A stretch of 64,000 nucleotides of DNA from a virus. Lineage: Duplodnaviria; Caudoviricetes. The notes below the pieces were generated by a model, which worked only from the letters and a program-made list of their open reading frames with translations, was not told the origin of the DNA and searched no databases. Below, piece by piece: positions 1 through 64,000 of this stretch. The stretch covers positions 64,001-128,000 of IMG/VR virus record IMGVR_UViG_2882238243_000002; one strand, given 5' to 3'. The translations under genes and the position numbers were made by a program. The number at the start of each line of letters is the position of its first letter. The first letter of the stretch is position 1.

Positions 1-56
1 TAGATATGACGAAGTGTTGAAAATAATTAATAAGTAGGAAGGAGACGCCAAACGCT

Positions 57-329
57 ATGAAAAAATATGATTTCTCAGAATTAGGAATTAATAAATTTTA
101 TGATACTGTATGTGATGAATCAGCCGATAAAATTCATTCAGTTATGGAAGAGGTAAACAATTCACCTTTACAGATAACAGAGGAACAGAACGCACGATTT
201 AAAGAAATTTATGACGGTATAGCAATAATAATCACGATCGGAAATCAAACAATCTCTATTCCTAATAATGCCGACAATATAGATACTATTATAGCAGCTA
301 TTAAAGAATGTTTTAATCAAACATTGTAA
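57..329 (+). CDS. hypothetical protein
   Basis: 90-aa ORF with RBS (AGGAG); followed by a repeat site at 333. Confidence 0.7.
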   Translation: MKKYDFSELGINKFYDTVCDESADKIHSVMEEVNNSPLQITEEQNARFKEIYDGIAIIITIGNQTISIPNNADNIDTIIAAIKECFNQTL

Positions 330-458
330 CAATAAAATTCTTATTTAATTGGGTGGCATAAAGGGAAACTGATATGGCTCGCTGACGACATTTAGAGATG
401 CTATAAACAATAATGACCCATTAAAACTATTCATGTAAGCGAAAAGGAGATAACAAAA

Positions 459-635
459 ATGAAAAAACCGGACATTGAGAAAATGGACAATATGGATCTT
501 ATATACCTACTATGTATCAATCATACTAAAGAAACGAAAACGGCACGAAAAGAAGAAAAAATCTGTATAGAAACTTTATGGAAACGTGGCATAGTGAACA
601 AGGAAACAATGTTAAAGAAGTTTGATATTGAGTAA
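459..635 (+). CDS. small hypothetical protein (58 aa, below the ORF-track cutoff)
   Basis: AAGGAG RBS, ATG 459, TAA 635, followed by a repeat site at 642. Confidence 0.6.
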   Translation: MKKPDIEKMDNMDLIYLLCINHTKETKTARKEEKICIETLWKRGIVNKETMLKKFDIE

Positions 636-673
636 AACATAAGAAAGAGGTATTTCGTAAGTTTTTAAATTGC

Positions 674-702
674 TTGAAAAATTTCATATATTCAGTTATA
701 AT
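674..702 (+). promoter_or_regulatory. sigma70-type promoter of the HTH gene
   Basis: TTGAAA-17-TATAAT. Confidence 0.6.
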
Positions 703-727
703 AATTACATTATCGGAATAAGAAAGG

Positions 728-952
728 GTGATCTATATATTAACTACACAACAAAAAATAAAAGTTGCTTGTGACGTTGCAGGTATGAGTTTAACAGAAC
801 TTGGGGCAAAAATGGGAATGAGTCAAGCTAATTTTTCAAAACGTTTAAAGGTTGGGAAATTTACACAAGATGAATATATAGAAATGGCTAAATGCTTAGG
901 CTGTAAATATATTTCATGTTTTGAATTTCCAGATGGTAACAAAGTAGAGTAG
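728..952 (+). CDS. XRE-family HTH transcriptional regulator
   Basis: GMSLTELGAKMGMSQANFSKRLK helix-turn-helix pattern; the true start may be ATA at 737. Confidence 0.8.
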   Translation: MIYILTTQQKIKVACDVAGMSLTELGAKMGMSQANFSKRLKVGKFTQDEYIEMAKCLGCKYISCFEFPDGNKVE

Positions 953-981
953 CATTATACAAATACGTATAGTGCTTTTTT
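951..981 (+). terminator. rho-independent terminator
   Basis: AGCATTATAC/GTATAGTGCT stem followed by a T-run. Confidence 0.65.
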
Positions 982-994
982 ATTACATTAAAAT

Positions 995-1097
995 ATAACT
1001 AAAAAGTAATAAATATTATTAAAAGGTGTTGACATACCAAAATGGTTATGATATTATAAATATAACGAAACAGTAATTAAAACAACTATTAAGTGAT
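995..1097 (+). promoter_or_regulatory. ardA promoter with four ATAAC-N6-GTTAT-like operators
   Basis: TTGACA(1029)-17-TATTAT(1052) with extended TG; imperfect palindromes at 995, 1034, 1062 and 1082. Confidence 0.65.
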
Positions 1098-1117
1098 TAT
1101 GTAAGAAAGGTTAAAAG

Positions 1118-1666
1118 GTGGATAATATGACAACTACAACAAATAGAGATAATTCAACAATTAAGATTTTTATAACAAATTTAGGAAAATACAATGAAGG
1201 TCATTTGGTTGGCGAATGGGTAAACCTTCCAATGACAGAGGAAGAAAAAGAAGCAGTTTTGGAACGTATCGGAATTAATGAAGAATACGAAGAGTATTTT
1301 ATAACTGACTACGAAACAGATCTAAACGGCTTTAAAATCGGAGAGTATGACAGTATAGACGAGCTGAACGAGTTAGCCGATGAGTTGGAAAGTTTGGACG
1401 AGTACGAAAGGGAAATAATAGAAGCTTGTATAAGCAACGGATTAACATTTGATGAAGCAATGGAGCAAAAAGACGATTGTACGGTTTACTACAATTGTAA
1501 TGATATGTCAGACGTTGCGGAACAGTACGCAGACGAAACGGGGTTATTGAATAGTATTCCCGAAAACTTACAAAGCTATTTTGATTTTGAAGCTTTTGGT
1601 CGTGATATGGGTTACGAAGGAACATTTATTTTTACTAATAACGGTAACTGTGTACAAATTTATTAA
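1118..1666 (+). CDS. ardA: ArdA antirestriction protein (DNA mimic against type I RM)
   Basis: IFITNLGKYNEGHLVGEW, EYFITDYE and YFDFEAFGRD motifs; very acidic. Confidence 0.92.
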   Translation: MDNMTTTTNRDNSTIKIFITNLGKYNEGHLVGEWVNLPMTEEEKEAVLERIGINEEYEEYFITDYETDLNGFKIGEYDSIDELNELADELESLDEYEREIIEACISNGLTFDEAMEQKDDCTVYYNCNDMSDVAEQYADETGLLNSIPENLQSYFDFEAFGRDMGYEGTFIFTNNGNCVQIY

Positions 1667-1875
1667 TTCTTTAGCGGTGGCGGTTAAGCCGTGGGATATT
1701 CAGTTATCCGCCAGCTATTCAACTTGTGAAGTAACAAGTTACCATTTAACGGAATAACAAAAAGAGCGGAAAGCTGACACGCTAACCGCCCTAATGGAAT
1801 AGAACACTTGAAAAGTTATTTCTACTCACTATCGCAAATATGAGTATAAAAGTATTTTACATTCTTTTCAAGTCT

Positions 1876-1887
1876 GAACATTCGTTC
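1876..1887. promoter_or_regulatory. possible Firmicutes LexA (SOS) box upstream of antirepressor 1
   Basis: GAAC-ATTC-GTTC; no clear matching promoter identified. Confidence 0.4.
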
Positions 1888-2083
1888 ACTATTCCAAAGT
1901 TGGCACATTGATAACTTCATACGTTGCAGCCGTGAAGGATACGCAGAAATTACCCTAGATAACATGTAGGTGATGCTACAAGGGTATAAGTTGATTGTAA
2001 GACCTGGAACAGCGAATAAAGCGGATAATAAAGCCAGAGGAACTATAACGGAAGGATGCAACAAAAACCAAAAATAGAAAGGA

Positions 2084-2845
2084 ATGATTGGCTTGAAAAC
2101 AGAAGTAAAAGAAATACCGTTCAACGGTAACACCTTATTAGGTGTAAAAGATGCAAGCGGGCAAGTGTGGCTGGCAGTAAAGAAAGTGTGTCTTGATATA
2201 GGTTTATCAGAAGGACAGGCACAAAGGCAAATAACAAATATTCAAGAGGAAGAGCCGTTAAAATCCAACTGTTGCAAATTTGCAATAGTTCAAACAGAAG
2301 GAAATAGAGAGATAAAGAGAAAGCAACTATTTCTAAATGAAAAGGTTGTGACTTTATGGCTTGCTAAAATTTCACTAACTCCGACTGTTAAGCGAAAAAG
2401 TCCGGAAGCATATAATAAACTTCTGAAATACCAACTAGAAGCCGCTGACATACTTCACAAAGCATTTTATGAGACAGAGGAACAGAAGACTACTTTAAAT
2501 TCTAAAATGGGATTAGAAGGGCATCTTGAAATTTTACAAGTACAGATTAACAACATGGAAAACATGTTAGAAACACAAACGGAAAAGCTTGATAGAGTAG
2601 TTGAAAATATGACACTCTCAACCAGACAGCAACAAAAATTATATAAGGCAGCAAAAGACCGAATTAATTATCTGTTGGGTGGCGCACATTCAAAGAACTA
2701 TAAAGCTAATGCCAAAAGCTACTTTATTAACCTTTGGAATAGCTTAAAATCTCGTTTTGAGTGTGGCAGATACAAGGATCTGAATCCTATTTACTATAAT
2801 GAAGCGTTTGACTTCATTTCTGAATGGGAATATACAGAAGCATAA
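2084..2845 (+). CDS. phage antirepressor-like protein, copy 1 (P22_AR_N-like N-terminus + ORF6C-like C-terminus)
   Basis: IPFNGNTLLGV..VWLAVKKVC..IGL, LWLAKI, KYQLEAADILHKAF, C-terminal F..YKDL..Y.EA.FI.EW. Confidence 0.8.
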   Translation: MIGLKTEVKEIPFNGNTLLGVKDASGQVWLAVKKVCLDIGLSEGQAQRQITNIQEEEPLKSNCCKFAIVQTEGNREIKRKQLFLNEKVVTLWLAKISLTPTVKRKSPEAYNKLLKYQLEAADILHKAFYETEEQKTTLNSKMGLEGHLEILQVQINNMENMLETQTEKLDRVVENMTLSTRQQQKLYKAAKDRINYLLGGAHSKNYKANAKSYFINLWNSLKSRFECGRYKDLNPIYYNEAFDFISEWEYTEA

Positions 2846-2853
2846 CACAATGA

Positions 2854-2966
2854 CATAATTCACGTTTTACATACAGCTTGTAGTGGTCAAACGTTACAAG
2901 CTGATTTGTTCCACTCTGTAGAGTGATGGAAATAGTCTTGTATTTTCCTATTCAAAGAAAGTAGTT
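2854..2966 (+). ncRNA. conserved structured element, copy A (hairpin with GTCAAA loop)
   Basis: 12-bp stem at 2874-2903; homologous to 13468-13584 with compensatory changes. Confidence 0.45.
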
Positions 2967-2990
2967 GTTAATGGAGAATATAAAAACCAC

Positions 2991-3200
2991 TTGAAAAGTA
3001 AGTTTTATTTGAAGAATGGAGGAATTAACACAATGGATAATTACACATTAAAAAATTATAAAATTACTTTTGAAAGAAGTAATAAAAGTATCGGTTATGA
3101 TTTTTTTAAAGCAACTTCAGAAGCGGAAGCAAGGTATAATTTTAAAGAATGTTATAGGCATGACGTGTATAAAATTATATCAGTAGAACAAGTAAGGTAG
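2991..3200 (+). CDS. hypothetical protein
   Basis: ORF; likely start is the ATG after GGAGG at about 3033. Confidence 0.6.
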   Translation: MKSKFYLKNGGINTMDNYTLKNYKITFERSNKSIGYDFFKATSEAEARYNFKECYRHDVYKIISVEQVR

Positions 3201-3243
3201 TCTAACAGCTACCTTTTTATATTTAGAATGGAGGGTTAGACAT

Positions 3244-3546
3244 ATGGCAGCCTGTAAAACATGGAATTATCCAGAAACAGAAACTACAAAACAGTTTGAA
3301 AAGTTGTTTTCTAAAATAGATAACATTATTATTAATAAATGGTACCAGATTAATAATAATCCTACTTTTATTTATGAGAATAACAAATTTTATTATCACA
3401 TGGCCATAACAAAAAGGAATAGTATAGGGTTTTATATTGATGATTATGTTCTAAGTCGTAAAGGAGAATTGGTATACATTACAACGTATGGATATTTTAA
3501 GACCAAAGAAGATCTAATGAAATTCTTGAATAGTAAAACAATGTAG
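3244..3546 (+). CDS. hypothetical protein
   Basis: ORF with GGAGG RBS. Confidence 0.65.
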   Translation: MAACKTWNYPETETTKQFEKLFSKIDNIIINKWYQINNNPTFIYENNKFYYHMAITKRNSIGFYIDDYVLSRKGELVYITTYGYFKTKEDLMKFLNSKTM

Positions 3547-3561
3547 CGGAGGTATAAACAT

Positions 3562-3900
3562 ATGGAGAATATAGCATTAAACAACGGTCAAACCGTCTTA
3601 ATCGGCTCAAATAGAGACATTGTAGAAGTAGTTGAAGAACATTGCAGCTATGAACTTGCAAGCCTTATATCGTCAAGAATAGTGGATATAGACGCAGAAA
3701 GATTATATGCAGAAGAACGAGCACAAACTGATGCAGACAGTTATCTTTCAGATCTGGAAAGTAAAGAATGTTGTTTGCGTGACGTATTGGAAATTGCAGA
3801 AGGATTGACGGAATATATTGAAGATGCAAAGAGGATTAACAAGGACACTATTTATCAAAAGATAAATGAACTTATAAAACTAATCGGAAATGAATTATAA
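3562..3900 (+). CDS. hypothetical protein
   Basis: ORF with GGAGGT RBS. Confidence 0.7.
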   Translation: MENIALNNGQTVLIGSNRDIVEVVEEHCSYELASLISSRIVDIDAERLYAEERAQTDADSYLSDLESKECCLRDVLEIAEGLTEYIEDAKRINKDTIYQKINELIKLIGNEL

Positions 3901-4222
3901 AATGGAGGAATCAAAAATGGAAATCAAAAACTTATCACAATTAAAGAAAGCAATTGCAGCCGGTAACATATTTATTATCAAAGATCACAGAGTATCGGAG
4001 TTTATAGGGAAAAAGCGTAAAGGTAATGTAATTCAGACCAATGGAATATATTCCATTGTACCAGACGAACCAGAAAACAGAATTAATCAAGCCAATGGAA
4101 GAAAGGGTTCCTGGTTAGAATATGGTAAAGCTTCAGAATGGAAGTTTGATAATGGAATATGTACACTTTATAACGGAGAACATAAACCGGAAAATCTGGT
4201 AATGTCCTTCGTTTTTGAATGA
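3890..4222 (+). CDS. hypothetical protein
   Basis: ORF; likely start at the internal ATG after GGAGG. Confidence 0.7.
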   Translation: MNYKMEESKMEIKNLSQLKKAIAAGNIFIIKDHRVSEFIGKKRKGNVIQTNGIYSIVPDEPENRINQANGRKGSWLEYGKASEWKFDNGICTLYNGEHKPENLVMSFVFE

Positions 4223-4425
4223 TTGGAGGAAATAAGATGACGAATATTATTAAAGCAGGAACATATAAGGTGGAAATTGAATTTACACTAGAAGAAGATA
4301 CAGCAGAAAGCGTATTAGATAATATCTTTGAAGATGCGATGTATAATAACTTCAATGATATTTCTTCAAGTGATGTTGGAGAATATGTAAAAGTGAATGA
4401 AGATAATAAAAATACAATTATGTAA
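4219..4425 (+). CDS. hypothetical protein
   Basis: ORF; perfect repeat site immediately after the stop. Confidence 0.65.
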   Translation: MIGGNKMTNIIKAGTYKVEIEFTLEEDTAESVLDNIFEDAMYNNFNDISSSDVGEYVKVNEDNKNTIM

Positions 4426-4473
4426 TGAAAGACGAATTTCAAGCCTGTTTGGGCAGAAAGTAGGGGTTAATAT

Positions 4474-4674
4474 ATGAAAGAATTTAGAGTTGTAGACGAA
4501 GATATGAATGTTTACGGAGAATTTGATGGAATAGTGGCAGCTTGTAGAGAGTCAAATAAAGTTAGTGGTACTTCTGTATATGTGATGGATTTAAAAACTA
4601 AAACAATTAAAGAAATTTTATCAGATAAAACAGTTGAGTATTTTGCTAATTATGAACTAAGCCATGTCAGATAA
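4474..4674 (+). CDS. hypothetical protein
   Basis: ORF; stop codon overlaps a repeat site. Confidence 0.6.
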   Translation: MKEFRVVDEDMNVYGEFDGIVAACRESNKVSGTSVYVMDLKTKTIKEILSDKTVEYFANYELSHVR

Positions 4675-4710
4675 AAGGAAAATTTCATATAAGGATTGGA
4701 GGAAATTAAA

Positions 4711-4869
4711 ATGAAAATTAAAAACATTGATTGGGATGCAGACAGTGAAGATGTTTTATCCCTTCCGACAGAAGTAAATGTCCCAGAATGCATACCAGAA
4801 GAAGATATAGCAGATTACCTTTCAGACACTTATGAATTTTGCGTCAAGAGTTTTGAAATGAAGCATTAA
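4711..4869 (+). CDS. small acidic hypothetical protein (52 aa)
   Basis: GGAGG RBS; begins MKIKNIDWDAD. Confidence 0.6.
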   Translation: MKIKNIDWDADSEDVLSLPTEVNVPECIPEEDIADYLSDTYEFCVKSFEMKH

Positions 4870-4909
4870 TAAACAAAAATGACTTAAACGGTCGGAAAGT
4901 AGGCAGGCA

Positions 4910-5095
4910 ATGAAAAGATTAGGGATGTTTAGTGGAAAAATATACAGTGAAGAAGATAAAACTATGAATGAATGTAGTTTATGCATTACAGAAAAACAGG
5001 CAAATGATAACGAATATATCAGTAAAAAGAAAGAAGAAAATCTTTCTAAGTGTGGCGGTTGTTTCGGTTGCCCAATGTCTAATATGATGATTTAA
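4910..5095 (+). CDS. small Cys-rich protein (paralog of 6861..7073)
   Basis: MKRLGMFSGKIY..EC..CGGCFGC. Confidence 0.65.
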   Translation: MKRLGMFSGKIYSEEDKTMNECSLCITEKQANDNEYISKKKEENLSKCGGCFGCPMSNMMI

Positions 5096-5229
5096 TATTC
5101 AATCAAAAATAGATTTCAGTAAATGGTAGGAAGATAAACATAACATTAAATCGTTCTACTTATGGAAAATCAGAAACTAAACAGAGAATAACAGTAGGAA
5201 GGTAAAAGCCTTCCTTTTATGTTGCAAAA

Positions 5230-5493
5230 ATGGAGGAATTTAAAATGTTAGCACGAAAGAAGGTTATCTATCAACCATTTTCAGTATGCACCACGTTAGA
5301 AGATGTAAGACGGCAGCGCAGAATAACGAAAGCATATTATATTAAACAGAAGTTATTAGGTTTATTGATGCTTGTAATAGGCATAATTTCGCTCTTTACA
5401 GTACATGACGGTACATTTTTTATGATGTCTATATTGATTGGTTTGTACTTGGTATTTACGCAACAAAAGGTAACTATATTCAGAAAGGGGTAA
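5230..5493 (+). CDS. membrane protein (2 TM)
   Basis: two hydrophobic stretches; GGAGG RBS. Confidence 0.65.
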   Translation: MEEFKMLARKKVIYQPFSVCTTLEDVRRQRRITKAYYIKQKLLGLLMLVIGIISLFTVHDGTFFMMSILIGLYLVFTQQKVTIFRKG

Positions 5494-6036
5494 CAGCTAT
5501 GAGAATAACAGGAATAATGATCAATGGAATAGAAGTAATTCCAGAACATGGACACTATTTGTTACAAAAGGATAATACGAAAATGAGATGCGATTTCGGA
5601 GAATTAAATGAGTGTATACCAGAATTTGAAGAATATTTAGAGGAAGCAAAACAAAAATTGCAAACAGCATAAATTAACAGGAGGAGGATTTATCATGAGA
5701 GAAATAGATTTAATTCGTAACTACTATGCTCTTTTAATTAGCATTTGTAAACGGAAAAGCGCAAAAGAATCTTTAATTGATATGAGGATATCGCCAGAAA
5801 CAAAATAATACATATTGCCGGCTATTCAGTGAAAAATAGTCGCTTACCGTCAAAAACAAACGGATGTACCGGAAGGGAATTATATTTCTTTCGCTAACCT
5901 CGTGTAATTGGAGGTAGAAAAATAATAAAAACGCGGCTGGTAATTTTCAAAGGTTATCAGCCGATTTTAGAGAACGGTGTACTTCTCAAAGTAACAGGAA
6001 AACGCATTTCAATATAAGATTGGAGGAAATAATAAT

Positions 6037-6225
6037 ATGTTGGTTTATATAGTAAATGAACGCACAAACGGAAAAAACGGTTCCTTATTTGGTGGAATAT
6101 TTAGCACTAAAGAAAAGGCTAAGCAAGTAGCAGATAGAGAAAATAGCAGAAAAAATAAACCTAATGATGTATGGTTTGATTATGTTGGAATTGAAGTTGA
6201 TGATGATTTTAGAGCCAAATATTAA
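6037..6225 (+). CDS. hypothetical protein
   Basis: GGAGG RBS; flanked by repeat sites at 5996 and 6228. Confidence 0.65.
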   Translation: MLVYIVNERTNGKNGSLFGGIFSTKEKAKQVADRENSRKNKPNDVWFDYVGIEVDDDFRAKY

Positions 6226-6269
6226 CTTGAAATTCACATTTCAAGACTAATTAGAAAGGAAAAGGATAG

Positions 6270-6824
6270 GTGAAATATATGAATTTTTATCTAATACAAC
6301 GTGGGAGTTTTAAAGAATTAAATAATGATTATGAAGGGCTTACAGGTAGAAATGGGCTTATTGATTTAGATTATATGGGTTCATCAGAGTTTGAGTGGGG
6401 AGCAATTCCTAAAGCATATCGTAGAATTATGGGAAATAGAGAAAATTATATTTTTTATTATTGCCATGATATAAAAGACTACAGAGGAAAAATCCTTGTA
6501 ATTTTTTGCAAGAAAGAAAATGCAGAAGCAATTGAAGAAGAATTAAAAAGATATATTAAAGAACATTACCATCTCAAAGAGTTTTGTACTCTTCATGCAC
6601 ATTTAGAAGGGTCGAAAAAGAATAGGATGAATGAATATCAAATTGGAAAAGATTTTTTTTGGTGTATTGATATAGGAGAAGATATATCTGATTGGATGGC
6701 GTGGTTTGGAATGGATAAATTGACAGTATTTAAAAATATGATTGATAAAGATTATAACGAATGGTGGATGAAGAAGGCAGAGTCAGAAAGAATAGATGAA
6801 TATAACAAAGCATTGAATTGGTAA
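6270..6824 (+). CDS. hypothetical phage protein
   Basis: 184 aa with DYMGSSEFEWGAIP motif; flanked by repeat sites. Confidence 0.75.
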   Translation: MKYMNFYLIQRGSFKELNNDYEGLTGRNGLIDLDYMGSSEFEWGAIPKAYRRIMGNRENYIFYYCHDIKDYRGKILVIFCKKENAEAIEEELKRYIKEHYHLKEFCTLHAHLEGSKKNRMNEYQIGKDFFWCIDIGEDISDWMAWFGMDKLTVFKNMIDKDYNEWWMKKAESERIDEYNKALNW

Positions 6825-6860
6825 CATATATAATGAAATGTACCTTTCTTATGGTATAGA

Positions 6861-7073
6861 TTGGAGAAAAACGATATGAAACGTATGGGATTCTATACTG
6901 GAAAAATATATGATGATTCTGTTAATCCAGCAGACATTAAAGAATGTTGTCAGTATATCAATTACAAAGAACCTATTCTTGATGATGAAGAGCTGATTAT
7001 CAGAAAACGCAAGTTGTTACATGAAAGATGTATTGAATGTAACAGTTGTGAAGAATCGAAAAAAGGTGAATGA
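6861..7073 (+). CDS. small Cys-rich protein (paralog of 4910..5095)
   Basis: MKRMGFYTGKIY..ECC..CIECNSC. Confidence 0.65.
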   Translation: MEKNDMKRMGFYTGKIYDDSVNPADIKECCQYINYKEPILDDEELIIRKRKLLHERCIECNSCEESKKGE

Positions 7074-7101
7074 TGTCTTTCAATAGAGGAGGAATAACGA
7101 G

Positions 7102-7233
7102 ATGAAGTGGAAATTATTTTGTACTATTACAATGGGAACTTATCATATAGAGGCAGATAGTTTATATTCAGCAAAAAAGCAATTAGCAGCACAACTTGGC
7201 GTACCTGTTAGTTGCATAGATGATTACAGATAA
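7102..7233 (+). CDS. small hypothetical protein (43 aa)
   Basis: GAGGAGG RBS; stop overlaps the repeat site at 7231. Confidence 0.55.
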   Translation: MKWKLFCTITMGTYHIEADSLYSAKKQLAAQLGVPVSCIDDYR

Positions 7234-7322
7234 AATGCACGTTTCTTATGGTAGGTATTGTAATTATAGAAAAAAGTTAAAACACATTGAAAATACTTGT
7301 TTGATATAGAGAGGAGAAAACT

Positions 7323-7550
7323 ATGAAAGTTAGGGAATATATAATAAGATTAAGAAATGATAATCCAGAGGCGTACATGGTTGCCTATAAATCTCAAGAA
7401 GGAGACGGAGACAGTGCACATTTAAGCATCATATCTTTCCTGACGAAGTATGGTGATAGAAATATGGGTGACGAATATCATGATGATTTTTGTCATGCCG
7501 ATGGAACAAGAAATCTTAATCAATTCATAAAGAGAATATATACGGTATAA
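7323..7550 (+). CDS. hypothetical protein
   Basis: ORF with AGGAG RBS. Confidence 0.65.
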   Translation: MKVREYIIRLRNDNPEAYMVAYKSQEGDGDSAHLSIISFLTKYGDRNMGDEYHDDFCHADGTRNLNQFIKRIYTV

Positions 7551-7569
7551 ACAGAATGCTGATTTTAAA

Positions 7570-7770
7570 TTGAAAGGTAAGAATATGAGAGAAGATTTCA
7601 AAGTGGTTGAAAAGAATGGAAAACAATATAGAAAAAATCTTAATACAACAGGAATGTGCGTTTATTATTCTGATTTGAGGTGTGTATGCTGTAATCCAGA
7701 TTGTAGCTATAACTGTAGTATTGATGATGAAATAGAAGAACAGTTAGAAAATGATTTTCTGAAAAGATGA
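7570..7770 (+). CDS. small Cys-rich hypothetical protein
   Basis: CVCCNPDCSYNC; stop overlaps a repeat site. Confidence 0.6.
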   Translation: MKGKNMREDFKVVEKNGKQYRKNLNTTGMCVYYSDLRCVCCNPDCSYNCSIDDEIEEQLENDFLKR

Positions 7771-7834
7771 AATCGGAATTTAGTCTGGATAAATATTATC
7801 AGTAGAACTAAATTAAACTTTAAAGAGGTGAAAA

Positions 7835-8050
7835 ATGGTAAATAATGAATACCCAAAAACAAGCAGGACAAAGTTAAGAGGAAAACCTCTTGATGATGAT
7901 TGCAAAAAAGCAAATACAACTACACATGAAATGGGTATGAAAGATAACAGGGTATTTTGCCGTGGATTATATGCGTGTGGTGGAATGTCGGAAGATATTG
8001 ATAAAAAATGCCTTTTATGTGGAGCGTATGTATTTAACGATTTAAGTTAG
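7835..8050 (+). CDS. hypothetical protein
   Basis: GAGGTG RBS; CxxC motif. Confidence 0.6.
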   Translation: MVNNEYPKTSRTKLRGKPLDDDCKKANTTTHEMGMKDNRVFCRGLYACGGMSEDIDKKCLLCGAYVFNDLS

Positions 8051-8058
8051 GAGAAAAT

Positions 8059-8199
8059 ATGGAAAATATTAAAATGATTGTAGAATCACTATTGGGAGTA
8101 GCGGAGGCTACTTATGAAGTATGCACAGATGAAATCGAAAAGGCAAGAATGGATGGATAAGTAAGAGCGTACAGAGAAGTTCTTTCTCACCTAAATTAG
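8059..8199 (+). pseudogene. small gene with an internal TAA
   Basis: AGGAG RBS; MENIK..RMDG*VRAYREVLSHLN*; internal stop at 8158; final stop overlaps the repeat site at 8191. Confidence 0.45.
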
Positions 8200-8219
8200 C
8201 CTTTCGAAAAGGAGAATAT

Positions 8220-8480
8220 ATGACAGATAATGATTTAAATGATTTGGCAATACAAACGATGAGTAGTTTAATTGAATATTACGGTAATTCAGACAGCAGA
8301 AGCATTGATTGTAAAAGGGCAAAAAATTTATTAATAAAAAACTCTTTGAAAATTTACAAGGGTAATTATACATGTCCCTCCTGCAGCACATTTAATTCTG
8401 TATGGGAAAGCAGAGAACATACAGTTAAAAACGATGTTGTGTATTGTTGGCATTGCGGACAAAAAGTTCAATTAAAATAA
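8220..8480 (+). CDS. zinc-ribbon protein
   Basis: CPSC...CWHCGQ. Confidence 0.7.
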   Translation: MTDNDLNDLAIQTMSSLIEYYGNSDSRSIDCKRAKNLLIKNSLKIYKGNYTCPSCSTFNSVWESREHTVKNDVVYCWHCGQKVQLK

Positions 8481-8595
8481 ATTAGTCTTTAATGAGGTGT
8501 TGAACATTGAAAACTTAATATTGATAGTTAGTGGTATTGTGGTACAATATAGGTATTGATGAGTAGTAAATTGGAACTTTGGAGGAGATAATGAA

Positions 8596-8724
8596 ATGAA
8601 AGTAATGATTAAAATGATTGCTGCCGTAATTATATTTCTAGTTTATTATATTGTGTTTTGTGCAATAGAAGGTATAGATATGGGTGACCCATGGAAAAAA
8701 TTAATGAAATGGGCAAAAAGTTAA
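8596..8724 (+). CDS. small membrane peptide (42 aa) with its own promoter and terminator
   Basis: TTGATA(8521)..TGnTACAAT(8543) promoter, GGAGG RBS, hydrophobic core. Confidence 0.55.
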   Translation: MKVMIKMIAAVIIFLVYYIVFCAIEGIDMGDPWKKLMKWAKS

Positions 8725-8763
8725 TTGGTATAGTCCTTGTAAATTTAATAGTCTTGAGATATC

Positions 8764-8800
8764 AACTACTAACTACAAATATTAAGTTAGTAGTTTTTTT
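8764..8800 (+). terminator. rho-independent terminator
   Basis: AACTACTAACT/AGTTAGTAGTT stem followed by a T-run. Confidence 0.65.
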
Positions 8801-8988
8801 ACGCGAAAAATAGCTAGTTAAACTAAGCATTAGTGGGTAAGAAAAGATGAAACATAGGTTTCAACCGGCACTGGGTTGTGTCGCTGACCATTAAAAACTA
8901 ATGGTAGATATTTCAAGATTATAGTATAATAACAATAACAGAATATAGTGGATAAAGACCTACATGGTAGGCAGAAAGAGGTATAGGA

Positions 8989-9201
8989 ATGGTAGGATTG
9001 ATAATTATAGGTGCAATAGCTTGGATAGCATGGCAAGTACTTAAAGACGTATCTACAACACCGTATGATCCGGGTTCGTATGGTGGTTCACATGAAGCGC
9101 AGACGAAATTCAGACAGGATATCTCAAAAGTCAGTTTTGGTGAGATGTCACAAAGGGAACTTGACAGAAATACCCGTAACGGAAAATATAGAGACAAATA
9201 A
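8989..9201 (+). CDS. single-TM small protein
   Basis: N-terminal hydrophobic helix; C-terminal MSQRELDRNTRNGKY. Confidence 0.65.
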   Translation: MVGLIIIGAIAWIAWQVLKDVSTTPYDPGSYGGSHEAQTKFRQDISKVSFGEMSQRELDRNTRNGKYRDK

Positions 9202-9214
9202 GGAGGAGTTTATT

Positions 9215-9490
9215 ATGGGAGTAGCAGAATTTTTTATAGGATTATTTTTGATTTTAGGAACTTATATTTTTATTAAAATGCCAAGATGGAAATCGGACAA
9301 TAGGGTATCACCGCCAGGATATACGACAGACTATCATAAAATGAACGTTGACAGAAATAATGGTATGAATCAGCGTGATATTGATAATAAAAATATTAAT
9401 GGTGGTTATGATGTGAAAGCAGATAAAAACGGTTGTCCGGACAGAAGTGAAAGCGGAACAAATTGGATGTATGGCGGAAAATCTGAATAA
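9215..9490 (+). CDS. single-TM small protein, distant paralog of 8989..9201
   Basis: AGGAGG RBS then ATG 9215; MNQRDIDNKNINGGY. Confidence 0.65.
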   Translation: MGVAEFFIGLFLILGTYIFIKMPRWKSDNRVSPPGYTTDYHKMNVDRNNGMNQRDIDNKNINGGYDVKADKNGCPDRSESGTNWMYGGKSE

Positions 9491-9593
9491 GGAATGAAAG
9501 TTGAATATGAATTATTATAAGAGAGCCACTGGATAGTAAAAATCTGGTGGCTTTTGTGATTGGAAAATAGTATAATATGGAGGTGTATTAATA

Positions 9594-9809
9594 GTGTTGA
9601 CATATAAAAAAGTAGAAAAGTTAGTTGAACAGAAAAACAAAGAGCATGACTATTCAGATATTCGTTATCCGCTTACGCTCAAAAGAGGAGTGCCAGATGC
9701 GAGATATTCAAATAGTTATAAATACACACTGTATAATGCTGCAAATAGGGGTGTAGACAGTGTTCATAAAACGTTACAAGACGTAGTGGATAGTTTGAAG
9801 GGAGAATAA
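9594..9809 (+). CDS. hypothetical protein
   Basis: GGAGGTG RBS. Confidence 0.6.
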   Translation: MLTYKKVEKLVEQKNKEHDYSDIRYPLTLKRGVPDARYSNSYKYTLYNAANRGVDSVHKTLQDVVDSLKGE

Positions 9810-9811
9810 TT

Positions 9812-10183
9812 ATGGCGAGAAAAATAAAAATTAAAGACTACTTAGGTGATGAGTATCAAGGTTCTTGGAACGGAAAAGAATATAGCTCAAAATTTTCAGA
9901 CGGAAAGGATCTTGTACGAATTTATATCGATGACGAAGAGGTTCATGTTGAGCGTAAAGAATTAGATAAAATTTACGCTGGCGATGAAAGACTTCATCTG
10001 AAAATGCAAGCAAATTTATTAGATGAAATAATGAAGCAAGATGATGAGTTTCTCAAAAAAGTATTGAGCAAAGTTATAGGCTGTGGTAGGCTAGTTAATA
10101 GAAAAGAGCGGAACGAAATTATTACAATATTGGACAATAGCACTACATTTAAAGCCATAGAAGAAAAGGATTACAGATATTAG
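9812..10183 (+). CDS. hypothetical protein
   Basis: ORF with RBS. Confidence 0.7.
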   Translation: MARKIKIKDYLGDEYQGSWNGKEYSSKFSDGKDLVRIYIDDEEVHVERKELDKIYAGDERLHLKMQANLLDEIMKQDDEFLKKVLSKVIGCGRLVNRKERNEIITILDNSTTFKAIEEKDYRY

Positions 10184-10223
10184 ACGAAGGTAAACAATAA
10201 TAAGGGACGAGGAAAACAGAAAA

Positions 10224-10706
10224 ATGGAATTGAATCATTTTACAGTAAACACTAAAAATAATAGAGTTAGTAAATCGGAGGAGGTGCTAAAAGCCACTCG
10301 GAAAAATTTGAGACAGACAATAATAGATGCACAAGGTGATTGTGGGGTTGATGTGCTTGATAATACCAACTTTAAATTAACTGTTGAAGAAAACTGTTAT
10401 ATGGGAACTCTGAGTGTCTATGAAAAAGATATATTACTCCCTATTTTAGTAACTGGTGGAGCATCTACTGAATATAGTCGAAAATATATTTGGGGTGAAA
10501 TGTTAAAAGTAAACAATGTTTTGCAAACACAAAGGTTAAATACAATACTTGATGCAAATAGCATTATTTTCCCCACCTCACCTTTAATTATGGATATTGT
10601 TATTGAGATGGTTGCAATAAAACATATTGACATAATGGAATGGACTGGTGATTTTTCAAAGTGTATAGGACATATACTGTTAGGAAGTTCAGTTGATTTC
10701 AAATAA
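10224..10706 (+). CDS. hypothetical protein
   Basis: 160-aa ORF; stop overlaps a repeat site. Confidence 0.7.
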   Translation: MELNHFTVNTKNNRVSKSEEVLKATRKNLRQTIIDAQGDCGVDVLDNTNFKLTVEENCYMGTLSVYEKDILLPILVTGGASTEYSRKYIWGEMLKVNNVLQTQRLNTILDANSIIFPTSPLIMDIVIEMVAIKHIDIMEWTGDFSKCIGHILLGSSVDFK

Positions 10707-10979
10707 AAGGATTATTTCATGATGTGATAGGAGGATGTTGATATGTGTATGCCAGAATTAAAGGAAATAAAGTAGTATCAATAAATGGATTTAAAGTTGA
10801 ATTAGATATGGTAACTTTATTCTATGGAAGCGCAGTAAGTGGGTATAAACAAAAAAGCTATATGTTATATGACGTGGAAGTATTTGAAAGATGAAATGAT
10901 TGTTTGATTGGAGCATGTGGCTCGTAAAAATAAAGGACAAACTATAAGGAAATATAAAATGTCAGTTGGAGGCTAGAAT

Positions 10980-11294
10980 ATGATTATAAAAATGAGTATT
11001 GAGAAGTATGAAGAATCTTTTGAAGAACTTAGGAATAAAATAAAATCGTTTAATACGGACAACTATATGTTTGATTTACAATTATCAGATAAGAAGATTT
11101 TTGGCAATGTATCTTCTTGTTTTGAATTAATTATAAAAACACCCGTGGTGAAAGAAGTGGAAAGAATTGAATTAGAGTTTATGTATGAAGATGTAGATAG
11201 TTATATTTATAGATTTGAACCGATAGTGAAGAATGGTCTTATTGACGAAGCTTTATTAGGACTTATGAGTTATATAGTAGAATACACTAAATAA
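10980..11294 (+). CDS. hypothetical protein
   Basis: GGAGG RBS. Confidence 0.65.
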   Translation: MIIKMSIEKYEESFEELRNKIKSFNTDNYMFDLQLSDKKIFGNVSSCFELIIKTPVVKEVERIELEFMYEDVDSYIYRFEPIVKNGLIDEALLGLMSYIVEYTK

Positions 11295-11321
11295 TAGTTT
11301 GATCAAGAAAGGAACAAAAAT

Positions 11322-11504
11322 ATGGTAACAACAGTTTGCTATAAAAATGAGAAAGTTTGGGAAACGAGAGAGTTAGCAGAACAGTATTTTTTAGAGTGTA
11401 TGATGAAATGTGACGCGGGAAGTGAAAGAGATAGATATGTTAATATTTATTGTAAATTAAAGAGTGGAAGAGATTACTGCACTGACAATATAGATGAAAT
11501 TTGA
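11322..11504 (+). CDS. hypothetical protein
   Basis: GSERDRYVNIY motif; RBS. Confidence 0.65.
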   Translation: MVTTVCYKNEKVWETRELAEQYFLECMMKCDAGSERDRYVNIYCKLKSGRDYCTDNIDEI

Positions 11505-11686
11505 GATTTATAGGATGTAATTATATGAATGCAACATATTATAACAATGAACAACTTTTAAAATCTGTTGTTCAGCTAGAAAAAGATTGGAAAAGATTGT
11601 ACCCGAATGGAGATATTGACAACCCATTATATGAAGGATTACAATATGAAAGGTACTTATGTAATAAGCGAGGACTTAACTATTGA
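11501..11686 (+). CDS. hypothetical protein
   Basis: ORF; likely ATG start at about 11525. Confidence 0.55.
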   Translation: MRFIGCNYMNATYYNNEQLLKSVVQLEKDWKRLYPNGDIDNPLYEGLQYERYLCNKRGLNY

Positions 11687-11720
11687 TTAGTGAAATCTAA
11701 GATTCAAGGAGGATTTTAAA

Positions 11721-11909
11721 ATGAGTGGTATTAAATTTAAATCTGTGCCTAAACACGCAAATATTATACATGAGACCCCAATTATAGAAATTGATGGTGT
11801 TGAATTACATGGGTGCGTGACAAATAAAGACGACGATGAAATTTTAAAAGTTAAGGTTTCAAAATGGAGCGATATGGTACATATTGCTAACGCTCACACC
11901 GATGCATGA
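11721..11909 (+). CDS. hypothetical protein
   Basis: AGGAGG RBS; flanked by repeat sites at 11691 and 11913. Confidence 0.65.
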   Translation: MSGIKFKSVPKHANIIHETPIIEIDGVELHGCVTNKDDDEILKVKVSKWSDMVHIANAHTDA

Positions 11910-11941
11910 CCGTGAAATCATCGTTTCAAAGGACTGAGAAA

Positions 11942-12193
11942 TCAGTCCTTTTTTGTACGGTGAAATGTTGGATCGTCAGTACGTCCGACTAAATAATCTA
12001 TAGACGTTTGAAAATAATCAGCTAATTTTATTACCATGTCTAAACTTGGCTTTTTCTGTTCATTTTCAAAATTACTGATTGTTGCTCTCGTAGCCCCTAA
12101 ATCATTAGCTAATTGCTCCATCGTTAATCCTTTAGATGTACGAAGTTCTTTTAATCTAGTGGAAAATGATGGAAGAAAAAAGAAAAAAAACAT
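11942..12193 (-). CDS. XRE-family (CI/ImmR-like) repressor
   Basis: RLKELRTSKGLTMEQLA..ISNFE..PSLDMVIKLADYF..SIDYLVGRTD; ATG at 12193 after GAGGTG. Confidence 0.9.
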   Translation of the reverse strand: MFFFFFLPSFSTRLKELRTSKGLTMEQLANDLGATRATISNFENEQKKPSLDMVIKLADYFQTSIDYLVGRTDDPTFHRTKKD

Positions 12194-12204
12194 TTTATCA
12201 CCTC

Positions 12205-12250
12205 TTGACAAAAGTATTCAAATAGAATACAATGTATTCAGATGGAATAC
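12205..12250 (+). promoter_or_regulatory. divergent switch promoter with tandem GTATTC-N5-GAATAC operators
   Basis: TTGACA(12205)-17-TACAAT(12228); perfect palindromes at 12214-12230 and 12234-12250. Confidence 0.8.
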
Positions 12251-12283
12251 AAACGAGATATAAAAACTGGAAAGGAGAGCAAA

Positions 12284-12472
12284 ATGAGCCAGTTAAAGAA
12301 ACTTCGTTTGCAACATCATTGGACTCAACAATATGTAGCAGATGTTATTGGTATTACAAAGGCAGCTTATTCTAATATAGAAAATGGAAATAGAAATCCA
12401 TCATTAAAAATTGCTTTACATCTGCAAAATATATTTGGTCTACAAATAGAAAAAATATTGGAAAAAGAATAG
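12284..12472 (+). CDS. Cro-like XRE regulator
   Basis: LKKLR..WTQQYVADVIGITKAAYSNIENGNRNPS; ATG 12284 after AAGGAG. Confidence 0.88.
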   Translation: MSQLKKLRLQHHWTQQYVADVIGITKAAYSNIENGNRNPSLKIALHLQNIFGLQIEKILEKE

Positions 12473-12570
12473 CGGTTTCACTCCGACCAAAGAACGAAAA
12501 CCGCTACACCGTAACTTGGATTTAATCCCTAAGTCGATTACATTCTATCGTACTTTCAGGACTAATTCAA
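12461..12570 (-). ncRNA. candidate antisense sRNA unit A
   Basis: minus-strand TTGAAT-17-TAGAAT promoter; hairpin at 12470-12506 followed by a U-rich tail. Confidence 0.5.
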
Positions 12571-12708
12571 GTCAAATTTTCCAAAACAGAGCACATTGAC
12601 AATTAAATCCATCCACAAACGGAGAATAACAAAGTGAAACCGTAAGCGTAATACCGTAAATTCGCTGTGAAGTGTGTGACGGATGATAAAAGAAAGGATG
12701 ATATTATT

Positions 12709-13458
12709 ATGAAGAAAAATTATGAAGTAAAAGAAGTTCCGTTTAAAGGAGACTCATTATTAGGAGTAAAAGATGAAACAGGACAAGTTTGGTTAGGAGT
12801 TAGAAAGTGTTGTCTTGATATTGGATTAACAGAGCATCAAGCTGATAGGCAAAGAGATAATATTAAGAACGATTTAGCATTATCCAAAGGGTACTCAAAT
12901 TTGGATATCCCTACAAATGGAGGAATTCAAAAGGTGTTATGTATTAGCGAAAAGTTTGTCACATTATGGCTTGCTAAAATTTCACTAACTCCTACTATGC
13001 AGAAGAAGAATCCGAAGGCAGTACAAAAACTACTTGAATACCAGCTAGAAGCTGCTGATGTTCTTCATAAAGCATTTTATGAGACAGAAGAACAGAAGTC
13101 TGCGTTTAACGCTAGAATTGGTTTAGAGGGACATATTGAGGTTATGCAAGTACAGATTAATAACATGGAAAGTATGTTAGAAACACAGACCGAAAAACTT
13201 GATAGAGTTGTAGAAAATATGACACTTTCTACCAGGCAACAGCAGAAACTTTATAAAGCAGCTAAAGACAGGATCAATCATCTTTTGGGTGGCGCTCATA
13301 GCAGAGAGTATAAAGCTAATGCAAAAAGTTATTTTATTAACCTTTGGAACGGTTTGAAATCTCGCTTTGAGTGTGGCAGCTCATATAAGGATCTAAATCC
13401 CGTTTATTATAATGAAGCCTTCGACTTTATTTCTGAATGGGAATATGTAGAGGGATAA
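12709..13458 (+). CDS. phage antirepressor-like protein, copy 2
   Basis: C-terminal two-thirds nearly identical to 2084..2845. Confidence 0.82.
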   Translation: MKKNYEVKEVPFKGDSLLGVKDETGQVWLGVRKCCLDIGLTEHQADRQRDNIKNDLALSKGYSNLDIPTNGGIQKVLCISEKFVTLWLAKISLTPTMQKKNPKAVQKLLEYQLEAADVLHKAFYETEEQKSAFNARIGLEGHIEVMQVQINNMESMLETQTEKLDRVVENMTLSTRQQQKLYKAAKDRINHLLGGAHSREYKANAKSYFINLWNGLKSRFECGSSYKDLNPVYYNEAFDFISEWEYVEG

Positions 13459-13467
13459 TACATATAA

Positions 13468-13584
13468 CATAATTCACGTTTTACATATGCGGTCGGTAGC
13501 TGTCAAAGGCTGTCGGCTGATTTCTGACATGCTGTATATGCGATGTCGATGGTCTTATACTTTCCCATTGTAAAGAAAGTAGTT
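13468..13584 (+). ncRNA. conserved structured element, copy B (leader of the recombinase gene)
   Basis: 12-bp GU-rich stem at 13490-13519 with GTCAAA loop; shares the AAAGAAAGTAGTT end with copy A. Confidence 0.45.
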
Positions 13585-13617
13585 ACTAGAAATGATTTCT
13601 GGAAAGGAAGTGAAACT

Positions 13618-14613
13618 ATGTGCTACAAAGAAGAAGTACAAAGAAAAAATGCTGAGAAGTTACAACGAAAATTTGATGAAGAGAATGTACCAGAATTTAT
13701 TCAGGACTTTTTCCCACGCATAGCAAGTAGAGCTGCAAGGATTAATTATTGGTCAACTATTAAAAATATGCTTAAATGGTTAATGGAAAATAATTTCATA
13801 AAAAGAGATAAGCTAAGTGATATAGTATCTGATGATATTAAAAACATCAGACCTGCAAAGATGATTTCCTACTTTGAGTATTTAAAATATGATAAAAAGA
13901 TATCACTCAACACACTAAGCACTCAAAAAAATCAGCTTGGAAGTTTTTGGGAGTACTTAAAGGAAGAACACTATCTTGACGATAATATTGTCCATATGGT
14001 CAAATCAGAAGAATTTAAGCCAGCAAAAACAAACAGAAGAAAGATGGAAAAAATGCCATTACATGAAGATGTTGAAGAGATGATTGAAAAAATACTCAGA
14101 AAGCCAGATGAATTTATAAGGATAAGAAATATTATGGTGTTTAGAGTGTTGAGAGGAACTGGACTAAGAGAGTCTGAATTAGCTGGATTAGATATTGATA
14201 ATTTATTTTTAGAAGAAGAACATCCCTATATTCTTGTAATCAGTAAAGGAACCTATGATTACTCAGATAATGGAAAAGATATAGTATATCTCACTAAAGA
14301 TGCAACAGCGGCTTTAAATGAGTGGTTAGAATATCGAATGGAACTAGATGATATTGTAGATAGTAAAGCCATTTTTCTCAACAAAAATGGAAAGCGTATG
14401 AATGAGGAAAATATTCAAAACATGTTTAAAACCTATTCTAGTGGAAAATTAACGCCACACATGATGAGACATGAATATACCACTATATTACAAAGAGAAA
14501 CGAATGATCCAACGTTCGTACAGGAGCAAGGAAGGTGGAAGTCTGATAAGGTTATGAGGTCTGTATATGATAGTGGGGCAAGTAGGTCTTTGGGTAAACT
14601 GGCAAATATGTAA
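13618..14613 (+). CDS. tyrosine recombinase/integrase (XerC-like)
   Basis: TGLRESEL (R), SKG (K), PHMMRH (HxxR), GRW (W), VY (Y); ATG 13618 after AAAGGAAG. Confidence 0.9.
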   Translation: MCYKEEVQRKNAEKLQRKFDEENVPEFIQDFFPRIASRAARINYWSTIKNMLKWLMENNFIKRDKLSDIVSDDIKNIRPAKMISYFEYLKYDKKISLNTLSTQKNQLGSFWEYLKEEHYLDDNIVHMVKSEEFKPAKTNRRKMEKMPLHEDVEEMIEKILRKPDEFIRIRNIMVFRVLRGTGLRESELAGLDIDNLFLEEEHPYILVISKGTYDYSDNGKDIVYLTKDATAALNEWLEYRMELDDIVDSKAIFLNKNGKRMNEENIQNMFKTYSSGKLTPHMMRHEYTTILQRETNDPTFVQEQGRWKSDKVMRSVYDSGASRSLGKLANM

Positions 14614-14881
14614 ACATAAGAATTGTGTGTTTCATAGAGAATGGATTTGTGATAAAATTGAAAGAGAATTAAAAAGAATGCAAGGACGGAGCCGGTTTAC
14701 CATGAAGAAAATTTTAGACTACACAATTAATAAAGATGATATGGCAAAGATGGACGATAGAGAAGTGGCAGAATTGTTAATGTACACCGATAGAGATAGA
14801 AAAGAATTAGAAGTTGCCGAGAAAATATATTGGTGGTGTGTTGAAGAAATTAATCGAAGAGAAGATGAGGTGGTTTCATGA
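14567..14881 (+). CDS. hypothetical protein
   Basis: ORF; true start probably downstream (about 14702). Confidence 0.5.
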   Translation: MIVGQVGLWVNWQICKHKNCVFHREWICDKIERELKRMQGRSRFTMKKILDYTINKDDMAKMDDREVAELLMYTDRDRKELEVAEKIYWWCVEEINRREDEVVS

Positions 14882-15075
14882 AATGCACATTAGAAGAGGA
14901 TGTTAATACTTGTCAATTCTTCAAAAGAGAGGTTCACACATGAAATGAAGGTAAATGTTCTTTTCAGGAAGAAGACGAAACAAACGTAAACGGAGAATAT
15001 ACAAGAGATAAGCGTTGGTATGAGCAATATTACAAGAAGAAAGATTGATTTCAAGTGAAGAGGAGGATTTAACAT

Positions 15076-15297
15076 ATGGAAACTATTTTGTATGGGGAGC
15101 ATAGCGTGTGGAAATTTTTAAAAAAAGATAGATATACCAAAGAAGGAATAAAGAAAACAGAACAGATTTATGATTTTCTTCAAAAGATGAAAGAAGATGT
15201 GGGTGTTGACAGAATGAGAGAATTGTTTGATATGTGGAATGAATATAGTGATGAGACATTTTGGATTTTATCAAACATTACTCATGATAATGAATAG
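15076..15297 (+). CDS. hypothetical protein
   Basis: AGGAGG RBS; flanked by repeat sites. Confidence 0.65.
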   Translation: METILYGEHSVWKFLKKDRYTKEGIKKTEQIYDFLQKMKEDVGVDRMRELFDMWNEYSDETFWILSNITHDNE

Positions 15298-15328
15298 CAG
15301 TTAAAAGCCAGATTAATAGGAGGAAATG

Positions 15329-15855
15329 ATGGAAAAATTTATGAACGAACCAATCCCATATGAGCGGACTAATAAAGACATTATTCAGGAATATGAAAAG
15401 TGCCAAGATAAAAAGAAAGTGGCTGTCATATGGGGAATTAGTGTAAAAGAAGTTGATGAGATATTAAAACAAGAGAAGACTTGAGGTGATGTTATATGAA
15501 AGTAAAGAGAAATAATCCGGAGTGGTGTTGTCAACAGATTGAGGATAAAATACAAGATTATAAAATAAGTATAACTGAAACAGAAAACGAAGATGTAAGA
15601 AGGCAATTAGAAATTATTGTTGAGGACTTAGAAGAAATATTATATGGATGAAATGCTGTTTTCAAATTAAAAATTATTCAGGAGGATAATATGAATATGG
15701 ATAGTAAGATTAATAATTTATTATATTTAGAAACAATCATAACAAACCTGATACACCGTGAAATTGAAGAATTATTAAGAGGAAAAGAATCGGATAGTCA
15801 AAAACTTAAAGAAAGTATTATATACCAAATAGATGACAGACTGAATACACGATAA
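15329..15855 (+). CDS. three small hypothetical genes (15329-15484, 15496-15651, 15691-15855)
   Basis: each has a strong RBS; two stops overlap repeat sites. Confidence 0.55.
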
Positions 15856-16029
15856 AATCAACTTTAAAAAGAAATTCATGTAAAAAGAAGTTAGAAGATA
15901 TGGAATATGAGGTGAGCTTTTCTCCAGATAATTATGAATTAGTGATACGAAAATTTGATATGATAGACAAGCATTGAATAAAATCTTTGTTTGTGGTTGG
16001 AGAATAATAAACGTAAAGAGGTAAGGTAG

Positions 16030-16281
16030 ATGAAATTAAATTTTAGCTTGAAGAATAAGGAAGCAAGTTTAGAAGCAGATGTTGAAGGGGTTATTGAAAA
16101 AGGTTTCGAGCATAGGGCTAAAAATCCTAATAGAAAAACTCGACATCAGATCAAACAAGAAGAAAAACGGTTGAATGAAGAATTAAAACAGAAAAAGTTA
16201 ATTCAGGGTATGCTGCTGATGATGGGACTCATTGTTTTTGCTCTAATTATCTGCGCAATCGGATCTGCGTTGAATTGGTAG
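16030..16281 (+). CDS. C-terminally anchored membrane protein
   Basis: hydrophobic C-terminus. Confidence 0.65.
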   Translation: MKLNFSLKNKEASLEADVEGVIEKGFEHRAKNPNRKTRHQIKQEEKRLNEELKQKKLIQGMLLMMGLIVFALIICAIGSALNW

Positions 16282-16342
16282 AAAAGATGTGAGAATTAGT
16301 GGTAAGATACAATGAAAGGATAGTTTCGTGGGAGGTGATGTT

Positions 16343-16698
16343 GTGGGATTTGATATGTACCTGATTAAGGTGGACAAAAATAAGATAAGAAATTTAGAAG
16401 AACCTTTGTGGCAAGAAATTCAAGATGCAACGATTGATGAAGTAGATAACTATTATCCTGTTTTACATGATTTTTATTAGGATCATGATGATTTACAATG
16501 GATATATGAAGAATATAATCTCTTATCGGAAATCAGTTTGACTGAAATAATTGAGTGGTTAAAAGAGAAAATAAAAACAAAAAAAACTTTGGTTTAGATA
16601 GTAGCGAAGAAAGAATGACTAAAATGGTTTATGAAAATATAAAAGATTGGATTCCTCTAAAAGAAAATGAGATTGTTTATTTTGAGGAAGATAGCTAA
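16343..16698 (+). pseudogene. disrupted hypothetical gene
   Basis: GGAGGTG RBS; begins MGFDMYL; in-frame TAG at 16478 and a frameshift near the A-run at about 16580. Confidence 0.55.
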
Positions 16699-16737
16699 TA
16701 AAAGAGAAATCTCTTTTGGAAAGGAGAATAAGTAATT

Positions 16738-16950
16738 ATGGACAATAAAAAATGCATTGAGATTTTAGAAACTTTAAAATGCGACTTAGATGACAATTGG
16801 GACAAATCAGACCCTGAAATAATTCAAATTATAAATAGATATTTTTCCGCTATTGATCATGCGATTATCAGTTTATCAAGTAAGAATATGGTAGGAGAAC
16901 TGATTATTGAAGACAAAAAATATATTATTTGTGGACAAGAATTGAGTTGA
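16738..16950 (+). CDS. hypothetical protein
   Basis: AAGGAG RBS. Confidence 0.65.
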   Translation: MDNKKCIEILETLKCDLDDNWDKSDPEIIQIINRYFSAIDHAIISLSSKNMVGELIIEDKKYIICGQELS

Positions 16951-16975
16951 TGATTTACTAGATAGGAGGGCTTGT

Positions 16976-17551
16976 ATGAGCGTGGAAATGCAAATTGCTT
17001 TATTGGGTATCATAGGCACCCTTGTAGGTACAGTATTAGGTTGGTTTTTAAATAATCTGTCACAGCGAGGAAAACTTAATATATATGTTTCATCTTGGAA
17101 AGATAAATTCGAGTACAATCATATTGGAACAATGGTTCCTAGTTCAAGCATCGAACAGACTGAAAGTTATTCATACAGATTAGCACTCGATTTATATAAC
17201 GATAGTGGTGAAACAAAGATAATGAGAAATGTTGAAATTGTATTTGCTAAAAACAAAGAGGTATTGTATTGCAGTGTTCCCAAAGATGAAGCAACTGGGC
17301 GAACAAGCCATCCGATGGCATATTATGATGATGTATTACCTATAAACATCCCACCAAAGACTGTTTTACATATAGAACTCTTCAAAGGGGTTTGGAAAAG
17401 TAATACCTCACTTGATTTTATTTGGAAAACTACTTCGGTATTTTTGAGATATGTAAACGAGAATAATAAAAAAGTAAGTGTTATGATTAATAAAGTAAAC
17501 TACAAGGATTATTTTATTCATCATAAGACAGATGAGCAAGATAATGAATAA
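16976..17551 (+). CDS. N-terminally anchored membrane protein
   Basis: IALLGIIGTLVGTVLGWFL; AGGAGG RBS. Confidence 0.75.
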   Translation: MSVEMQIALLGIIGTLVGTVLGWFLNNLSQRGKLNIYVSSWKDKFEYNHIGTMVPSSSIEQTESYSYRLALDLYNDSGETKIMRNVEIVFAKNKEVLYCSVPKDEATGRTSHPMAYYDDVLPINIPPKTVLHIELFKGVWKSNTSLDFIWKTTSVFLRYVNENNKKVSVMINKVNYKDYFIHHKTDEQDNE

Positions 17552-17581
17552 AAGTTCAGTTTCAATACGGGAGGGATAAAT

Positions 17582-17806
17582 ATGGATTGGAATAAAGTAA
17601 ATCTAAGAAGTAAAGATAAAAATTTACCACAAGCGGACATACCTGTAATATGGGCAACTAATGAAGAAACTCATGATGAAAAGATATTCCATAAATTTAT
17701 TGGATGGCTAAGTAAGGATTGTAAATATGTGGAGTCTGGATGGAAAAGATATAGAGTAACTAGTAAATTCTGGTGGCAGGAATTGCCAGATGATCCGGAA
17801 ATTTAA
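17582..17806 (+). CDS. hypothetical protein (DUF551-like pattern)
   Basis: W..V..LP at the N-terminus and WQELPDDP at the C-terminus. Confidence 0.6.
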   Translation: MDWNKVNLRSKDKNLPQADIPVIWATNEETHDEKIFHKFIGWLSKDCKYVESGWKRYRVTSKFWWQELPDDPEI

Positions 17807-17848
17807 TATATAATGAATGTGAAATTTCGTAGCATTGGGAGAAAGTAG

Positions 17849-18604
17849 GTGATATTTATAATTTATGTAACCGGAGATACTCATGGAGATTGGATGAGCC
17901 GTTTAAATTCTAATTCATTTCCAGAGCAAAAGGAGATGACCAAGGATGATTATGTGATTATCTGTGGTGATTTTGGTATATGGGACAACTCCAACAGAGA
18001 AAAATATAATCTAAATTGGCTCGAAGATAAACCTTTTACAACACTGTTTGTGTCTGGAAATCATGAAAACTATGATATTCTTGACTCATTGTCAATTTCA
18101 GAATGGCACGGTGGCAACGTCAATTACATAAGACCATCAGTAATGCACTTGATGCGTGGACAGGTTTTTAATATTGAAGGTAAGAATTTCTTTACATTTG
18201 GTGGCGCAAGTAGCCATGATATTTCAGATGGAATTTTGGAGAAAGACGATCTCAAAATAAAAAAATGGAGAAAAGATTATTCTAAAATGTTTCGTATTAA
18301 CCATGTCTCATGGTGGGAAAGAGAATTACCTTCCAACGAAGAAATGAATGAAGGAATTGCAAAACTTGCTGTTGTTAAAAATAAAGTTGATTATATTATC
18401 ACTCATAGTCCATATACATGGCTATTAAAGCAGGTGGATGGTGGTAGTGGACTGTATAAACCGGATATACTGACCGATTACTTGCAAGACATCAAGCAAA
18501 CTGTTGATTATAAGCATTGGATGTTTGGGCACATGCACACCAATCAAACGTTTTATTGGGAAAGAGCAAGTTGCTTATATGAACAGATTATTAGAATAGA
18601 ATAA
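17849..18604 (+). CDS. calcineurin-like metallophosphoesterase
   Basis: GDTHG, CGDFG, GNHE, THS and FGHMH motifs; likely ATA start at 17858. Confidence 0.9.
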   Translation: MIFIIYVTGDTHGDWMSRLNSNSFPEQKEMTKDDYVIICGDFGIWDNSNREKYNLNWLEDKPFTTLFVSGNHENYDILDSLSISEWHGGNVNYIRPSVMHLMRGQVFNIEGKNFFTFGGASSHDISDGILEKDDLKIKKWRKDYSKMFRINHVSWWERELPSNEEMNEGIAKLAVVKNKVDYIITHSPYTWLLKQVDGGSGLYKPDILTDYLQDIKQTVDYKHWMFGHMHTNQTFYWERASCLYEQIIRIE

Positions 18605-18658
18605 TGAAATGTCCAAACGTGAATTATAGTATTAATAAAAAAAAGAAATAAATTCCTA

Positions 18659-18687
18659 TTGAAAAAGAACAACTGTTCGATTATAAT
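18659..18687 (+). promoter_or_regulatory. SOS-regulated promoter (LexA box between -35 and -10)
   Basis: TTGAAA-17-TATAAT enclosing GAAC-AACT-GTTC (18667-18678). Confidence 0.85.
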
Positions 18688-18718
18688 AACCTTATCCAAT
18701 AATTTAGGAGGTGTCATT

Positions 18719-19984
18719 TTGGATAGGGTTATTTTTCATATAGATGTAAATTCCGCGTTTTTATCATGGGAAGCAGCATATCGCATTCATCATCTGGGAG
18801 GTAGATTGGATTTGCGTACAATTCCATCTGCTATCGGTGGAGATGTAAGTATGCGCCATGGTATTATTCTTGCTAAGAGCATACCAGCAAAGCCGTATGG
18901 AATTCAGACTGGAATGACGATAATGGAGGCAAAACAAAAATGCCCTAATTTATATTTGGCTCCTCCGAATTACTCTTTGTATCAGAAATGCTCGAAGGCA
19001 TTTTTGACTATTTTACGTGAATATACACAAGATGTTGAGGTATACAGTATTGATGAAGCATTTCTCGATATGACAACTACAATGCACCTATATGGAGATC
19101 CTATAGATGTAGCTAATCAAATTAAGAATCGAATACGAGACGAATTAGGATTTACTGTGAATATTGGAATTTCATCTAATAAACTTCTGGCAAAGATGGC
19201 AGGTGATTTCAAGAAGCCAGATTTAGTTCATACACTTTTCCCGGAAGAAATTGAGAAGAAAATGTGGGTATTGCCAGTATCAGAACTATTTTTCTGTGGT
19301 CGAGCTACCACAAAGAAATTATTGAACTTTGGTATTAATACAATAGGAGATTTAGCGCATACTGATATAGAGTTCTTAAAAAGAAATTTAAAAAAGCAAG
19401 GTGAAATAATGTGGAACTTTGCGAATGGACTTGATTTTTCTGCTGTAATATCAGAAACGCCAAAACAAAAGGGGTATGGAAATTCTACCACCACTCAGTT
19501 TGATGTAAAAGATGCTGAGACAGCTCAAAAGGTGTTATTAGCATTGTGTGAAACTGTAGCTGCTAGATTGCGAAAAGATGATTTCCAAGCACAAGTAATA
19601 TCTGTTGGCGTTAAGAGTTCCGATTTAAGTTATGCAAGTCATCAGATGATTATGAAAAGTCCAACGAATATTACAAATGAATTATATTATTATTCTTGCA
19701 AGCTATTTCTTGAATTATGGGATAAACAAACTCCTATACGACATCTTGCGGTTCACACCAGTTCTTTAACATCTGAGTTTGGTTCCCGACAGCTTAACTT
19801 ATTCGACGTAACTGATTATATAAGGTTAGAAACGTTAGATAAGACAGTAGATATTATCAGAACAAGATATGGTAATGATGCGGTTAAACGAGCAGTATTT
19901 ATTCAAACGCCAATTGACCATATGGAGGGTGGAGTGTCTAGAGAAAAGCGTACAGTAGATTATTCAAAGATTAACGTTGTCTGA
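18719..19984 (+). CDS. dinB: Y-family DNA polymerase (DinB/UmuC-like)
   Basis: HIDVNSAF, SIDEAFLD and NKLLAKMA motifs; TTG 18719 after AGGAGG. Confidence 0.92.
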   Translation: MDRVIFHIDVNSAFLSWEAAYRIHHLGGRLDLRTIPSAIGGDVSMRHGIILAKSIPAKPYGIQTGMTIMEAKQKCPNLYLAPPNYSLYQKCSKAFLTILREYTQDVEVYSIDEAFLDMTTTMHLYGDPIDVANQIKNRIRDELGFTVNIGISSNKLLAKMAGDFKKPDLVHTLFPEEIEKKMWVLPVSELFFCGRATTKKLLNFGINTIGDLAHTDIEFLKRNLKKQGEIMWNFANGLDFSAVISETPKQKGYGNSTTTQFDVKDAETAQKVLLALCETVAARLRKDDFQAQVISVGVKSSDLSYASHQMIMKSPTNITNELYYYSCKLFLELWDKQTPIRHLAVHTSSLTSEFGSRQLNLFDVTDYIRLETLDKTVDIIRTRYGNDAVKRAVFIQTPIDHMEGGVSREKRTVDYSKINVV

Positions 19985-19995
19985 TTCAAAGGAAG

Positions 19996-20316
19996 GTGAT
20001 TTTTGTGGGAATGGGCATCGGAATAAATGATACAATTACCGATGAAGGTGTGATAAAGGGGCATCAAGAAGAAGTGGCTTGTGATGCGTGGTTTACAGCT
20101 AGCGGCAGAATAATTATTCGCCTTATAAAACAAAAGAAAAAAGACGAAAGTATAGTTGAAATAGATAATATTCGTGTACTTTCATCATCTAAAAAGAACT
20201 TTTGTGGTATTCAAACGATAGAATTTATATGCGAAGCAGTTGTTGAAGGTTTTATGAAAAGATTTAAGCTGTTCTTTTACACAGAAGAACAAATATGGAG
20301 GATGATAATGTTGTAA
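19996..20316 (+). CDS. hypothetical protein in the mutagenesis cassette
   Basis: lies between dinB and the SRAP gene. Confidence 0.65.
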   Translation: MIFVGMGIGINDTITDEGVIKGHQEEVACDAWFTASGRIIIRLIKQKKKDESIVEIDNIRVLSSSKKNFCGIQTIEFICEAVVEGFMKRFKLFFYTEEQIWRMIML

Positions 20317-20335
20317 TAAATAAGGAGGTGTAAAA

Positions 20336-20923
20336 ATGTGTGGACGATATTATGTTGATGATAATACAGCCAAAGAAATTGAAAGATTGCTTCAAAAATT
20401 AGACAATCGATTAAAGGTAGCACATAAATCAGGAGATGTATATCCAACTAACAGTGCAATGATTGTCAAAGGAGAAAATGAGAAGCTGATTTTAGATGAA
20501 ATGATTTGGGGTTTCCCACAATATCAGAAAAAAGGTGTTATATTTAATACAAGATCGGAGTCGGCATTAGAGAAAAAGACTTTCTCGAACAGTACACGGA
20601 GTCGTAGATGCCTAATTCCTGCAAAGGGGTTCTACGAGTGGGATAGTGTAAAAAATAAAATTTCTTTTGAGCGTCAAGATGGAGATACTATGCTACTGGC
20701 TGGTATTTGGAATAATTTTGGATTGGATAGAAGATTTACAATTTTAACAACTGATGCAAATGAAACGATGCATCAGATACATGATAGGATGCCTTTAATA
20801 ATCGAACCTGAAGAAGCAGAAACGTGGTTGTTTGATGAAAGTTGTGTAGAGTTTATGCTGAATAAAATACCATGTAATTTAGCAATTGTTGAAGGAAATT
20901 ATCAGCAAAAACTAGATTTATAA
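20336..20923 (+). CDS. SOS response-associated peptidase (SRAP)
   Basis: N-terminal MCGRY, FNTRSE, GFYEW and HDRMP motifs. Confidence 0.92.
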   Translation: MCGRYYVDDNTAKEIERLLQKLDNRLKVAHKSGDVYPTNSAMIVKGENEKLILDEMIWGFPQYQKKGVIFNTRSESALEKKTFSNSTRSRRCLIPAKGFYEWDSVKNKISFERQDGDTMLLAGIWNNFGLDRRFTILTTDANETMHQIHDRMPLIIEPEEAETWLFDESCVEFMLNKIPCNLAIVEGNYQQKLDL

Positions 20924-20954
20924 TAATGTTTGATGAAGAAAAAGACGATAGAAA

Positions 20955-21218
20955 TTATTCACTATCGTCTTTTTTATTTTGTTTATTTAACATAAAATAT
21001 GCCATTAAGCGATTTAATCGAGGATCATCTGAAACCATAATTTCATTTGGTGTGCATTCGAGTTCGAGACAGATTGCTTCGAGTATTTCCAGCTTTATGC
21101 TAGTTGATTCGCCATTATATATTTTATCTACGGTCTTGTAAGTAACGTCAATACGTTTTGCCAACTCATACCTGGTTATTCCTTTATTATCTAACTTATC
21201 TTTAATATTTAAACGCAT
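20955..21218 (-). CDS. Cro/C1-type HTH regulator
   Basis: GITRYELAKRIDVTYKTV..LEAICLELECTPNEI. Confidence 0.85.
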   Translation of the reverse strand: MRLNIKDKLDNKGITRYELAKRIDVTYKTVDKIYNGESTSIKLEILEAICLELECTPNEIMVSDDPRLNRLMAYFMLNKQNKKDDSE

Positions 21219-21320
21219 GTTGATATCTCTCCTTGTCCATGACTATACATACTAGTGTACATATAGATAATATCATACATATAGGAAAATAAATATAGGA
21301 AATATTTTACTTATAGTTAC

Positions 21321-21349
21321 TTGACAACCTATATGTACTTGTGTATAAT
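21321..21349 (+). promoter_or_regulatory. consensus sigma70 promoter of the mazF-like gene
   Basis: TTGACA-17-TATAAT. Confidence 0.8.
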
Positions 21350-21391
21350 ATGAAATATAAAGGCACTAATCAGAGAGGAGGATGCGTAAAT

Positions 21392-21754
21392 ATGACACAT
21401 AATTTAAAAAGGTTTGATATTGTTCTTGTTGATTATGGAATAGAAGTAATAGGCTCGGAGCAGGGCGGAATACGTCCATCTATTATTATACAAAATGATA
21501 TGGGTAATATACATAGCAGCACAACTATTGTAATGCCATTAACAAAACAAATCAAACGCCTCAACCAACCAACGCATACTCTCATTACAAAAGGAGAAGG
21601 CAAAGGAATAGTTGAAGATTCTATGGTTTTAGGAGAATGTATGAGACAAGTATCAGAAAAAAGAATTATCAAATATCTTGGTTCTATAACTGAAATTAAT
21701 GAGAAAAGAAGAATTAAGCGTGTATATGACGCTAATTTTGGAGAGGTGGCATAA
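21392..21754 (+). CDS. mazF: MazF/PemK-family endoribonuclease
   Basis: DIVLVD..GSEQGGIRP..IIQNDMGN..TTIVMPLT. Confidence 0.88.
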   Translation: MTHNLKRFDIVLVDYGIEVIGSEQGGIRPSIIIQNDMGNIHSSTTIVMPLTKQIKRLNQPTHTLITKGEGKGIVEDSMVLGECMRQVSEKRIIKYLGSITEINEKRRIKRVYDANFGEVA

Positions 21755-22033
21755 GTGCAATATATAATGATGAGTATGGAAGAGGCAAAAAAGGTTGCTA
21801 AGGACGATGCAATTGTCTTGCTCGCTGTTTCTAATTTAGAAACAGATGATTGTAACACAGAATTTAAAAAGAGGAATTTTAGGGATTGTGAGAAACTTAT
21901 TCAAGAAGCTGAAACAATAGCAAGGGTATATGATGATTTTGTCAATCAGTTAAGAGTTTTTACAGCAAAGCAGGTTGATGTAATTAATTATGAACCGCGA
22001 GGTAAGTTAAGTACTATACTTCTTCGAGAATAA
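21755..22033 (+). CDS. hypothetical protein
   Basis: directly follows the mazF-like gene. Confidence 0.65.
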   Translation: MQYIMMSMEEAKKVAKDDAIVLLAVSNLETDDCNTEFKKRNFRDCEKLIQEAETIARVYDDFVNQLRVFTAKQVDVINYEPRGKLSTILLRE

Positions 22034-22062
22034 AATTCGTGACAATTACCAAACTTACATAT

Positions 22063-22114
22063 AAACATATGTTTGCTTTTGGTATTGACTAGAACGCGTG
22101 TTCGGATATATAAT
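22063..22114 (+). promoter_or_regulatory. SOS-regulated promoter with two LexA-like boxes
   Basis: TTGACT(22085)-18-TATAAT(22109) enclosing GAAC-GCGT-GTTC; upstream AAAC-ATAT-GTTT at 22063. Confidence 0.8.
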
Positions 22115-22130
22115 AGTAAACAAGTCACGC

Positions 22131-22301
22131 AAAAAGAAAGAAGGCTAATCTTTTCATCGGTGTTGGCGCACCTCCAAGATTGAACCTTCTTTCAAATTAC
22201 ACATATATAACATAATACACGTCAGAATTGACGCAAATTATGAAACATAGCAGAAAAGCTATGTCTAAGCACATTTTACATACTTTCACTTGATTCGTCA
22301 A
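22131..22301 (-). ncRNA. candidate antisense sRNA unit B
   Basis: minus-strand TTGACG-17-TAAAAT; hairpin at 22136-22193 followed by a U-run. Confidence 0.5.
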
Positions 22302-22436
22302 GTAAATTCTTGTGTTAAGGCAGTTCTGCTATAAAATCCCAATTACAAAAAGAGAATAAGTAAGTGAGAGCTAAAGTAATAGAAATTACTTTGGTGTGAT
22401 ATTTTGTTGTCAAAAATCAAAAAAGGAGAAAAATAC

Positions 22437-23045
22437 ATGGCAGATTATGTTATTACAGATGGTTCACGATGGATTATGAAAGACCGAAAAGGCAAATATG
22501 TTCCTACGTCATGTGAGACTTTTGCTGACCTTTACACCCAGAGACAGGCAAATGCGTTGTACAATAATTCTCTTCCTAAAGCACTGAAAACAGTATTTCG
22601 TGTAGAGAAGGTGGACAAACCACCGTCTCTAGTAAAGCAAGCAACTATCAAGGATACTACATACAATACTGAAAAGGTTATGGTTGCTGATAATATCCAG
22701 AAGTGGTTGGACAAGGTATCTGACCTAAATGGGTTGGCTAATGATGCATTACATAGGAAAGAGGAATTATTAAAGCAATTAAGTGAAATAGACAAAGAGT
22801 TGTCCGATATTTCGCACTACATAGAGTTCGTAAATCTTAATGCAGCACAGGGTTACATGACATATAAGATGATAAAGGATAGACGCATAAAACGTAGAAG
22901 TGTCAAAAATGAATTGGAAGTATTGGCTATTATACTTGGTAAAAAGATTTCGGAAACAGCGACTGATGAAATTCAAAAGTGCGTGGCTGGAATGGATGTC
23001 AGACAATATGAGCCTAGAATTATGAAAGAGCTGTTTGATTTATGA
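22437..23045 (+). CDS. coiled-coil hypothetical phage protein
   Basis: AAGGAG RBS; DISHYIEF..LNAAQGY motif. Confidence 0.75.
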   Translation: MADYVITDGSRWIMKDRKGKYVPTSCETFADLYTQRQANALYNNSLPKALKTVFRVEKVDKPPSLVKQATIKDTTYNTEKVMVADNIQKWLDKVSDLNGLANDALHRKEELLKQLSEIDKELSDISHYIEFVNLNAAQGYMTYKMIKDRRIKRRSVKNELEVLAIILGKKISETATDEIQKCVAGMDVRQYEPRIMKELFDL

Positions 23046-23080
23046 ATAATTCAATGAAAAATTAGTGGGTGGGTGTGACA

Positions 23081-23737
23081 ATGAATAATATGCAAAAACA
23101 ACAAAACAAGGGAAAATACTCTGAAACAGAAATTAAGATTATTGAAGAGTATTGTGATAATGAACTGTATATATTGAAAAAAATATGTGATCCTATAATT
23201 TTCAAAAAAGGTGTTCCACAAATGTACCACGATGATTTATATGCTCTTGCGGTAGACACGCTAGATGATAGTGTAAAGCGTTATGACGCCACTAAGGACT
23301 GCCAGTTTAAGACTTTTCTTACGGGAAACATTAAACGAACCTTTTATGATTGGACAAGAGACAATACACGTTGGAAACGTTGTAATCTGCAAACAAACGA
23401 AGAGGGGAATATTGTAAAAGATGAAAATAATAATCCTATCATTATTCCTAATATTTCAATTGATGCTCCCACCGATGACGGAATTGATTTAAGTGAAAAA
23501 GTAGCGTCATCATTTAAAGTAGAGGACGAGCTATCAGAAGAAATTGGACTTTCATCTAATGACAAAATTGAAAAGTACCTAGAAAAGTTATCTAAAGTAC
23601 AAAGACAAATTGTATTATTCTTGTCTGATGGATACTCCCAGGAAGATATTAGAGAATTATTACATATAAGCAAAAAAGAATATTCAGATAACATGCTTAC
23701 CATAAGAGCGTATGAAAACGTAAAAATATTATATTAA
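23081..23737 (+). CDS. sigma70-family-like RNA polymerase sigma factor
   Basis: region 2-like DDLY..SVKRYD..FKTFL; region 4-like LSKVQRQIV..GYSQEDIRELLHIS. Confidence 0.7.
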   Translation: MNNMQKQQNKGKYSETEIKIIEEYCDNELYILKKICDPIIFKKGVPQMYHDDLYALAVDTLDDSVKRYDATKDCQFKTFLTGNIKRTFYDWTRDNTRWKRCNLQTNEEGNIVKDENNNPIIIPNISIDAPTDDGIDLSEKVASSFKVEDELSEEIGLSSNDKIEKYLEKLSKVQRQIVLFLSDGYSQEDIRELLHISKKEYSDNMLTIRAYENVKILY

Positions 23738-23753
23738 TTTGGGGGACATAGTC

Positions 23754-25208
23754 ATGGCGAAGAAAATTAGAAAACAAACATTAGCATTAAAATCGTATCT
23801 TGAAAAGATGAAAGAAGAAAATCAAGAGATTAGAAGTGACCAGGATGTACAGAGATTATCTGGTCAATGGGATAACAGTATGATTAATGAATTGGTTGCT
23901 ACAGTACTTACCGATGACTATATTCCACCAATTATATTAGGAGAAGAAGAAAGAGAAGATGATACAACACAGCTTTGGGTTATTGATGGACTACAACGAA
24001 GCTCGACATTGGATTTGTACAGATATGGCAACTGGACAATTACATCAGCTATTGAAGATAGTATTATAGAGTATCAAAAGAACAAAATAGAAGATGGAAA
24101 AGTTTGTAGAGACGAAGAGGGTAATTTAATTAAGGATACTGTCGAATTTGATATTAAAGGTAAAACGTTCGATGAATTGCCAAATGAACTAAAGAAAAAA
24201 TTTGATGACTATCAAATAGAAATGGCAGTACATCAAAATTGCACAATGGAACAAATATCAAAACTAATAAGGCGCTATAATAATCATCGCGGAATGAACA
24301 CGGTACAAAAAGCCTTTACATACTTAAACAACTTTGCACGAAAAATTCGTGCAATTATAGATATGAGATTTTTTAAAGATTGCATGAAGGATTTGGGTAA
24401 AGAAAAAATAAAGGGTGGCTATGAACGAATTATTATGGAGTCAGTGATGGTAATGTTTCATTTGGACAAATGGAAAAAGACTCCTAAAGATATTGGAAAG
24501 TATTTAAACAATAATGCAACAGATGAAGAGTTTGATGTTTTAAAAGAAGTGATTAGTCGCTTAGAGCCTGTAGTAGATGATAATTTTAAAGAAATATTTA
24601 ATATGAAAGATTCATTTATTTGGTTTGCATTTTTTCATAGGTTTTTAAAATTAGGTTTAGATGATAGTAGATTTAGAGATTTTCTTAAAGAATTTACAAG
24701 TGAATTACATAACAAAACATTTGAAGAATATGATAACAGATCCTTCGATACAGTTGACGGAGGGAAGGGTACTAAAGACAAGAGGGTCATCATTCAAAAA
24801 TTGGACATGCTTGAAAAATTAATGAATGATTTTTTACATATTAAGAATGTGGAATTTAGCAAAAATGAGCTGGAAATAGAGAATAACGAAGTGAGTAAAG
24901 AGCAATTTATTGCGGAAAATGTTGGCATGGATATTGAAGATATAAAAGCTGATATGGAACTTTATGAGCAATCACTTGACGATTTACTTGATAAAGCCGT
25001 AAAGGATGGTTCGAAATTGCTTAATAAAGCAAACAGAGTATCTTTGCTGGCAATGATTTCGTATTCGTATAAAGAAGACAAGGATTTAGATGAGTGGATG
25101 CTTGAATACGCAAAAAATAATAATACATATTTTATTGACCAAAAGAAGAATTACATACATATGCTTAAAGACTTAGAGAATTTTATTAAGAAGGGAGTAG
25201 CTGCTTAA
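23754..25208 (+). CDS. DUF262 (ParB-like/GmrS) domain protein
   Basis: VQR..W, IPPIIL, VIDGLQR and RYNN motifs. Confidence 0.8.
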   Translation: MAKKIRKQTLALKSYLEKMKEENQEIRSDQDVQRLSGQWDNSMINELVATVLTDDYIPPIILGEEEREDDTTQLWVIDGLQRSSTLDLYRYGNWTITSAIEDSIIEYQKNKIEDGKVCRDEEGNLIKDTVEFDIKGKTFDELPNELKKKFDDYQIEMAVHQNCTMEQISKLIRRYNNHRGMNTVQKAFTYLNNFARKIRAIIDMRFFKDCMKDLGKEKIKGGYERIIMESVMVMFHLDKWKKTPKDIGKYLNNNATDEEFDVLKEVISRLEPVVDDNFKEIFNMKDSFIWFAFFHRFLKLGLDDSRFRDFLKEFTSELHNKTFEEYDNRSFDTVDGGKGTKDKRVIIQKLDMLEKLMNDFLHIKNVEFSKNELEIENNEVSKEQFIAENVGMDIEDIKADMELYEQSLDDLLDKAVKDGSKLLNKANRVSLLAMISYSYKEDKDLDEWMLEYAKNNNTYFIDQKKNYIHMLKDLENFIKKGVAA

Positions 25209-25402
25209 TGCCTAGTAATGAATTTAATAAGTGTAATTTTTGCAGAGCATTTGATGAGTATGAGGGATGTCGCAGTTATCATTGCAATAACAAATTAGAT
25301 TTTGTAGCGGTCCCCGACAAGTTAATTGAAAAAGCAAAAGAGAAAGCCATTTCTGTAACAGATGTAATTGCCTTATTAGAAATAGCAGGCAATGAAGTAT
25401 AG
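25208..25402 (+). CDS. small Cys-rich protein
   Basis: CNFC..C..C; TAATG overlap with the upstream gene. Confidence 0.6.
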   Translation: MPSNEFNKCNFCRAFDEYEGCRSYHCNNKLDFVAVPDKLIEKAKEKAISVTDVIALLEIAGNEV

Positions 25403-25436
25403 ATATTAAATATAGTAGAAAAAGGAGAGATGAATT

Positions 25437-26225
25437 ATGTGTAGATTTAAATCAGCAGTAATCTTAAAAAACAGGGTGATATTAGCGCCAGAAGGGAATG
25501 AAAGTCACTCAGATTTATTAAGGAGTTTAAATATTGAAGATTCTCATTTTAATGCATCAAAGACATTTGTTAGAGCAGAGTTAGTGCCGCCAGATGGAAA
25601 TAAGGCAATTGATATTGACAAATGGGAATATATTGTTGATCAAGATATTGTACCCGATTGGTTTGATGAAGACTCAGGCAGATATGAAATAGAAATGCGA
25701 AATGCAGTTGGCGAATATATGAAGGATAAACTTAAAAATATTATTTGCGGATATGATTGGACACCGGTTACAGAAGGAGAATATACATATTACTTCATGA
25801 ATGGAATAATGTCTAAATCCAACTTTGGAAAAACAAACGACTACAGAGAATCTGCTGTTAGAGCAGATTTGCTATCTAGTAATCTACTGGCGAATTTAAA
25901 GGAAAAGTTTGGCGATAACCTTGTTCCAATTACATTAGACCTTACTTCTATGGATGGGTTTAAAGATTACGGAAATGTAGAAGGAGATCTTCTGGCCATT
26001 CCAAATATTGAATTATTAATGAAGTTTGGAAACCAAATTCAACTAATAGATAATTGGTATTGGCTTGCAACACCAAATCAGACTCCTTCTAGGAGAGATT
26101 CTTCCAACGTTCAGTGTGTTGGCTCCGATGGCCTCGTGGACTGCTGCGATTGTTGCTGGAATGGCAGGGGCGTGCGTCCGTTTTTTATCTTGAAATCTGA
26201 TATCTTAGTATCTGCAAGTAAGTAG
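25437..26225 (+). CDS. DGR target protein with C-terminal CLec-like (DUF6273-like) variable domain
   Basis: WYWLATP...GVRPFFIL C-terminus contains the VR. Confidence 0.88.
   Translation: MCRFKSAVILKNRVILAPEGNESHSDLLRSLNIEDSHFNASKTFVRAELVPPDGNKAIDIDKWEYIVDQDIVPDWFDEDSGRYEIEMRNAVGEYMKDKLKNIICGYDWTPVTEGEYTYYFMNGIMSKSNFGKTNDYRESAVRADLLSSNLLANLKEKFGDNLVPITLDLTSMDGFKDYGNVEGDLLAIPNIELLMKFGNQIQLIDNWYWLATPNQTPSRRDSSNVQCVGSDGLVDCCDCCWNGRGVRPFFILKSDILVSASK
26101..26182 (+). repeat. DGR variable repeat (VR)
   Basis: 82-bp match to the TR 600 bp downstream; 14 mismatches, all at TR adenines. Confidence 0.97.
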
Positions 26226-26242
26226 AGGGCAGCCAGTGAACA

Positions 26243-26265
26243 GGGCTAGGGCGTAAGCCCTGCCC
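26243..26265 (+). promoter_or_regulatory. DGR target-recognition hairpin/cruciform
   Basis: GGGC(T)AGGGC-GTAA-GCCCTGCCC just downstream of the target stop. Confidence 0.75.
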
Positions 26266-26276
26266 GTGAGCTTTGG

Positions 26277-26672
26277 ATGAGATTGACAACAAGGAGCAAA
26301 ATAGTGAGCGAAAATAAACTGGATATTATTGTAAAAGCAATAAATCTTATGGAATACACAATGACAATCACATCAAATAGAAAAAGATTTCCAGTTAAGC
26401 ATTTAATGTTAGTAAGACGTATCCAGGAATGTTGTATGGATATTTATGAATATTTGATTGATGCCAATAGGATTAAATTAGATACTTCAAAATCCGAACG
26501 ACAAGAATTGCAGACCAAGGCGATTTCATGTTGTGATAAATTATCGTGTTATGTAGAACTTTCTATGAAATTAAATTTAGTTGGAACCGATACTGTTTCA
26601 TATTGGCAAAAGCAAGTTAATGATGTGAAATATATGGCGATTGCATGGCGCTCTAAAGACAAACAGAGATAG
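26277..26672 (+). CDS. avd: DGR accessory variability determinant (Avd, four-helix bundle)
   Basis: about 125-aa helical basic protein with KRFP and terminal W motifs, located between VR and TR; GTG 26304 is the probable start. Confidence 0.85.
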   Translation: MRLTTRSKIVSENKLDIIVKAINLMEYTMTITSNRKRFPVKHLMLVRRIQECCMDIYEYLIDANRIKLDTSKSERQELQTKAISCCDKLSCYVELSMKLNLVGTDTVSYWQKQVNDVKYMAIAWRSKDKQR

Positions 26673-26700
26673 ATATGAAAATGGGTTGTTTGTTGCTTGA

Positions 26701-26782
26701 CTTCCAACGTTCAGTGTGTTAACTCCAATGGCAACGTGAACTACAACGATTGTAACTGGAATGACAAAGGCGTGCGTCCGTT
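26701..26782 (+). repeat. DGR template repeat (TR)
   Basis: AAC-rich copy of the VR (23 adenines) between avd and RT; GC-rich 3' end GGCGTGCGTCCG. Confidence 0.97.
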
Positions 26783-26901
26783 CTGGGTCGGAAGACGAAA
26801 GAAAGTAGGAGAAACACCGAAATTAGAGTCCCGATATCAAAAGAATAGACAACCTTTCCTGTCTGATAAAAGGCAGGATAAATACAAAGGATTGAAATAT
26901 T

Positions 26902-27969
26902 ATGACAGAAGATAAAACAGATTTTGAGGTCGTTACGGATTTTGGTAATTTATATCAAGCTTATAAAAAATCAAAATCAGGTAAGGGATTTTCAAAGAGC
27001 AGTCAACAATTCCAAGTGGCGACTCTTGATGGAATTCATCAAATAAAAAGAAGATTAGAAACCAAAACATACGAAGTATCTAAATATAATGAATTTACAA
27101 TATATGAACCAAAAGAGAGAATTATTAAAGCAGGTTCATTTGTAGATAAAATAGTTCAGCACAGCTTATGCGATAACGTATTAATTCCTAAATTGGAATC
27201 TGAATTTATTCAAACTAATTATGCTGGACAAATTGGAAAGGGAACGTTATACGGACTCGATTGTTTAAAGGCACAAATGTATTTGGCATATCAGAAATAT
27301 GGATATAATTGTTGGATAGTTAAAGCCGATATAAGTAAATTCTTCTATAATATAAATCGCGATATTTTAATAGATATAGTTGCTTATTTTATAGAAGATA
27401 AAGATGTATTTTGGTTGTGTAAAAAGTTTATAAATAGCACAGAAGGATTGGGGCTTCCACTTGGAAATCAAGTAAGTCAAGTATTTGCATTATTATATCT
27501 ATCCGGATTAGATCATTTTGTAACCGGCGAATTAGGTGTGAAATATTATGGAAGGTATATGGACGACTTTTATTTAATTGTAGAAACAAAAGAATGTGCT
27601 AAGTGGTGTTTAAGTAATATTTATGAATTTGTTCATTCCCTTGGATTAGAATTGAATAACAAAACTCAAATTATACCTTTCAAAAATGGAATTAAGTTTT
27701 GTGGTTTTCATACATATGTTACGGAAGATGGCAGGGTTATTCGTAAATTAAAGAATGAGAACAAAAGAGCTGCAAAGAAAAAATTTAGAAAGATGGCTAA
27801 CTTAGTGAATAAAGGTAAGTTAAGCAAGGATAAATTTAATGAGTCTTATTGTGCATGGAAAAATCATATTTCTCATGGAAATTGTGTTAAGTTGGGATAT
27901 GAGATGGATAGGGATATAGAAGAATTATTTAATAAGTCTTGTGAAACGAATATTTCAATAGTAGATTAG
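26902..27969 (+). CDS. DGR reverse transcriptase
   Basis: KADISKFF, GLPLGNQVSQ (DGR-type SQ) and RYMDD motifs. Confidence 0.96.
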   Translation: MTEDKTDFEVVTDFGNLYQAYKKSKSGKGFSKSSQQFQVATLDGIHQIKRRLETKTYEVSKYNEFTIYEPKERIIKAGSFVDKIVQHSLCDNVLIPKLESEFIQTNYAGQIGKGTLYGLDCLKAQMYLAYQKYGYNCWIVKADISKFFYNINRDILIDIVAYFIEDKDVFWLCKKFINSTEGLGLPLGNQVSQVFALLYLSGLDHFVTGELGVKYYGRYMDDFYLIVETKECAKWCLSNIYEFVHSLGLELNNKTQIIPFKNGIKFCGFHTYVTEDGRVIRKLKNENKRAAKKKFRKMANLVNKGKLSKDKFNESYCAWKNHISHGNCVKLGYEMDRDIEELFNKSCETNISIVD

Positions 27970-28007
27970 GAAGAGAAATATGAAGCTACTTAAATATTGA
28001 TATGAGA

Positions 28008-28041
28008 AATAAATAGAGTAAAAATTTTTACTCTATTTATT
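28008..28041. terminator. perfect 34-bp palindrome, likely bidirectional terminator
   Basis: AATAAATAGAGTAAAAA/TTTTTACTCTATTTATT between convergent genes. Confidence 0.6.
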
Positions 28042-28723
28042 AAGAACCATTGATTATTTTTCTTACTGCGTAAGGAAGTAAATAATGTTCACTATGATCA
28101 ATGAACTTTTGTCCATATTTATGTCTTATGTTTGTAACGTAGGTGTCGAAACCTGTATAACTGTAATCATAATTTAGTTTATTTACTATATCACAATATT
28201 TACTATTATTATACTGCCTGAAAGTCCAACAAGTATTAGGTCTAATGCTATAAATGGAACAAATGTTATCATTTAAAAATAAACATTGTTTGTTCAATTT
28301 TGAATATTCTAAGTTTATGTTGTAACTTTCGTCGTTTGTTATATGCAATATTTTGAATGGTACAAGTGACTCGTTCACAGCATTACATATATTGTTGGCA
28401 GTGTTGCCAAGATACCTTTTAACTCTTTTATTTAAAAAATTTATATGGTACTTTAACATTTCAAATTCAATAGGATCAATATAAATAGCTTGTGAACAAC
28501 ACTTAGAGCAGCCAATAGTGCATACGCATTTTAAGCCACAATTATGTTCGACAAGATTAATCATGTCAGTTGCACGTATTATTTCTTGTGAATTCCAATC
28601 AGTCAAATCTTTCAAATCTTTAAAATTTGGAGAAACGCCTAGATTAAAAGCTATTTTATTTTGATTATCTTTAATGTAATTTAGAATTTCTTTTGTTTTT
28701 AAATTCCAAATAAATTTACTCAT
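28040..28723 (-). CDS. YkgJ/CxxCxxCC cysteine-cluster protein
   Basis: CTIGCSKCC and CLFL..CSIYSIRPNTC; own minus-strand promoter TTTACT-17-TATAAT (28774-28746). Confidence 0.85.
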   Translation of the reverse strand: MSKFIWNLKTKEILNYIKDNQNKIAFNLGVSPNFKDLKDLTDWNSQEIIRATDMINLVEHNCGLKCVCTIGCSKCCSQAIYIDPIEFEMLKYHINFLNKRVKRYLGNTANNICNAVNESLVPFKILHITNDESYNINLEYSKLNKQCLFLNDNICSIYSIRPNTCWTFRQYNNSKYCDIVNKLNYDYSYTGFDTYVTNIRHKYGQKFIDHSEHYLLPYAVRKIINGS

Positions 28724-28847
28724 ATATACAACACTCCTTTGGGGAATTATAGCAAAAATAAAATAAGAAGTAAATAGAAAGATACTAGTAAAGTAGATAT
28801 ATAAAAAATATAAATGGAGACGAAATCAGGATTTTAACGGAAAAAAG

Positions 28848-28893
28848 TATCAACATATAGTGGCAAATACAATATAAACACAACATATAGTAT
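28848..28893 (+). promoter_or_regulatory. tandem NrdR-box-like sites
   Basis: CAACATATAGT at 28851 and 28881 (30-bp spacing). Confidence 0.5.
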
Positions 28894-28911
28894 GTAAAAA
28901 GGAGAGAAAAT

Positions 28912-30966
28912 ATGGGATTTATTAAATTCAAAGAGGAATTGCAAAAGCATTTTAAAGAAATGACTAAAGATGTGACACATTTATTTGAGGTGGAAGTAGA
29001 TAAGGATGAATTATGGAATACCTATCTTAGTAGTTATCCACCCGGTACTAATAAAATATTTAGAGAACGTACAGAAAATGATTGCAGTTGTTGCCGACAC
29101 TTTATTAAAAATATTGGCAACGCAGTTATTATCAAAGACAATCAAGTACATACAGTTTGGGATTTAGAACTAAATGATACTACATATCAACCAGTAGCAA
29201 ATGCATTGGCATCTTTTATTAAATCTAATGTTGTAACTGATATCTATATTAGTAAGGAAAAGAAAATTGGCACCGATTTCAATTATGAAGATATGAACGG
29301 AAAAATGCATAAATGGGATCATTTTTATCTTGACTTACCGGACAAGTTTGTTGATAGAAGTAGCCGTTCAATTGGAGATATTCAGGGAGGATTTAGAGAT
29401 ACAAGAAATGTATTTAAGCGTTCATTAGATGAAATTTCTATAAGTGCACTTGATACAGTTTTAGAACTTATCAATTCGAATACTCTCTACAAAGGTGAAG
29501 AATGGAAAGGCGTACTTACAGAATTTCGTAAATATAAGAAAGAATATGACAAATTATCATCCGAAAAAGAGAAAGAATTATATACATGGGAACAATCTGT
29601 AAAAGCTGGTGTGGCTATTGGCAGAATTAGAAACCATAGTATTGGAACATTGCTCGTTAATATCAGTGAAGATATGGATTTAGACTTAGCTGTTAAGAAA
29701 TATGAACAGATAGTAGCTCCGTCGAATTATAAACGCCCAAAGGCTATTTTTACCAAGAAAATGCTTGAAGACGCACAGAAAACTATTACAGAATTGGGTT
29801 ATATGGATTCGTTAAATAGAAGATTTGCAACGCTTGATGATATTACGGTGAATAATATTCTTTTCTCAAATAAGGATTCCGCTAAAAGAATTGTGGGAGT
29901 GGATGATATTTTTGGAGAAATGGAAAAAGATGTTGTTGTAAATCCTAAGAGATTTTCTAAGGTAGAGGATGTTACTGCAAAAGATTTTATTGACAATGTA
30001 CTTCCAACTACAAAAGAGGTTGAGGTGTTTGTAGAGAATAAACATGATAAGAATTTTGTATCTTTAATTGCCCCAATTAATCCAGATGCTAAAACAATGT
30101 TTAAGTGGAATAATGGAATGAGTTGGGCTTACACAGGAAATATCACAGATAGTGACATGAAACAAAACGTGAAGGCTGCCGGTGGTAATGTAGATGGTGT
30201 TTTAAGATTTTCCATTCAATGGAATGAGGATGGAAAAGACAATTGTGATTTGGATGCACATTGTAAAGAGCCTAATGGTAATGAGATTTATTTCGGCTCT
30301 GATAGAAAACCAGATGTTTCAAGGTTGGGTGGTCAGTTGGATGTTGATATTGTTAATCCTGGTGGTAAAGTAGCTGTTGAAAATATTACATGGGCAGATC
30401 AATTAAAAATGCAACCAGGTATATATAGATTTTTCGCACACCAATATTCTGGTAGTGTGAGAAATGGATTTAGGGCAGAGATTGAATTCAATGGTGAAAT
30501 CTATTCATTCGATTATAATAAATCAATAAGAAGTGGTGAGAATGTTCAAGTAGCAGAAGTTACTTTGGATGTAAACGGAGAATTTACCATTAAAGAGAAA
30601 TTATCTGGTAGTTCAACGATTTCAAGTAGGGATGTTTGGGGAGTGAGTACAAATCAGTTTACACCAGTTTCCGTGATTTGCTATAGCCCTAACTACTTTG
30701 ATGAGCAAGACGGTATTGGACACAGACATCTGTTCTTCATGTTGAAAGATTGTGTGAATCCAGAGTCACCGAATGGCTACTATAACGAGTTTTTAAAGAA
30801 TGAGTTAGCAGACCATAAAAGGGTTTTCGAGGCATTGGGAGCAAAGTGCAAGGTAGAAGATTTAGAAGATCAGCTTTCAGGAGTTGGATTTAGTATGACA
30901 AAGCGAGCTGATTTAATAGTTAAAGTAAAAGGCGCAACAGAAAGAGTAATGAAAATTAAATTTTAA
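28912..30966 (+). CDS. large phage protein with a YfaP/DUF2135-like domain
   Basis: DCSCCRHF; W..DLDAH..EP.G..IYF..GQLDVD..ENITW..GIY. Confidence 0.75.
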   Translation: MGFIKFKEELQKHFKEMTKDVTHLFEVEVDKDELWNTYLSSYPPGTNKIFRERTENDCSCCRHFIKNIGNAVIIKDNQVHTVWDLELNDTTYQPVANALASFIKSNVVTDIYISKEKKIGTDFNYEDMNGKMHKWDHFYLDLPDKFVDRSSRSIGDIQGGFRDTRNVFKRSLDEISISALDTVLELINSNTLYKGEEWKGVLTEFRKYKKEYDKLSSEKEKELYTWEQSVKAGVAIGRIRNHSIGTLLVNISEDMDLDLAVKKYEQIVAPSNYKRPKAIFTKKMLEDAQKTITELGYMDSLNRRFATLDDITVNNILFSNKDSAKRIVGVDDIFGEMEKDVVVNPKRFSKVEDVTAKDFIDNVLPTTKEVEVFVENKHDKNFVSLIAPINPDAKTMFKWNNGMSWAYTGNITDSDMKQNVKAAGGNVDGVLRFSIQWNEDGKDNCDLDAHCKEPNGNEIYFGSDRKPDVSRLGGQLDVDIVNPGGKVAVENITWADQLKMQPGIYRFFAHQYSGSVRNGFRAEIEFNGEIYSFDYNKSIRSGENVQVAEVTLDVNGEFTIKEKLSGSSTISSRDVWGVSTNQFTPVSVICYSPNYFDEQDGIGHRHLFFMLKDCVNPESPNGYYNEFLKNELADHKRVFEALGAKCKVEDLEDQLSGVGFSMTKRADLIVKVKGATERVMKIKF

Positions 30967-31020
30967 TTTGGTCCTATGTCAAGATTTAGTACAAGTTAAA
31001 ATGAGAAAAAATTCCTCACA

Positions 31021-31935
31021 TTAACTTGCTAGAAGCAGGCGGCCATCTTGGCTCTGCTCATATAGTTTTTCAAAGTCATTTGGTGACATATAATCACAGT
31101 GACTGTGGATACGTTTTGTATTATAAAATGCCTCTAGATATTCAAATACGAGGCGATAAGCCTGGTCGAAATCGAGGATATGAAATCGGTTCAGCCACTC
31201 CCGTTTTATGAGTGCATGAAATGATTCAATACATGCATTATCCCATGGGAAGGCCTTTTTTGAATAACTACGCTTCATATTTTCGGTTGCTTCGTTGTAG
31301 GCTTTTGAAACATACTGAGAGCCGCGATCGCTGTGTATAATCAACGGAAGATCTGTTTTGCGACGTGCTTTTGCTTTGGTTATGGCATCAATTACACAAG
31401 AAACCTCTAACGTTTCTGAAAGTGTCCATGCAATGATTTTCCTGGAATACAAATCCATAATGCTTGTCAGATAGACAAATCCGTCTACGGTCCAAATATA
31501 AGTGATATCGGTGCACCAAACAGCGTTAGGGCGGTCAGGATTGAATTGTTCATCAAGGATATTTTGAAGTTCGTTACTAAAATCAGAATCTTTTGTAGTG
31601 ATTGTCCATGGTTTTACCCATTGCGCTTTAATTCCCATTTCCTTCATGTAGGTACCAACCGTTCGTTCTGCAATAACTTCTCCCTTTTTTTTGAGCTCTT
31701 TGGTGATTTTGGGAGCACCATAGTTTTGTTTGGAGCCATCATAAATCTCTCTTATTTTGGCCTTTATAGTTTTCTTTCGTACGAGTGTATTTGAAGGAGT
31801 TTTTCTTAAAAATGCGAAATATCCCGATCGTGAAACGCCTAAGATTCGCAGCACTCTGGAGACAGAAACACGGCGTCCGTTTTTCTTGGAAGCTTCTGTC
31901 TTCTCAGATACTTCGAGGTAAATGGCTTGCGTCAT
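31021..31935 (-). CDS. IS3 transposase OrfB (DDE)
   Basis: WCTDITY, HSDRGSQY and DNACIESF motifs. Confidence 0.95.
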   Translation of the reverse strand: MTQAIYLEVSEKTEASKKNGRRVSVSRVLRILGVSRSGYFAFLRKTPSNTLVRKKTIKAKIREIYDGSKQNYGAPKITKELKKKGEVIAERTVGTYMKEMGIKAQWVKPWTITTKDSDFSNELQNILDEQFNPDRPNAVWCTDITYIWTVDGFVYLTSIMDLYSRKIIAWTLSETLEVSCVIDAITKAKARRKTDLPLIIHSDRGSQYVSKAYNEATENMKRSYSKKAFPWDNACIESFHALIKREWLNRFHILDFDQAYRLVFEYLEAFYNTKRIHSHCDYMSPNDFEKLYEQSQDGRLLLAS

Positions 31936-32231
31936 TTTCCCAGAATGCCGATGGCTTTTTTTAACACATCAAGTGCATCCTGTGTGTCGCGCAATTCACG
32001 CTTAAGACGGGCAATCTCCTTTTCTTCATCCGAAGAGAAATTTCCAGAGCCTCTAGATTCGAGATCACCTGTCTCACGAAATTCTCTTTGCCATCTTGAT
32101 ATAGACTGGTGGCTGATTCCAAGATTGTTGGCACAGCCAATCAAACCAAGCTCCTTGTGGTCATGATAGTACTGGATGCAATCCAATTTAAATTGTTTGT
32201 CATAGTTCTTCGGCATAATGAGACCCTCCAT
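31932..32231 (-). CDS. IS3 transposase OrfA
   Basis: HTH + leucine zipper; A7G slippery site (about 31955-31962) gives -1 fusion to OrfB. Confidence 0.92.
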   Translation of the reverse strand: MEGLIMPKNYDKQFKLDCIQYYHDHKELGLIGCANNLGISHQSISRWQREFRETGDLESRGSGNFSSDEEKEIARLKRELRDTQDALDVLKKAIGILGK

Positions 32232-32335
32232 GATTCAGTACAAGTATTGTACCATAATTTTTTATATTGGAATTTCTCATTTTGACTTGTACTATTTAAA
32301 TTCTAACATCAATTAAGAAAAGGAGAATAAGGATT

Positions 32336-32725
32336 ATGAGTACAGAAAAAATGTTTATTTTAGCAACTAGAAACAAGATGAGGTTTCCTTATAAGGGAAT
32401 GGTTTCAGTGGAAGATTTGTGGGATATGAGCGTATCTGCGCTTGACTCAGTATTTAAAAATCTCAATTCACAGAAGAAACAAGCAGAAGAAGAAAGCTTA
32501 TTAAATACAAAATCTAATGCTGATGAGGAACTCGAATTACAGATTGAAATTGTAAAATACATCGTATCCGTAAAATTATCAGAAAAAGAAACAAGGGAAA
32601 AAGCAAATATAATGAGAGAACAAAAACAAAAGATTATGCAAATTATGGCTACTAAACAGGATGAAGCCTTGCAGAATGCATCATTTGATGATTTACAGAA
32701 AATGCTTGATGAATTAGGAGAATAA
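32336..32725 (+). CDS. hypothetical phage protein
   Basis: RFPYKGMVSVEDLWD motif; coiled coil. Confidence 0.75.
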   Translation: MSTEKMFILATRNKMRFPYKGMVSVEDLWDMSVSALDSVFKNLNSQKKQAEEESLLNTKSNADEELELQIEIVKYIVSVKLSEKETREKANIMREQKQKIMQIMATKQDEALQNASFDDLQKMLDELGE

Positions 32726-32731
32726 TATTAT

Positions 32732-32765
32732 AGGGTTAGTTGGTGTAACGGCTGGCTAACCCTTT
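32732..32765 (+). terminator. GU-rich hairpin, probable terminator
   Basis: 13-bp stem with GTAACG loop followed by Ts. Confidence 0.55.
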
Positions 32766-33414
32766 GAAGCAACGATTTCTTTCGAAGAAAGTAGGTGAAA
32801 TAATGCAAATGGAAACGCGTGTTGTTATAACCGATTATAATAAGTATTGGAGAAGTTACAAAAATACTGTTGGGCATCACGGAACAATTAAAAGCGAAAT
32901 AAGTAGTGCTGGAAATTACGCAGTGAAGATAGACGATTTACGAAATGATAAGTTTAGTAGTGCAACCGGATGTTTCTGGATTAATAAAGAATATTTAAAA
33001 TTAGAAAGCGAGGAAAATAATATGAGTAAATTAACAGGATTTAAAGCAGTAGCAGTGGTTAATCAAGGATATAAAAATTATCATTTTGCTATTTACGAAG
33101 ATAATACAGAGTATCAAGTAGGGGATAGAATTATTGTGTCTGGAAGCGAAACTATACATACTATTACAGAAATCATTACGCCGGAAGAAGCAGAGCAAAG
33201 ATATAAGGGGAATATAACAGCCGAGGTTATAGGGAAAGTAGATACTTCTGCTTATGAAGAAAGAGTTGCCAAGAGAAAAGAAGCGGAAGAATTAAAGAAG
33301 TCTATGGATAGGGCTATTAGGGAAATGGACGAGGTAAATAAGTACGAGATGTATGCAAATCAGAATCCTATTTTGAAAGAAATGTTGGATAAATATAAGA
33401 AGTTAGTTGGGTGA
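32764..33414 (+). CDS. hypothetical protein
   Basis: ORF; likely ATG start at about 32803-32809. Confidence 0.7.
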   Translation: MKQRFLSKKVGEIMQMETRVVITDYNKYWRSYKNTVGHHGTIKSEISSAGNYAVKIDDLRNDKFSSATGCFWINKEYLKLESEENNMSKLTGFKAVAVVNQGYKNYHFAIYEDNTEYQVGDRIIVSGSETIHTITEIITPEEAEQRYKGNITAEVIGKVDTSAYEERVAKRKEAEELKKSMDRAIREMDEVNKYEMYANQNPILKEMLDKYKKLVG

Positions 33415-33790
33415 TGTGATGAAAAAAGAAAAGTGGTTAGTGACGGAAAGTTCTACTAGACCAGCCGGTAAACCAGACAGATGTTTTTATTGCGGCCAAT
33501 TGATAGGCGAACAACACAAAGAAGATTGTGTTATTAGAAGTAAAACGGTTGTTGTAGATTTTACATTTAGAACTGTACTATCTGTTCCTGAGTGTTGGGA
33601 CGAAGAACAAATATGTCTCCATTATAACGATGGGTCTTGGTGTGCTGATAATATATTGTCTGAATTAGACGGCAGAAGTGAGAAGATGGGATGCAACTGC
33701 GATATCTATAAAGCTAAATTTATTAGAGATGCAGATGAGAGAGATGAAGAAAAATATGGTGTTACATATATTTCAGAAAAAGAAAGCTAA
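33407..33790 (+). CDS. hypothetical Cys/His-containing protein
   Basis: CFYC..H..C. Confidence 0.7.
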   Translation: MGDVMKKEKWLVTESSTRPAGKPDRCFYCGQLIGEQHKEDCVIRSKTVVVDFTFRTVLSVPECWDEEQICLHYNDGSWCADNILSELDGRSEKMGCNCDIYKAKFIRDADERDEEKYGVTYISEKES

Positions 33791-33799
33791 AAAGAGAAT

Positions 33800-33915
33800 A
33801 AATAAAAGAACAGTCTGACTAACTTTGGTCGGTGAGCAGACTGTTCTTGCAACACAACTAGGGATAATCCTGAGTTGATATTCTAATTATATCAATTCTG
33901 AAATGGCTTAGTCAA
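33800..33915 (-). ncRNA. candidate antisense sRNA unit C
   Basis: minus-strand TTGACT-18-TATAAT; 12-bp hairpin at 33806-33848 followed by a U-rich tail. Confidence 0.5.
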
Positions 33916-34032
33916 GCCTATTATCCCATTAAATAATGCTTTCATTTATTTTTAAAAGAAAGTGAAGAAATATAAATATAGGAGGAAAGAGGTTTTGTAT
34001 ACCGTTAAGTTGCAACTTACTCCTCATACATA

Positions 34033-34183
34033 ATGGAAATAAAAAGAGTTTGGTAAATGCCAAATAAAAATACATTTTCTATCATGCCTATAAGATAATT
34101 AATACATAAAGGAAATTTTATTGGTTCCTTATGGTGGTTGGCATAATGATACGATTGTTGTTGTAGAAAGAAAATCAAATTAA
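34033..34183 (+). pseudogene. internally deleted remnant of a phage methyltransferase-like gene
   Basis: MEIKRVW*MPNKNTFSIMPIR*LIHK joined out of frame to EILLVPYGGWHNDTIVVVERK; family recognised from memory. Confidence 0.5.
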
Positions 34184-34238
34184 AAGACTGAGTTCATCGG
34201 TCAACAAAAAAAGAAAGGACAAAAAATTTATTTCACCG

Positions 34239-34814
34239 GTGGAGCTGCGCAGCGATAGATTTGGTGGAAGATTGGGATTAAACATAGGATATTTAACATC
34301 TGATATAGAAGACAATGAATTATTTTCTCCTTATTATATAGTAGATCATATAGTCAAATACTTACCAAAGGATAAGATTATTTGGTGCCCATTTGATGAT
34401 GAGTGGTCTGCATTTTATCAGAGATTAAATGAAGAAGGATTTAATGTCGTAAGAAGTTCTTTGATGGAAGGATGTAATTTCTTTGAATATGAACCTGATA
34501 ATTGGGATATCGTTGTATCAAATCCACCTTTTTCAGTAAAGGACAAGATATTAGAACGATTGTATTCATTTAACAAACCGTTTGCAATATTACTTCCACT
34601 CAATTCATTACAGGGGAAAACAAGATATAAATATTTCAAAGAAGGTATTCAGATTCTTAGTTTTGATGCGAGAGTTAGCTATCACGATAAAGAACATATG
34701 GATAGTGTGGTAAAAGGAAGTCCGTTTGCAACAGCTTATTTCTGTAGAGATTTACTTCCAAAGGATCTGATAATTGAGAAACTGGTTACATATGAAAGAC
34801 CGCTGATAGGATAA
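34239..34814 (+). CDS. phage DNA methyltransferase-like protein (NPPF motif)
   Basis: IWCPFD and DIVVSNPPFS. Confidence 0.75.
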   Translation: MELRSDRFGGRLGLNIGYLTSDIEDNELFSPYYIVDHIVKYLPKDKIIWCPFDDEWSAFYQRLNEEGFNVVRSSLMEGCNFFEYEPDNWDIVVSNPPFSVKDKILERLYSFNKPFAILLPLNSLQGKTRYKYFKEGIQILSFDARVSYHDKEHMDSVVKGSPFATAYFCRDLLPKDLIIEKLVTYERPLIG

Positions 34815-35021
34815 ATGGAGGAAGCAATAATGGAATTAGTTATGTGGGTATTAGTGGATGATAATGACAAAGTAGTGGATCAAGTTTTACTTTCTATAAA
34901 TGATGAAGAGAAAGCAATTGATACATTTGCAATTCGAGGTGTAAAAGGCAAATATTTCTTTGGTTATTTAAAAAATAATGGAAGTAGCCATATTTCAAAA
35001 GTAGCAAAACAAGTATTTTAA
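34815..35021 (+). CDS. hypothetical protein
   Basis: GGAGG RBS. Confidence 0.6.
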   Translation: MEEAIMELVMWVLVDDNDKVVDQVLLSINDEEKAIDTFAIRGVKGKYFFGYLKNNGSSHISKVAKQVF

Positions 35022-35064
35022 ACTAATGAAATTTTAGTTTCCTTTGAAGAGAGGTGGTGGAATT

Positions 35065-35601
35065 ATTAAAGTAATATTTTTAGATGTAGATGGAGAACTT
35101 ACATATTCAGGATATAGGAATGAATTAACAAATGGCATTGATCCAAAAAAAGTGTCACTATTAAAAAAGATAGTAGATGCTACAAATGCAATTATTGTGT
35201 TGTCATCTTCTTGGAAGGTTGGATTTGAAAAGGAAACCGGTATAAAGAGAAGGTTCTATCAAGTGTTGGAAAGTGTACTAAACGATTTCGGACTAAAAAT
35301 CTTCGATGTTACACCAGATATCCCAGCTCAAATTTCTGATGACAACCCAGCAGTTGAAGTAATGACTCTCGAAGACACGATTAATATCAAGTGTGTTTAC
35401 GGCACTGGTAGAGGAGCAGAGGTAAGAAAGTGGATTGATGATAATAAGCCTGAGTCATATGTAATTTTAGATGATGAAAATCACGATTGGTCTGATTATG
35501 CTTTAGAGAAAAATTGGATTCAACCAAGTTGGTTTGATAAGAATGGCGGATTACATCAAGAACATGTAGATAAGGCAATTGCAGTATTAAACAGATTATA
35601 A
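35065..35601 (+). CDS. HAD-superfamily phosphatase (RNA-repair-associated type)
   Basis: IFLDVDG, IVLSSSW and YVILDD motifs; ATT start inferred after GAGGTGG. Confidence 0.8.
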   Translation: MKVIFLDVDGELTYSGYRNELTNGIDPKKVSLLKKIVDATNAIIVLSSSWKVGFEKETGIKRRFYQVLESVLNDFGLKIFDVTPDIPAQISDDNPAVEVMTLEDTINIKCVYGTGRGAEVRKWIDDNKPESYVILDDENHDWSDYALEKNWIQPSWFDKNGGLHQEHVDKAIAVLNRL

Positions 35602-35755
35602 AAGGGGAATTGTAATGAATAGTGTTACAGAAACAGTAATAGGATCGGGATTGACAATGCCAGAAGCTTTGGTTGTATGCGTTTTGATCATTGTTGTGGG
35701 TATTATTATTTATAAATTGATAGACTCGATTTTTTAATTAGAGGAGAATGTATAA

Positions 35756-36076
35756 TTGAGAACAGAAAATGTAAAAGTAACATTTGAAATCCCTTGCCAT
35801 TTTGATGAGCCTGATTGCAATGGAGATATTTATACAAGAGAGTCATGGGAAGAAGCTGTTAAGAAGGCAGTTGGATTACCCATTGAAATTATTAATGATG
35901 ATGGTAGTTCGACAGTTGTTGGTGTTATTCGGGAGTTTGAATTAATTGATGATGGTGAGAATTCGTACATAAAAGCAGTTGGCTCATTGTGGCATGGTGG
36001 AACATCAGAGTCAGTTATATTTACTAGAAACAAGATAACAAGTGTTGAGTTGTGCGGTGTTGGGATTACAAAATAA
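35756..36076 (+). CDS. hypothetical protein
   Basis: GAGGAG RBS. Confidence 0.65.
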   Translation: MRTENVKVTFEIPCHFDEPDCNGDIYTRESWEEAVKKAVGLPIEIINDDGSSTVVGVIREFELIDDGENSYIKAVGSLWHGGTSESVIFTRNKITSVELCGVGITK

Positions 36077-36093
36077 GGTATGGAGGATAAAAA

Positions 36094-36978
36094 TTGGATT
36101 TTAAGATTATAGATTGCATTGATTACATTTATATTTCAAAAAATGAAAGATATAGCACGTCTCTTGATAATTTATTTTTTGATGGAGAAAAAGCAGAAAA
36201 AACAAATAAAAATGGGTGGTACAAATTACCTCGTATTCCCAAAAACATAACAATTAAAAAGCCAAATGAGCAAATAGATAAAAGGTATGAATTAAAATCT
36301 GGTTATGCTGCTACAGAATTAATGCCACAAATCATTACAATGGGAATGTATAACACTGATGAATATGATGAAATAATTGGTTGCTATTCATTAAAATATG
36401 ATGAGATAGATGGCGGATTTGAGGACGTAGAATTCACTATTGATAAAGTATACACGAAGAAAGATTTTGAATTTATTCCGAATACATATCAAGCAAGTGT
36501 TGGGCTATTGACAGAAATCGAATATCCAGAGGAAATTTATCAGGATATGCCATGTAAATTGGATTCCAAGCAGGTTTTTGATTTGATTAGGGAACATGTA
36601 AAAGCTAATATAAATACTTCTATTGCAAAAGTAACTTCTGATTATGATTTTCATTTTGAAGTGACAAGAAGTATCGGATTGGCTAATCCATATACAAAAA
36701 TGGTTGATACAAATAATTCTTGGATGAATAAAAGAAGAAAGCCAAAATGGGTTGAAAAAATGGTATCTGATAAATCTGTTCCTATCTTAAATATTAAGAC
36801 ACCCAGTTCAAGTGATTATGGAAAAGATTGCGTAATTCCTTCTCCAATAATAGGGGAAAATTATAAAGATTTAGAGAAAAAGGTTAACAGCTATTTAGAT
36901 GAAATTATGATTAATATTAATAAAAAATATTGTGAATGTCCTCAATGTCAGGGTTGGGGAGTTGTGGAGGTGGAATAA
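36094..36978 (+). CDS. hypothetical protein with C-terminal CxxCxG
   Basis: 294-aa ORF; GGAGG RBS. Confidence 0.75.
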   Translation: MDFKIIDCIDYIYISKNERYSTSLDNLFFDGEKAEKTNKNGWYKLPRIPKNITIKKPNEQIDKRYELKSGYAATELMPQIITMGMYNTDEYDEIIGCYSLKYDEIDGGFEDVEFTIDKVYTKKDFEFIPNTYQASVGLLTEIEYPEEIYQDMPCKLDSKQVFDLIREHVKANINTSIAKVTSDYDFHFEVTRSIGLANPYTKMVDTNNSWMNKRRKPKWVEKMVSDKSVPILNIKTPSSSDYGKDCVIPSPIIGENYKDLEKKVNSYLDEIMININKKYCECPQCQGWGVVEVE

Positions 36979-37254
36979 ATGGCTACGATAAAATTTAGTA
37001 AAGACTATCTTAAGAACGAACTTGATTTACCTTATGAAAATACAATTGTTGATAATATTATTGACACTGGAAGATGGTCTATTTATCACGAAATAGTGTT
37101 TGCAGATAAAGGGAAGTTTTACATGACGACTTATTCAGAAGGAGCTACTGAGTGTCAGTATGAAATTCCTTGGGAATACGAAGACGAGATTGAATGTACC
37201 GAAGTAGAGTTAAAAGAAGTAAAGATTAAGAAATGGGTTCCAGTAGAGAATTAA
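36979..37254 (+). CDS. hypothetical protein
   Basis: GGAGGTG RBS; GRW and GATE.Q motifs. Confidence 0.7.
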   Translation: MATIKFSKDYLKNELDLPYENTIVDNIIDTGRWSIYHEIVFADKGKFYMTTYSEGATECQYEIPWEYEDEIECTEVELKEVKIKKWVPVEN

Positions 37255-37602
37255 TCATAAGAATTACGAATTTCGTTGGAGGTAAGAAATGTAAATGGAC
37301 AATACGATAGAAACAAAAGCTCTAATTAAGTTGATTGAAAATTCCGCAATTGGACGTTCGACGAGTTATTGGAAAGGTTTCGTCAAGGCTGATGACCTTA
37401 TAAAAATAGCGAATATGATTAACAAAGGTGAAATTGATAAATTCGGGAATGACATAGCAGAAATAGATAAATAAAAATTACAGAAAGGATTAGGGTGCTG
37501 CAGCCAATAGTCATATGAGCCTTTCGGTAGTTAAAAATAGAGAAAAATATTTACTAAATGAAGATTGTCTTACAGGGATGAAAAGGATTAAGGAGGAACG
37601 TT

Positions 37603-38274
37603 ATATTAGAAATTTTAGCAAATGATGAACAGAGAGTTATAAAACTATATGTAGAAGATAGATTTTCGTTACGAATGATAGCAGATGAATATGGAACAGA
37701 TCATCATAGAATAAAAAGAATATTAGAAAAAAATGAAATAGAAATTACCAGAAAGAATAGAAAAAGAAAAAGTTCTAAGGGTTACAAAAGAAAACCATTT
37801 ACAGATGAGCATAGAAAGAACATAGGATTGGCACAAAAAGGCAAGGTGGCAAGAAACAAAGGTAAAAAGATGCCAAAAGAATCTTTATATAAGAACATAC
37901 TCGGACACCTACATAGAAAAGTTTCTTTAGAGTGGCTACGATCGTTTGAGGATATAGAAAAATTAAAATACTTAAACCATATTATGAGTAGAGATAGAGT
38001 TGGTAAAAACTTCGCTAATGAAGAATATATAAATTTTATAGAATATTTTTATTATAATAAAGGATTCAATAATACATATGATAATTGGATAAATGAGAAT
38101 AAAGCGAAATACGCAAAGCCGTCATTAGACCATATAATTCCACTATCCAATGGAGGTGGTTGGGATTTGAGTAATCTCAGAATAATTCCATGGTGTGTGA
38201 ATAGAGCAAAATTTAATTATAACCCAAATGAATGGGAACATATAAAACATAATTATTTAACGAAAGAGTGGTGA
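37603..38274 (+). CDS. NUMOD3-like/HNH homing endonuclease
   Basis: FTDEHRKNIGLAQKG and PSLDHIIPLSNGG..SNLR..N..K; ATA start inferred after AGGAGG. Confidence 0.85.
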   Translation: MLEILANDEQRVIKLYVEDRFSLRMIADEYGTDHHRIKRILEKNEIEITRKNRKRKSSKGYKRKPFTDEHRKNIGLAQKGKVARNKGKKMPKESLYKNILGHLHRKVSLEWLRSFEDIEKLKYLNHIMSRDRVGKNFANEEYINFIEYFYYNKGFNNTYDNWINENKAKYAKPSLDHIIPLSNGGGWDLSNLRIIPWCVNRAKFNYNPNEWEHIKHNYLTKEW

Positions 38275-38280
38275 TGAAAA

Positions 38281-39051
38281 ATTACGGAAGTAAAAATAGA
38301 AAGTAACAATATTTATAACGAGGACTGTTTGGAATTGATGCGATATATTCCTGATAAATCAATAGATATGATTTGCACAGATCTTCCGTATGGTTAAGGA
38401 CAAAAATCTCGAAATAAGTGGGATACGGTTATACCATTTAAACCATTATGGGAGCAGTATGAGAGAATAATTAAAGATAATGGAGCAATTATCTTATTTG
38501 CAAACGGAATGTTTACTGCTGATTTAATGCAAAGCAACCGAAAATTATGGAAATATAATCTGATTTGGGAAAAGACTCAACCAACTGGATTTTACAATGC
38601 TAAAAAAATGCCACTAAGATCTCATGAAGATATTTGTGTATTTTATAAGAAACCACCTACATATAGTCCCCAAAAGACAATGGGACATGTTAGGAAGGTA
38701 AGTAAAGCGGAACATAAAGTAAATTGCAAGCAGTCTACTGATTATGGAGTTGCTGGTCTTACTACCTATGATAGTACAGAACGATATCCAAAATCTGTAT
38801 GGACTTTTGCAAAAGATATTCAGAAATCAGCATTGCATCCGACACAAAAGCCAGTGGCTTTAATTGAGGAGTTAATAAAAACCTATTCAAATGAAGATGA
38901 TACCGTTTTAGATTCTTGTGCCGGTAGCATGACAACGGCAATAGCTGCCATTAATACTAATAGAAATTACATATGTTTTGAAAAGGATAGAGAAATATTT
39001 GAGGTGGGAAGAAATAGAGTTGAGGAACATTTAAAAAGTATAGACCGATAA
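38281..39051 (+). pseudogene. N6/N4 DNA methyltransferase (beta class) with an in-frame TAA
   Basis: NEDCL..SIDMICTDLPYG*GQ..HPTQKP..VLDSCAGS; TAA at 38395-38397. Confidence 0.8.
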
Positions 39052-39325
39052 ATCTTTACATTCTTATGGTTTATTGATAGAGAGGAGAGAATTGAACGGG
39101 TTTTATGACAGAAATAGCGACTAGAAAAAGAAGATTGACTATTTGGGAGAGATTATCAATCAAACTTACATATAAAATACTTTATTCTAAAAGAGGAAAA
39201 AGAAGTAGATTGGTATTTTTAGGTGATGATAATCTGCCAGAGTTAACTTTTAGTAAATTATTGAAATGGAAATTGAAACGATAATCTAAATGAAAACGAT
39301 ATTTCAAGATAATAATAGAGACGGC

Positions 39326-39511
39326 TTATTCGCCGTCCCTGCATGAATCGTGTTTTGATATTTCTATGTTAAAGAATTTAGTTTTTATTTTTACATCGTG
39401 AATTTGGTCTTTTATACATATATGTAAAATAGCTCGAATGCCATATATAATCAAAATCACCAAAACCAAAGTAAAAACAACGCCCAAAAGAGCTTCCACA
39501 TGAAGCACCAC
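39326..39511 (-). CDS. small membrane protein with its own promoter
   Basis: hydrophobic N-terminus, basic C-terminus; minus-strand TTTACA-17-TATAAT (39681-39653). Confidence 0.6.
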   Translation of the reverse strand: MVLHVEALLGVVFTLVLVILIIYGIRAILHICIKDQIHDVKIKTKFFNIEISKHDSCRDGE

Positions 39512-39742
39512 CTTTCAGAAAAATGTGAGAGTGTTACTAGCTACAGTATATAAATAATAAGTTTTTTTGATTTTCTCTACGTTTTTAATATTTTTCTGTT
39601 TTGGTTTTATATTTGATTGTTGTTTAGTCTGTTTTAGGTTTTTTTGATTTATATTATACATGATTATATCAAGGTTGTAAAGAAAAACGATATTAATTTG
39701 GATATAAAAAATATCAAGTATGCAGTTTTAAGGAGTGAATAA

Positions 39743-40465
39743 ATGATAAAAAGAGAAGCTATTAATATAGAAGAAACAGTCAAAAAGATGTTTCCCAAAG
39801 AGCTTATCAAAGACTTACAAGATGATGAACGTATTTGTCCTACTTGTCATGGTTTGGGAATGCGAATAGAGAATAATGTTTATGGAATCCATGGTGATAC
39901 ATCTGAGGCCGGTAAAAGAGAGCGTTTCCCATATAAGCACCAAGCATTATCTTTTTGTCCGGATTGTTACAATGGCGTACAAAAGCTGTGTGAGTATTGT
40001 AAACAACCATTTAAGCAAAGGGGATATTACCATTGTAACTGTGAGGGATTTAAGAAAGATGAAGAAGAAAAGCGAATTGCAAAATATAATGATATGGTTT
40101 CCAAAGCGAAAGATGTTCAGGAAGCAGATGTAACAACAATGTTGTATTGTGAAGAGTTTGATAAATATTTTATCGATACAGATGACTTTTTTGAATATTG
40201 GGCTAGTGATTGTGATGATGAAGATATTATACCAGAAAGATTATGGGTGTGTTCTATTGCAGAAGTTGGTATTGATGCTGCTAATGTAATTGAAAACGCT
40301 TGCAGCGATTTACATGAGGATGCAAGTGAAAACTGTGATTATGGAAGTTTGCAGAAATTACTTGATATTTGGTGCAAAGAACAAAGTGGAACTACAACGT
40401 ATTATCCTTGTTACGATGAATATATAACGATTGATTGGATAGGTACTAATGATGAATACAATTAA
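39743..40465 (+). CDS. Zn-finger (CxxCxGxG) hypothetical protein
   Basis: CPTCHGLG, CPDC and CEYC. Confidence 0.75.
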   Translation: MIKREAINIEETVKKMFPKELIKDLQDDERICPTCHGLGMRIENNVYGIHGDTSEAGKRERFPYKHQALSFCPDCYNGVQKLCEYCKQPFKQRGYYHCNCEGFKKDEEEKRIAKYNDMVSKAKDVQEADVTTMLYCEEFDKYFIDTDDFFEYWASDCDDEDIIPERLWVCSIAEVGIDAANVIENACSDLHEDASENCDYGSLQKLLDIWCKEQSGTTTYYPCYDEYITIDWIGTNDEYN

Positions 40466-40865
40466 CGAATTTAGAGGTAAATATTATTTTTTAAGTAACT
40501 TTTATGAAGCACCTGTTGCGTATGAAGGGGTTACATATAGAAATAATGAAGCAGCATTTCAGGCACAAAAAACATTTTCTGACAGAGAGTGTTTTGGAAA
40601 CTTAGACCCTTCGTCTGCGAAAAAGTTAGGTAGACGTGTACAACTAAGAAGTGACTGGGAAAAGGTTAAATTTGATGAAATGTACAATATCGTAAAAGCA
40701 AAATTTAAACAAAATACTGAGCTGAAAGACAAACTGCTTAATACTGGTGATTTTCGTTTAGAAGAAGGTAATACGTGGGGAGATAGAATATGGGGAACTG
40801 TCAATGGTAAAGGGCAGAATAATTTGGGCAAAATTTTGATGCGAGTAAGAGACGAGTTGAAATGA
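40449..40865 (+). CDS. NADAR (YbiA-like) family protein
   Basis: FLSNFY, EAAFQAQK, AKKLGR, KFKQN, DRIWG and GQNNLGKILMRVR motifs. Confidence 0.92.
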   Translation: MMNTINEFRGKYYFLSNFYEAPVAYEGVTYRNNEAAFQAQKTFSDRECFGNLDPSSAKKLGRRVQLRSDWEKVKFDEMYNIVKAKFKQNTELKDKLLNTGDFRLEEGNTWGDRIWGTVNGKGQNNLGKILMRVRDELK

Positions 40866-40894
40866 AATGAAAGTCGAGTTTCATTAGAAAAGGG

Positions 40895-42058
40895 GTGGTG
40901 AGAATACAGTTACGAATGAATAAAAATGAGAGTATGTTAAAACAGATAATAGCAGGAATGTCTGTATCTTTGGGCGTTAGTATTGTTACGGGTATATTTC
41001 AGATTATGAAGAGTATGAAAATGTCAACCATTCAAGTTGGAGAATGGGATAATTCGTATAATAATGTAAATAAACAATTATATAAATTAGATCCTAAGAC
41101 CTACATTAAGCATAGGACTCCTACCACTAATCAGGATTTTTACGAGCTTAGTGAAAACATTTCTTATTTCATTAGGCTGAAAAATAATAATTATTTAAAA
41201 GTAGAAACATTCAGGGATAAAAATGATAAGACTTCGTATCCGGAGCATCGCCTAAAAATATCATTCTTTGGAAAAGAAAAATACAAGAACAGAGAAGAGT
41301 TTTTAAAGAATGCCTTGAAAATGACAGATGATAAACATATCAGGGTTCAGTATTTAAATGAGTTTGACATGAGCTGCGATGTTATTCCGCATACATTTGA
41401 TAATATTGTTCTCAACAACATCGTAAGAGACAGAATTGTAAAAGGATTGTCAAACTGGGAGAAAAGCAAAGAGTGGTATGAAAAACATCAACTTGTACAT
41501 AAAATCGGAGTATTTCTATATGGGAAGCCGGGGACGGGTAAGTCTACTATTGCAAAAGCTATTAGTTCGATGTTTAGTAACGCCCCTATATTGACTATCG
41601 ATCCAGATAATATTATGAATTCAGTTAATGGTATTCTTAGAACTAGAAAGAAATATAGTGGCACAATTATAGTTCTTGTTGAAGATTTTGATTTATTCTT
41701 CAAAAGTAGAGAAGAAATAGAGAATGTAGATTTAAACGTGCTACAAAAGAAACAAAAGGATACTAATCAAAATGCTATATTTCAATTATTAGACGGTGTA
41801 TATTCGACAGATAATACTATTTATATAGCTACAACTAATTACAAAGAAAGGATAGATTCTGCACTTATAAGATATGGTAGATTTGATATTCAAGAAGAAA
41901 TAGAATATTTTTGTTATAATGACGCATTAAATTTTGTTCAATTACTTGGATATAACAAGAGTGTTTTGGATAGTTTTGAGTTGGAATATCCTGTGCAGCC
42001 TTCATATTTGCAAAGTAAGGTTATGGAATATAGGGCAAGGAATCAAAAAGATAAATAA
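40895..42058 (+). CDS. BCS1-like AAA+ ATPase
   Basis: N-terminal TM; GKPGTGKS, VLVEDFD, LLDG, TTN and ALIRYGRFD motifs. Confidence 0.88.
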   Translation: MVRIQLRMNKNESMLKQIIAGMSVSLGVSIVTGIFQIMKSMKMSTIQVGEWDNSYNNVNKQLYKLDPKTYIKHRTPTTNQDFYELSENISYFIRLKNNNYLKVETFRDKNDKTSYPEHRLKISFFGKEKYKNREEFLKNALKMTDDKHIRVQYLNEFDMSCDVIPHTFDNIVLNNIVRDRIVKGLSNWEKSKEWYEKHQLVHKIGVFLYGKPGTGKSTIAKAISSMFSNAPILTIDPDNIMNSVNGILRTRKKYSGTIIVLVEDFDLFFKSREEIENVDLNVLQKKQKDTNQNAIFQLLDGVYSTDNTIYIATTNYKERIDSALIRYGRFDIQEEIEYFCYNDALNFVQLLGYNKSVLDSFELEYPVQPSYLQSKVMEYRARNQKDK

Positions 42059-42066
42059 GGGGATGT

Positions 42067-42303
42067 ATGGTATGGAAATACGAGAAATTTAAAGGTAATG
42101 GAGCTATATATGCTTTTTGTCCAAAGTGTAATTTTCATCATAATCCAAGTAATCTTGATTGTAAAACCATGATAGTAGAAATTACTTTTCAGTACAATTA
42201 TTGCCCCATGTGTGGAGAATATCTGCACGACAAAGAAACTGAGACAGATGTTGATGTTACATGGGATGAGAGAGAGATTGCTGTGTTATATGAAGAATAT
42301 TAA
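42067..42303 (+). CDS. zinc-ribbon protein
   Basis: CPKC..YCPMCG. Confidence 0.7.
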   Translation: MVWKYEKFKGNGAIYAFCPKCNFHHNPSNLDCKTMIVEITFQYNYCPMCGEYLHDKETETDVDVTWDEREIAVLYEEY

Positions 42304-42329
42304 TGATAGAAAAGGGTTGAAAATCAAAT

Positions 42330-42890
42330 ATGAACATATATGAAGAAATGATAGAAAAACTGCAAACAAAAGAGAAATTAAATTCCAATGATGAACAGAT
42401 ATTATCAAAACTTAAAAAAGAATCTAATATTGTAAAAGCAACAGAAAAATATGGTGTAGATTTTTTACATAGAAGATTTATTGGGATAAATTATACACAA
42501 GATGGGATTCCTTATGGCTTAGTGGATCTTTCACCTAGTAGTACATATATTGGAAAACACGAAGAAATTACAAACATAGGAATGTTTGAAACTCCAGAAA
42601 ACTTGTTATCAATTCGATTTTCAACAGGTGCTTATATTTTTGGGGAAGATTACCCTACTGCGTTTTTCAGAGAATTTTATAATGAATTTTTAGAAACAAT
42701 GCAGCCGAAATACAGAGATAATATAAATAACCGTACATTTTATGAATTAGATAGAATAAAAGAAGTTTTAGAAAAGTTCGATGTAATTATAAATAAGTAT
42801 GAAAATTTGAATCGAGAAAACAGAAAGCAAAGAGCCATTGAAGAAAAATTAAGGGAAATTGAGAAATTAAAAGCATCGTTGAACAGTTGA
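42330..42890 (+). CDS. hypothetical protein
   Basis: FSTGAYIFG motif; stop overlaps a repeat site. Confidence 0.75.
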   Translation: MNIYEEMIEKLQTKEKLNSNDEQILSKLKKESNIVKATEKYGVDFLHRRFIGINYTQDGIPYGLVDLSPSSTYIGKHEEITNIGMFETPENLLSIRFSTGAYIFGEDYPTAFFREFYNEFLETMQPKYRDNINNRTFYELDRIKEVLEKFDVIINKYENLNRENRKQRAIEEKLREIEKLKASLNS

Positions 42891-42928
42891 AATCTTGGTT
42901 TAATCTTGCATATGAAAGGTACTGAATT

Positions 42929-43153
42929 ATGGACAAAGTAAAAACATATAAAACGCCAAAAGAAATAGTTGAGGATTATTTTCCTAATAGGATTAATGAA
43001 GGTTGTAAGGGCGGGGTTATTGGGTGTCCATATGAACTAGTATATAACGAATTAATACACTTGACAGAACAAGAGTGCGTAAAATTCTGTAGCGAGTATG
43101 AATATGCAATACCGGCAGCTGCTTGTGACCAATGTTGGAAACAGAAATCATAA
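42929..43153 (+). CDS. small Cys-rich protein
   Basis: GCP..CDQCW; flanked by repeat sites. Confidence 0.65.
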   Translation: MDKVKTYKTPKEIVEDYFPNRINEGCKGGVIGCPYELVYNELIHLTEQECVKFCSEYEYAIPAAACDQCWKQKS

Positions 43154-43265
43154 GATAAATCCATCGTTTCATCGGAGAAATTAAGAGAATAAATATAAAA
43201 AATAGAAAGGGTAGTTTTAAGTTCCTATAGGGTAAAGGTGCACCTGCTTATGACGGTAAGCAAAC

Positions 43266-44435
43266 ATGGAACAAAAAGAAAGAGCATTAGCGCATATTGA
43301 GAAAATTGAGTGGATTAAACCAATTGAAGGAGCTGATAATATTGAGCTTATTGGTATTCTTGGTTGGATTTGTATCGCCAAGAAGGACGAATTTAAACAG
43401 GGAGACTTAGCGGTATACATTGAAATTGATAGTAAGTGTCCTGAAAGCGATGAACGTTTTGCATTTTTACAGTCAAAACATTATAAAGTAAAAACAATGA
43501 AGTTAGGGAAGTTTAAAGTCATTTCACAGGGATTAGCCTTACCGATTTCATTATTTCCAGAATTACATAATAAAACGATGGGTTCAGATGTTACAAATGA
43601 TTTGAAAATTACTTACGCTTCTGAGGATGATATTAAAAGAAAATCAAATAAAGTAGATCCGGAAGCCAAGTATAAAGCTATGGCAAACAGAAGACCAGAT
43701 TTATTCAAAAGACCGATAGTGAGAACAGCTATGAAATATAAAATTGGTCGAAGATTAATGTTCTTGCTGTTTGGAAAGAAGAAGGATAATCCAAAGGAAT
43801 TTCCAAAGTGGATTGTAAAGACTGATGAGACAAGAATTGAGAATGCACCATTCTATCTAAATAGTACATCCAAATTTATAAAGACAGAAAAACTTGATGG
43901 TACTAGCTGTACATTTGCAGTAGACAGATTAAAGAAGGGAAAGGATAAGTTTGATTTTATTGTTTGTAGTCGTAATGTGAGACAAGCTGACAGAGAGCAG
44001 TCTTGTTACCATGAGTTGAATATCTATTGGGAATTAGCAGATAAGTACAATATAAAGAAAATTCTTACGGGTTTTGCTTCAGAAAACGGTTACAACAAAG
44101 TCGTATTGCAGGGCGAAGGTGTTGGTTTTGTACAAGGCAATCCATATAAATTAAAAGAGAATAACCTATATGTGTTTAATCTAATTGTAGACGGTATACG
44201 TTTCGGAACAATGGAAATGGCTGAATTTTGTAAGCAGAATGACTTAAATCATATCCCTATCATTGACGAAGCTTATACACTTCCTAAGACAATGGAAGAA
44301 ATGAAAGTGGAAGCTGATGGATATAGTGAAATTAATACAAAAGTAAAGCGAGAAGGATTTGTATATAGAAGTATTGATGGTCAGCAAAGTTTCAAAAACG
44401 TAAGTCGCGAATATTTATTAAAGCACAACGGATAG
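43266..44435 (+). CDS. RNA ligase (DRB0094/Rnl2-like) with N-terminal OB-like domain
   Basis: PIEGADNIE, KTDE.R, TEKLDGTS, LQGE, REGFV and SFKNVS motifs. Confidence 0.88.
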   Translation: MEQKERALAHIEKIEWIKPIEGADNIELIGILGWICIAKKDEFKQGDLAVYIEIDSKCPESDERFAFLQSKHYKVKTMKLGKFKVISQGLALPISLFPELHNKTMGSDVTNDLKITYASEDDIKRKSNKVDPEAKYKAMANRRPDLFKRPIVRTAMKYKIGRRLMFLLFGKKKDNPKEFPKWIVKTDETRIENAPFYLNSTSKFIKTEKLDGTSCTFAVDRLKKGKDKFDFIVCSRNVRQADREQSCYHELNIYWELADKYNIKKILTGFASENGYNKVVLQGEGVGFVQGNPYKLKENNLYVFNLIVDGIRFGTMEMAEFCKQNDLNHIPIIDEAYTLPKTMEEMKVEADGYSEINTKVKREGFVYRSIDGQQSFKNVSREYLLKHNG

Positions 44436-44445
44436 GGGTGATTAA

Positions 44446-45246
44446 TTGTATAAAGAAGAAGTACAGAAACAAGTACGGTGTCATTATGATAAATTGATTA
44501 AATTAGGTTACAACGTAGTAGGTGTATTTCTATATGGTTCACAGAATTATGAATTGGATTATGAAAATTCAGATGTTGATACAAAGGCTATTGTATTACC
44601 AACTCTAAATGATATTGTTTTAAACCGGCAGCCAGTAAGTACAACAGTTGATATGGGAGATAATTGTCTCTGTGATGTAAAAGATATTCGTAAAATGTTT
44701 GAGTGTTTCAAAAAGCAAAATATTAATTTTATCGAATTGCTCTTTACACAATATTATGCATTAAATCCGATTTACAAGAGCCTATATCGACCTATGCTAG
44801 ATAATGCTGAGATAATCGCTAGGTACAACAATTATGCGAGTATAAATTGTATGTCAGGTATGGCATTAGAAAAATACAATGCGTTGACTCATCCGTATCC
44901 AAGTATTATGGATAAAATTGAAAAATACGGATGTGATCCAAAGCAATTGCATCACATTTTAAGACTAAAAGATTTTATCATTAGATACTGTGAGGAAGAA
45001 GAATATCGTACAATCTTAATCCCTAAGAACAAAGAAGAACTATTAGATATTAAAGCAAATTATCATTACGAGCTGGAATATTCTAAATCTTTGGCAAAGT
45101 CAACGTGTGATTGGATAAAAGAATACAAAGATGAGTATATGAAAGACAATCCTGTCAAAATAGATGAGCGAGCAGAAAATATTATGGCAAAGGTAATGAC
45201 AGATTTGATTACTTTCAGTATAAAACGAGAGGTGAATACAAATTAA
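44446..45246 (+). CDS. Pol-beta-superfamily nucleotidyltransferase
   Basis: LYGSQNY..SDVDTK and K.LHHILR. Confidence 0.8.
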   Translation: MYKEEVQKQVRCHYDKLIKLGYNVVGVFLYGSQNYELDYENSDVDTKAIVLPTLNDIVLNRQPVSTTVDMGDNCLCDVKDIRKMFECFKKQNINFIELLFTQYYALNPIYKSLYRPMLDNAEIIARYNNYASINCMSGMALEKYNALTHPYPSIMDKIEKYGCDPKQLHHILRLKDFIIRYCEEEEYRTILIPKNKEELLDIKANYHYELEYSKSLAKSTCDWIKEYKDEYMKDNPVKIDERAENIMAKVMTDLITFSIKREVNTN

Positions 45247-46135
45247 CAAACCTAAATTATTTTGTTTTGTAGGGTTGTCTGCATCTGGAAAGTCCACAAT
45301 AGCCAAGCAGATAGCGATTGTAAATGACTGTGCAATCATATCATCAGATGATATACGTGGTGAAATTTGTGATGGTGGTGTAATTGACCAGACTAAAAAT
45401 GATGAAGTGTTTAGACTTTTTCACAAGAAAGTCAAGGATAATTTGAAATCTGGTAAAAATGTTATTGCAGATGCTACGAATATTAACATGAGAGCAAGGC
45501 GGAGTTTACTTGAAAACGTAAAGAATGTTGATTGCCATAAGATTGCTTACATAGTTCCAAAGTCGGTAGAAAAGTGTATTGAAGATAATATTTATAAAGA
45601 ATATCCTGTACCACATCATGTTATTCAAAAACAGATGATGAATTTTCAGATACCGTTCTTAGAAGAAGGCTTTGATGAAATTCAGATACATAGATTTGAT
45701 AAGGATTATGAATTAGCACTTACTGATATTCAAGACAAGATGATTGGATTTGACCAAATGAATCCACATCATAATATGACATTGAGTAATCACTGTGCAC
45801 ACGCTGGTTTATTGTTTTCTGATATATATGGCAAAGATTTTAGAGATGCAGCATACATTCACGATATTGGAAAAATATATACTCAGAAGTTTGATGAGGA
45901 AGGTGTAGCTCATTATTACCAACATGAAAACGTAGGTAGTTATTATTTATTGAGTAATTATAACAATCTTAAAATTGAAAGTAATGAGATTTTAAACATG
46001 TGTTTTCTAATAAATTATCACATGATACCTATGTCATGGAGTAATGATAAGGCAAAACAGAAGTGGATGAAAAGATTTGGAGAATATAAATATAAGCTGC
46101 TTTTAGTTTTTAATGAGTGTGATAAAGCAAGATGA
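45242..46135 (+). CDS. polynucleotide kinase-like P-loop + HD domain protein
   Basis: VGLSASGKST, ISSD, DATN, H..YIHDIGK and HE motifs; ATT start needed to include the Walker A strand. Confidence 0.85.
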   Translation: MNKPKLFCFVGLSASGKSTIAKQIAIVNDCAIISSDDIRGEICDGGVIDQTKNDEVFRLFHKKVKDNLKSGKNVIADATNINMRARRSLLENVKNVDCHKIAYIVPKSVEKCIEDNIYKEYPVPHHVIQKQMMNFQIPFLEEGFDEIQIHRFDKDYELALTDIQDKMIGFDQMNPHHNMTLSNHCAHAGLLFSDIYGKDFRDAAYIHDIGKIYTQKFDEEGVAHYYQHENVGSYYLLSNYNNLKIESNEILNMCFLINYHMIPMSWSNDKAKQKWMKRFGEYKYKLLLVFNECDKAR

Positions 46136-46168
46136 AACAAATCTTTCGTATGGAAATGAGGTGAGATT

Positions 46169-46618
46169 ATCAAAATAAAAGAGAAGATAAAACAATGGTT
46201 ATTTAAAGATGAATTAACCGACATGAGTATTTTGCAAGAACATTATCTACATATCAAGAAAACTTTGGAGAATCTAGAAAATCAGATACAGCAAGCACGA
46301 AATATATACAAACGATCATCTAATGAGTGTAAGCGAGCAACAGAAGAATGTGAAAAGGCTTATGAAATAGTTTCAGATTGTCAAAAGATGATGAATGAAA
46401 TTTGTGATGTTGGTGTGGATGTGGACTTTCGTGATAATTATCATAGTTGGGCAGTAGTTTGCATTCATGGAAAAATGGATTTTATGAAATTCGTTCCTTT
46501 GAATCACTCTGATGTAAGAGAAGTGGCAAGATTTCTAAAACAATTTGAATATTCAAAAAGAGTAGTAGATAGTCCATTCTCCTATGGCATGATTGAAGAT
46601 TTGATAGCAAGGTTTTAG
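46169..46618 (+). CDS. hypothetical protein
   Basis: open frame from ATT/ATC after GAGGTG; ORF track starts at 46223. Confidence 0.7.
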   Translation: MKIKEKIKQWLFKDELTDMSILQEHYLHIKKTLENLENQIQQARNIYKRSSNECKRATEECEKAYEIVSDCQKMMNEICDVGVDVDFRDNYHSWAVVCIHGKMDFMKFVPLNHSDVREVARFLKQFEYSKRVVDSPFSYGMIEDLIARF

Positions 46619-46651
46619 CAGACGAAACGTGAATTTCAAGTTAGAAATGAG

Positions 46652-47011
46652 GTGATTTATATAAGTAATCAATATAAAGCAGAGTACATACTAAGTTGCC
46701 AATTATCAGGTAGTTTTAGAGTTGGTCAATATGTTCTTTTAGAATTAGGTGGTCTTGATGAAAGCGGAGAATATAAAAGTAACTATTGTGGTGAAATAAA
46801 AAGGATTACCCATGACTCAATCCTTGTCGTCTCAGATCAAAATGAAAATCGTGGAATTGGTGGGTATATACCAATTTCTGATATCAAAACCATAACACTA
46901 GTATATAGGATTGATGAGAAAACCTGTGGCGGATTTATCTATGATGATGATGTCTTTACTCCGAGTTTTGGTATCTATTGCAAAGATGATATAGAACAGA
47001 ACACATGGTAA
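46652..47011 (+). CDS. hypothetical protein
   Basis: ORF after a repeat site. Confidence 0.65.
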   Translation: MIYISNQYKAEYILSCQLSGSFRVGQYVLLELGGLDESGEYKSNYCGEIKRITHDSILVVSDQNENRGIGGYIPISDIKTITLVYRIDEKTCGGFIYDDDVFTPSFGIYCKDDIEQNTW

Positions 47012-47024
47012 AAGGAGAAATGAA

Positions 47025-47273
47025 ATGAGTTTAGCAGATGGAATAGCATGGGAACGAGAATTTGGAAATAGTATGTCAACAAAAGTGGAAACAAGTAATG
47101 GTAGAAATTGTAGAAATTGTAATAAGTCAAATGTATGTAAATATAAAGAGACAGTTGTCGAAGAAGTTGAGAAATTAATTGTAGAAGTTGCGAATTTAGA
47201 ATTACCTCTTTCTATTAATATTAATTGTCGAGAATTTTTAGGAAAAAACTCAACAGTTAGGGGAGTGCAATGA
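47025..47273 (+). CDS. hypothetical protein
   Basis: CRNC..VC; AAGGAG RBS. Confidence 0.65.
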   Translation: MSLADGIAWEREFGNSMSTKVETSNGRNCRNCNKSNVCKYKETVVEEVEKLIVEVANLELPLSININCREFLGKNSTVRGVQ

Positions 47274-48118
47274 GTAGATTAACAGAAAATATACATAGTT
47301 TTGATCATTATCAAAAAGAGTTTGCCACTTGGGAAGCTACGGAACAAAATATTGACGATAATAAAGCATTTTGGATGTTGCGAAAGCCCGGTAGTCAGTA
47401 CCAGAAAGTTTGTCTTTACAGAGACGGCTGCAATATGTTTATATATGGCGACTACGGTCAATTCACATTTGATAATATGACGTGGTTAGGTGACGTTTAC
47501 AATCTGGAATATGACAATATTGGATACCAGACGGAGAAGTTAAATTATGAGAGTAAACAATCGCTGAAAGTATTTGACGATGATTATTGTAAAGAGGATA
47601 TTATTAACTGGTTCGAAGAAAACGTTCAGGAAAGTTTTTATGATATTGCAGACACTGATGAAGAGCTGAATATCTTAATCAGTAAAGCTAAAGAAAACTT
47701 AGTCAATTATGGTTTTGATGTAGACGATTTTTGTGAGAAATATCATTGTGAGGATTTAAGAAGTCTATTAGATTTTACAGATGATCTTTTATCCAACACT
47801 GATGAATATGAATGGATTTCGTATCTTAGAAATAATACAGATAGATTACAAGAATTTGATGAACCATGCGAAAGTAGTCTATGGAATGCCGGTAAGAGGA
47901 TTAATCAGAGATACTTTGTTTGCATGTACGCATTACAGGTGTGTGGTGAAAAGTTGAAGGAACGAAAGGAGATAAAGATGCAAGACTGGGAAAGGATTAT
48001 GTCAGAATTAGATAAACTAACAAATGAAGTAGTAAATAGATATGAACGTAAAGCTGGGATTGTTATGTTAGAGGATATGAAAGATAGGATAAAAAAAGTG
48101 ATTAAAGACAACAAGTGA
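47270..48118 (+). CDS. hypothetical protein
   Basis: 282 aa with GDYG motif. Confidence 0.75.
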   Translation: MSRLTENIHSFDHYQKEFATWEATEQNIDDNKAFWMLRKPGSQYQKVCLYRDGCNMFIYGDYGQFTFDNMTWLGDVYNLEYDNIGYQTEKLNYESKQSLKVFDDDYCKEDIINWFEENVQESFYDIADTDEELNILISKAKENLVNYGFDVDDFCEKYHCEDLRSLLDFTDDLLSNTDEYEWISYLRNNTDRLQEFDEPCESSLWNAGKRINQRYFVCMYALQVCGEKLKERKEIKMQDWERIMSELDKLTNEVVNRYERKAGIVMLEDMKDRIKKVIKDNK

Positions 48119-48156
48119 TTTGGCTTGAAATGCGACATTCGTAAGGAGGGAAATAA

Positions 48157-48663
48157 TTGAAGAAAAGATTTTACTTTGAAGTAATGTATGGGGATGCGGA
48201 CGGATATGATGATTTTACACATATCACAGAAAATGAAGCAGAAATAAATTTTCTAACATTTTTCTTAAGTAAATACGATGAGGATTTGTTTCAATTTTAC
48301 AATAGACCTGACTTGTTAAAATACAACGAGACATATAACAACAACGAGGAACAACTAGTAGCAATTGTTAATGAAATGGCAATATTGGGTAATGAAGTAA
48401 TAAAACAAGACGATGATTGGGTGGGTTTTGGAATTATTGATAATGCAGTAAATAAATATAATGCTCATGGGTTACTAGAAGAAATTATATGCTTTGTTGG
48501 TAATTGGTTTGATTGGAACATGTATCATAGTGGAATGGATTGCTATGGTTGTCCTCAAAGTTATGCCATTGATGATATAACCGGATGTGAAGAGATTACT
48601 AGGGAAGGTGCTATTAAAATGTTTAAAGAAAAATTGGGTATAAACGTTGTATTTACAGATTAA
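48157..48663 (+). CDS. hypothetical protein
   Basis: AAGGAGG RBS; flanked by repeat sites. Confidence 0.7.
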   Translation: MKKRFYFEVMYGDADGYDDFTHITENEAEINFLTFFLSKYDEDLFQFYNRPDLLKYNETYNNNEEQLVAIVNEMAILGNEVIKQDDDWVGFGIIDNAVNKYNAHGLLEEIICFVGNWFDWNMYHSGMDCYGCPQSYAIDDITGCEEITREGAIKMFKEKLGINVVFTD

Positions 48664-48695
48664 ATGTTGATTTTAAATGATTATAAGGAGAGATT

Positions 48696-48893
48696 ATGAG
48701 TAGAAAACTAACTGATGTTTTGGAACTTGTTAATATTTATAATAAGATTTTACTTCGTTCGAATGGTGTCGCAATTGGATTATATGGTGATAAGGATAGT
48801 ATTGATAAAAAATTCTTACAGTACGATGTTGATTGTATTGGTGCAATTACAAGAGACGATGAGCCATGTTTGATTGTTGATGTTTGCAGCTAA
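48696..48893 (+). CDS. hypothetical protein
   Basis: AAGGAG RBS. Confidence 0.6.
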   Translation: MSRKLTDVLELVNIYNKILLRSNGVAIGLYGDKDSIDKKFLQYDVDCIGAITRDDEPCLIVDVCS

Positions 48894-48919
48894 ATTTATT
48901 CAAAAGGTGGTGAATTAGA

Positions 48920-49309
48920 ATAGGAAGACTAATAGATTCAGATGAAGTATCGAATAAAATATATTTAAATGGGTGTCTTACCGACAATGCCGAGGACGCA
49001 ATTCAAGAAACTCCAACTGCTTTTGATATGAATATGGTACTTGATCAGCTTGGCGATTATGGCAAACACAAAGGAATTCTAAAAGGTGATTACGACAAAT
49101 GTGAGATTTACATTCCTGTATCGGTTGCAAAGCAAATTATAAGAGGTAGGGGACTTGGAGGCGTTTTAGGATATTTAGAAGATAATAATAAGAAGGTAAA
49201 CGACTGTTCCACTTGTAAGAACAACGTGGAATTTCCAGCTCCACATACCTGCAATATTTGCACAAGTCTTGACCAGGAAGAAGAATATGAGACGTGGGAG
49301 GAAAAGTGA
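48920..49309 (+). CDS. hypothetical phage protein
   Basis: ATA start gives (M)GRLIDSDE..PTAFD, a common phage N-terminus. Confidence 0.65.
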   Translation: MGRLIDSDEVSNKIYLNGCLTDNAEDAIQETPTAFDMNMVLDQLGDYGKHKGILKGDYDKCEIYIPVSVAKQIIRGRGLGGVLGYLEDNNKKVNDCSTCKNNVEFPAPHTCNICTSLDQEEEYETWEEK

Positions 49310-49770
49310 TGGCAAGAGAACTAATTTGGGTTGAATCAGAATTAGTACCTAAAATCGAATTGATTCAAGATATTATAAAACTAAAAGGAGAAGATATTAG
49401 TAAGGCAATTAATAAGTTGGTTGAAAATACAGATGTTTTAAAAACTGATAATATCGACACTTCTCTTCTTGAAATCAAACTACATGCTGCGAAAGTTAGA
49501 AATACATATAAGGAATTAGTAGACAAAGAGATCGAAGAGACGAATGTGTTATGGGAAGAATGTGATAGTCGAATCTATGAAAGCAGAACAAAGATTAATC
49601 AAATAAAAGACACTTTTAGCGAGTTATCCAGTAGTATAAAAGAGTGTTCTAACAGTTTGGATAGATGGGAAATGGATAAATTTTCAGATGCTATGGATTT
49701 AATTGACAGATATAATCAGTACTCAGATAAAGAGAAGGAATTACTAAAAGGACTAATGAAATCAGAATGA
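49294..49770 (+). CDS. coiled-coil hypothetical protein
   Basis: stop overlaps a perfect repeat site. Confidence 0.7.
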   Translation: MGGKVMARELIWVESELVPKIELIQDIIKLKGEDISKAINKLVENTDVLKTDNIDTSLLEIKLHAAKVRNTYKELVDKEIEETNVLWEECDSRIYESRTKINQIKDTFSELSSSIKECSNSLDRWEMDKFSDAMDLIDRYNQYSDKEKELLKGLMKSE

Positions 49771-49798
49771 AAGGTGGGTTTCAACCGTAGAAAAAGAG

Positions 49799-50344
49799 GT
49801 GAAAATTTTGACTGATAAAGAAAGAATACTAATGACTATAATCACTAGAGTTATACCAGGACTTACATATTGTTGCCATTCATATGAAGACAGAGAAAAA
49901 TATGTAAAATCATATATGCTGAATAGAAATGGATTAGAAAAAGGCGACTTGGTTTTCGCTAATACTTCTATAAAAATGAATGATTTTGTGGTTGGTTTCA
50001 TCGAAGACTTTAAACCTGAATGTACAGTTATCAGAGAATTGGGAAGCAATCGTTTATGTAATTATTATAATGAGTCATTTAGCGTAATAAACAAAGACAA
50101 ACTTGGTTATGAAATATTAGAAGGTATTCAATATAAAATATATCAAAAGGTATTAAAGGCATTTTCTGATTATAGTAGTTATTCAGCCCGTTTTCATAGT
50201 ATTGAGTTTAATAATAAAATTTGTACAGTAAAGTCAAGAAAGATGTTTTCTAATGAACCAACACATGAGTTTTCTTTTAAATACAATTCAAAAACAACAA
50301 TAAAAGAGATTGGTAAATTATTAGAGGAGAAAGAGAATAAATGA
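49799..50344 (+). CDS. hypothetical protein
   Basis: 181-aa ORF. Confidence 0.7.
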   Translation: MKILTDKERILMTIITRVIPGLTYCCHSYEDREKYVKSYMLNRNGLEKGDLVFANTSIKMNDFVVGFIEDFKPECTVIRELGSNRLCNYYNESFSVINKDKLGYEILEGIQYKIYQKVLKAFSDYSSYSARFHSIEFNNKICTVKSRKMFSNEPTHEFSFKYNSKTTIKEIGKLLEEKENK

Positions 50345-50721
50345 TATATACAAGTTATTTTGCAAAGCTTAAATCACTACCAGATAATATAATTCCAATA
50401 TCAATTTGTGCTAAAGCTCCTGATTGGTATAAGGGGTTAGAGTATAAAAAACTTACTCCTAGTTATGACTTATTGATGCATTGGAAGATATTCCATGATG
50501 AAGAATATTATAGAAAACGCTTTAAAGAACAAGTATTAGATAAATTGAACCCTGAAAGTGTTAGTAGCGATTTATGGTATTTATGTGATAACACAATGCA
50601 GACAGAACCAGATATTGTACTCATGTGTTATGAAAAATCGTCGAACTTTTGCCATAGACATTTGGTGTCTGATTGGTTAAACGAGAATGGAATTAAATGT
50701 GAAGAATTGAAAGGAGAATGA
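50341..50721 (+). CDS. DUF488-family protein
   Basis: IYTSYF, L.PS and LMCYE..FCHR. Confidence 0.8.
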   Translation: MIYTSYFAKLKSLPDNIIPISICAKAPDWYKGLEYKKLTPSYDLLMHWKIFHDEEYYRKRFKEQVLDKLNPESVSSDLWYLCDNTMQTEPDIVLMCYEKSSNFCHRHLVSDWLNENGIKCEELKGE

Positions 50722-50727
50722 AACAAT

Positions 50728-51006
50728 ATGAATTTTGGAGAAGCAATTGAAAAATTAAAAGTAGGTCAAAAAGTTGCAAGAGATGGTTGGAATGGTAAGG
50801 ATATGTTTGTCGTATATCAGAAGGGATATCCACAAGGTATTCCGTGTAATAAACAAACGGCAGATGCATGGGGGTTAAGTGAGGGCGAATTATTTAAGTG
50901 TGAACCATATTTACAGATTAGAATGGTAAATGGCTCTCATTCCATGTGGGTACCATCAATAAACGACTGTTTGGCAGAAGATTGGAATGTTGTAAGCACC
51001 AATTAA
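50728..51006 (+). CDS. tad2: DUF2829 / Thoeris anti-defence Tad2-like protein
   Basis: MNFGEAIE.LK.G.KVAR.GWNGK and WVPSINDCLAEDW. Confidence 0.8.
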   Translation: MNFGEAIEKLKVGQKVARDGWNGKDMFVVYQKGYPQGIPCNKQTADAWGLSEGELFKCEPYLQIRMVNGSHSMWVPSINDCLAEDWNVVSTN

Positions 51007-51048
51007 ACTTCGATTTCGTTTGGAGAATATAAAAGGAGATGTGATTAA

Positions 51049-51231
51049 ATGAGAAAGACAAAGATTATAGAAACTACAGAGAAATATGATGAAAGTGGAA
51101 AATTAATAGAGAAAATAGTCAGAGAAGAAACAGATGAAGATGATGCGATTTATTATTCACCTAATTATTTCGATACTTCTCAAGGCACTGAATATCTAAA
51201 ATATCAACCAACATGTCATTGTGCCAAATAG
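51049..51231 (+). CDS. hypothetical protein
   Basis: flanked by repeat sites. Confidence 0.6.
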   Translation: MRKTKIIETTEKYDESGKLIEKIVREETDEDDAIYYSPNYFDTSQGTEYLKYQPTCHCAK

Positions 51232-51292
51232 TTTTAAAGAATATTAATAGGAAATGTTTCTTTTATCTTATAAGGAAGGAAAATAATTAGCC

Positions 51293-52489
51293 TTGAGAGT
51301 ACAAAGAGTAGAACAACAAATAATAAGAAAAAATAATCCGATTTGGATAATAGTTGATAAACATTGTTTTTATTCAAAAAATGTATATAACGAGGCTAAT
51401 TACTTATTAAGGCAGGCTTTTATAAAAGAGAATAAAATTCTAACTGCCTACGAAGTTCAAAAAATTATGCAACCAATGGACTGCTACAAGGAGTGTGGAT
51501 CGCAGGCAGCCCAAAAGACCATCCAGCTATTAGATGAAAATTGGAAATCATATTTCGCAGCCATTAAGGATTGGAAGAAAAGTCCGGGTAAATATCTTGG
51601 AATGCCCAAATTACCGAGATACCTTCCTAAAGATGGTAGACAAGTATTTATGTTAAAGAATATTCAATGTTCATTAAAGGACGGTATATTCAGAATTTCT
51701 TACAAACCATTTAAACAATATACAGTCCCAACTCACGCTAATGGAAAATTAATGCAATGTAGGTTTGTTCCAAAACCAAATTATTATGTGATGGAAATTG
51801 TATATCAAATTGAAGTGCCAGATATTTCAGAAGAGAGAAATAAAATTTGCAGTATTGATTTAGGAACAGAGAATTTAATAACGATGGTAAATAATTTTGG
51901 AGAGCAACCAGTTATTATTAAAGGTGGTGATATTAAATCTGCGAATCAATTTTATAATAAGAAGAAAGCCGAATTACAGTCGCAATTAAAGAAAGACACC
52001 AGTAGAGATTGGAGTAATAAACTTCAAAAACTTACTGATAAGAGAAATGAGAAAATCAAATATCTTATGCATTGTGCAAGCAAACAAGTAGTAGACTACT
52101 GTGTTCTATACAGTGTCGATACTCTCATAATTGGATTGAATAAGAAGTGGAAACAAGAAAATTGCAATATGCAGAATTTTACTTATATTCCATATGATAT
52201 GTTTATCAATCAATTAAAAAGTAAATGTGAAGAAAATGGAATTGAAGTTATTATAACAGAAGAAAGTTATACTTCTGGGACATCATTTTTAGACAATGAG
52301 AGTCCTGTAAAGGAGAATTATAACAAGGATAGACGAGTTTATAGAGGATTGTTCGTATCTAATACTGGTAAGAAGATCAATGCTGACGTGAATGGCGCGT
52401 ATCAAATTATGAAAAAGGTAATTCCTGATGCTTTTAGCGAGGGAATAGAGGGTGCAGGTTTACACCCAATACAGTTGAAAGCTGTATAA
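51293..52489 (+). CDS. tnpB: TnpB (IS200/IS605-family RNA-guided endonuclease)
   Basis: SIDLG, IIGLNK, EESYTS and INADVNGA motifs; no tnpA nearby. Confidence 0.9.
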   Translation: MRVQRVEQQIIRKNNPIWIIVDKHCFYSKNVYNEANYLLRQAFIKENKILTAYEVQKIMQPMDCYKECGSQAAQKTIQLLDENWKSYFAAIKDWKKSPGKYLGMPKLPRYLPKDGRQVFMLKNIQCSLKDGIFRISYKPFKQYTVPTHANGKLMQCRFVPKPNYYVMEIVYQIEVPDISEERNKICSIDLGTENLITMVNNFGEQPVIIKGGDIKSANQFYNKKKAELQSQLKKDTSRDWSNKLQKLTDKRNEKIKYLMHCASKQVVDYCVLYSVDTLIIGLNKKWKQENCNMQNFTYIPYDMFINQLKSKCEENGIEVIITEESYTSGTSFLDNESPVKENYNKDRRVYRGLFVSNTGKKINADVNGAYQIMKKVIPDAFSEGIEGAGLHPIQLKAV

Positions 52490-52825
52490 ATGGCAAATAT
52501 AAAAGCCGATGAATCTCCTGTTTCATTCGGAGAAAGATTTACTCTATTATATTGGTTTGGCGGCTAATGAGATGGCAAGAAAGTTTTTACATAAAATCAT
52601 ATCAATTAAAAATTCCAATATTTAAACTGAACAGAGAATATCTGCACGGGTGCTAAAATAGCTCACCCTTGGGAGAGTTCGCTCATAAATAGCTATTTTT
52701 ACATAGATTTTTCATTATAGAGTGATTTTCTATGTATCGTCCGGGAGGGCGTTGAAGTAATAGATGTTTTAATATTTTACATATTTAACATACAAAAAAT
52801 TTAATTAACGGAGGTAGTTTATTTA

Positions 52826-54052
52826 ATGAATTTTGAAATGACAGGCAAGATTGGACTCAGTAAAGAAACAGAAAAGTTTAAACCATATTTAGAAACAACA
52901 TATGATTCAGGATGGGTTAAAAGAAAGATTATGTTTAACGTAATTTGTGGTGATAACAGACATTTGCTCACGGTAGATGCTGGCAGCTTTGCAGATGGAC
53001 ATGGAGACATCTATACTTTCAGCAAAGGTTCTATTGATGGCAGTGGTAATAAAGTAAAAGGTGAATCTTTAAAAATTCCATTTAAAGATAGGCTCACGTC
53101 AAAAAAACTGGCAGAAGTTGCTGAGTTCAAAAAGTTTATTTTTGATTTAGAAAAGCCAGGAAGACGGTATAAACTAGAAAAAGCTGCCGAAAAAATCAAA
53201 GAAGGTACAAGTCTTACTGATGAAGAGTTGAAAGAGGTTGGGTTAGAGAATGAAGCAGAGGTAATAGAAGCTCTTGAAAAGAGTAAGAAGAAGCATCATG
53301 AATTTATTTCTGAGTGGGATTTTGCTGAATTTATCAAGAAGGTTATTGAAAGTGGAAAGTATAAAGACAGCAAGTTTTTCATTAGAGGAAATAGCAATTA
53401 TCAGTATTCAGATAAAAAGCAGCAAGTATATGAAAGTTATGTTCCACAGAGAATCTACCTTGCGGCTGAAGATGCTGAAGAGTCTTCAACTGCAACTGTT
53501 AAAATTATTTATAATTCCGATAGTCTTGATTCCATGAGTATTGAAGAAAAGGGCAAATATTATGTGAATGGCTACATGATGGAATATGATAACAACCGTA
53601 AAACTAATATTCCTGTTCCTGTTACAATTACAATTCCTGTCGCACCAAAAGATGCAAGTGAAAAGGATAAAAAGTTTGTAGAGGGCATTAAGCGAAAATT
53701 CACAGTAGAAGATGATACATATAAAGAGCTTGGTATTGATATTAAAATGCTTAATGGTGCTCAGAAGGTTGAAATCACAGATGACATGTTGACAGATGAA
53801 CAGAAAGAGGATTTAGATTGTGGTCTTATTACTCTTGATGATATTCGTTCAGAACTTGGTGGAAGTGTGTATGGAGACAGAATTCAGGAGTATCAGTTTT
53901 TGAAGATTGCACGAGGATTTACTAAGGGAAGAAATGAAACAGTATACACTGACGATGATATGGTAATCAGACCCATCGAAGAAGAATTACCAGAAGGCAC
54001 AGAAGATTTGTTTGAGGACGAAGATGTAATAGATAGTGATGATGATCTGTAA
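52826..54052 (+). CDS. putative phage ssDNA-binding protein (YorF-like position)
   Basis: beta-rich with acidic C-tail; first gene of the replication block. Confidence 0.55.
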   Translation: MNFEMTGKIGLSKETEKFKPYLETTYDSGWVKRKIMFNVICGDNRHLLTVDAGSFADGHGDIYTFSKGSIDGSGNKVKGESLKIPFKDRLTSKKLAEVAEFKKFIFDLEKPGRRYKLEKAAEKIKEGTSLTDEELKEVGLENEAEVIEALEKSKKKHHEFISEWDFAEFIKKVIESGKYKDSKFFIRGNSNYQYSDKKQQVYESYVPQRIYLAAEDAEESSTATVKIIYNSDSLDSMSIEEKGKYYVNGYMMEYDNNRKTNIPVPVTITIPVAPKDASEKDKKFVEGIKRKFTVEDDTYKELGIDIKMLNGAQKVEITDDMLTDEQKEDLDCGLITLDDIRSELGGSVYGDRIQEYQFLKIARGFTKGRNETVYTDDDMVIRPIEEELPEGTEDLFEDEDVIDSDDDL

Positions 54053-54113
54053 GATACAGGGGAATTCCTCCCAATTTAAACGAAGTATGAACATAAAAGG
54101 AGATTTTTATTAA

Positions 54114-55232
54114 ATGCAGAAACCACAGATTAATGTAATTAAACCAGATATTAAAAATTTATCAATCTATTTAAGGTCAACTAAAAAATTTGGAAAGACA
54201 ACACTTTTTAGAGATGTAATTCTTGCAAAATATGGAGATGCCTCAAGAGGGCTTTTGGTTGGTTGTGGGAATGAAGTTGGATATAAAATGCTTGACAACT
54301 TAAATGTTACCCAGGTCAAAACATATAAGGATATGATTGAACTTTCAGATTGGTTAATCAAAGAAAAGGGGAAAGAGCATAATATTGAAATTATCGCTTT
54401 TGATACTGGTGATGAACTCACTCTGATTACGGATACCGAGACAATCAGGCAGAGTAACATTGAAAATCCGAATAAGAAATGCAAGTCTGTAAAAGCTGCA
54501 TTTGGTGGATACACAGCAGGAGAAAAATATTCGGCTAATGATTTGGTTAAGCCATATATGACAAAGTTGCAAGAAGCTGGATTTGGGGTATGGGCTATTG
54601 CTCATACGAAATTTAAAACAATCAAGGAAAAGGGTGGACTTGAGGAAGATGGTTATATGCAGTTATCTTCTAATATGAGTGCTGATTACGAAGCTGCATT
54701 TGGTGATATTTTTGATGTGGTTCTCACCGGTGTAATTGATAGAGATTTAGAAGAAAAGAAAGTAGGAGACAAGACTAAGAAATATACAACTGATACTGTT
54801 CGTAAGTTGTATTTCAGAGGTACTACTTTGATTGATGCTGGTGGGCGATTTGCAGATGGAGCAGTGCCAGAGTATATGATATTTGATAAACCCGATATGG
54901 GTTCGGAATTCATTAAAGTTGTAGAAGAAGGAATGGAAAAATCTAAGACAACATTTGATAAGCCAAAGACAACAACAAAGTCCAAGAAGGAAGAAAAGAA
55001 ACCAGATCCACTAGAAGAATCGGCAGCTGATATTGATACAACACCACCATTTGAAGAAGAAACTAATACTTCCAATTATCCGGATAACCTAGAGGAAACC
55101 ATCAGAGTCATGTTCAAGGAGTGCAAGGATAAGGACTTGAAAGCAGAAGTAAAAATAATCATCAACTCTTTTGGTAAATTAAATGATTGTGATGACAATG
55201 CTTTGAAGGAAATTTATGACAAATTGAAATAG
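54114..55232 (+). CDS. AAA_24/Sak4-like ATPase (YorG-like)
   Basis: variant Walker A STKKFGKTT, IAFDT and IAH. Confidence 0.75.
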   Translation: MQKPQINVIKPDIKNLSIYLRSTKKFGKTTLFRDVILAKYGDASRGLLVGCGNEVGYKMLDNLNVTQVKTYKDMIELSDWLIKEKGKEHNIEIIAFDTGDELTLITDTETIRQSNIENPNKKCKSVKAAFGGYTAGEKYSANDLVKPYMTKLQEAGFGVWAIAHTKFKTIKEKGGLEEDGYMQLSSNMSADYEAAFGDIFDVVLTGVIDRDLEEKKVGDKTKKYTTDTVRKLYFRGTTLIDAGGRFADGAVPEYMIFDKPDMGSEFIKVVEEGMEKSKTTFDKPKTTTKSKKEEKKPDPLEESAADIDTTPPFEEETNTSNYPDNLEETIRVMFKECKDKDLKAEVKIIINSFGKLNDCDDNALKEIYDKLK

Positions 55233-55253
55233 TTGTATTTATCAAATAATCAG

Positions 55254-55279
55254 ATTGGGTGGCTTACAAGCCACCCAAT
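55254..55279. terminator. strong intergenic hairpin
   Basis: ATTGGGTGGCTT/AAGCCACCCAAT; no clear T-tail. Confidence 0.45.
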
Positions 55280-55299
55280 ACTATCAAGGTGGTGGGAAG

Positions 55300-55794
55300 A
55301 TGCTTGTCAAATGCAAAATATGTAGAAGCAAGGTAGATAGAAATGAAGCATATAAGGTAGTAGTTGATGGGAAAAATCATTACTACTGCAACAAAAATGA
55401 ATATACTGAATGGAGAAAAAAGAAAGATATAAAGGATAGGGCATATAATCTGATTTATGAGATTTTTGATAGAAAAGTAACTAATACAATTTTATACAAA
55501 GAAATTGGTGAGCTTGCAGATGTTTATACATATGAAAAAATATTGGCATATCTCATAGATAATGAAAATTATCTAACAAGTGTTATAAAGAAAACTTTTA
55601 TAAGTGAGTATGCTCAAATTAGATATTTTACAGCAATCTTAAAGAACAACTTAACTGATTTTCAATATGAGGGCGAATCAAAAGTGGAAATCAATAGGTT
55701 GGATATGCCTGACGTCTCTAACAATCAATTTAGTAGAAAGAAAAGGAAAAAATCATTGTCTGAATATGAGGAGGAAGTTGGTGAGCAGATATAG
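55300..55794 (+). CDS. Zn-binding replication protein (YorH-like, possible helicase loader)
   Basis: CKIC..YYC; directly upstream of the helicase. Confidence 0.65.
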   Translation: MLVKCKICRSKVDRNEAYKVVVDGKNHYYCNKNEYTEWRKKKDIKDRAYNLIYEIFDRKVTNTILYKEIGELADVYTYEKILAYLIDNENYLTSVIKKTFISEYAQIRYFTAILKNNLTDFQYEGESKVEINRLDMPDVSNNQFSRKKRKKSLSEYEEEVGEQI

Positions 55795-57344
55795 GCGAAT
55801 TTCTTACAGGAGTCACAGATAAATACCCACTACAGTTATTAAAAGGAAGAGTAGAGGTAGAGGGGAACGTAGTTAGTTGCTTGTTCAAAGATATGCTTTT
55901 ACTAGATGAAATCACACTAGAACAGAAAGATTTTATTACAAGTGATGGGTTATTCTATTTTTCATTACTTAATCAGCTAAGAGGAAAAGGCTTCTATTCC
56001 CTTGATGAGGTTACAATTCTGTCAAATATGAATGAAGATGTAATTGAAAGATATGAGTCTTGTGGCGGATGGGATTCCATTCAGCATCAAATTGATATCA
56101 TCAATGAGAAAAATTTTGATACATATATAGATATCCTATATCGAGAAAACATTATTTTACACATGCATGAGGACGGTTTTAATCTTTTAAAAAAGATTGA
56201 TGTCAACGGGAAAGAAATATCACCGCTTAGTATGTTCCGTAAAATGGATGCCGAATCTGTGACTGATTGGTATGAAGCAAGAATTAGTTCTTATGGAACT
56301 GGATACTCTAGCAAGATTATTGAGGAGGAAGAAATTGATTTTGATGACGAATTCATTAAAAACTGCCAAGAAGGATTAGAAAATGGTGTTCCTTTTGACA
56401 TCGCTGGATATGACATTAATGGGGAAGAGATGAATTGCTTCCAATTCCTTTCCAGACAAGTAAATGGTTTATTGGAAGGGACACTTACTATGATGGGTGG
56501 ATATAGCAGCACCGGCAAATCCACTTGGTGGGTAACAGTTATAATGGCACTTCTTTATAGAGATAGGAAAGTGCTGATAATATCTAACGAAGAAAATGTA
56601 AAGAAATTCAAAATCAAATTCATGGTCTGGTTGCTTGGCAAAAGAAATAGATACTTTAAATTAACAAAGAAAAAATTGATGAGCGGAGACTTGAATGCAG
56701 AAGATAAAAAGCAGTTGGCTTCAGTTCAGGATTATTGGAGAAAGAATTATAAAGGCAGAGTTAAATTTATTTCGTTAGCTGACGCGAATATGTCAATTGT
56801 AAAGAAGAAAGCAAGAGAAAATATCCTTAGATATGGATACGACACAATACTATATGACACATTCAAACTGGATTTTGACTCTGCTGGCAATACCAGGCAA
56901 GATTTATCTCTGATAAAAGATAGCCGTGAGTTTGATTCATTATGTAAAAAGTATAATGTAATTGGATTGGCCTCTCTACAGCTTGCTATTAACACAATAG
57001 GAAAGTTATTTCTTGACAGTTCTGTTTTATCAAATAGCAAGCAGATAAAAGAAGTTTTAGAAGGGTTATATCTTATGCGTAATGTATATGATGAAGAACT
57101 AGATCCTGATAATAAAAAATATTATTGTAAACCTTTCAAATTAAGAAAGGTAAATGATAAATGGATTCAAGAAGAATATGTGTGTGATAGAAATGCTGTT
57201 TGGAGAATGGTATTTCCAGATAAAACTAGAAGCGGGGCAAATTCATCAGATAATGGAATAGCATATTTGTTAAAGTTTTCAGGAGATCACTGTATCTTTA
57301 GAGAGGTAGCACAATGCTATCCTAAACATGGATATATACAATAA
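55791..57344 (+). CDS. dnaB: replicative DnaB-like helicase
   Basis: GGYSSTGKS, ISNEE, LYDT and SLQL motifs; ATA start inferred. Confidence 0.85.
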   Translation: MGEFLTGVTDKYPLQLLKGRVEVEGNVVSCLFKDMLLLDEITLEQKDFITSDGLFYFSLLNQLRGKGFYSLDEVTILSNMNEDVIERYESCGGWDSIQHQIDIINEKNFDTYIDILYRENIILHMHEDGFNLLKKIDVNGKEISPLSMFRKMDAESVTDWYEARISSYGTGYSSKIIEEEEIDFDDEFIKNCQEGLENGVPFDIAGYDINGEEMNCFQFLSRQVNGLLEGTLTMMGGYSSTGKSTWWVTVIMALLYRDRKVLIISNEENVKKFKIKFMVWLLGKRNRYFKLTKKKLMSGDLNAEDKKQLASVQDYWRKNYKGRVKFISLADANMSIVKKKARENILRYGYDTILYDTFKLDFDSAGNTRQDLSLIKDSREFDSLCKKYNVIGLASLQLAINTIGKLFLDSSVLSNSKQIKEVLEGLYLMRNVYDEELDPDNKKYYCKPFKLRKVNDKWIQEEYVCDRNAVWRMVFPDKTRSGANSSDNGIAYLLKFSGDHCIFREVAQCYPKHGYIQ

Positions 57345-57365
57345 TAAGAAGTAGAGTGGTGAGAT

Positions 57366-58394
57366 ATGTTATCAGAAATTAAAAAGGAGTTAATTAATCA
57401 CCCTGAAAAACTCAAGGAAGTATTAAAACATTTTGGTTATTGTAATGTGGTAGCTAGAACAAAATATTTACAGTTTGGTAGAGATGAATATTCATCAAAA
57501 AAGTCTCTAGTTGTTAAACTGGAAAATAACCAGTATCTGTATGTGACTGATTATGCAAGGAATATTCAAAAAGACTTATTTAGTTATATTAGCGAACAAA
57601 GAAAAATTGAATTTTCAGAAGTGCTGCATGGACTAAAAGGGATATTGGGTATATCTGACTACTGTGAATATTTTAGTAAAAAGGGAATTTTTGGTGGGTT
57701 TTATGAACGCATTAGAAAAAAAAGCACATACAAAGTCAATACATATAATGAATCCATCTTAGACAATTATGCAAAATACGGCAATTTAAGATTCCTTGAA
57801 GATAGCATATCAATAAACACTCAACAGTTTTTTAATATTAGATATGATGTTGAGTCACAAGGAATTGTAATACCAATATACGATCAAATAGGGCAACTCA
57901 TAGGTATAAAGATCAGGGTGAATTTTGAGGTTTCAGATGGTGAGCAGAAATATTACTATTTGATTCCATGTGCAATGTCTCAAACTTTATATGGGTATTC
58001 ACAGAACTATAACTATTTAGTGGAAAATACAGTGTTTATATTTGAGTCTGAGAAATCAGTGATGCAATGTCATTCATATGGAATAAGGAACTGTGTCGCA
58101 CTAGGGAGTGGTTCTATTAGTTCAAAACAAGTGCAGATGATTTATGAACTAAATCCAAGTAAAGTAATTTTTATGCATGATGTTGGATTTGACTTAGAAA
58201 ATATTATGAGAAATATCTTATTGGTAAAATCATATTCAAGATTTTCGGAAATTGAATTAGGGTATTGGAATTACTTTGACTATGGATATGAAGGGAAGAT
58301 ATCTCCCTCTGATTTAGGGAAAGCCGAATTAGAGAGAATTATAAATACAGAAATTTTATTGATTGGAGATGATGAAAGCGAAGACAACTTATAA
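57366..58394 (+). CDS. DNA primase (TOPRIM)
   Basis: IVIPIYD..G, KYYY, LYG, FESEKS and FMHD motifs. Confidence 0.8.
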   Translation: MLSEIKKELINHPEKLKEVLKHFGYCNVVARTKYLQFGRDEYSSKKSLVVKLENNQYLYVTDYARNIQKDLFSYISEQRKIEFSEVLHGLKGILGISDYCEYFSKKGIFGGFYERIRKKSTYKVNTYNESILDNYAKYGNLRFLEDSISINTQQFFNIRYDVESQGIVIPIYDQIGQLIGIKIRVNFEVSDGEQKYYYLIPCAMSQTLYGYSQNYNYLVENTVFIFESEKSVMQCHSYGIRNCVALGSGSISSKQVQMIYELNPSKVIFMHDVGFDLENIMRNILLVKSYSRFSEIELGYWNYFDYGYEGKISPSDLGKAELERIINTEILLIGDDESEDNL

Positions 58395-59997
58395 TGTGAT
58401 TTCTGATTGTCGGGGAATGTGTGAGAATGAAATAATAAATACAATTATTTCTGATAGAGGAATTAAAGATGTAGAGCATTTTTTGAATCCAAATGAAGGT
58501 GATTTGTTGCCTTTGGATTCCTTAGAAAATATTGATATGGCGAGAAAAATTGTTGAAAATGGAATCGATAGTGGCTCTCGCTTTGGTGTTTTATGGGATA
58601 CAGATACAGATGGAGCAACATCTGGAGCAATCATGACCAGATATCTATTGAATTTTACAAAAACTGTGTTTCCATTTATTAATGAGGGAAAAGCCCATGG
58701 ATTGATAGGACAAGATATTGATAGATTCAATGATTGCGATATTGTGATTGTTGTGGATAGTCTGGATAAAGATATAACTCAATATAAAGAATTGGTAACA
58801 AGAGGTAAAGAAGTTATAGTCTTAGATCATCATGCCATCGCTCAAGATGTCCCATATGACAAATATGTCACACTGGTTAGTTCACAGAGAAACTATGATA
58901 ATCTTGCTCTGTCCGGAGCAGGTGTTGTGTGGAAATTTTGTAAATACCTTGATCAATATTTTATAGAGGATTATGCGGAAGACTATGTCGATCTGGCGGC
59001 CTGTGGACTTGTGGCAGATATGATGGACGTTTCTGAAAAGAGTATGGAAAACAGATACATAATTGAAATTGGACTAAATCGGATGATAAATCCTGCAATA
59101 AAAAAAATTGTCGGTAGTTTTCCCTTTAATAGTACTGCAATTTCTTTCAGTATCGCACCTTTGATAAATGCTGCAAACCGTATGAATCAAAATGAATCGG
59201 CGATGAGTGCTTTTTTAGCAGACGATAATAAAGAAGTTCTAAAATATGTAAAAGAATTAAAAAAATGCAAAGAAGAACAAAATATTGAAGTCAAAAACTT
59301 GATGGATGATATTATCATTCAGGCAGACGGACAATTAGATAAAAAGGTTATATCTGTTTTTATAAATAGTGAAAATGGAATCTCTGGATTGGTTGGGAAC
59401 AAACTACTTGAAAGATATCAAAGACCTTTGTTGATTTTAAAAGAGATAGAAATAGGTGGAGAAAAATATTATGCGGGATCTGCAAGAGCAATTGGTATCG
59501 ATGATTTTAGAAAACTTTGTAATGAAACTGGTGTTGCTGAAGCAAATGGACATGAGTTGGCATTTGGGATACAGGTAAAGGCAAAAGAATATAGAGATTT
59601 TATTTCCAAACTTGAAGAGTCTTTGGAAAACATTGAATTTAAGATGGCAAGAACTGTGGATATTGAGTTAGATATATTTGATATAACAAGAGATTTAATT
59701 GACAAAATTAAGTCTATAGATAAAATATCTGGCACAGGATTTAAACCAATAACAGTAAAAGTATCTGATATTACGGAATATGAGGTAGGTAGTATGTCTC
59801 AAGGGAAGCATCTTGTATTAAAACCAACAGATTATTTACAACTTATCAAATGGAATTGGAATGGTTCATTTGATGATATGGAGGATAATGCGATATTAGA
59901 AGAACCAATAACTGTGATTGGTAAATTGGATTCTGGTTGGTTAGGAAGAACGTTTTCCTTAAAAATAATATGTGATGAAGTAAAGGTGGTGGCATAG
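58363..59997 (+). CDS. recJ: RecJ-like DHH ssDNA exonuclease
   Basis: DTDTDG, DHH, SGAGV, PLINAANR, GSAR and GHELAFG motifs. Confidence 0.9.
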   Translation: MEMMKAKTTYNVISDCRGMCENEIINTIISDRGIKDVEHFLNPNEGDLLPLDSLENIDMARKIVENGIDSGSRFGVLWDTDTDGATSGAIMTRYLLNFTKTVFPFINEGKAHGLIGQDIDRFNDCDIVIVVDSLDKDITQYKELVTRGKEVIVLDHHAIAQDVPYDKYVTLVSSQRNYDNLALSGAGVVWKFCKYLDQYFIEDYAEDYVDLAACGLVADMMDVSEKSMENRYIIEIGLNRMINPAIKKIVGSFPFNSTAISFSIAPLINAANRMNQNESAMSAFLADDNKEVLKYVKELKKCKEEQNIEVKNLMDDIIIQADGQLDKKVISVFINSENGISGLVGNKLLERYQRPLLILKEIEIGGEKYYAGSARAIGIDDFRKLCNETGVAEANGHELAFGIQVKAKEYRDFISKLEESLENIEFKMARTVDIELDIFDITRDLIDKIKSIDKISGTGFKPITVKVSDITEYEVGSMSQGKHLVLKPTDYLQLIKWNWNGSFDDMEDNAILEEPITVIGKLDSGWLGRTFSLKIICDEVKVVA

Positions 59998-59998
59998 A

Positions 59999-62900
59999 AT
60001 AGGGACTTTAGAATTAATCAAAACAATTATTCCAACGCTGAATTTTAAATTTCCGTATTCAGCAGAGGATTATGCAGAGAATTTATATCTTGAAAATTAT
60101 CATTGCCATAAAGATTTTAGCAATACAAGTACACCTGATTGTGCAGAATCTATTGAGAATTATGCAAAGTTGACTCATGAATATCAGTCTAAATGTTTGT
60201 TTTCAGGAGATCATGGTTCACAAGGAAATCAATTCTTGGTATATAAAACTTCCGAAAATGAAAAATTAAAATATATTCATTCAACAGAAGCTTATTGGGT
60301 GAAGAATCGGTATGAAAAAGATAGAAAAAATTGTCACATGGTTATTGTCGCTAAGAATGCAGATGGTAGGGGCGATATCAACTTTGCCCTATCAAGAGCA
60401 AATGAGGATGGATATTACTATAAACCAAGAATTGACTTGGAATTATTGTTTGATATTCCAAAGGATAATGTAATTGTTACCTCTGCGTGTATTGCAGGTT
60501 GGAATTACGAAGATGCTGAAGATATTTGGATTAAAATTCACAACTATTTTGGCGATAATTTTTATCTCGAAGTTCAACCACATAATACAGATAAACAAAA
60601 GAAACTTAACCAGAAGATTCTTAGAATTGCCAAGGATAACAATATCCAGATTATAGCTGGCATGGATAGTCACTTTTTAAATGATAAATCATCAGTAAAA
60701 CGTGATCAGATTCTTAAATATAAGGGAGTAAATTATCCAGACGAAGAAGGATGGTACATGGATTGGCCGGATACTAAGACGGTAATCCAGAGATTTAAAG
60801 AACAAGGTATCTTATCCGAAGAAGATATTTATAGATCTATTATGAACACTAATGTGTTTGTAACAGAGTGCAGAGAGATTATTCTTGATAAATCATTCAA
60901 AATTCCCACTGTCTATCAAGGTAAGACATATGAAGAAAAGTGCAAGATATACAAACATGAACTAAATATCGCTTATGCAAAAGAAAAGGAAAAGTCAAAA
61001 AAAAAGGCAGATGGAGTAAGGTACGAAGCCAAGGAAGTTATGGATTCTGGTGTTGTAGATTATTTCCTAACAAGCAAGGCTATTGTTGATGATGCGGTGA
61101 ACAATGAGGGAGGTATATTAACAACAACTTCTCGTGGTAGTGCAGCTTCATTTATTACAAATAAATTATTAGGACTTACAACCGTCGATAGATTCAATGC
61201 TGATATCCCTATTTATCCAGAAAGGTTTTTAACAAAAGAACGTGTTGTTGCGGGTATGATGCCTGATATTGATTTAAACGTAGCTACTCAAGAACCGTTT
61301 GTAAAAGCGACAAGGAAATTATTGGGAGAACATGGCTGCTATCCATTAATGGCTATAGAAAAACTAAAAGAAAAGGCTGCATGGCAATTATACGCTGGTG
61401 CCAATGATGTTAGCCCTGATGATGCAAATCAAATCTCAAAGTACCTAGATGAATACAACAAAGCATTAAAATATGCTGATGACGAAGAAAAAGATTTGAT
61501 TTTGGTTGAAGATTATATTCCCGATGATTATTTGGAATTATATAAACAAAGTAACGAATATCAGGGGATTACAATCAATTTAAAATGTCATGCCTGTGGA
61601 CACATAATTTTTAATGGAGATGTTCGTAGAGAAATTGGACTCATCAGTGCTGTTTCTGAAACAACTGGTCAAAGAACTCTTTGTGCTGCTATTGAAGGTG
61701 GATACCTTGATGAATTTGGATATGTAAAAGAAGATTTTCTTATTGTTGATAGTGTTTATCTTACATATAAATTTTTTGGCAGTATTGGCATGAAAGTTCC
61801 AACATTTGATGAACTTAGAAAAATGATAGACGGAGATAAACTCACATGGAAAATATACGAAAAGGGTATCACTTGTTGTGTGAATCAATGTGAAAAAGAC
61901 GCTACTACTAATAGGGTTAAGAAATATAAACCACAAAATTTACGGGAATTGAGTAGTTTTATAGCCGCTATACGCCCTGGATTTGCATCTCTATTGAGCA
62001 CATTTTTGAATAGGGATCAGTATACAACAGGAGAATCAAAAATTGATGACTTACTGTCAGATACTGCTCATTTCATGATATATCAAGAATCAATTATGAA
62101 AGTTTTATCATTCCTGAAATTGGAAATGGGAGAAACATATGGTGTAATCAAGTCCATTTCAAAGAAAAAATTGAAGGGAGAAAAGAAACAACGCTTATTA
62201 AATGAACTGACTACATCATGGAGAGAAGAATTTCATAACACTAATAGTTTTAATAATGTGTGGAATGTTATTGAGGATTCAGCTAGATACGCTTTCAACT
62301 CCCCTCATGCTTACAGTATGGGAGGAGATAGTGCATATCAAGCGTGGTTTAAAGCACATCATACAAAAGAGTTTTATGAGGTCGCCATTAACCACTATCA
62401 AGAAAAAAATAAGAAGAACAAAATTGATGCACTCGTGAAAGAGGCTATAAAGTTTTATGGGTATAAACTAGGAGATTACGAATTTGGAGCAGACAATAGA
62501 AAAGTTACAATTGATGAGGAATTTGGATTGATTTATCCTAATCTATCTAGTATTAAGGGGTTTGGAGAAGGAGTATCTGAAACACTTTTTGAGTTAGGAC
62601 AAGAAGAATATGACAATTTTACAGATGTCCTGACGATTCTGTTTTCAAACTCGATAAACAAAACTGTTATTGACAAACTGATTAGAATTAACTATTTCAA
62701 AAAATACGGCGATGTTAATACTCTTTTGTGGATAACAAAATATTATGACTTAGTATTTGAAGCTAAGACCATATCAAAGTCAAAGGCTGAGAAAAACAAT
62801 CTTCCATTTGATATCTTGAAAAAACATGGAAACGAAACAGAAAAACAGTTTAACAAAATTAATTCAGTTGACTTGTTGAATGAACTAATTCAAAACATCA

Positions 62901-63292
62901 AATATCAAGAACTAACTATAAAAGAGCGTCTGGATAATGAGAGAGAGGTATTGGGAATTGTATCTAGTTATGAAGAGAAAGCTGATAAGAGATTATATTA
63001 CATCTCAGAATTAGAGTCTAAGAAGTCAATCACAAATGTAAGACTGTTTGAAATCTATAGTGGTAAAACTAGAGAAGTAAAAATGTGGACGAGTCAGTAT
63101 AATAAGAGTCATTTTGAATTGGGTGATATTCTGTATATAACCTGTTTGGAGAAAAAGAATAAAAAAGAGCCAACAGGTGAAATAAATCCAGATACTGGGA
63201 AAAAGATATATAAGGAGATACCTGATAAATTTGAATACTGGTTGAGCAGATTCATTATAAAAAATGAAATTGAAAACGAGGTGAGAGATTGA
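59999..63292 (+). CDS. dnaE: DNA polymerase III alpha subunit
   Basis: PHP motifs (YHCH, DHG, DSH), RGSAAS, PDIDL and YAFNSPHA; ATA start needed to include YHCH. Confidence 0.93.
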   Translation: MGTLELIKTIIPTLNFKFPYSAEDYAENLYLENYHCHKDFSNTSTPDCAESIENYAKLTHEYQSKCLFSGDHGSQGNQFLVYKTSENEKLKYIHSTEAYWVKNRYEKDRKNCHMVIVAKNADGRGDINFALSRANEDGYYYKPRIDLELLFDIPKDNVIVTSACIAGWNYEDAEDIWIKIHNYFGDNFYLEVQPHNTDKQKKLNQKILRIAKDNNIQIIAGMDSHFLNDKSSVKRDQILKYKGVNYPDEEGWYMDWPDTKTVIQRFKEQGILSEEDIYRSIMNTNVFVTECREIILDKSFKIPTVYQGKTYEEKCKIYKHELNIAYAKEKEKSKKKADGVRYEAKEVMDSGVVDYFLTSKAIVDDAVNNEGGILTTTSRGSAASFITNKLLGLTTVDRFNADIPIYPERFLTKERVVAGMMPDIDLNVATQEPFVKATRKLLGEHGCYPLMAIEKLKEKAAWQLYAGANDVSPDDANQISKYLDEYNKALKYADDEEKDLILVEDYIPDDYLELYKQSNEYQGITINLKCHACGHIIFNGDVRREIGLISAVSETTGQRTLCAAIEGGYLDEFGYVKEDFLIVDSVYLTYKFFGSIGMKVPTFDELRKMIDGDKLTWKIYEKGITCCVNQCEKDATTNRVKKYKPQNLRELSSFIAAIRPGFASLLSTFLNRDQYTTGESKIDDLLSDTAHFMIYQESIMKVLSFLKLEMGETYGVIKSISKKKLKGEKKQRLLNELTTSWREEFHNTNSFNNVWNVIEDSARYAFNSPHAYSMGGDSAYQAWFKAHHTKEFYEVAINHYQEKNKKNKIDALVKEAIKFYGYKLGDYEFGADNRKVTIDEEFGLIYPNLSSIKGFGEGVSETLFELGQEEYDNFTDVLTILFSNSINKTVIDKLIRINYFKKYGDVNTLLWITKYYDLVFEAKTISKSKAEKNNLPFDILKKHGNETEKQFNKINSVDLLNELIQNIKYQELTIKERLDNEREVLGIVSSYEEKADKRLYYISELESKKSITNVRLFEIYSGKTREVKMWTSQYNKSHFELGDILYITCLEKKNKKEPTGEINPDTGKKIYKEIPDKFEYWLSRFIIKNEIENEVRD

Positions 63293-63819
63293 AATATTAC
63301 TATACTGAAAAGCAATTGAAGGAACTAGTTTCTCACCTCGTAATCCTTCACACTACTAATGAGCAGAAGAACCAACATATTTTGGATTATTATGATAAAA
63401 GAAGTATTAAACATAAGGCAAAAGCTTTAAAGACGGGAGACTATTCATTTATGATAGAATCTTGTCCAGAATTAGGATTTGCAAAGGATACATATTTTAC
63501 AGATGAATTATGCATTGAAAGAAAAAATTCTGTTGATGAATTGGCAGGGAATATCAAAGAACATGATGAAAGATTCTTCAAAGAACTAAACAGGATGATT
63601 AATATCAAAAATTCTTATCTCTTAATAGAGAACAATAGATTAGACGATATCATCAGCCACAATTACCGGTCAGAGTACAACGAACTTGCTTTTATCAGAA
63701 GATTGTTAGGAGTTCAAAAGGTGGCAAATATTTATATTAATTTTGTAAATAAAGAGAATATGGGATTTATGATTTATGAGATTTGTTACAGTGCTTTAAT
63801 GGGACAGATACTGAAATGA
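63289..63819 (+). CDS. ERCC4/XPF-domain nuclease
   Basis: EQ, LKTGDYS, IERKNS.DEL and LLIE motifs. Confidence 0.85.
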   Translation: MKYYYTEKQLKELVSHLVILHTTNEQKNQHILDYYDKRSIKHKAKALKTGDYSFMIESCPELGFAKDTYFTDELCIERKNSVDELAGNIKEHDERFFKELNRMINIKNSYLLIENNRLDDIISHNYRSEYNELAFIRRLLGVQKVANIYINFVNKENMGFMIYEICYSALMGQILK

Positions 63820-64000
63820 TTTTATTTTTCAAATGAAACATATTTTTCATAAAGAAAATCGGAGGTAGTGAAACATGATAATTGAAAGTAAAAAATATGC
63901 AATCGCAACTAAGGGGTTCCCGCTATTATTTGATGATGGAGAAGGAAATAACGTAAGTAATTTTGAAGAAGCTTTTCTGAGTTCATATGAAAGCACCGAA

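Follow-up and report, generated by a model that had tools for sequence, protein, structure and literature searches.

The early genes of the phage DNA analysed here, a stretch of 64,000 nucleotides referred to as the window, are repeatedly separated by a short palindrome, TGAAA-N6-TTTCA, and the question raised by this locus is what such an element does between genes. In related phages, these sites coincide exactly with the points at which genes have been exchanged. It is therefore probable that the palindromes between early genes guide either gene exchange or gene control.

Eleven perfect copies are present in the window, against 0.56 expected, and none of 100 shuffles reached this number. This bears out the enrichment over shuffled sequence that an earlier note on this DNA had anticipated; each of its ten perfect copies was found where it had placed them, and an eleventh is located at 21030. 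When up to one mismatch is allowed there are 35 sites, against 11.2 expected and 18 in the largest shuffle, which leaves roughly 24 real sites. The previous figure of about 50 sites, with about 40 near-matches, was therefore inflated. Convincing placement from a stop codon to the next ribosome-binding site is seen for about 24-28 sites in the window. A looser core, GAAA-N6-TTTC with up to one mismatch over its 8 positions, has 113 matches in the window against 69 in first-order Markov simulations, and 24 of the 113 have a stop within -25 to +3 nt and a start within 70 nt. In a survey of the prophage (~150 kb, low GC) for inverted repeats of all 5-mers with gaps of 0-12, TGAAA with a gap of 6 is the top repeat, far above all others (17 against 1.47 expected), and the gap is strictly 6, with no other gap enriched. 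The motif is thus real, not chance. It is a property of the prophage, as 17 of the 41 perfect copies in the whole 4.26 Mb genome fall in the prophage. Within the prophage the sites are in the + strand early region and the late region is nearly empty. A G-rich T(W)TGG is often found 3' of the right arm, so that the element is polar, as had been suspected from a GG in this position.

On a crude gene map, 24 of 51 same-strand intergenic spacers of 16-120 bp contain a site and gaps shorter than 16 bp have none (0 of 28), which agrees with the original description of sites near stop codons or between genes. The left arm supplies the stop codon at 4672, 7768, 10704, 10892, 15649, 17549, 23023, 42888, 46133, and 49768. 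All but 10892 and 23023 had been recognised before; 7231 and 39049, listed with them, are matches with 2 and 4 mismatches. The ribosome-binding site lies 0 to about 20 nt 3' of the right arm, varying by site. Among the perfect sites, the upstream ORF terminates at the TGA of 15649..15664 and of 49768..49783, 4426..4441 is immediately 3' of a stop with the next start 32 nt on, and 39291..39306 has a stop 6 nt before it. The sites 6228..6243 and 40868..40883 are at gene junctions, 63834..63849 is 3' of the gene next after the DNA polymerase gene, with the next start 25 nt on, and 8848..8863 is within a longer non-coding stretch. Convergent genes lie on either side of 11913..11928, which is followed by a terminator-like hairpin (11928-11951), and 27942..27957 occupies the final codons of ORF 26902..27969, ahead of a convergent gene. 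The eleventh site, 21030..21045, is within a called ORF and may be a chance match or may reflect a mis-called ORF.

The one-mismatch sites have similar positions. The left arm holds a TAA stop in 4672..4687 (as TAAAA), 10704..10719, and 17549..17564, and a TGA stop in 10892..10907, 42888..42903, and 46133..46148. A stop is found 7 nt before 5103..5118 and 20 nt before 52510..52525. Gene junctions are marked by 6834..6849, 35027..35042, and 46623..46638, and the sites 2992..3007, 15038..15053, and 16313..16328 are intergenic. The site 7067..7082 overlaps a gene end and has a ribosome-binding site 3 nt on, and 11691..11706 has one immediately 3'; the spacer of the latter, TCTAAG, recurs in relatives at chance level.

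The new result comes from the relatives, where the spacer is not free and recurs between genes that are unrelated on one side or on both. Its previous description as sequence-variable is correct within one genome and misleading across relatives, in which each junction has its own 6 bp spacer, present a single time per genome, with the order of the spacers conserved. The 143 qualified sites of 13 loci have 46 spacers, of which 28 are recurrent, in largely collinear order, and no spacer is present twice in one locus. Of 9276 site pairs between loci in which neither flanking protein has a homologous counterpart, 178 have a common spacer; the pairs are non-independent, and non-homology was judged from crudely called ORFs and from BLASTP of short proteins at 1e-3. 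The controls gave 6-12 for upstream hexamers, a mean of 5.8 and maximum of 18 in simulation, and 0 for the reverse-complement spacer. Map positions of same-spacer pairs differ by a median of 1.4 kb, against 5.9 kb for different-spacer pairs. The pattern was replicated in 80 kb of early region from each of five near-complete relatives, with 82 same-spacer pairs having unrelated flanks and no spacer type twice per genome, and in 15 metagenome loci, with 266 such pairs. Between the window and five relatives, none of them close, 2 of 3780 site pairs share the spacer, a number at the level of chance.

Site positions 1-2 track the upstream gene (identity 0.93 and 0.95, against 0.42 and 0.55) and positions 16-17 track the downstream gene (1.00, against 0.55 and 0.70). 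Homology thus switches within the site, and the crossovers map inside 13 bp of identity. Conservation covers only 5 (+1) bp of each arm, the outer positions being at background level, and type-specific identity continues for about 10-15 nt on the downstream side, in the direction of the ribosome-binding site. Where flank identity is 0.80-0.95 the spacers are unchanged in 6 of 6 and 9 of 9 cases, against 0.66 and 0.57 expected; with flank identity below 0.6 they are unchanged in 14 of 25 and 5 of 18.

In a distant clade TAAAA-N6-TTTTA is used correspondingly, and the pattern of same spacer with unrelated flanks was confirmed there by eye. In G028, a member of this clade, the stop codon lies within the left arm at 30 of 50 sites, and the ribosome-binding site begins directly 3' of the right arm. 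The clade has an early-region PF00589 gene of its own (in G028:C55), with relatives at 67% identity in G411 (100%-complete, the only such relative) and G414 (67%-complete). As to the co-occurrence of recombinase and motif, another record, G408, shows 3-4 PF00589 hits, including one at each of its two ends, and no such motif.

Where a boundary carries a core site it is a mosaic junction in 90 of 145 cases, and where it carries none, in 107 of 403. Restricted to spacers of 20-120 bp, the comparison gives 63 of 108 and 51 of 126, and the enrichment after this control for spacer length is about 2-fold. With the strict motif there is no enrichment of mosaic junctions (14 of 28 with a site, 111 of 236 without). 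Many mosaic junctions are at spacers without a recognisable site, which suggests that gene boundaries in these phages often undergo general recombination. In two related clades homology switches inside the site. Of the earlier proposal of gene cassettes, the dsDNA elements at exchange junctions and an intact-looking Xer-like gene stand, whereas integron-like insertion or excision is not supported, no spacer type being found twice per genome and the type not moving with the upstream gene alone.

The candidate protein acting on the sites is a 331 aa Xer-like tyrosine recombinase encoded at 13618..14613 on the + strand (PF00589, 1e-22), with XerH, XerA, and XerD as its best PDB relatives. Residues R184, K210, H281-x-x-R284, W307, and Y317 are invariant in 8 orthologues (64-68% identity), and the recombinase looks catalytically intact by this measure. 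An anti-repressor-like gene is located directly upstream (12667..13458, + strand), and divergent helix-turn-helix genes, cI-like (-) and cro-like (+), are at 11942..12472. The link of the recombinase to the sites is circumstantial, drawn from co-location and resemblance.

Our leading explanation, plausible but short of probable, is that the palindromes are junction-specific recombination sites, protein-recognised dsDNA that marks the exchange of early-gene modules between related phages. They would most likely serve the phage's own Xer-like recombinase (13618-14613) as minimal core sites. Two recombinase subunits would bind the two 5 bp inverted arms and strand exchange would take place within the 6 bp spacer, as the overlap. 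With its own spacer, each junction would have only one productive partner, its counterpart in a second genome that shares the cell, either a co-infecting phage or a resident prophage. Genes would therefore be exchanged singly or in small groups, while gene order stays intact and no deletions arise inside a genome. Laboratory cassette exchange with heterospecific lox sites works on the same principle. We infer that the 13618-14613 protein would bind and cut the sites, that the exchange is a site-specific reaction and not the outcome of 13 bp of identity, and that what holds for the sites of the relatives would hold for those of the window. Passive crossovers at the 13 bp of identity would give rise to the same pattern. 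The polarity and the downstream type-specific identity hint at a role in expression, and the G028 layout of stop in the arm and adjacent ribosome-binding site fits first-order selection on the expression of each gene at least as well.

The main rival, possible though on the unlikely side, is a multi-copy operator or roadblock, in which a phage DNA-binding dimer on the palindromes silences or times the early operons and exchange is a passive by-product of short shared sequence. The 5-6-5 geometry sets the half-sites one helical turn apart, as is usual for helix-turn-helix dimers. Confinement to early same-strand operons and the polarity speak for an operator, the single site at each junction, in the narrow room from the stop to the ribosome-binding site, fits direct selection, and the lineage-specific arms (TGAAA and TAAAA) look like immunity specificities. 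However, the cI/cro switch has its own operators, GTATTC-N5-GAATAC (12214-12230 and 12234-12250), which are confined to it and differ from the motif, therefore a second regulator would be needed. An operator also gives no reason for the retention of spacers between similar flanks, and 13 bp is short for homology-driven exchange. There are precedents. In SPbeta, the recombinase-fold repressor MrpR binds the repeated element SPBRE (PMC10516654), and the dimer could be the Xer-like protein acting in this way, or another regulator. Cluster A repressors halt elongation at numerous genome-wide sites (PMC9283540), and the working of the operator would resemble mycobacteriophage stoperators. The PeSLs (promoter-stem-loop cassettes) of T4-type phages, for which passive exchange has been proposed, mediate modular shuffling (PMC2839356). 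The SPbeta-type alternative raised in the earlier note survives as a mode of action but not as membership, since sequence, placement, and protein are all different. Unlike SPBRE the sites are not within promoters, as the spacers are too short and promoter-like hits number 82 against 82.6 in shuffles. MrpR is described as having lost its catalytic residues (PMC10516654), whereas the Xer-like protein keeps R, K, H-x-x-R, W, and Y across orthologues, which a pure repressor need not do.

A passive linker or other DNA role is unlikely. The sites would be hot spots of microhomology-mediated or replication-linked template switching without a dedicated recombinase, or would serve replication, nucleoid structure, or packaging. 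The crossovers within 13 bp of identity and the many junctions at site-less spacers agree with this, but it leaves unexplained the shared inverted arms at a fixed spacing of 6 in all junction types, the same geometry with other arm letters in the distant clade, and the avoidance of the late region.

Punctuation at the RNA level, by a small post-stop hairpin for translational coupling, mRNA processing, or stability, is considerably less likely still. It would suit the polarity and the stop within or just before the left arm with a ribosome-binding site 0-20 nt past the right arm, but that distance is variable. Pair 2-15 in 97 distinct 16-mers of the relatives is G-C in 55, T-C in 23, G-A in 9, A-C in 4, G-T in 3, and G-G in 2, with no compensated change among these listed variants and G-U almost absent; mismatches had already been noted to be non-compensatory, and this is confirmed. 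Forced hairpins are marginal in the window (-0.5 to -1.6 kcal/mol) and have positive energy in the TAAAA clade (+0.7 to +1.8), where 55 of 60 sites are predicted to be unfolded. No Rfam family matches the sites, and a hairpin gives no reason for a junction-specific, conserved loop sequence. The sites therefore have the appearance of dsDNA-type elements, not RNA hairpins. Chance pairing of TGAAA and TTTCA in an AT-rich genome, although it would account for about 11 of the 35 one-mismatch matches and perhaps for the several listed sites within ORFs, is refuted for the motif as a whole by the shuffles, the enrichment of gap 6 alone, and the restriction to one part of the prophage, and has a negligible probability.

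For the preferred reading, recombination at junction-specific sites, the comparison is with Xer sites (PMC5357621). The arms of known Xer sites are about 11 bp, whereas the phage sites have 5 (+1) conserved bp per arm. The Xer geometry proposed in the earlier note is right, the central region of E. coli dif being 6 bp (PMC5357621). The arms of the phage sites resemble the inner arms of the single-recombinase Xer sites difH, with the left arm AGTTATGAAAA, and difSL, with the arms TTTCCGAAAA and TTTTCTTGAAA (PMC5357621).

The window corresponds to G000:C8:283855-347854, on contig C8 of a 4.26 Mb genome with 40% G+C. The surrounding low-G+C island of about 150 kb (C8, approximately 215–367 kb; about 32% G+C) is a large prophage. 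In a crude gene map, its late genes are on the - strand at about 239–280 kb of C8 and its early genes form a long + strand run at about 281–365 kb. This layout recalls SPbeta, to which the relationship, on sequence comparison, is only distant: the large terminase and YonF share 49% identity and the relatives of YorK, YorL, and YolE are 22–30% identical, with no match in the prophage to YopR (MrpR), YopP, YopQ (these three by tblastn), AimR, YonO, or SprA. The prophage also carries a Y-family DNA polymerase gene (ImpB/MucB family; window 18659-19984) and a defence-type, GmrSD-like endonuclease gene (23739-25208). A transposase gene with an rve integrase core and HTH_21, at 31021-31935 (- strand), is on the opposite strand within the early region and is probably an insertion sequence.

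There are 11 copies of TGAAA-N6-TTTCA in the window against 0.56 expected, a number reached in 0 of 100 shuffles, and 35 sites with no more than one mismatch against 11.2 expected, so the excess over shuffled sequence that the earlier note anticipated is present. The genome has 41 perfect copies, 17 of them inside the prophage, where TGAAA with a gap of 6 is far ahead of all 5-mer inverted repeats with gaps of 0–12 (17 versus 1.47). The arrangement is that of a Xer-type core site, with inverted arms around a 6–8 bp centre; the arms are 5 bp and only gap 6 is enriched. The copies are concentrated in the early region, and the one-mismatch matches of the late region look random. Early-region sites overlap a stop codon or begin 0–10 nt after it, and are 14–35 nt before the next start. 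A site is present in 24 of the 51 same-strand intergenic spacers of 16–120 bp in the window gene map and in 0 of the 28 shorter gaps. Polarity is slight: 20 of 28 left arms have an A in front of them, and the right arm is frequently followed by T(W)TGG. The ten perfect copies reported in the earlier note are all correctly located. Its total of about 50 sites is too high, about 24–28 being convincingly placed, and two that it listed, at 7231 and 39049, are weak matches.

The host cre element has the same arms as the phage site with a spacing of 4. Host cre-like sites were considered and rejected, as a central CG is present in only 2 of the 11 perfect copies in the window. The host genome G187, from among the relatives, contains 90 perfect TGAAA-N6-TTTCA compared to 27 of the reversed control, many of these being TGAAA-WWCGWW-TTTCA and distributed across many contigs. 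These look like sites of a host regulon, marked by the central CG and distinct from the phage sites.

The product of the gene at window 13618-14613 (+ strand) is 331 aa long and belongs to the phage-integrase family (PF00589, 1e-22). Among solved structures it is closest to XerH, XerA, and XerD, and MrpR is absent from its PDB matches at E values up to 1. Of the NCBIfam models, XerC, XerS, and XerA fit it best, each scoring far below its cut-off. Residues R184, K210, H281-x-x-R284, W307, and Y317 align with the catalytic set of XerD, XerH, and XerA and are invariant in 8 orthologues that are 64–68% identical to the window protein. From its sequence, this candidate cognate recombinase would carry the R-K-H-R-H/W-Y set of a Xer-type enzyme. 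There are two further PF00589 genes in the prophage. One is a second Xer-like gene adjacent to a second anti-repressor-like gene on the - strand of the late region, outside the window (G000:C8:264721-265674 and 265832-266515), a pair that mirrors the one at window 12667-14613. The other is 2–3 kb from the right border of the prophage and is probably the integrase.

Orthologues of the window recombinase are found in 17 IMG/VR contigs at 63–73% identity, several of which are 150–160 kb, and in 25 metagenome contigs at 53–73% identity. No closer relative was found: tblastn against phage records gave only integrases 24–29% identical, a megablast of window 10000-20000 against phage records gave no match, genome-contig scans with the protein and with an alignment identified nothing closer, and a metagenome scan returned the same 53–73% clade only. 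The host family is very large, and 400 other genera were sampled with one genome per genus. In most of the relatives' loci (L009-L024) a site with the spacer AATTGC is about 400–600 nt upstream of the recombinase gene, in some cases followed by a small palindrome, GCTTTC-N5-GAAAGC, using the same right arm. The comparison of recombinase and motif co-occurrence drew on G406 (L094), with one PF00589 gene, and G408 (L095-L102), with 3–4 PF00589 matches; neither record has a 5-6-5 motif. G408, a 144 kb relative, contains a different palindrome, TTTTGCAAAA, at 13 places in longer intergenic regions at about 103–118 kb. An apparent inverted-repeat family in G406 at about 84.0–84.3 kb was rejected, being a 15 bp tandem repeat (ACCGGTGTTCCAGTT and variants) inside a gene.

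Relatives with orthologues of the window recombinase often have AGAAA or GTAAA as the left arm, and the core of the site is therefore GAAA-N6-TTTC. A distant relative, the 159.7 kb contig G028:C55 (terminase 55% and polymerase 24–29% identical), has no TGAAA sites. Instead it has 60 perfect copies of TAAAA-N6-TTTTA, with 50 of these in its 56 kb early region. At 30 of these 50 sites the upstream ORF terminates at the TAA within the left arm, and the ribosome-binding site AGAGGT begins directly after the right arm. Close IMG/VR relatives of this contig have 14–15 such sites per ~23 kb. On the reverse strand of G028:C55, two paralogous genes with similar first 20 codons are behind sites with the spacers TTACGA and GTTTAA. 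This TAAAA clade has its own early-region PF00589 gene, 262 aa in G028:C55, which is present at 67% identity in G411, the sole 100%-complete relative, and in the 67%-complete G414, and was not found in three incomplete records of the clade. A related-locus search for the G028 early recombinase found no relative among viral contigs. G028:C55 also has a late-region PF00589 gene (102610-103125).

The central 6 bp of the sites are specific to the junction. Thirteen non-redundant 21 kb loci of relatives were compared using sites whose 8 core letters contain no more than one mismatch and which have a stop codon within -25 to +3 nt and a start codon within 70 nt. With a crude ORF finder and short flanking proteins, 143 sites qualified. 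These hold 46 different spacers, 28 of them recurrent; no spacer occurs twice in one locus, and the types succeed one another along the loci in largely the same order. The same spacer is present in 178 of 9276 inter-locus site pairs in which both flanking proteins are non-homologous (BLASTP 1e-3), although these pairs are not independent since the phages share ancestry. This compares with 6–12 identical pairs for hexamers 14–30 nt upstream, a mean of 5.8 and a maximum of 18 for simulated spacers, and 0 for the reverse-complemented spacer. The hexamer 8–13 nt downstream of the site gives 146 identical pairs, but is an unfair control because it falls on the shared ribosome-binding site. Same-spacer pairs have a median map distance of 1.4 kb, compared to 5.9 kb for others. 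Loci L008 (5.6 kb) and L019 (842 bp) were omitted from all junction and spacer counts, while L010 and L015, which equal L009 and L014 respectively, were omitted from the spacer counts and from the core-definition junction counts, and retained in the strict-motif junction counts.

The gene families that adjoin a single spacer type number as many as 5 on the upstream side and 9 on the downstream side. In pairs with just the upstream gene in common, positions 1–2 of the site follow it (0.93 and 0.95 identity), and in pairs with just the downstream gene in common, positions 16–17 follow that gene (1.00 identity). When both flanks are unrelated, identity is at background immediately to the left of the site and within 10–15 nt on the right. 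The tracking of positions 1–2 with the upstream gene and of 16–17 with the downstream gene places the switch in ancestry inside the 13 bp AAA-N6-TTTC core. In near-complete relatives, five early regions of 80 kb contain 140 sites with 77 spacers, of which 34 types are shared; no type is present twice per genome and there are 82 same-spacer pairs with unrelated flanks. Fifteen metagenome loci contribute 266 such pairs, although the same phage populations may be represented among both the metagenome and the IMG/VR contigs. Eight shared spacer types checked by eye in the TAAAA clade repeat the pattern. In that comparison L031 and L033 have an identical first 10 kb, a duplicate that accounts for the 13 pairs with both flanks homologous and causes some of the 19 unrelated-flank pairs to be counted twice.

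Phage genomes are mosaics, and the frequent exchange exactly at gene borders is largely unexplained. The idea of conserved linkers is an old one, for which we know of few clear examples. Mosaic junctions are common at gene borders generally in these phages. Early in the analysis there was an apparent enrichment near the strict motif, with 51 of 390 junctions within 20 bp against 7.5 for random positions. This vanished once the length of the intergenic spacer was controlled (for spacers of 20–120 bp, 14/28 with the strict motif and 111/236 without), with the core definition giving about 2-fold enrichment. Across all same-strand boundaries, mosaic junctions are found at 90 of 145 with a core site and 107 of 403 without; for intergenic spacers of 20–120 bp the numbers are 63/108 and 51/126.

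Between the sites of the window itself and those of the five relatives, just 2 of 3780 pairs have a spacer in common, where about 2 are expected (by the chance rate of 5.8 per 9276), and no homologues of the genes flanking the window sites were found in these five. As spacer sharing is at the chance level and no closer relative was found, the behaviour of the window sites is inferred from the two related clades. The check proposed in the earlier note, whether breakpoints between related phages fall inside the spacer, gives a switch inside the AAA-N6-TTTC core for the relatives; the spacers of the window match those of relatives at chance level only.

These sites may be junction-specific recombination sites of the phage Xer-like tyrosine recombinase, a tentative reading in which we place somewhat less than even confidence. 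The fixed inverted arms, the private and unrepeated spacers, the crossovers within sites, the catalytically complete Xer-like gene, and the dif-like arms all fit tyrosine-recombinase sites. The recombinase would act on the sites, with the overlap sequence, which is the spacer, setting the choice of partner. Such an addressed lattice would permit related genomes to exchange only at matching junctions. Several points weigh against this reading: known Xer sites have far longer arms than the ones conserved here, the enrichment at junctions is modest, and the element is polar and packed tightly between the stop codon and the ribosome-binding site. The recombinant junctions in the relatives share the spacer and switch between positions 2 and 16, yet a homology-driven crossover gives the same picture, and passive crossing over within the 13 identical bp would be expected to leave an indistinguishable trace. 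The broader proposal, that temperate phages of gut Firmicutes of ~150 kb carry 25–50 addressed sites that are served by a phage-encoded Xer-like enzyme and allow single early genes to be swapped without scrambling of their order, as a natural counterpart of cassette exchange with heterospecific lox sites, is speculative and we think it rather unlikely.

The main rival is that the element is a multi-copy operator or roadblock, with gene exchange as a by-product. This is possible, although we consider it doubtful. Precedents are provided by SPBRE/MrpR (PMC10516654), the stoperators (PMC9283540), and the PeSLs (PMC2839356). Divergent cI-like (11942-12211, - strand) and cro-like (12242-12472, + strand) genes flank the best sigma-70-like promoter of the window, TTGACA-17-TACAAT (12205-12233), and two 17 bp palindromes, GTATTC-N5-GAATAC, at 12214-12230 and 12234-12250 overlap this promoter. 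The palindrome is found nowhere else in the window and its copies are probably the immunity-switch operators. The classical immunity switch therefore has operators of its own, and TGAAA-N6-TTTCA was rejected as the operator of the cI-like repressor.

Other roles at the level of DNA are improbable, and a role at the level of RNA is considerably more so. In 97 distinct 16-mers from relatives, the pair at positions 2 and 15 is G-C in 55, T-C in 23, G-A in 9, and G-T in just 3. Watson-Crick pairing at the outermost arm position is seen in 27, and there are no compensated arm changes. A forced 5 bp hairpin has an energy of -0.5 to -1.6 kcal/mol in the window; for the TAAAA clade the energy is positive and 55 of 60 sites are predicted to be unfolded. 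An RNA hairpin was rejected on these grounds, as were known RNA families, there being no match to Rfam families within the window. The uncompensated mismatches, the marginal or unstable stem, and the lack of an Rfam match indicate that the element is read as double-stranded DNA by a protein, in agreement with the argument of the earlier note. Chance is scarcely credible given the counts in shuffled sequence.

Swapped genes are bordered by a 16 bp element, with arms in common and spacers specific to the junction, in two clades that differ in their arm letters and each have an early-region tyrosine recombinase of their own. Should the recombinase act on the sites, the system would be one of phage-borne, ordered gene exchange with a logic like that of integrons and dif modules yet distinct from both, and would provide a set of naturally orthogonal recombination sites. 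If they are operators, they would be a palindromic counterpart of the stoperators in Firmicutes phages and a clear case in which regulatory sites also serve as crossover points. A full-text literature search of limited extent found no description of such sites in phages.

Like the phage sites, the sites of XerH/difH and XerS/difSL have inverted arms around a 6 bp centre, and the inner arm letters GAAA(A)/(T)TTTC of the phage sites match the inner arms of difH (AGTTATGAAAA) and difSL (TTTCCGAAAA and TTTTCTTGAAA) as quoted in PMC5357621. The dif site occurs once per replicon and functions in dimer resolution, and its arms are about 11 bp long (PMC5357621), whereas there are about 25–50 sites per phage, each with a spacer of its own and only 5 (+1) bp conserved per arm. 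Conservation of the phage sites does not extend to arms of about 11 bp, since beyond positions 0–16 identity drops to background on the left side and almost to background on the right side. The pdif modules of Acinetobacter plasmids resemble the phage system in that many Xer-type sites on one replicon bound gene modules that occur in varied contexts, as described in PMC6449649, PMC13141974, and PMC12907356. However, pdif are 28 bp XerC/XerD sites that use host enzymes and often bound modules of several genes, while the phage sites are 16 bp palindromes with the phage's own recombinase, single-gene grain, and conserved order.

Integron cassettes are promoterless genes on the same strand, each with an imperfect palindrome near its stop codon, and are moved by a Xer-related recombinase. 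The same-strand genes, the palindrome near the stop, and the Xer-related recombinase are likewise features of the phage early regions. The attC site is some 60–140 bp with paired core boxes and travels with its own gene, and integrons have attI and Pc next to intI; the conserved phage element is far shorter at 13–16 bp. The phage site does not move with the upstream gene, because one spacer type adjoins up to 5 upstream families. Integron-like insertion of cassettes, as the earlier note had suggested, was rejected because the same type is found beside unrelated upstream genes and no type is duplicated within a genome.

SPbeta, with SPBRE and MrpR (YopR), is likewise a large temperate phage with a repeated palindrome and a recombinase-fold protein of the lysogeny region, according to PMC10516654. 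From the upstream regions of the genes at which that source places MrpR, SPBRE was derived here as ATACA-N7-TGTAT, and about 10 SPbeta promoters contain it between their -35 and -10 hexamers. There are no copies of TGAAA-N6-TTTCA in SPbeta, and the window sites are located between the stop codon and the ribosome-binding site, unlike the promoter-embedded SPBRE. The SPbeta-type element named as the main alternative in the earlier note therefore does not match in sequence or placement; also, no MrpR homologue was found and the catalytic residues are kept.

Many stoperators are near stop codons. In cluster A mycobacteriophages they are, according to PMC9283540, tens of repressor sites across the genome, often in short intergenic spaces, that stop elongation. 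Many of the window sites are also in short intergenic spaces (24/51 of those of 16–120 bp). However, a stoperator is an asymmetric 13 bp site to which a monomer binds, identical in sequence to the immunity operator and oriented one way relative to transcription, whereas the phage sites are palindromic and differ from the cI/cro sequence. The PeSLs of T4-type phages, consisting of a sigma-70 promoter and a terminator stem-loop, shuffle modules of variable small genes by homology, as described in PMC2839356. The phage sites are likewise a repeated intergenic element bordering swapped genes, as seen in the relatives and not in the window itself. Unlike PeSLs they have no room for a promoter, no stable stem, and a private spacer at each junction, and promoter-like matches (82, compared to 82.6 in shuffles) do not reveal strong promoters of the PeSL kind. 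Each ingredient of the phage system has known cousins in dif modules, integrons, stoperators, SPBRE, and PeSLs. What the literature searched does not describe is their combination: a 16 bp palindrome with junction-private spacers and single-gene grain, in the early regions of two clades of phages that differ in arm letters, with a phage-borne Xer-like enzyme.

Follow-up and report, generated by a model that had tools for sequence, protein, structure and literature searches.

A predicted active Xer/Cre-like tyrosine recombinase within a large SPbeta-like prophage, and a palindrome array at gene 3' ends that is probably separate from it

The tyrosine recombinase gene studied here, which lies inside a large prophage amid dispersed copies of the palindrome TGAAA-N6-TTTCA, looks from its sequence like that of an active phage enzyme of the Xer/Cre type, and the palindromes are probably a feature apart. 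In the joint reading that we prefer, and to which we give about an even chance, the protein would be a competent recombinase with a target of its own on the phage genome, encoded by an accessory gene that is conserved in temperate phages of one lineage (approximately 100-160 kb and 30% G+C), and the palindromes would form an independent array at gene 3' ends. The window referred to below is the whole 64-kb stretch of DNA that was analysed.

The longest open reading frame (ORF) spanning the recombinase runs from 13543 to 14613 on the plus strand (356 aa). Since homologs measure 326-340 aa and open with MCYK, translation likely starts at ATG 13618 rather than at 13543, which gives the following limits:

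13618..14613, plus strand: tyrosine recombinase gene, likely true coding sequence (331 aa; from PF00589 and from homolog lengths and starts)
13543..13617, plus strand: in-frame upstream extension of the longest recombinase ORF, mostly duplicated intergenic DNA, then RBS-like GGAAAGGAAG

The extension, absent from 29/29 aligned homologs, is probably untranslated. Of this extension, positions 13543-13595 lie in a duplicated intergenic block, the other copy of which follows a paralogous antirepressor gene, the similarity to the region 3' of this first paralog extending to about 13595. Residues are numbered below on the 331-aa protein, to which 25 is added to obtain the numbering from 13543 (356 aa).

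Membership of the tyrosine recombinase family was clear: in the 356-aa ORF, residues 179-342 scored 81 bits with Pfam Phage_integrase (PF00589), for which the cut-off is 27.1, and PHROGs gave a match to phrog_1 integrase. The R-K-HxxR-W-Y set previously read from the letters (TGLR, SKG, HMMRH, GRW, VY) is indeed present in ORF 13543-14613, the catalytic residues being R184, E187, K210, H281, R284, W307 and Y317. All but W307 are invariant in 29 homologs (50-100% identity), position 307 being occupied by W or H, and HMMER aligned the R, E, K, H and R of the recombinase to R213, E216, K239, H309 and R312 of XerH, as numbered in Table 3 of PMC10516654. The earlier note had taken the retained Tyr to favour an active enzyme; this is supported by the conservation of all seven catalytic residues across the 29 homologs, which does not suggest an MrpR-like relic. 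A search of PDB sequences returned six matches, of which XerH (3.1e-08), XerA and XerD were the best and among which MrpR did not appear. Modelling of the structure, already proposed as a check, was informative as to fold: the AF2 model (pLDDT 89.5, 60-68 in the C-terminal 30 residues) bore out the predicted two-domain layout, a core-binding plus a catalytic domain, and of the 77 PDB matches obtained with Foldseek at E <= 0.001, the top ones were XerA, Tn1549 Int, XerH, lambda Int and Cre, with SroF at rank 39.

The layout and catalytic residues of the protein are those of single-recombinase Xer systems (XerH/difH, XerS/difSL, XerA). It differs from them in being phage-borne, in having, unlike XerS and XerH, no dif-like site found adjacent to it, in a Trp/His-to-Tyr distance one residue longer and in scores far below all equivalog cut-offs. 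Among the seven NCBIfam families that matched at E 1e-5 or better, no Xer equivalog cut-off (220-335 bits) was reached, the scores being 93.5 bits against 335 for XerC, 93.1 against 267 for XerS, 93.2 against 220 for XerA and 69.4 against 330 for XerD. The spacing from Trp/His to Tyr is 10 residues in this family and 9 in Cre, XerH and lambda Int (Table 3, PMC10516654), which, together with the pLDDT of 60-68 at the C-terminus, makes the active-site geometry a predicted one. P1 Cre, also among the fold matches, is likewise a phage-encoded simple tyrosine recombinase located off the prophage boundary; identity in the fold alignment is, however, 14-16%, and no lox-like 13-8-13 site was found here. 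Cre cyclises the P1 genome and resolves its dimers.

Searches for a core site remained negative. Between 10000 and 18000, a dif-like architecture (two arms of approximately 11 bp in inverted orientation around a 6-11-bp centre) was matched only by hairpins and low-complexity pairs, and no site with 11-bp inverted arms and a 5-9-bp spacer was found; in 18 related loci, the recombinase flanks yielded terminator-type hairpins and nothing convincing as a core site. The hairpins 3' of the gene in relatives change in sequence while their pairing persists, and thus resemble terminators. These results also bear on a tyrosine-type DNA invertase that would flip a phage segment, for example as a promoter or host-range switch. 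Simple tyrosine recombinases of similar size do include invertases, and a promoter-bearing gap contains, at 8512-8788, one inverted pair (24 nt, 88% complementary) with 229 nt between its arms. The right arm of this pair belongs, however, to a terminator-like hairpin with a T run after it, no conserved inverted repeats were found near the recombinase, and the NCBIfam invertase models PRK09870 and PRK09871, which matched 2/5 other recombinases scanned alongside, gave no match at E 1e-5 or better, so that we hold such a function to be highly improbable.

The gene belongs to an SPbeta-like prophage of approximately 143 kb, in which it occupies C8:297472-298467, with attL about 77 kb away on one side and attR about 65 kb away on the other; its placement amid small phage genes rather than at a boundary, as first described, is therefore correct. 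The attachment sites form a 30-bp direct repeat, attL at C8:220259-220288 (3' end of tRNA-Thr) and attR at C8:363705-363734, and a Phage_integrase ORF (C8:362375-363628, 417 aa) lies next to both attR and a GGDEF gene of the host. The recombinase, adjacent to neither att junction, is not the integrator of this prophage, for which the 417-aa integrase stands at attR, with tRNA-Thr as the site. The prophage also contains an SPbeta-like replication block (helicase, primase, RecJ-like exonuclease and PolIII-alpha-like polymerase). The immediate surroundings of the gene are as follows:

11942..12211, minus strand: cI-like XRE-family HTH gene (HTH_3 3.1e-16, Phage_CI_repr 2.7e-06), divergent from the recombinase operon
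12205-12233: promoter-like sequence TTGACA-17-TACAAT
12242..12472, plus strand: Cro-like XRE-family HTH gene (Pfam HTH_3 1.4e-14), first gene of the recombinase operon
12667..13458, plus strand: antirepressor-like gene (P22_AR_N + ORF6C; Pfam, PHROGs anti-repressor), directly 5' of the recombinase
2084..2873, plus strand: first antirepressor paralog (gene 2084-2845) and its copy of a 21-nt block, with no recombinase gene after it
13467..13487, plus strand: 21-nt block ACATAATTCACGTTTTACATA, identical to the copy at 2853-2873

No terminator-like site was found in 11800-15200. The recombinase would thus be the third gene of an operon running from a sigma-70-like promoter through the cro-like HTH gene and the antirepressor gene, and, as this operon is divergent from the cI-like gene, the protein would probably be made early after induction or infection. 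Its most likely activity would be site-specific exchange on the phage genome itself, with circularisation, multimer resolution as by P1 Cre, or another programmed rearrangement as candidate roles.

Regarding its distribution, the best match in a phage GenBank collection reached 27.5% identity, with no close relative, and 301 genomes of the same family (its own included) contained a single homolog above about 33% identity (G187, 42%), the other matches being chromosomal XerS-like proteins at approximately 30%. A scan of genome contigs gave six loci at 39-49% identity. Orthologs are internal on viral contigs of 83-162 kb, and in many 150-kb phages the gene keeps both an internal position and its synteny. 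In relatives, the gene stands last in its operon, and beyond it come a terminator and a Cro/CI-type HTH gene in convergent orientation, just as a stem-loop and yopS come after yopR in SPbeta; this arrangement runs against our preferred reading and hints at an MrpR-like role.

Indeed, this arrangement points to a lysogeny regulator of the MrpR/SroF kind, which would use its integrase fold mainly to bind DNA and might or might not retain some catalysis. MrpR (YopR), which binds SPBRE, is described in PMC10516654 as keeping three of the seven catalytic residues and performing no recombination; for SroF, monomeric binding to a 26-bp asymmetric box is described in bioRxiv 10.1101/2025.11.27.690993. 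The present protein resembles them as an integrase-fold protein inside a large SPbeta-like prophage near lysogeny genes: it lies beside a cI/cro-like switch and an antirepressor, in a genome with an SPbeta-like replication block, and its model matches Phi3T SroF (9rd5) at E 1e-6. SroF nevertheless ranks after about 30 true recombinases, and BLASTP similarity is not significant (SPbeta YopR, E 1.6; YopP, E 0.30). None of the catalytic arginines and histidines has been lost, all seven residues being retained where MrpR lacks four; within the window, the gene and the cro-like operon run in the same direction; no repeated 26-bp asymmetric box like that of SroF was found, and the palindrome does not travel with the protein across 34 related records (see below). 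Such a regulator therefore appears rather unlikely.

The duplications around the antirepressor genes suggest another alternative, that of a mobility enzyme of a nested module or of a second attachment specificity, with either the antirepressor-recombinase unit being mobile or the enzyme inserting the phage at an alternative site. Two copies, 10.6 kb apart, exist of the antirepressor gene together with about 140 nt of the sequence after it; the paralogs fall into repeat families D1, D2 and D4 at 72-84% identity, and the 21-nt block is found, identical and in the same orientation, 3' of both. A second antirepressor/tyrosine-recombinase pair is located at C8:264722-266540, and in G301 (76% complete), a phage with 99% identity in its RecJ-like protein, the early region is unrelated and no recombinase ortholog is present. 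The 21-mer shows, however, no clear two-arm inverted structure and no match of at least 18/21 in 4.0 Mb of related ortholog-bearing loci, no direct repeats were found to bound the recombinase, and the gene is, as stated above, syntenic within many phages. We thus consider this alternative unlikely, and return to a recombinase acting on its own phage genome.

The repeat reported by the earlier reader was reconstructed as the 16-bp palindrome TGAAA-N6-TTTCA, with 10 scored positions; it was recognised in the intergenic gaps after having been missed by k-mer counting, and the 20-mer at 14618 matched only itself at up to 3 mismatches. Sixteen perfect copies were found in the prophage, versus 0.61 per 100 kb in the host genome, which is the background level. 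Within the window, 35 copies had at most one mismatch, against 11.15 +/- 3.33 expected (0/100 shuffles reached 35), and 172 sites had at most two. The enrichment was confined to the 6-bp spacer, a spacer of 4 giving one perfect copy. The perfect copies of the window are:

11913..11928, no strand: nearest perfect palindrome upstream, TGAAATCATCGTTTCA
15649..15664, no strand: nearest perfect palindrome downstream, TGAAATGCTGTTTTCA
Other perfect copies, window starts: 4426, 6228, 8848, 21030, 27942, 39291, 40868, 49768, 63834

Motif sites occupy short gaps, in many cases overlapping a stop codon, and perfect sites lay at gene 3' ends in 7/16, 10/26, 13/25, 17/23 and 11/26 cases in five phages. 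The array is conserved in many phage genomes of 120-216 kb, other members of which show a half-site variant, AAGAAA-N6-TTTCTT. A weak symmetric extension (CnnA...TnnG) was observed around the motif, and the spacer sequence differs from site to site. As flank and spacer pairs were complementary only at the rate given by base composition, without covariation, a hairpin reading was dropped and the motif is taken as a duplex site.

The two sites said to bracket the recombinase fared differently. The downstream one, 5 bp past the stop, is correctly placed and is plausible as a weak array member, in a position typical of such members:

14619..14634, no strand: weak palindrome copy 3' of the recombinase, AGAATTGTGTGTTTCA, 2 mismatches

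It is, however, not special to this gene, since 28/95 plus-strand gene ends (about 30%) have a site with at most two mismatches; sites with exactly two were found at 12/95 of these ends versus 28/760 control offsets. The supposed degenerate site upstream, 13468-13483 (CATAATTCACGTTTTA), lies within the 21-nt block and has 4/10 mismatches, a quality matched by 459/760 control windows and hence at chance level. The bracketing itself did not hold in relatives, where a site with at most one mismatch was present within 100 nt past the stop in 1/30 loci and within 200 nt upstream in 1/30.

Co-occurrence was evaluated in 34 related IMG/VR phage records, in which orthologs were called by family profile and a reversed-pattern control gave 0-3 perfect copies. 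As the best candidate cognate protein of the repeat, the role proposed for it in the earlier note, the recombinase was not supported, for motif and ortholog dissociate both ways. In this check, named beforehand, the array was found without orthologs, with 26 perfect copies in G324 (100% complete, terminal repeats), 12 in G321 (100% complete), 23 in G320, 15 in G304 and 13 in G306, and with 17-25 copies in nine phages of approximately 200 kb that have only a distant tyrosine recombinase. Conversely, sister-clade orthologs (39-44% identity) occurred without the array, at 0 copies in G319 (100% complete) and 2 each in G313 and G316, an outcome that the earlier note had itself named as a refutation. 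The closest clade (63-67% identity) had 9 perfect copies in G325, 8 in G329, 4 in G330 and 7 in G331. Because the repeat occurs in related phages with or without the gene, the recombinase 13618..14613 is probably not its reader; as 5/5 records checked contained another Phage_integrase-domain protein, some tyrosine recombinase may still read the motif, and what is excluded is only its link to this clade.

The opposite reading, in which the recombinase is the cognate protein and binds, perhaps cleaves, the dispersed sites in the manner of an integron integrase or Xer protein, draws on several of these results. Inverted 5-bp arms, a 6-bp spacer and the CnnA...TnnG extension would suit two protomers on an Xer-type core; the best relatives of solved structure are XerH, XerA and XerD; the closest clade, with its 4-9 copies, exceeds the control; and a weak copy follows the stop. 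Its abundance without an ortholog (12-26 copies in complete relatives), the 0-2 copies beside sister-clade orthologs and the loss of bracketing all weigh against it, and spacers that differ between sites would prevent strand exchange between unlike sites. Moreover, mosaic breakpoints were no commoner at motif sites (36/504) than at motif-less gene ends (163/2269), on which ground a cassette-boundary reading was also rejected. We therefore judge a cognate relationship very unlikely. It should be noted, as an observation in opposition to the reading we prefer, that the motif, with its ATGAAA half-site, resembles difH (AGTTATGAAAA) and difSL at their inner arms (given in PMC5357621), these being the sites of the closest characterised relatives; by this analogy, an Xer-type protein as motif reader is geometrically possible.

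Other candidate readers were considered. CcpA, with its cre sites, and Cra, both host regulators with TGAAA/TTTCA half-sites, were set aside in view of the specificity for a 6-bp spacer and of the scarcity of the motif in the host. No protein tracking the motif emerged by tblastn of 231 prophage ORFs against eight whole phage records. The only pattern to fit was that of the HTH gene at 12242-12472, but the matches behind it lie at unrelated positions and reflect generic similarity among HTH proteins (28-40% identity, E 9e-07 to 0.007), and it was not retained.

In the preferred reading, a symmetric binder would read the palindromes as duplex DNA genome-wide at gene 3' ends, and the array, probably regulatory and separate from the recombinase, would most simply be a set of dispersed operators or roadblocks comparable to mycobacteriophage stoperators or to the SPBRE of SPbeta. 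Stoperators are short sites present in many copies across a temperate mycobacteriophage genome, where the immunity repressor binds and stops transcription; as described in PMC9283540, they are asymmetric and read by a monomeric repressor, whereas the present motif is palindromic. The likeness concerns the array only.

Integrons offer a further comparison, with small co-oriented genes, a palindromic site at each 3' end and a tyrosine recombinase. By contrast with attC sites, which are longer folded hairpins, those described here are 16-bp sequence palindromes without structural covariation, the recombinase gene lies inside the array in the same orientation, and breakpoints are not enriched at palindromes; integron integrase models TIGR02249 and PRK15417 were not among the seven families matched at E 1e-5 or better. 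In pdif modules of Acinetobacter plasmids, short Xer-type sites border small gene modules at many places per replicon (PMC5790767). These sites are used by host XerC/D, whereas the prophage motif is only at background level in the host genome, and the breakpoint counts revealed no module exchange at palindromes. It is finally conceivable, if extremely improbable, that the palindromes and the AAGAAA variant are Xer-type core sites at gene 3' ends in large Lachnospiraceae-type phages, at which several recombinase clades, this one included, would swap modules; with its own 6-bp overlap at each site, exchange would require two co-infecting genomes and would join each boundary only to its counterpart. 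Were this so, they would be a phage counterpart of integron cassettes and pdif modules.

Keeping the array apart from the recombinase prevents a wrong assignment. For the recombinase, the analysis suggests that, outside Bacillus, the internal integrase-fold genes of large SPbeta-like prophages can have products that are, by prediction, still full enzymes, with residues kept here and catalysis lost in MrpR/SroF. This raises the question of the role of an extra recombinase in a 143-kb phage already equipped with an integrase. The array, in which a 16-bp palindrome with a fixed spacer length recurs at gene 3' ends, is the more interesting object, and, if it acts by stoperator-like silencing, it would offer a second, independent case of such a strategy.

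The longest open reading frame found at the recombinase locus spans 13543-14613 (plus strand, 356 aa), and all the residues listed in the earlier note (TGLR, SKG, HMMRH, GRW and VY) were indeed found within it. It matched Pfam Phage_integrase at 81 bits (cut-off 27.1) and was assigned to phrog_1 ("integrase"), and the NCBIfam models XerC, XerS and XerA gave equal, weak likeness (about 93 bits, under all cut-offs). Translation most likely begins at the ATG at 13618, which yields a 331-aa protein: the ribosome-binding-site-like GGAAAGGAAG lies 5' of it, homologs are mostly 326-340 aa long among the matches listed (120 of 1388, E 1e-10 or better), and MCYK or a near variant forms the N-terminus at the equivalent position in 24 of 29 aligned homologs, the remaining five carrying extensions unrelated to that of the 356-aa frame. 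Since 13459-13595 shares about 80% identity with the sequence 3' of an antirepressor paralog situated 10.6 kb upstream, this segment is intergenic.

The proposed catalytic completeness was borne out as far as sequence goes. In a HMMER alignment, R184, E187, K210, H281 and R284 (331-aa numbering) fell on R213, E216, K239, H309 and R312 of Helicobacter pylori XerH, as listed in Table 3 of PMC10516654. Together with Y317, these residues were invariant among 29 family members (50-100% identity). Position 307 was W or H in the same members, these being the two residues permitted at the equivalent catalytic position; it lies 10 residues before the tyrosine, versus 9 in Cre, XerH and lambda Int. An AlphaFold2 model built from the 29-member alignment (mean pLDDT 89.5; 60-68 over the C-terminal 30 residues) retrieved XerA, Tn1549 integrase, XerH, the lambda Int core, Cre and IntI from the PDB with Foldseek, the Phi3T repressor SroF appearing only at rank 39. 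The longer spacing to the tyrosine and the low pLDDT at the C-terminus call for some caution. The retained tyrosine had been taken to favour an active enzyme; alone it proves little, because the SPbeta repressor MrpR also keeps the Tyr and Lys according to PMC10516654. The real argument for a presumably active enzyme is the conserved full catalytic set.

The window corresponds to positions 283855-347854 of C8, the host contig, in a genome of 4.26 Mb, and lies within a low-G+C island (32% vs 40% for the genome). The following features were found towards the ends of the prophage (C8 coordinates):

220212-220288, tRNA-Thr(CGT) on the attL side, with a 30-bp direct repeat from 220259 at the tRNA 3' end
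363705-363734, attR side, second copy of the 30-bp direct repeat
362375-363628, boundary integrase, a 417-aa Phage_integrase frame just inside the right repeat, beside a host GGDEF gene

The two repeats and the frame inside the right copy thus indicate a prophage of about 143 kb, with the boundary gene as its likely integrase. The recombinase (C8:297472-298467) lies about 77 kb from attL and 65 kb from attR; it is an internal gene, as the earlier note had it, not this prophage's integrase. That it works within a nested integration module or an alternative one is doubtful. Ten PF00589 matches were found in the genome, three of them in the prophage, and the third prophage gene (C8:264722-265675) is, like the recombinase, preceded by an antirepressor gene. 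In this second internal pair (C8:264722-266540; L005:6722-8540, minus strand), a gene for a Rha/KilAC antirepressor precedes one for a 317-aa tyrosine recombinase, which is found at 81-82% identity in the related phage records G333 and G319.

Within the window, the genes leading up to the recombinase are:

11942-12211, minus strand, cI-like HTH gene (Pfam), divergent from the cro-like gene
12242-12472, plus strand, cro-like HTH gene (Pfam), followed by the antirepressor and recombinase genes
12667-13458, plus strand, antirepressor gene (Pfam), directly before the recombinase

A promoter close to consensus (TTGACA-17-TACAAT) occupies 12205-12233, and a search of 11800-15200 revealed no terminator-like site. 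Judging from the promoter, the gene order and this negative search, the recombinase would belong to an early lytic operon, and it is probably expressed with early genes. Replication genes in the window form an SPbeta-like block (DnaB-like helicase, primase, RecJ-like exonuclease, PolIII-alpha-like polymerase), and the window further encodes an anti-restriction protein and methyltransferases, besides an RNA-repair set and a diversity-generating retroelement. The RNA-repair-like set (RNA ligase, nucleotidyltransferase, polynucleotide kinase; 43266-46135) lies among early genes, as does a transposase-like frame at 51293-52489 (398 aa, phrog_506). The retroelement (25437-27969) has its target gene at 25437-26225, its Avd-like gene at 26277-26672 and its reverse transcriptase at 26902-27969. 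Of its two 82-nt repeats (83% identity), the one at 26701 is the template repeat, since visual comparison showed an A there at all positions that differ from the repeat at 26101. An IS3-type element with two transposase frames occurs at 31021-32231, and the two 16-mer seed sites flanking it recur inverted, with identical 20-nt flanks, about 87 kb away in the prophage (C8:~227.3-228.7 kb). A 349-nt gap (8481-8829) holds a promoter-like TTGATA...TACAAT, a small hydrophobic frame and an inverted pair (8512-8535 / 8765-8788; 24 nt, 88% complementary), the right arm of which lies inside a terminator-like hairpin.

The repeated palindrome TGAAA-N6-TTTCA, for which the recombinase had been proposed as cognate protein, was reconstructed by aligning the two positions named in the earlier note and inspecting intergenic gaps, and is a genuine repeat. 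The window holds 35 copies with at most one mismatch; shuffles averaged 11.15 +/- 3.33, and none of 100 reached 35. The prophage holds 16 perfect copies at the 6-bp spacer versus 0-3 at spacers of 3, 4, 5, 7, 8 and 9; outside it, 4.1 Mb of host DNA contain 25 (0.61 per 100 kb). The perfect copies within the window are:

starts 4426, 6228, 8848, 11913, 15649, 21030, 27942, 39291, 40868, 49768 and 63834, perfect motif copies

A copy with at most one mismatch started between -3 and +14 nt from the stop at 16 of 95 plus-strand gene ends, compared with 11 of 760 control offsets; the stop codon, TGA or TAA, forms the first three bases of many copies, and the gene-3'-end placement recurs in four related phages. 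Pooling 89 distinct perfect sites added weak symmetric information only (CnnA-TGAAA-Y...R-TTTCA-TnnG). Covariation was sought in the flanks and spacer, where complementarity did not exceed base-composition expectation; this rules out a selected hairpin and points to a duplex-DNA palindrome with a symmetric reader. The array was present in many phage records of 120-216 kb. Whole-record analysis of G308 and G333 gave the variant AAGAAA-N6-TTTCTT instead (AGAAA with the 6-bp spacer: 11 and 8 copies, versus about 1 at other spacers), which is not tied to the recombinase, since G333 has an ortholog and G308 none.

As for the two sites said to bracket the gene, the one 5 bp after the stop (14619-14634, AGAATTGTGTGTTTCA) has two mismatches, and 172 sites with at most two occur in the 64 kb. 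The exactly-two-mismatch class is enriched about 3.4-fold at gene ends (12/95 vs 28/760 controls), and this site is probably a weak true array member; it is uninformative on the recombinase in particular, because 28 of the 95 gene ends carry a copy at least as good. The degenerate upstream site (13468-13483, CATAATTCACGTTTTA) did not hold up, with 4/10 mismatches and 459 of 760 control windows as good. A 21-nt block, ACATAATTCACGTTTTACATA (2853-2873 and 13467-13487), is identical after both antirepressor paralogs, in surroundings about 80% identical; as no recombinase follows the copy at 2853, the block belongs to the antirepressor 3' flank and not to the recombinase. It was absent (at least 18/21 match) from 4.0 Mb of related loci. 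Several motif-like sites share its spacer TTCACG, core AATTCACGTTT; better copies with a spacer of this type lie at 6228 (TTCACA), 18613-18628 and 46623-46638, the minus strand being represented among them, and such sites also occur in three related phages.

Bracketing was not a feature of relatives either. We assembled 26 viral loci (39-73% identity homologs) and five full-length homologs on bacterial contigs, and analysed 30, L039 (842 bases) being excluded. One locus (L096) had a copy with at most one mismatch in the 100 nt that follow the stop, and one (L038) had such a copy in the 200 nt upstream. Copies with at most two mismatches lay downstream in 9/30, against about 7/30 by chance, an estimate based on a site density measured at 2.47 per kb. 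The viral relatives carry a hairpin 3' of the recombinase, which behaves as a terminator in that its arms differ between phages yet remain complementary, and beyond it a convergent Cro/CI-type HTH gene. This synteny is in line with an MrpR-like regulatory role, which we nevertheless consider unlikely.

Co-occurrence was evaluated in 34 large IMG/VR records sharing the RecJ-like gene or the recombinase, with the family profile and the exact palindrome applied to whole records (ortholog, E 1e-100 or better; distant, E about 1e-23; no match, none at E 1e-10 or better). Perfect copies numbered 2, 3, 2, 26, 18, 0, 7, 9, 4, 8, 4, 7, 3, 3 and 8 in the 15 ortholog records, 10, 15, 13, 3, 6, 3, 23, 12, 26 and 3 in the 10 without a match, and 23, 25, 23, 25, 23, 23, 24, 21 and 17 in the nine with a distant recombinase only, in a set that includes related, hence non-independent, phages and several ortholog-negative records only 70-90% complete. 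The reversed-pattern control gave 0-3 per record. The motif was abundant without an ortholog in two 100% complete records, G324 (terminal repeats; 26 copies) and G321 (12 copies), and G319, also 100% complete, had an ortholog and no copy. Orthologs in G316, G317, G319 and G333 were only 39-44% identical to the recombinase, and the closest clade (63-67% identity, four records) held 4-9 perfect copies each. The link of the motif to this clade is thus refuted, and the recombinase is very unlikely to be its cognate protein; a link to the tyrosine recombinase superfamily stays outside the refutation, because all five records examined with PF00589 hold other integrase-domain genes. In the provirus record G301 (locus L102), the RecJ-like protein is 99% identical to that of the window, but only two short DNA matches to window 1-20000 were found, indicating sharp mosaicism between replication and early regions.

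A tblastn phyletic profile of 231 prophage frames against eight whole phage records gave no convincing reader of the array. The motif geometry suits a dimeric HTH protein and also two protomers of a Xer-type enzyme, and the inner arms of difH (AGTTATGAAAA) and difSL, quoted in PMC5357621, are similar to the half-site ATGAAA. A recombination role is nonetheless disfavoured by spacers that vary from site to site and by the finding that breakpoints of similarity between related phages are as frequent at motif-less gene ends (163/2269) as at motif sites (36/504). By analogy, the closest known behaviour would be that of a dispersed operator or roadblock array, such as the mycobacteriophage stoperators described in PMC9283540 or the SPBRE element bound by MrpR described in PMC10516654.

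From a functional point of view, the protein is a simple tyrosine recombinase, conserved in large temperate phages and apparently active. We favour, at even chances, a putative Cre-like or Xer-like action on the DNA of the phage itself, whether in circularisation, in the resolution of multimers or in some other programmed exchange, an invertase being highly improbable. It is a further example of an already known enzyme type, and the array merits follow-up separately from it.
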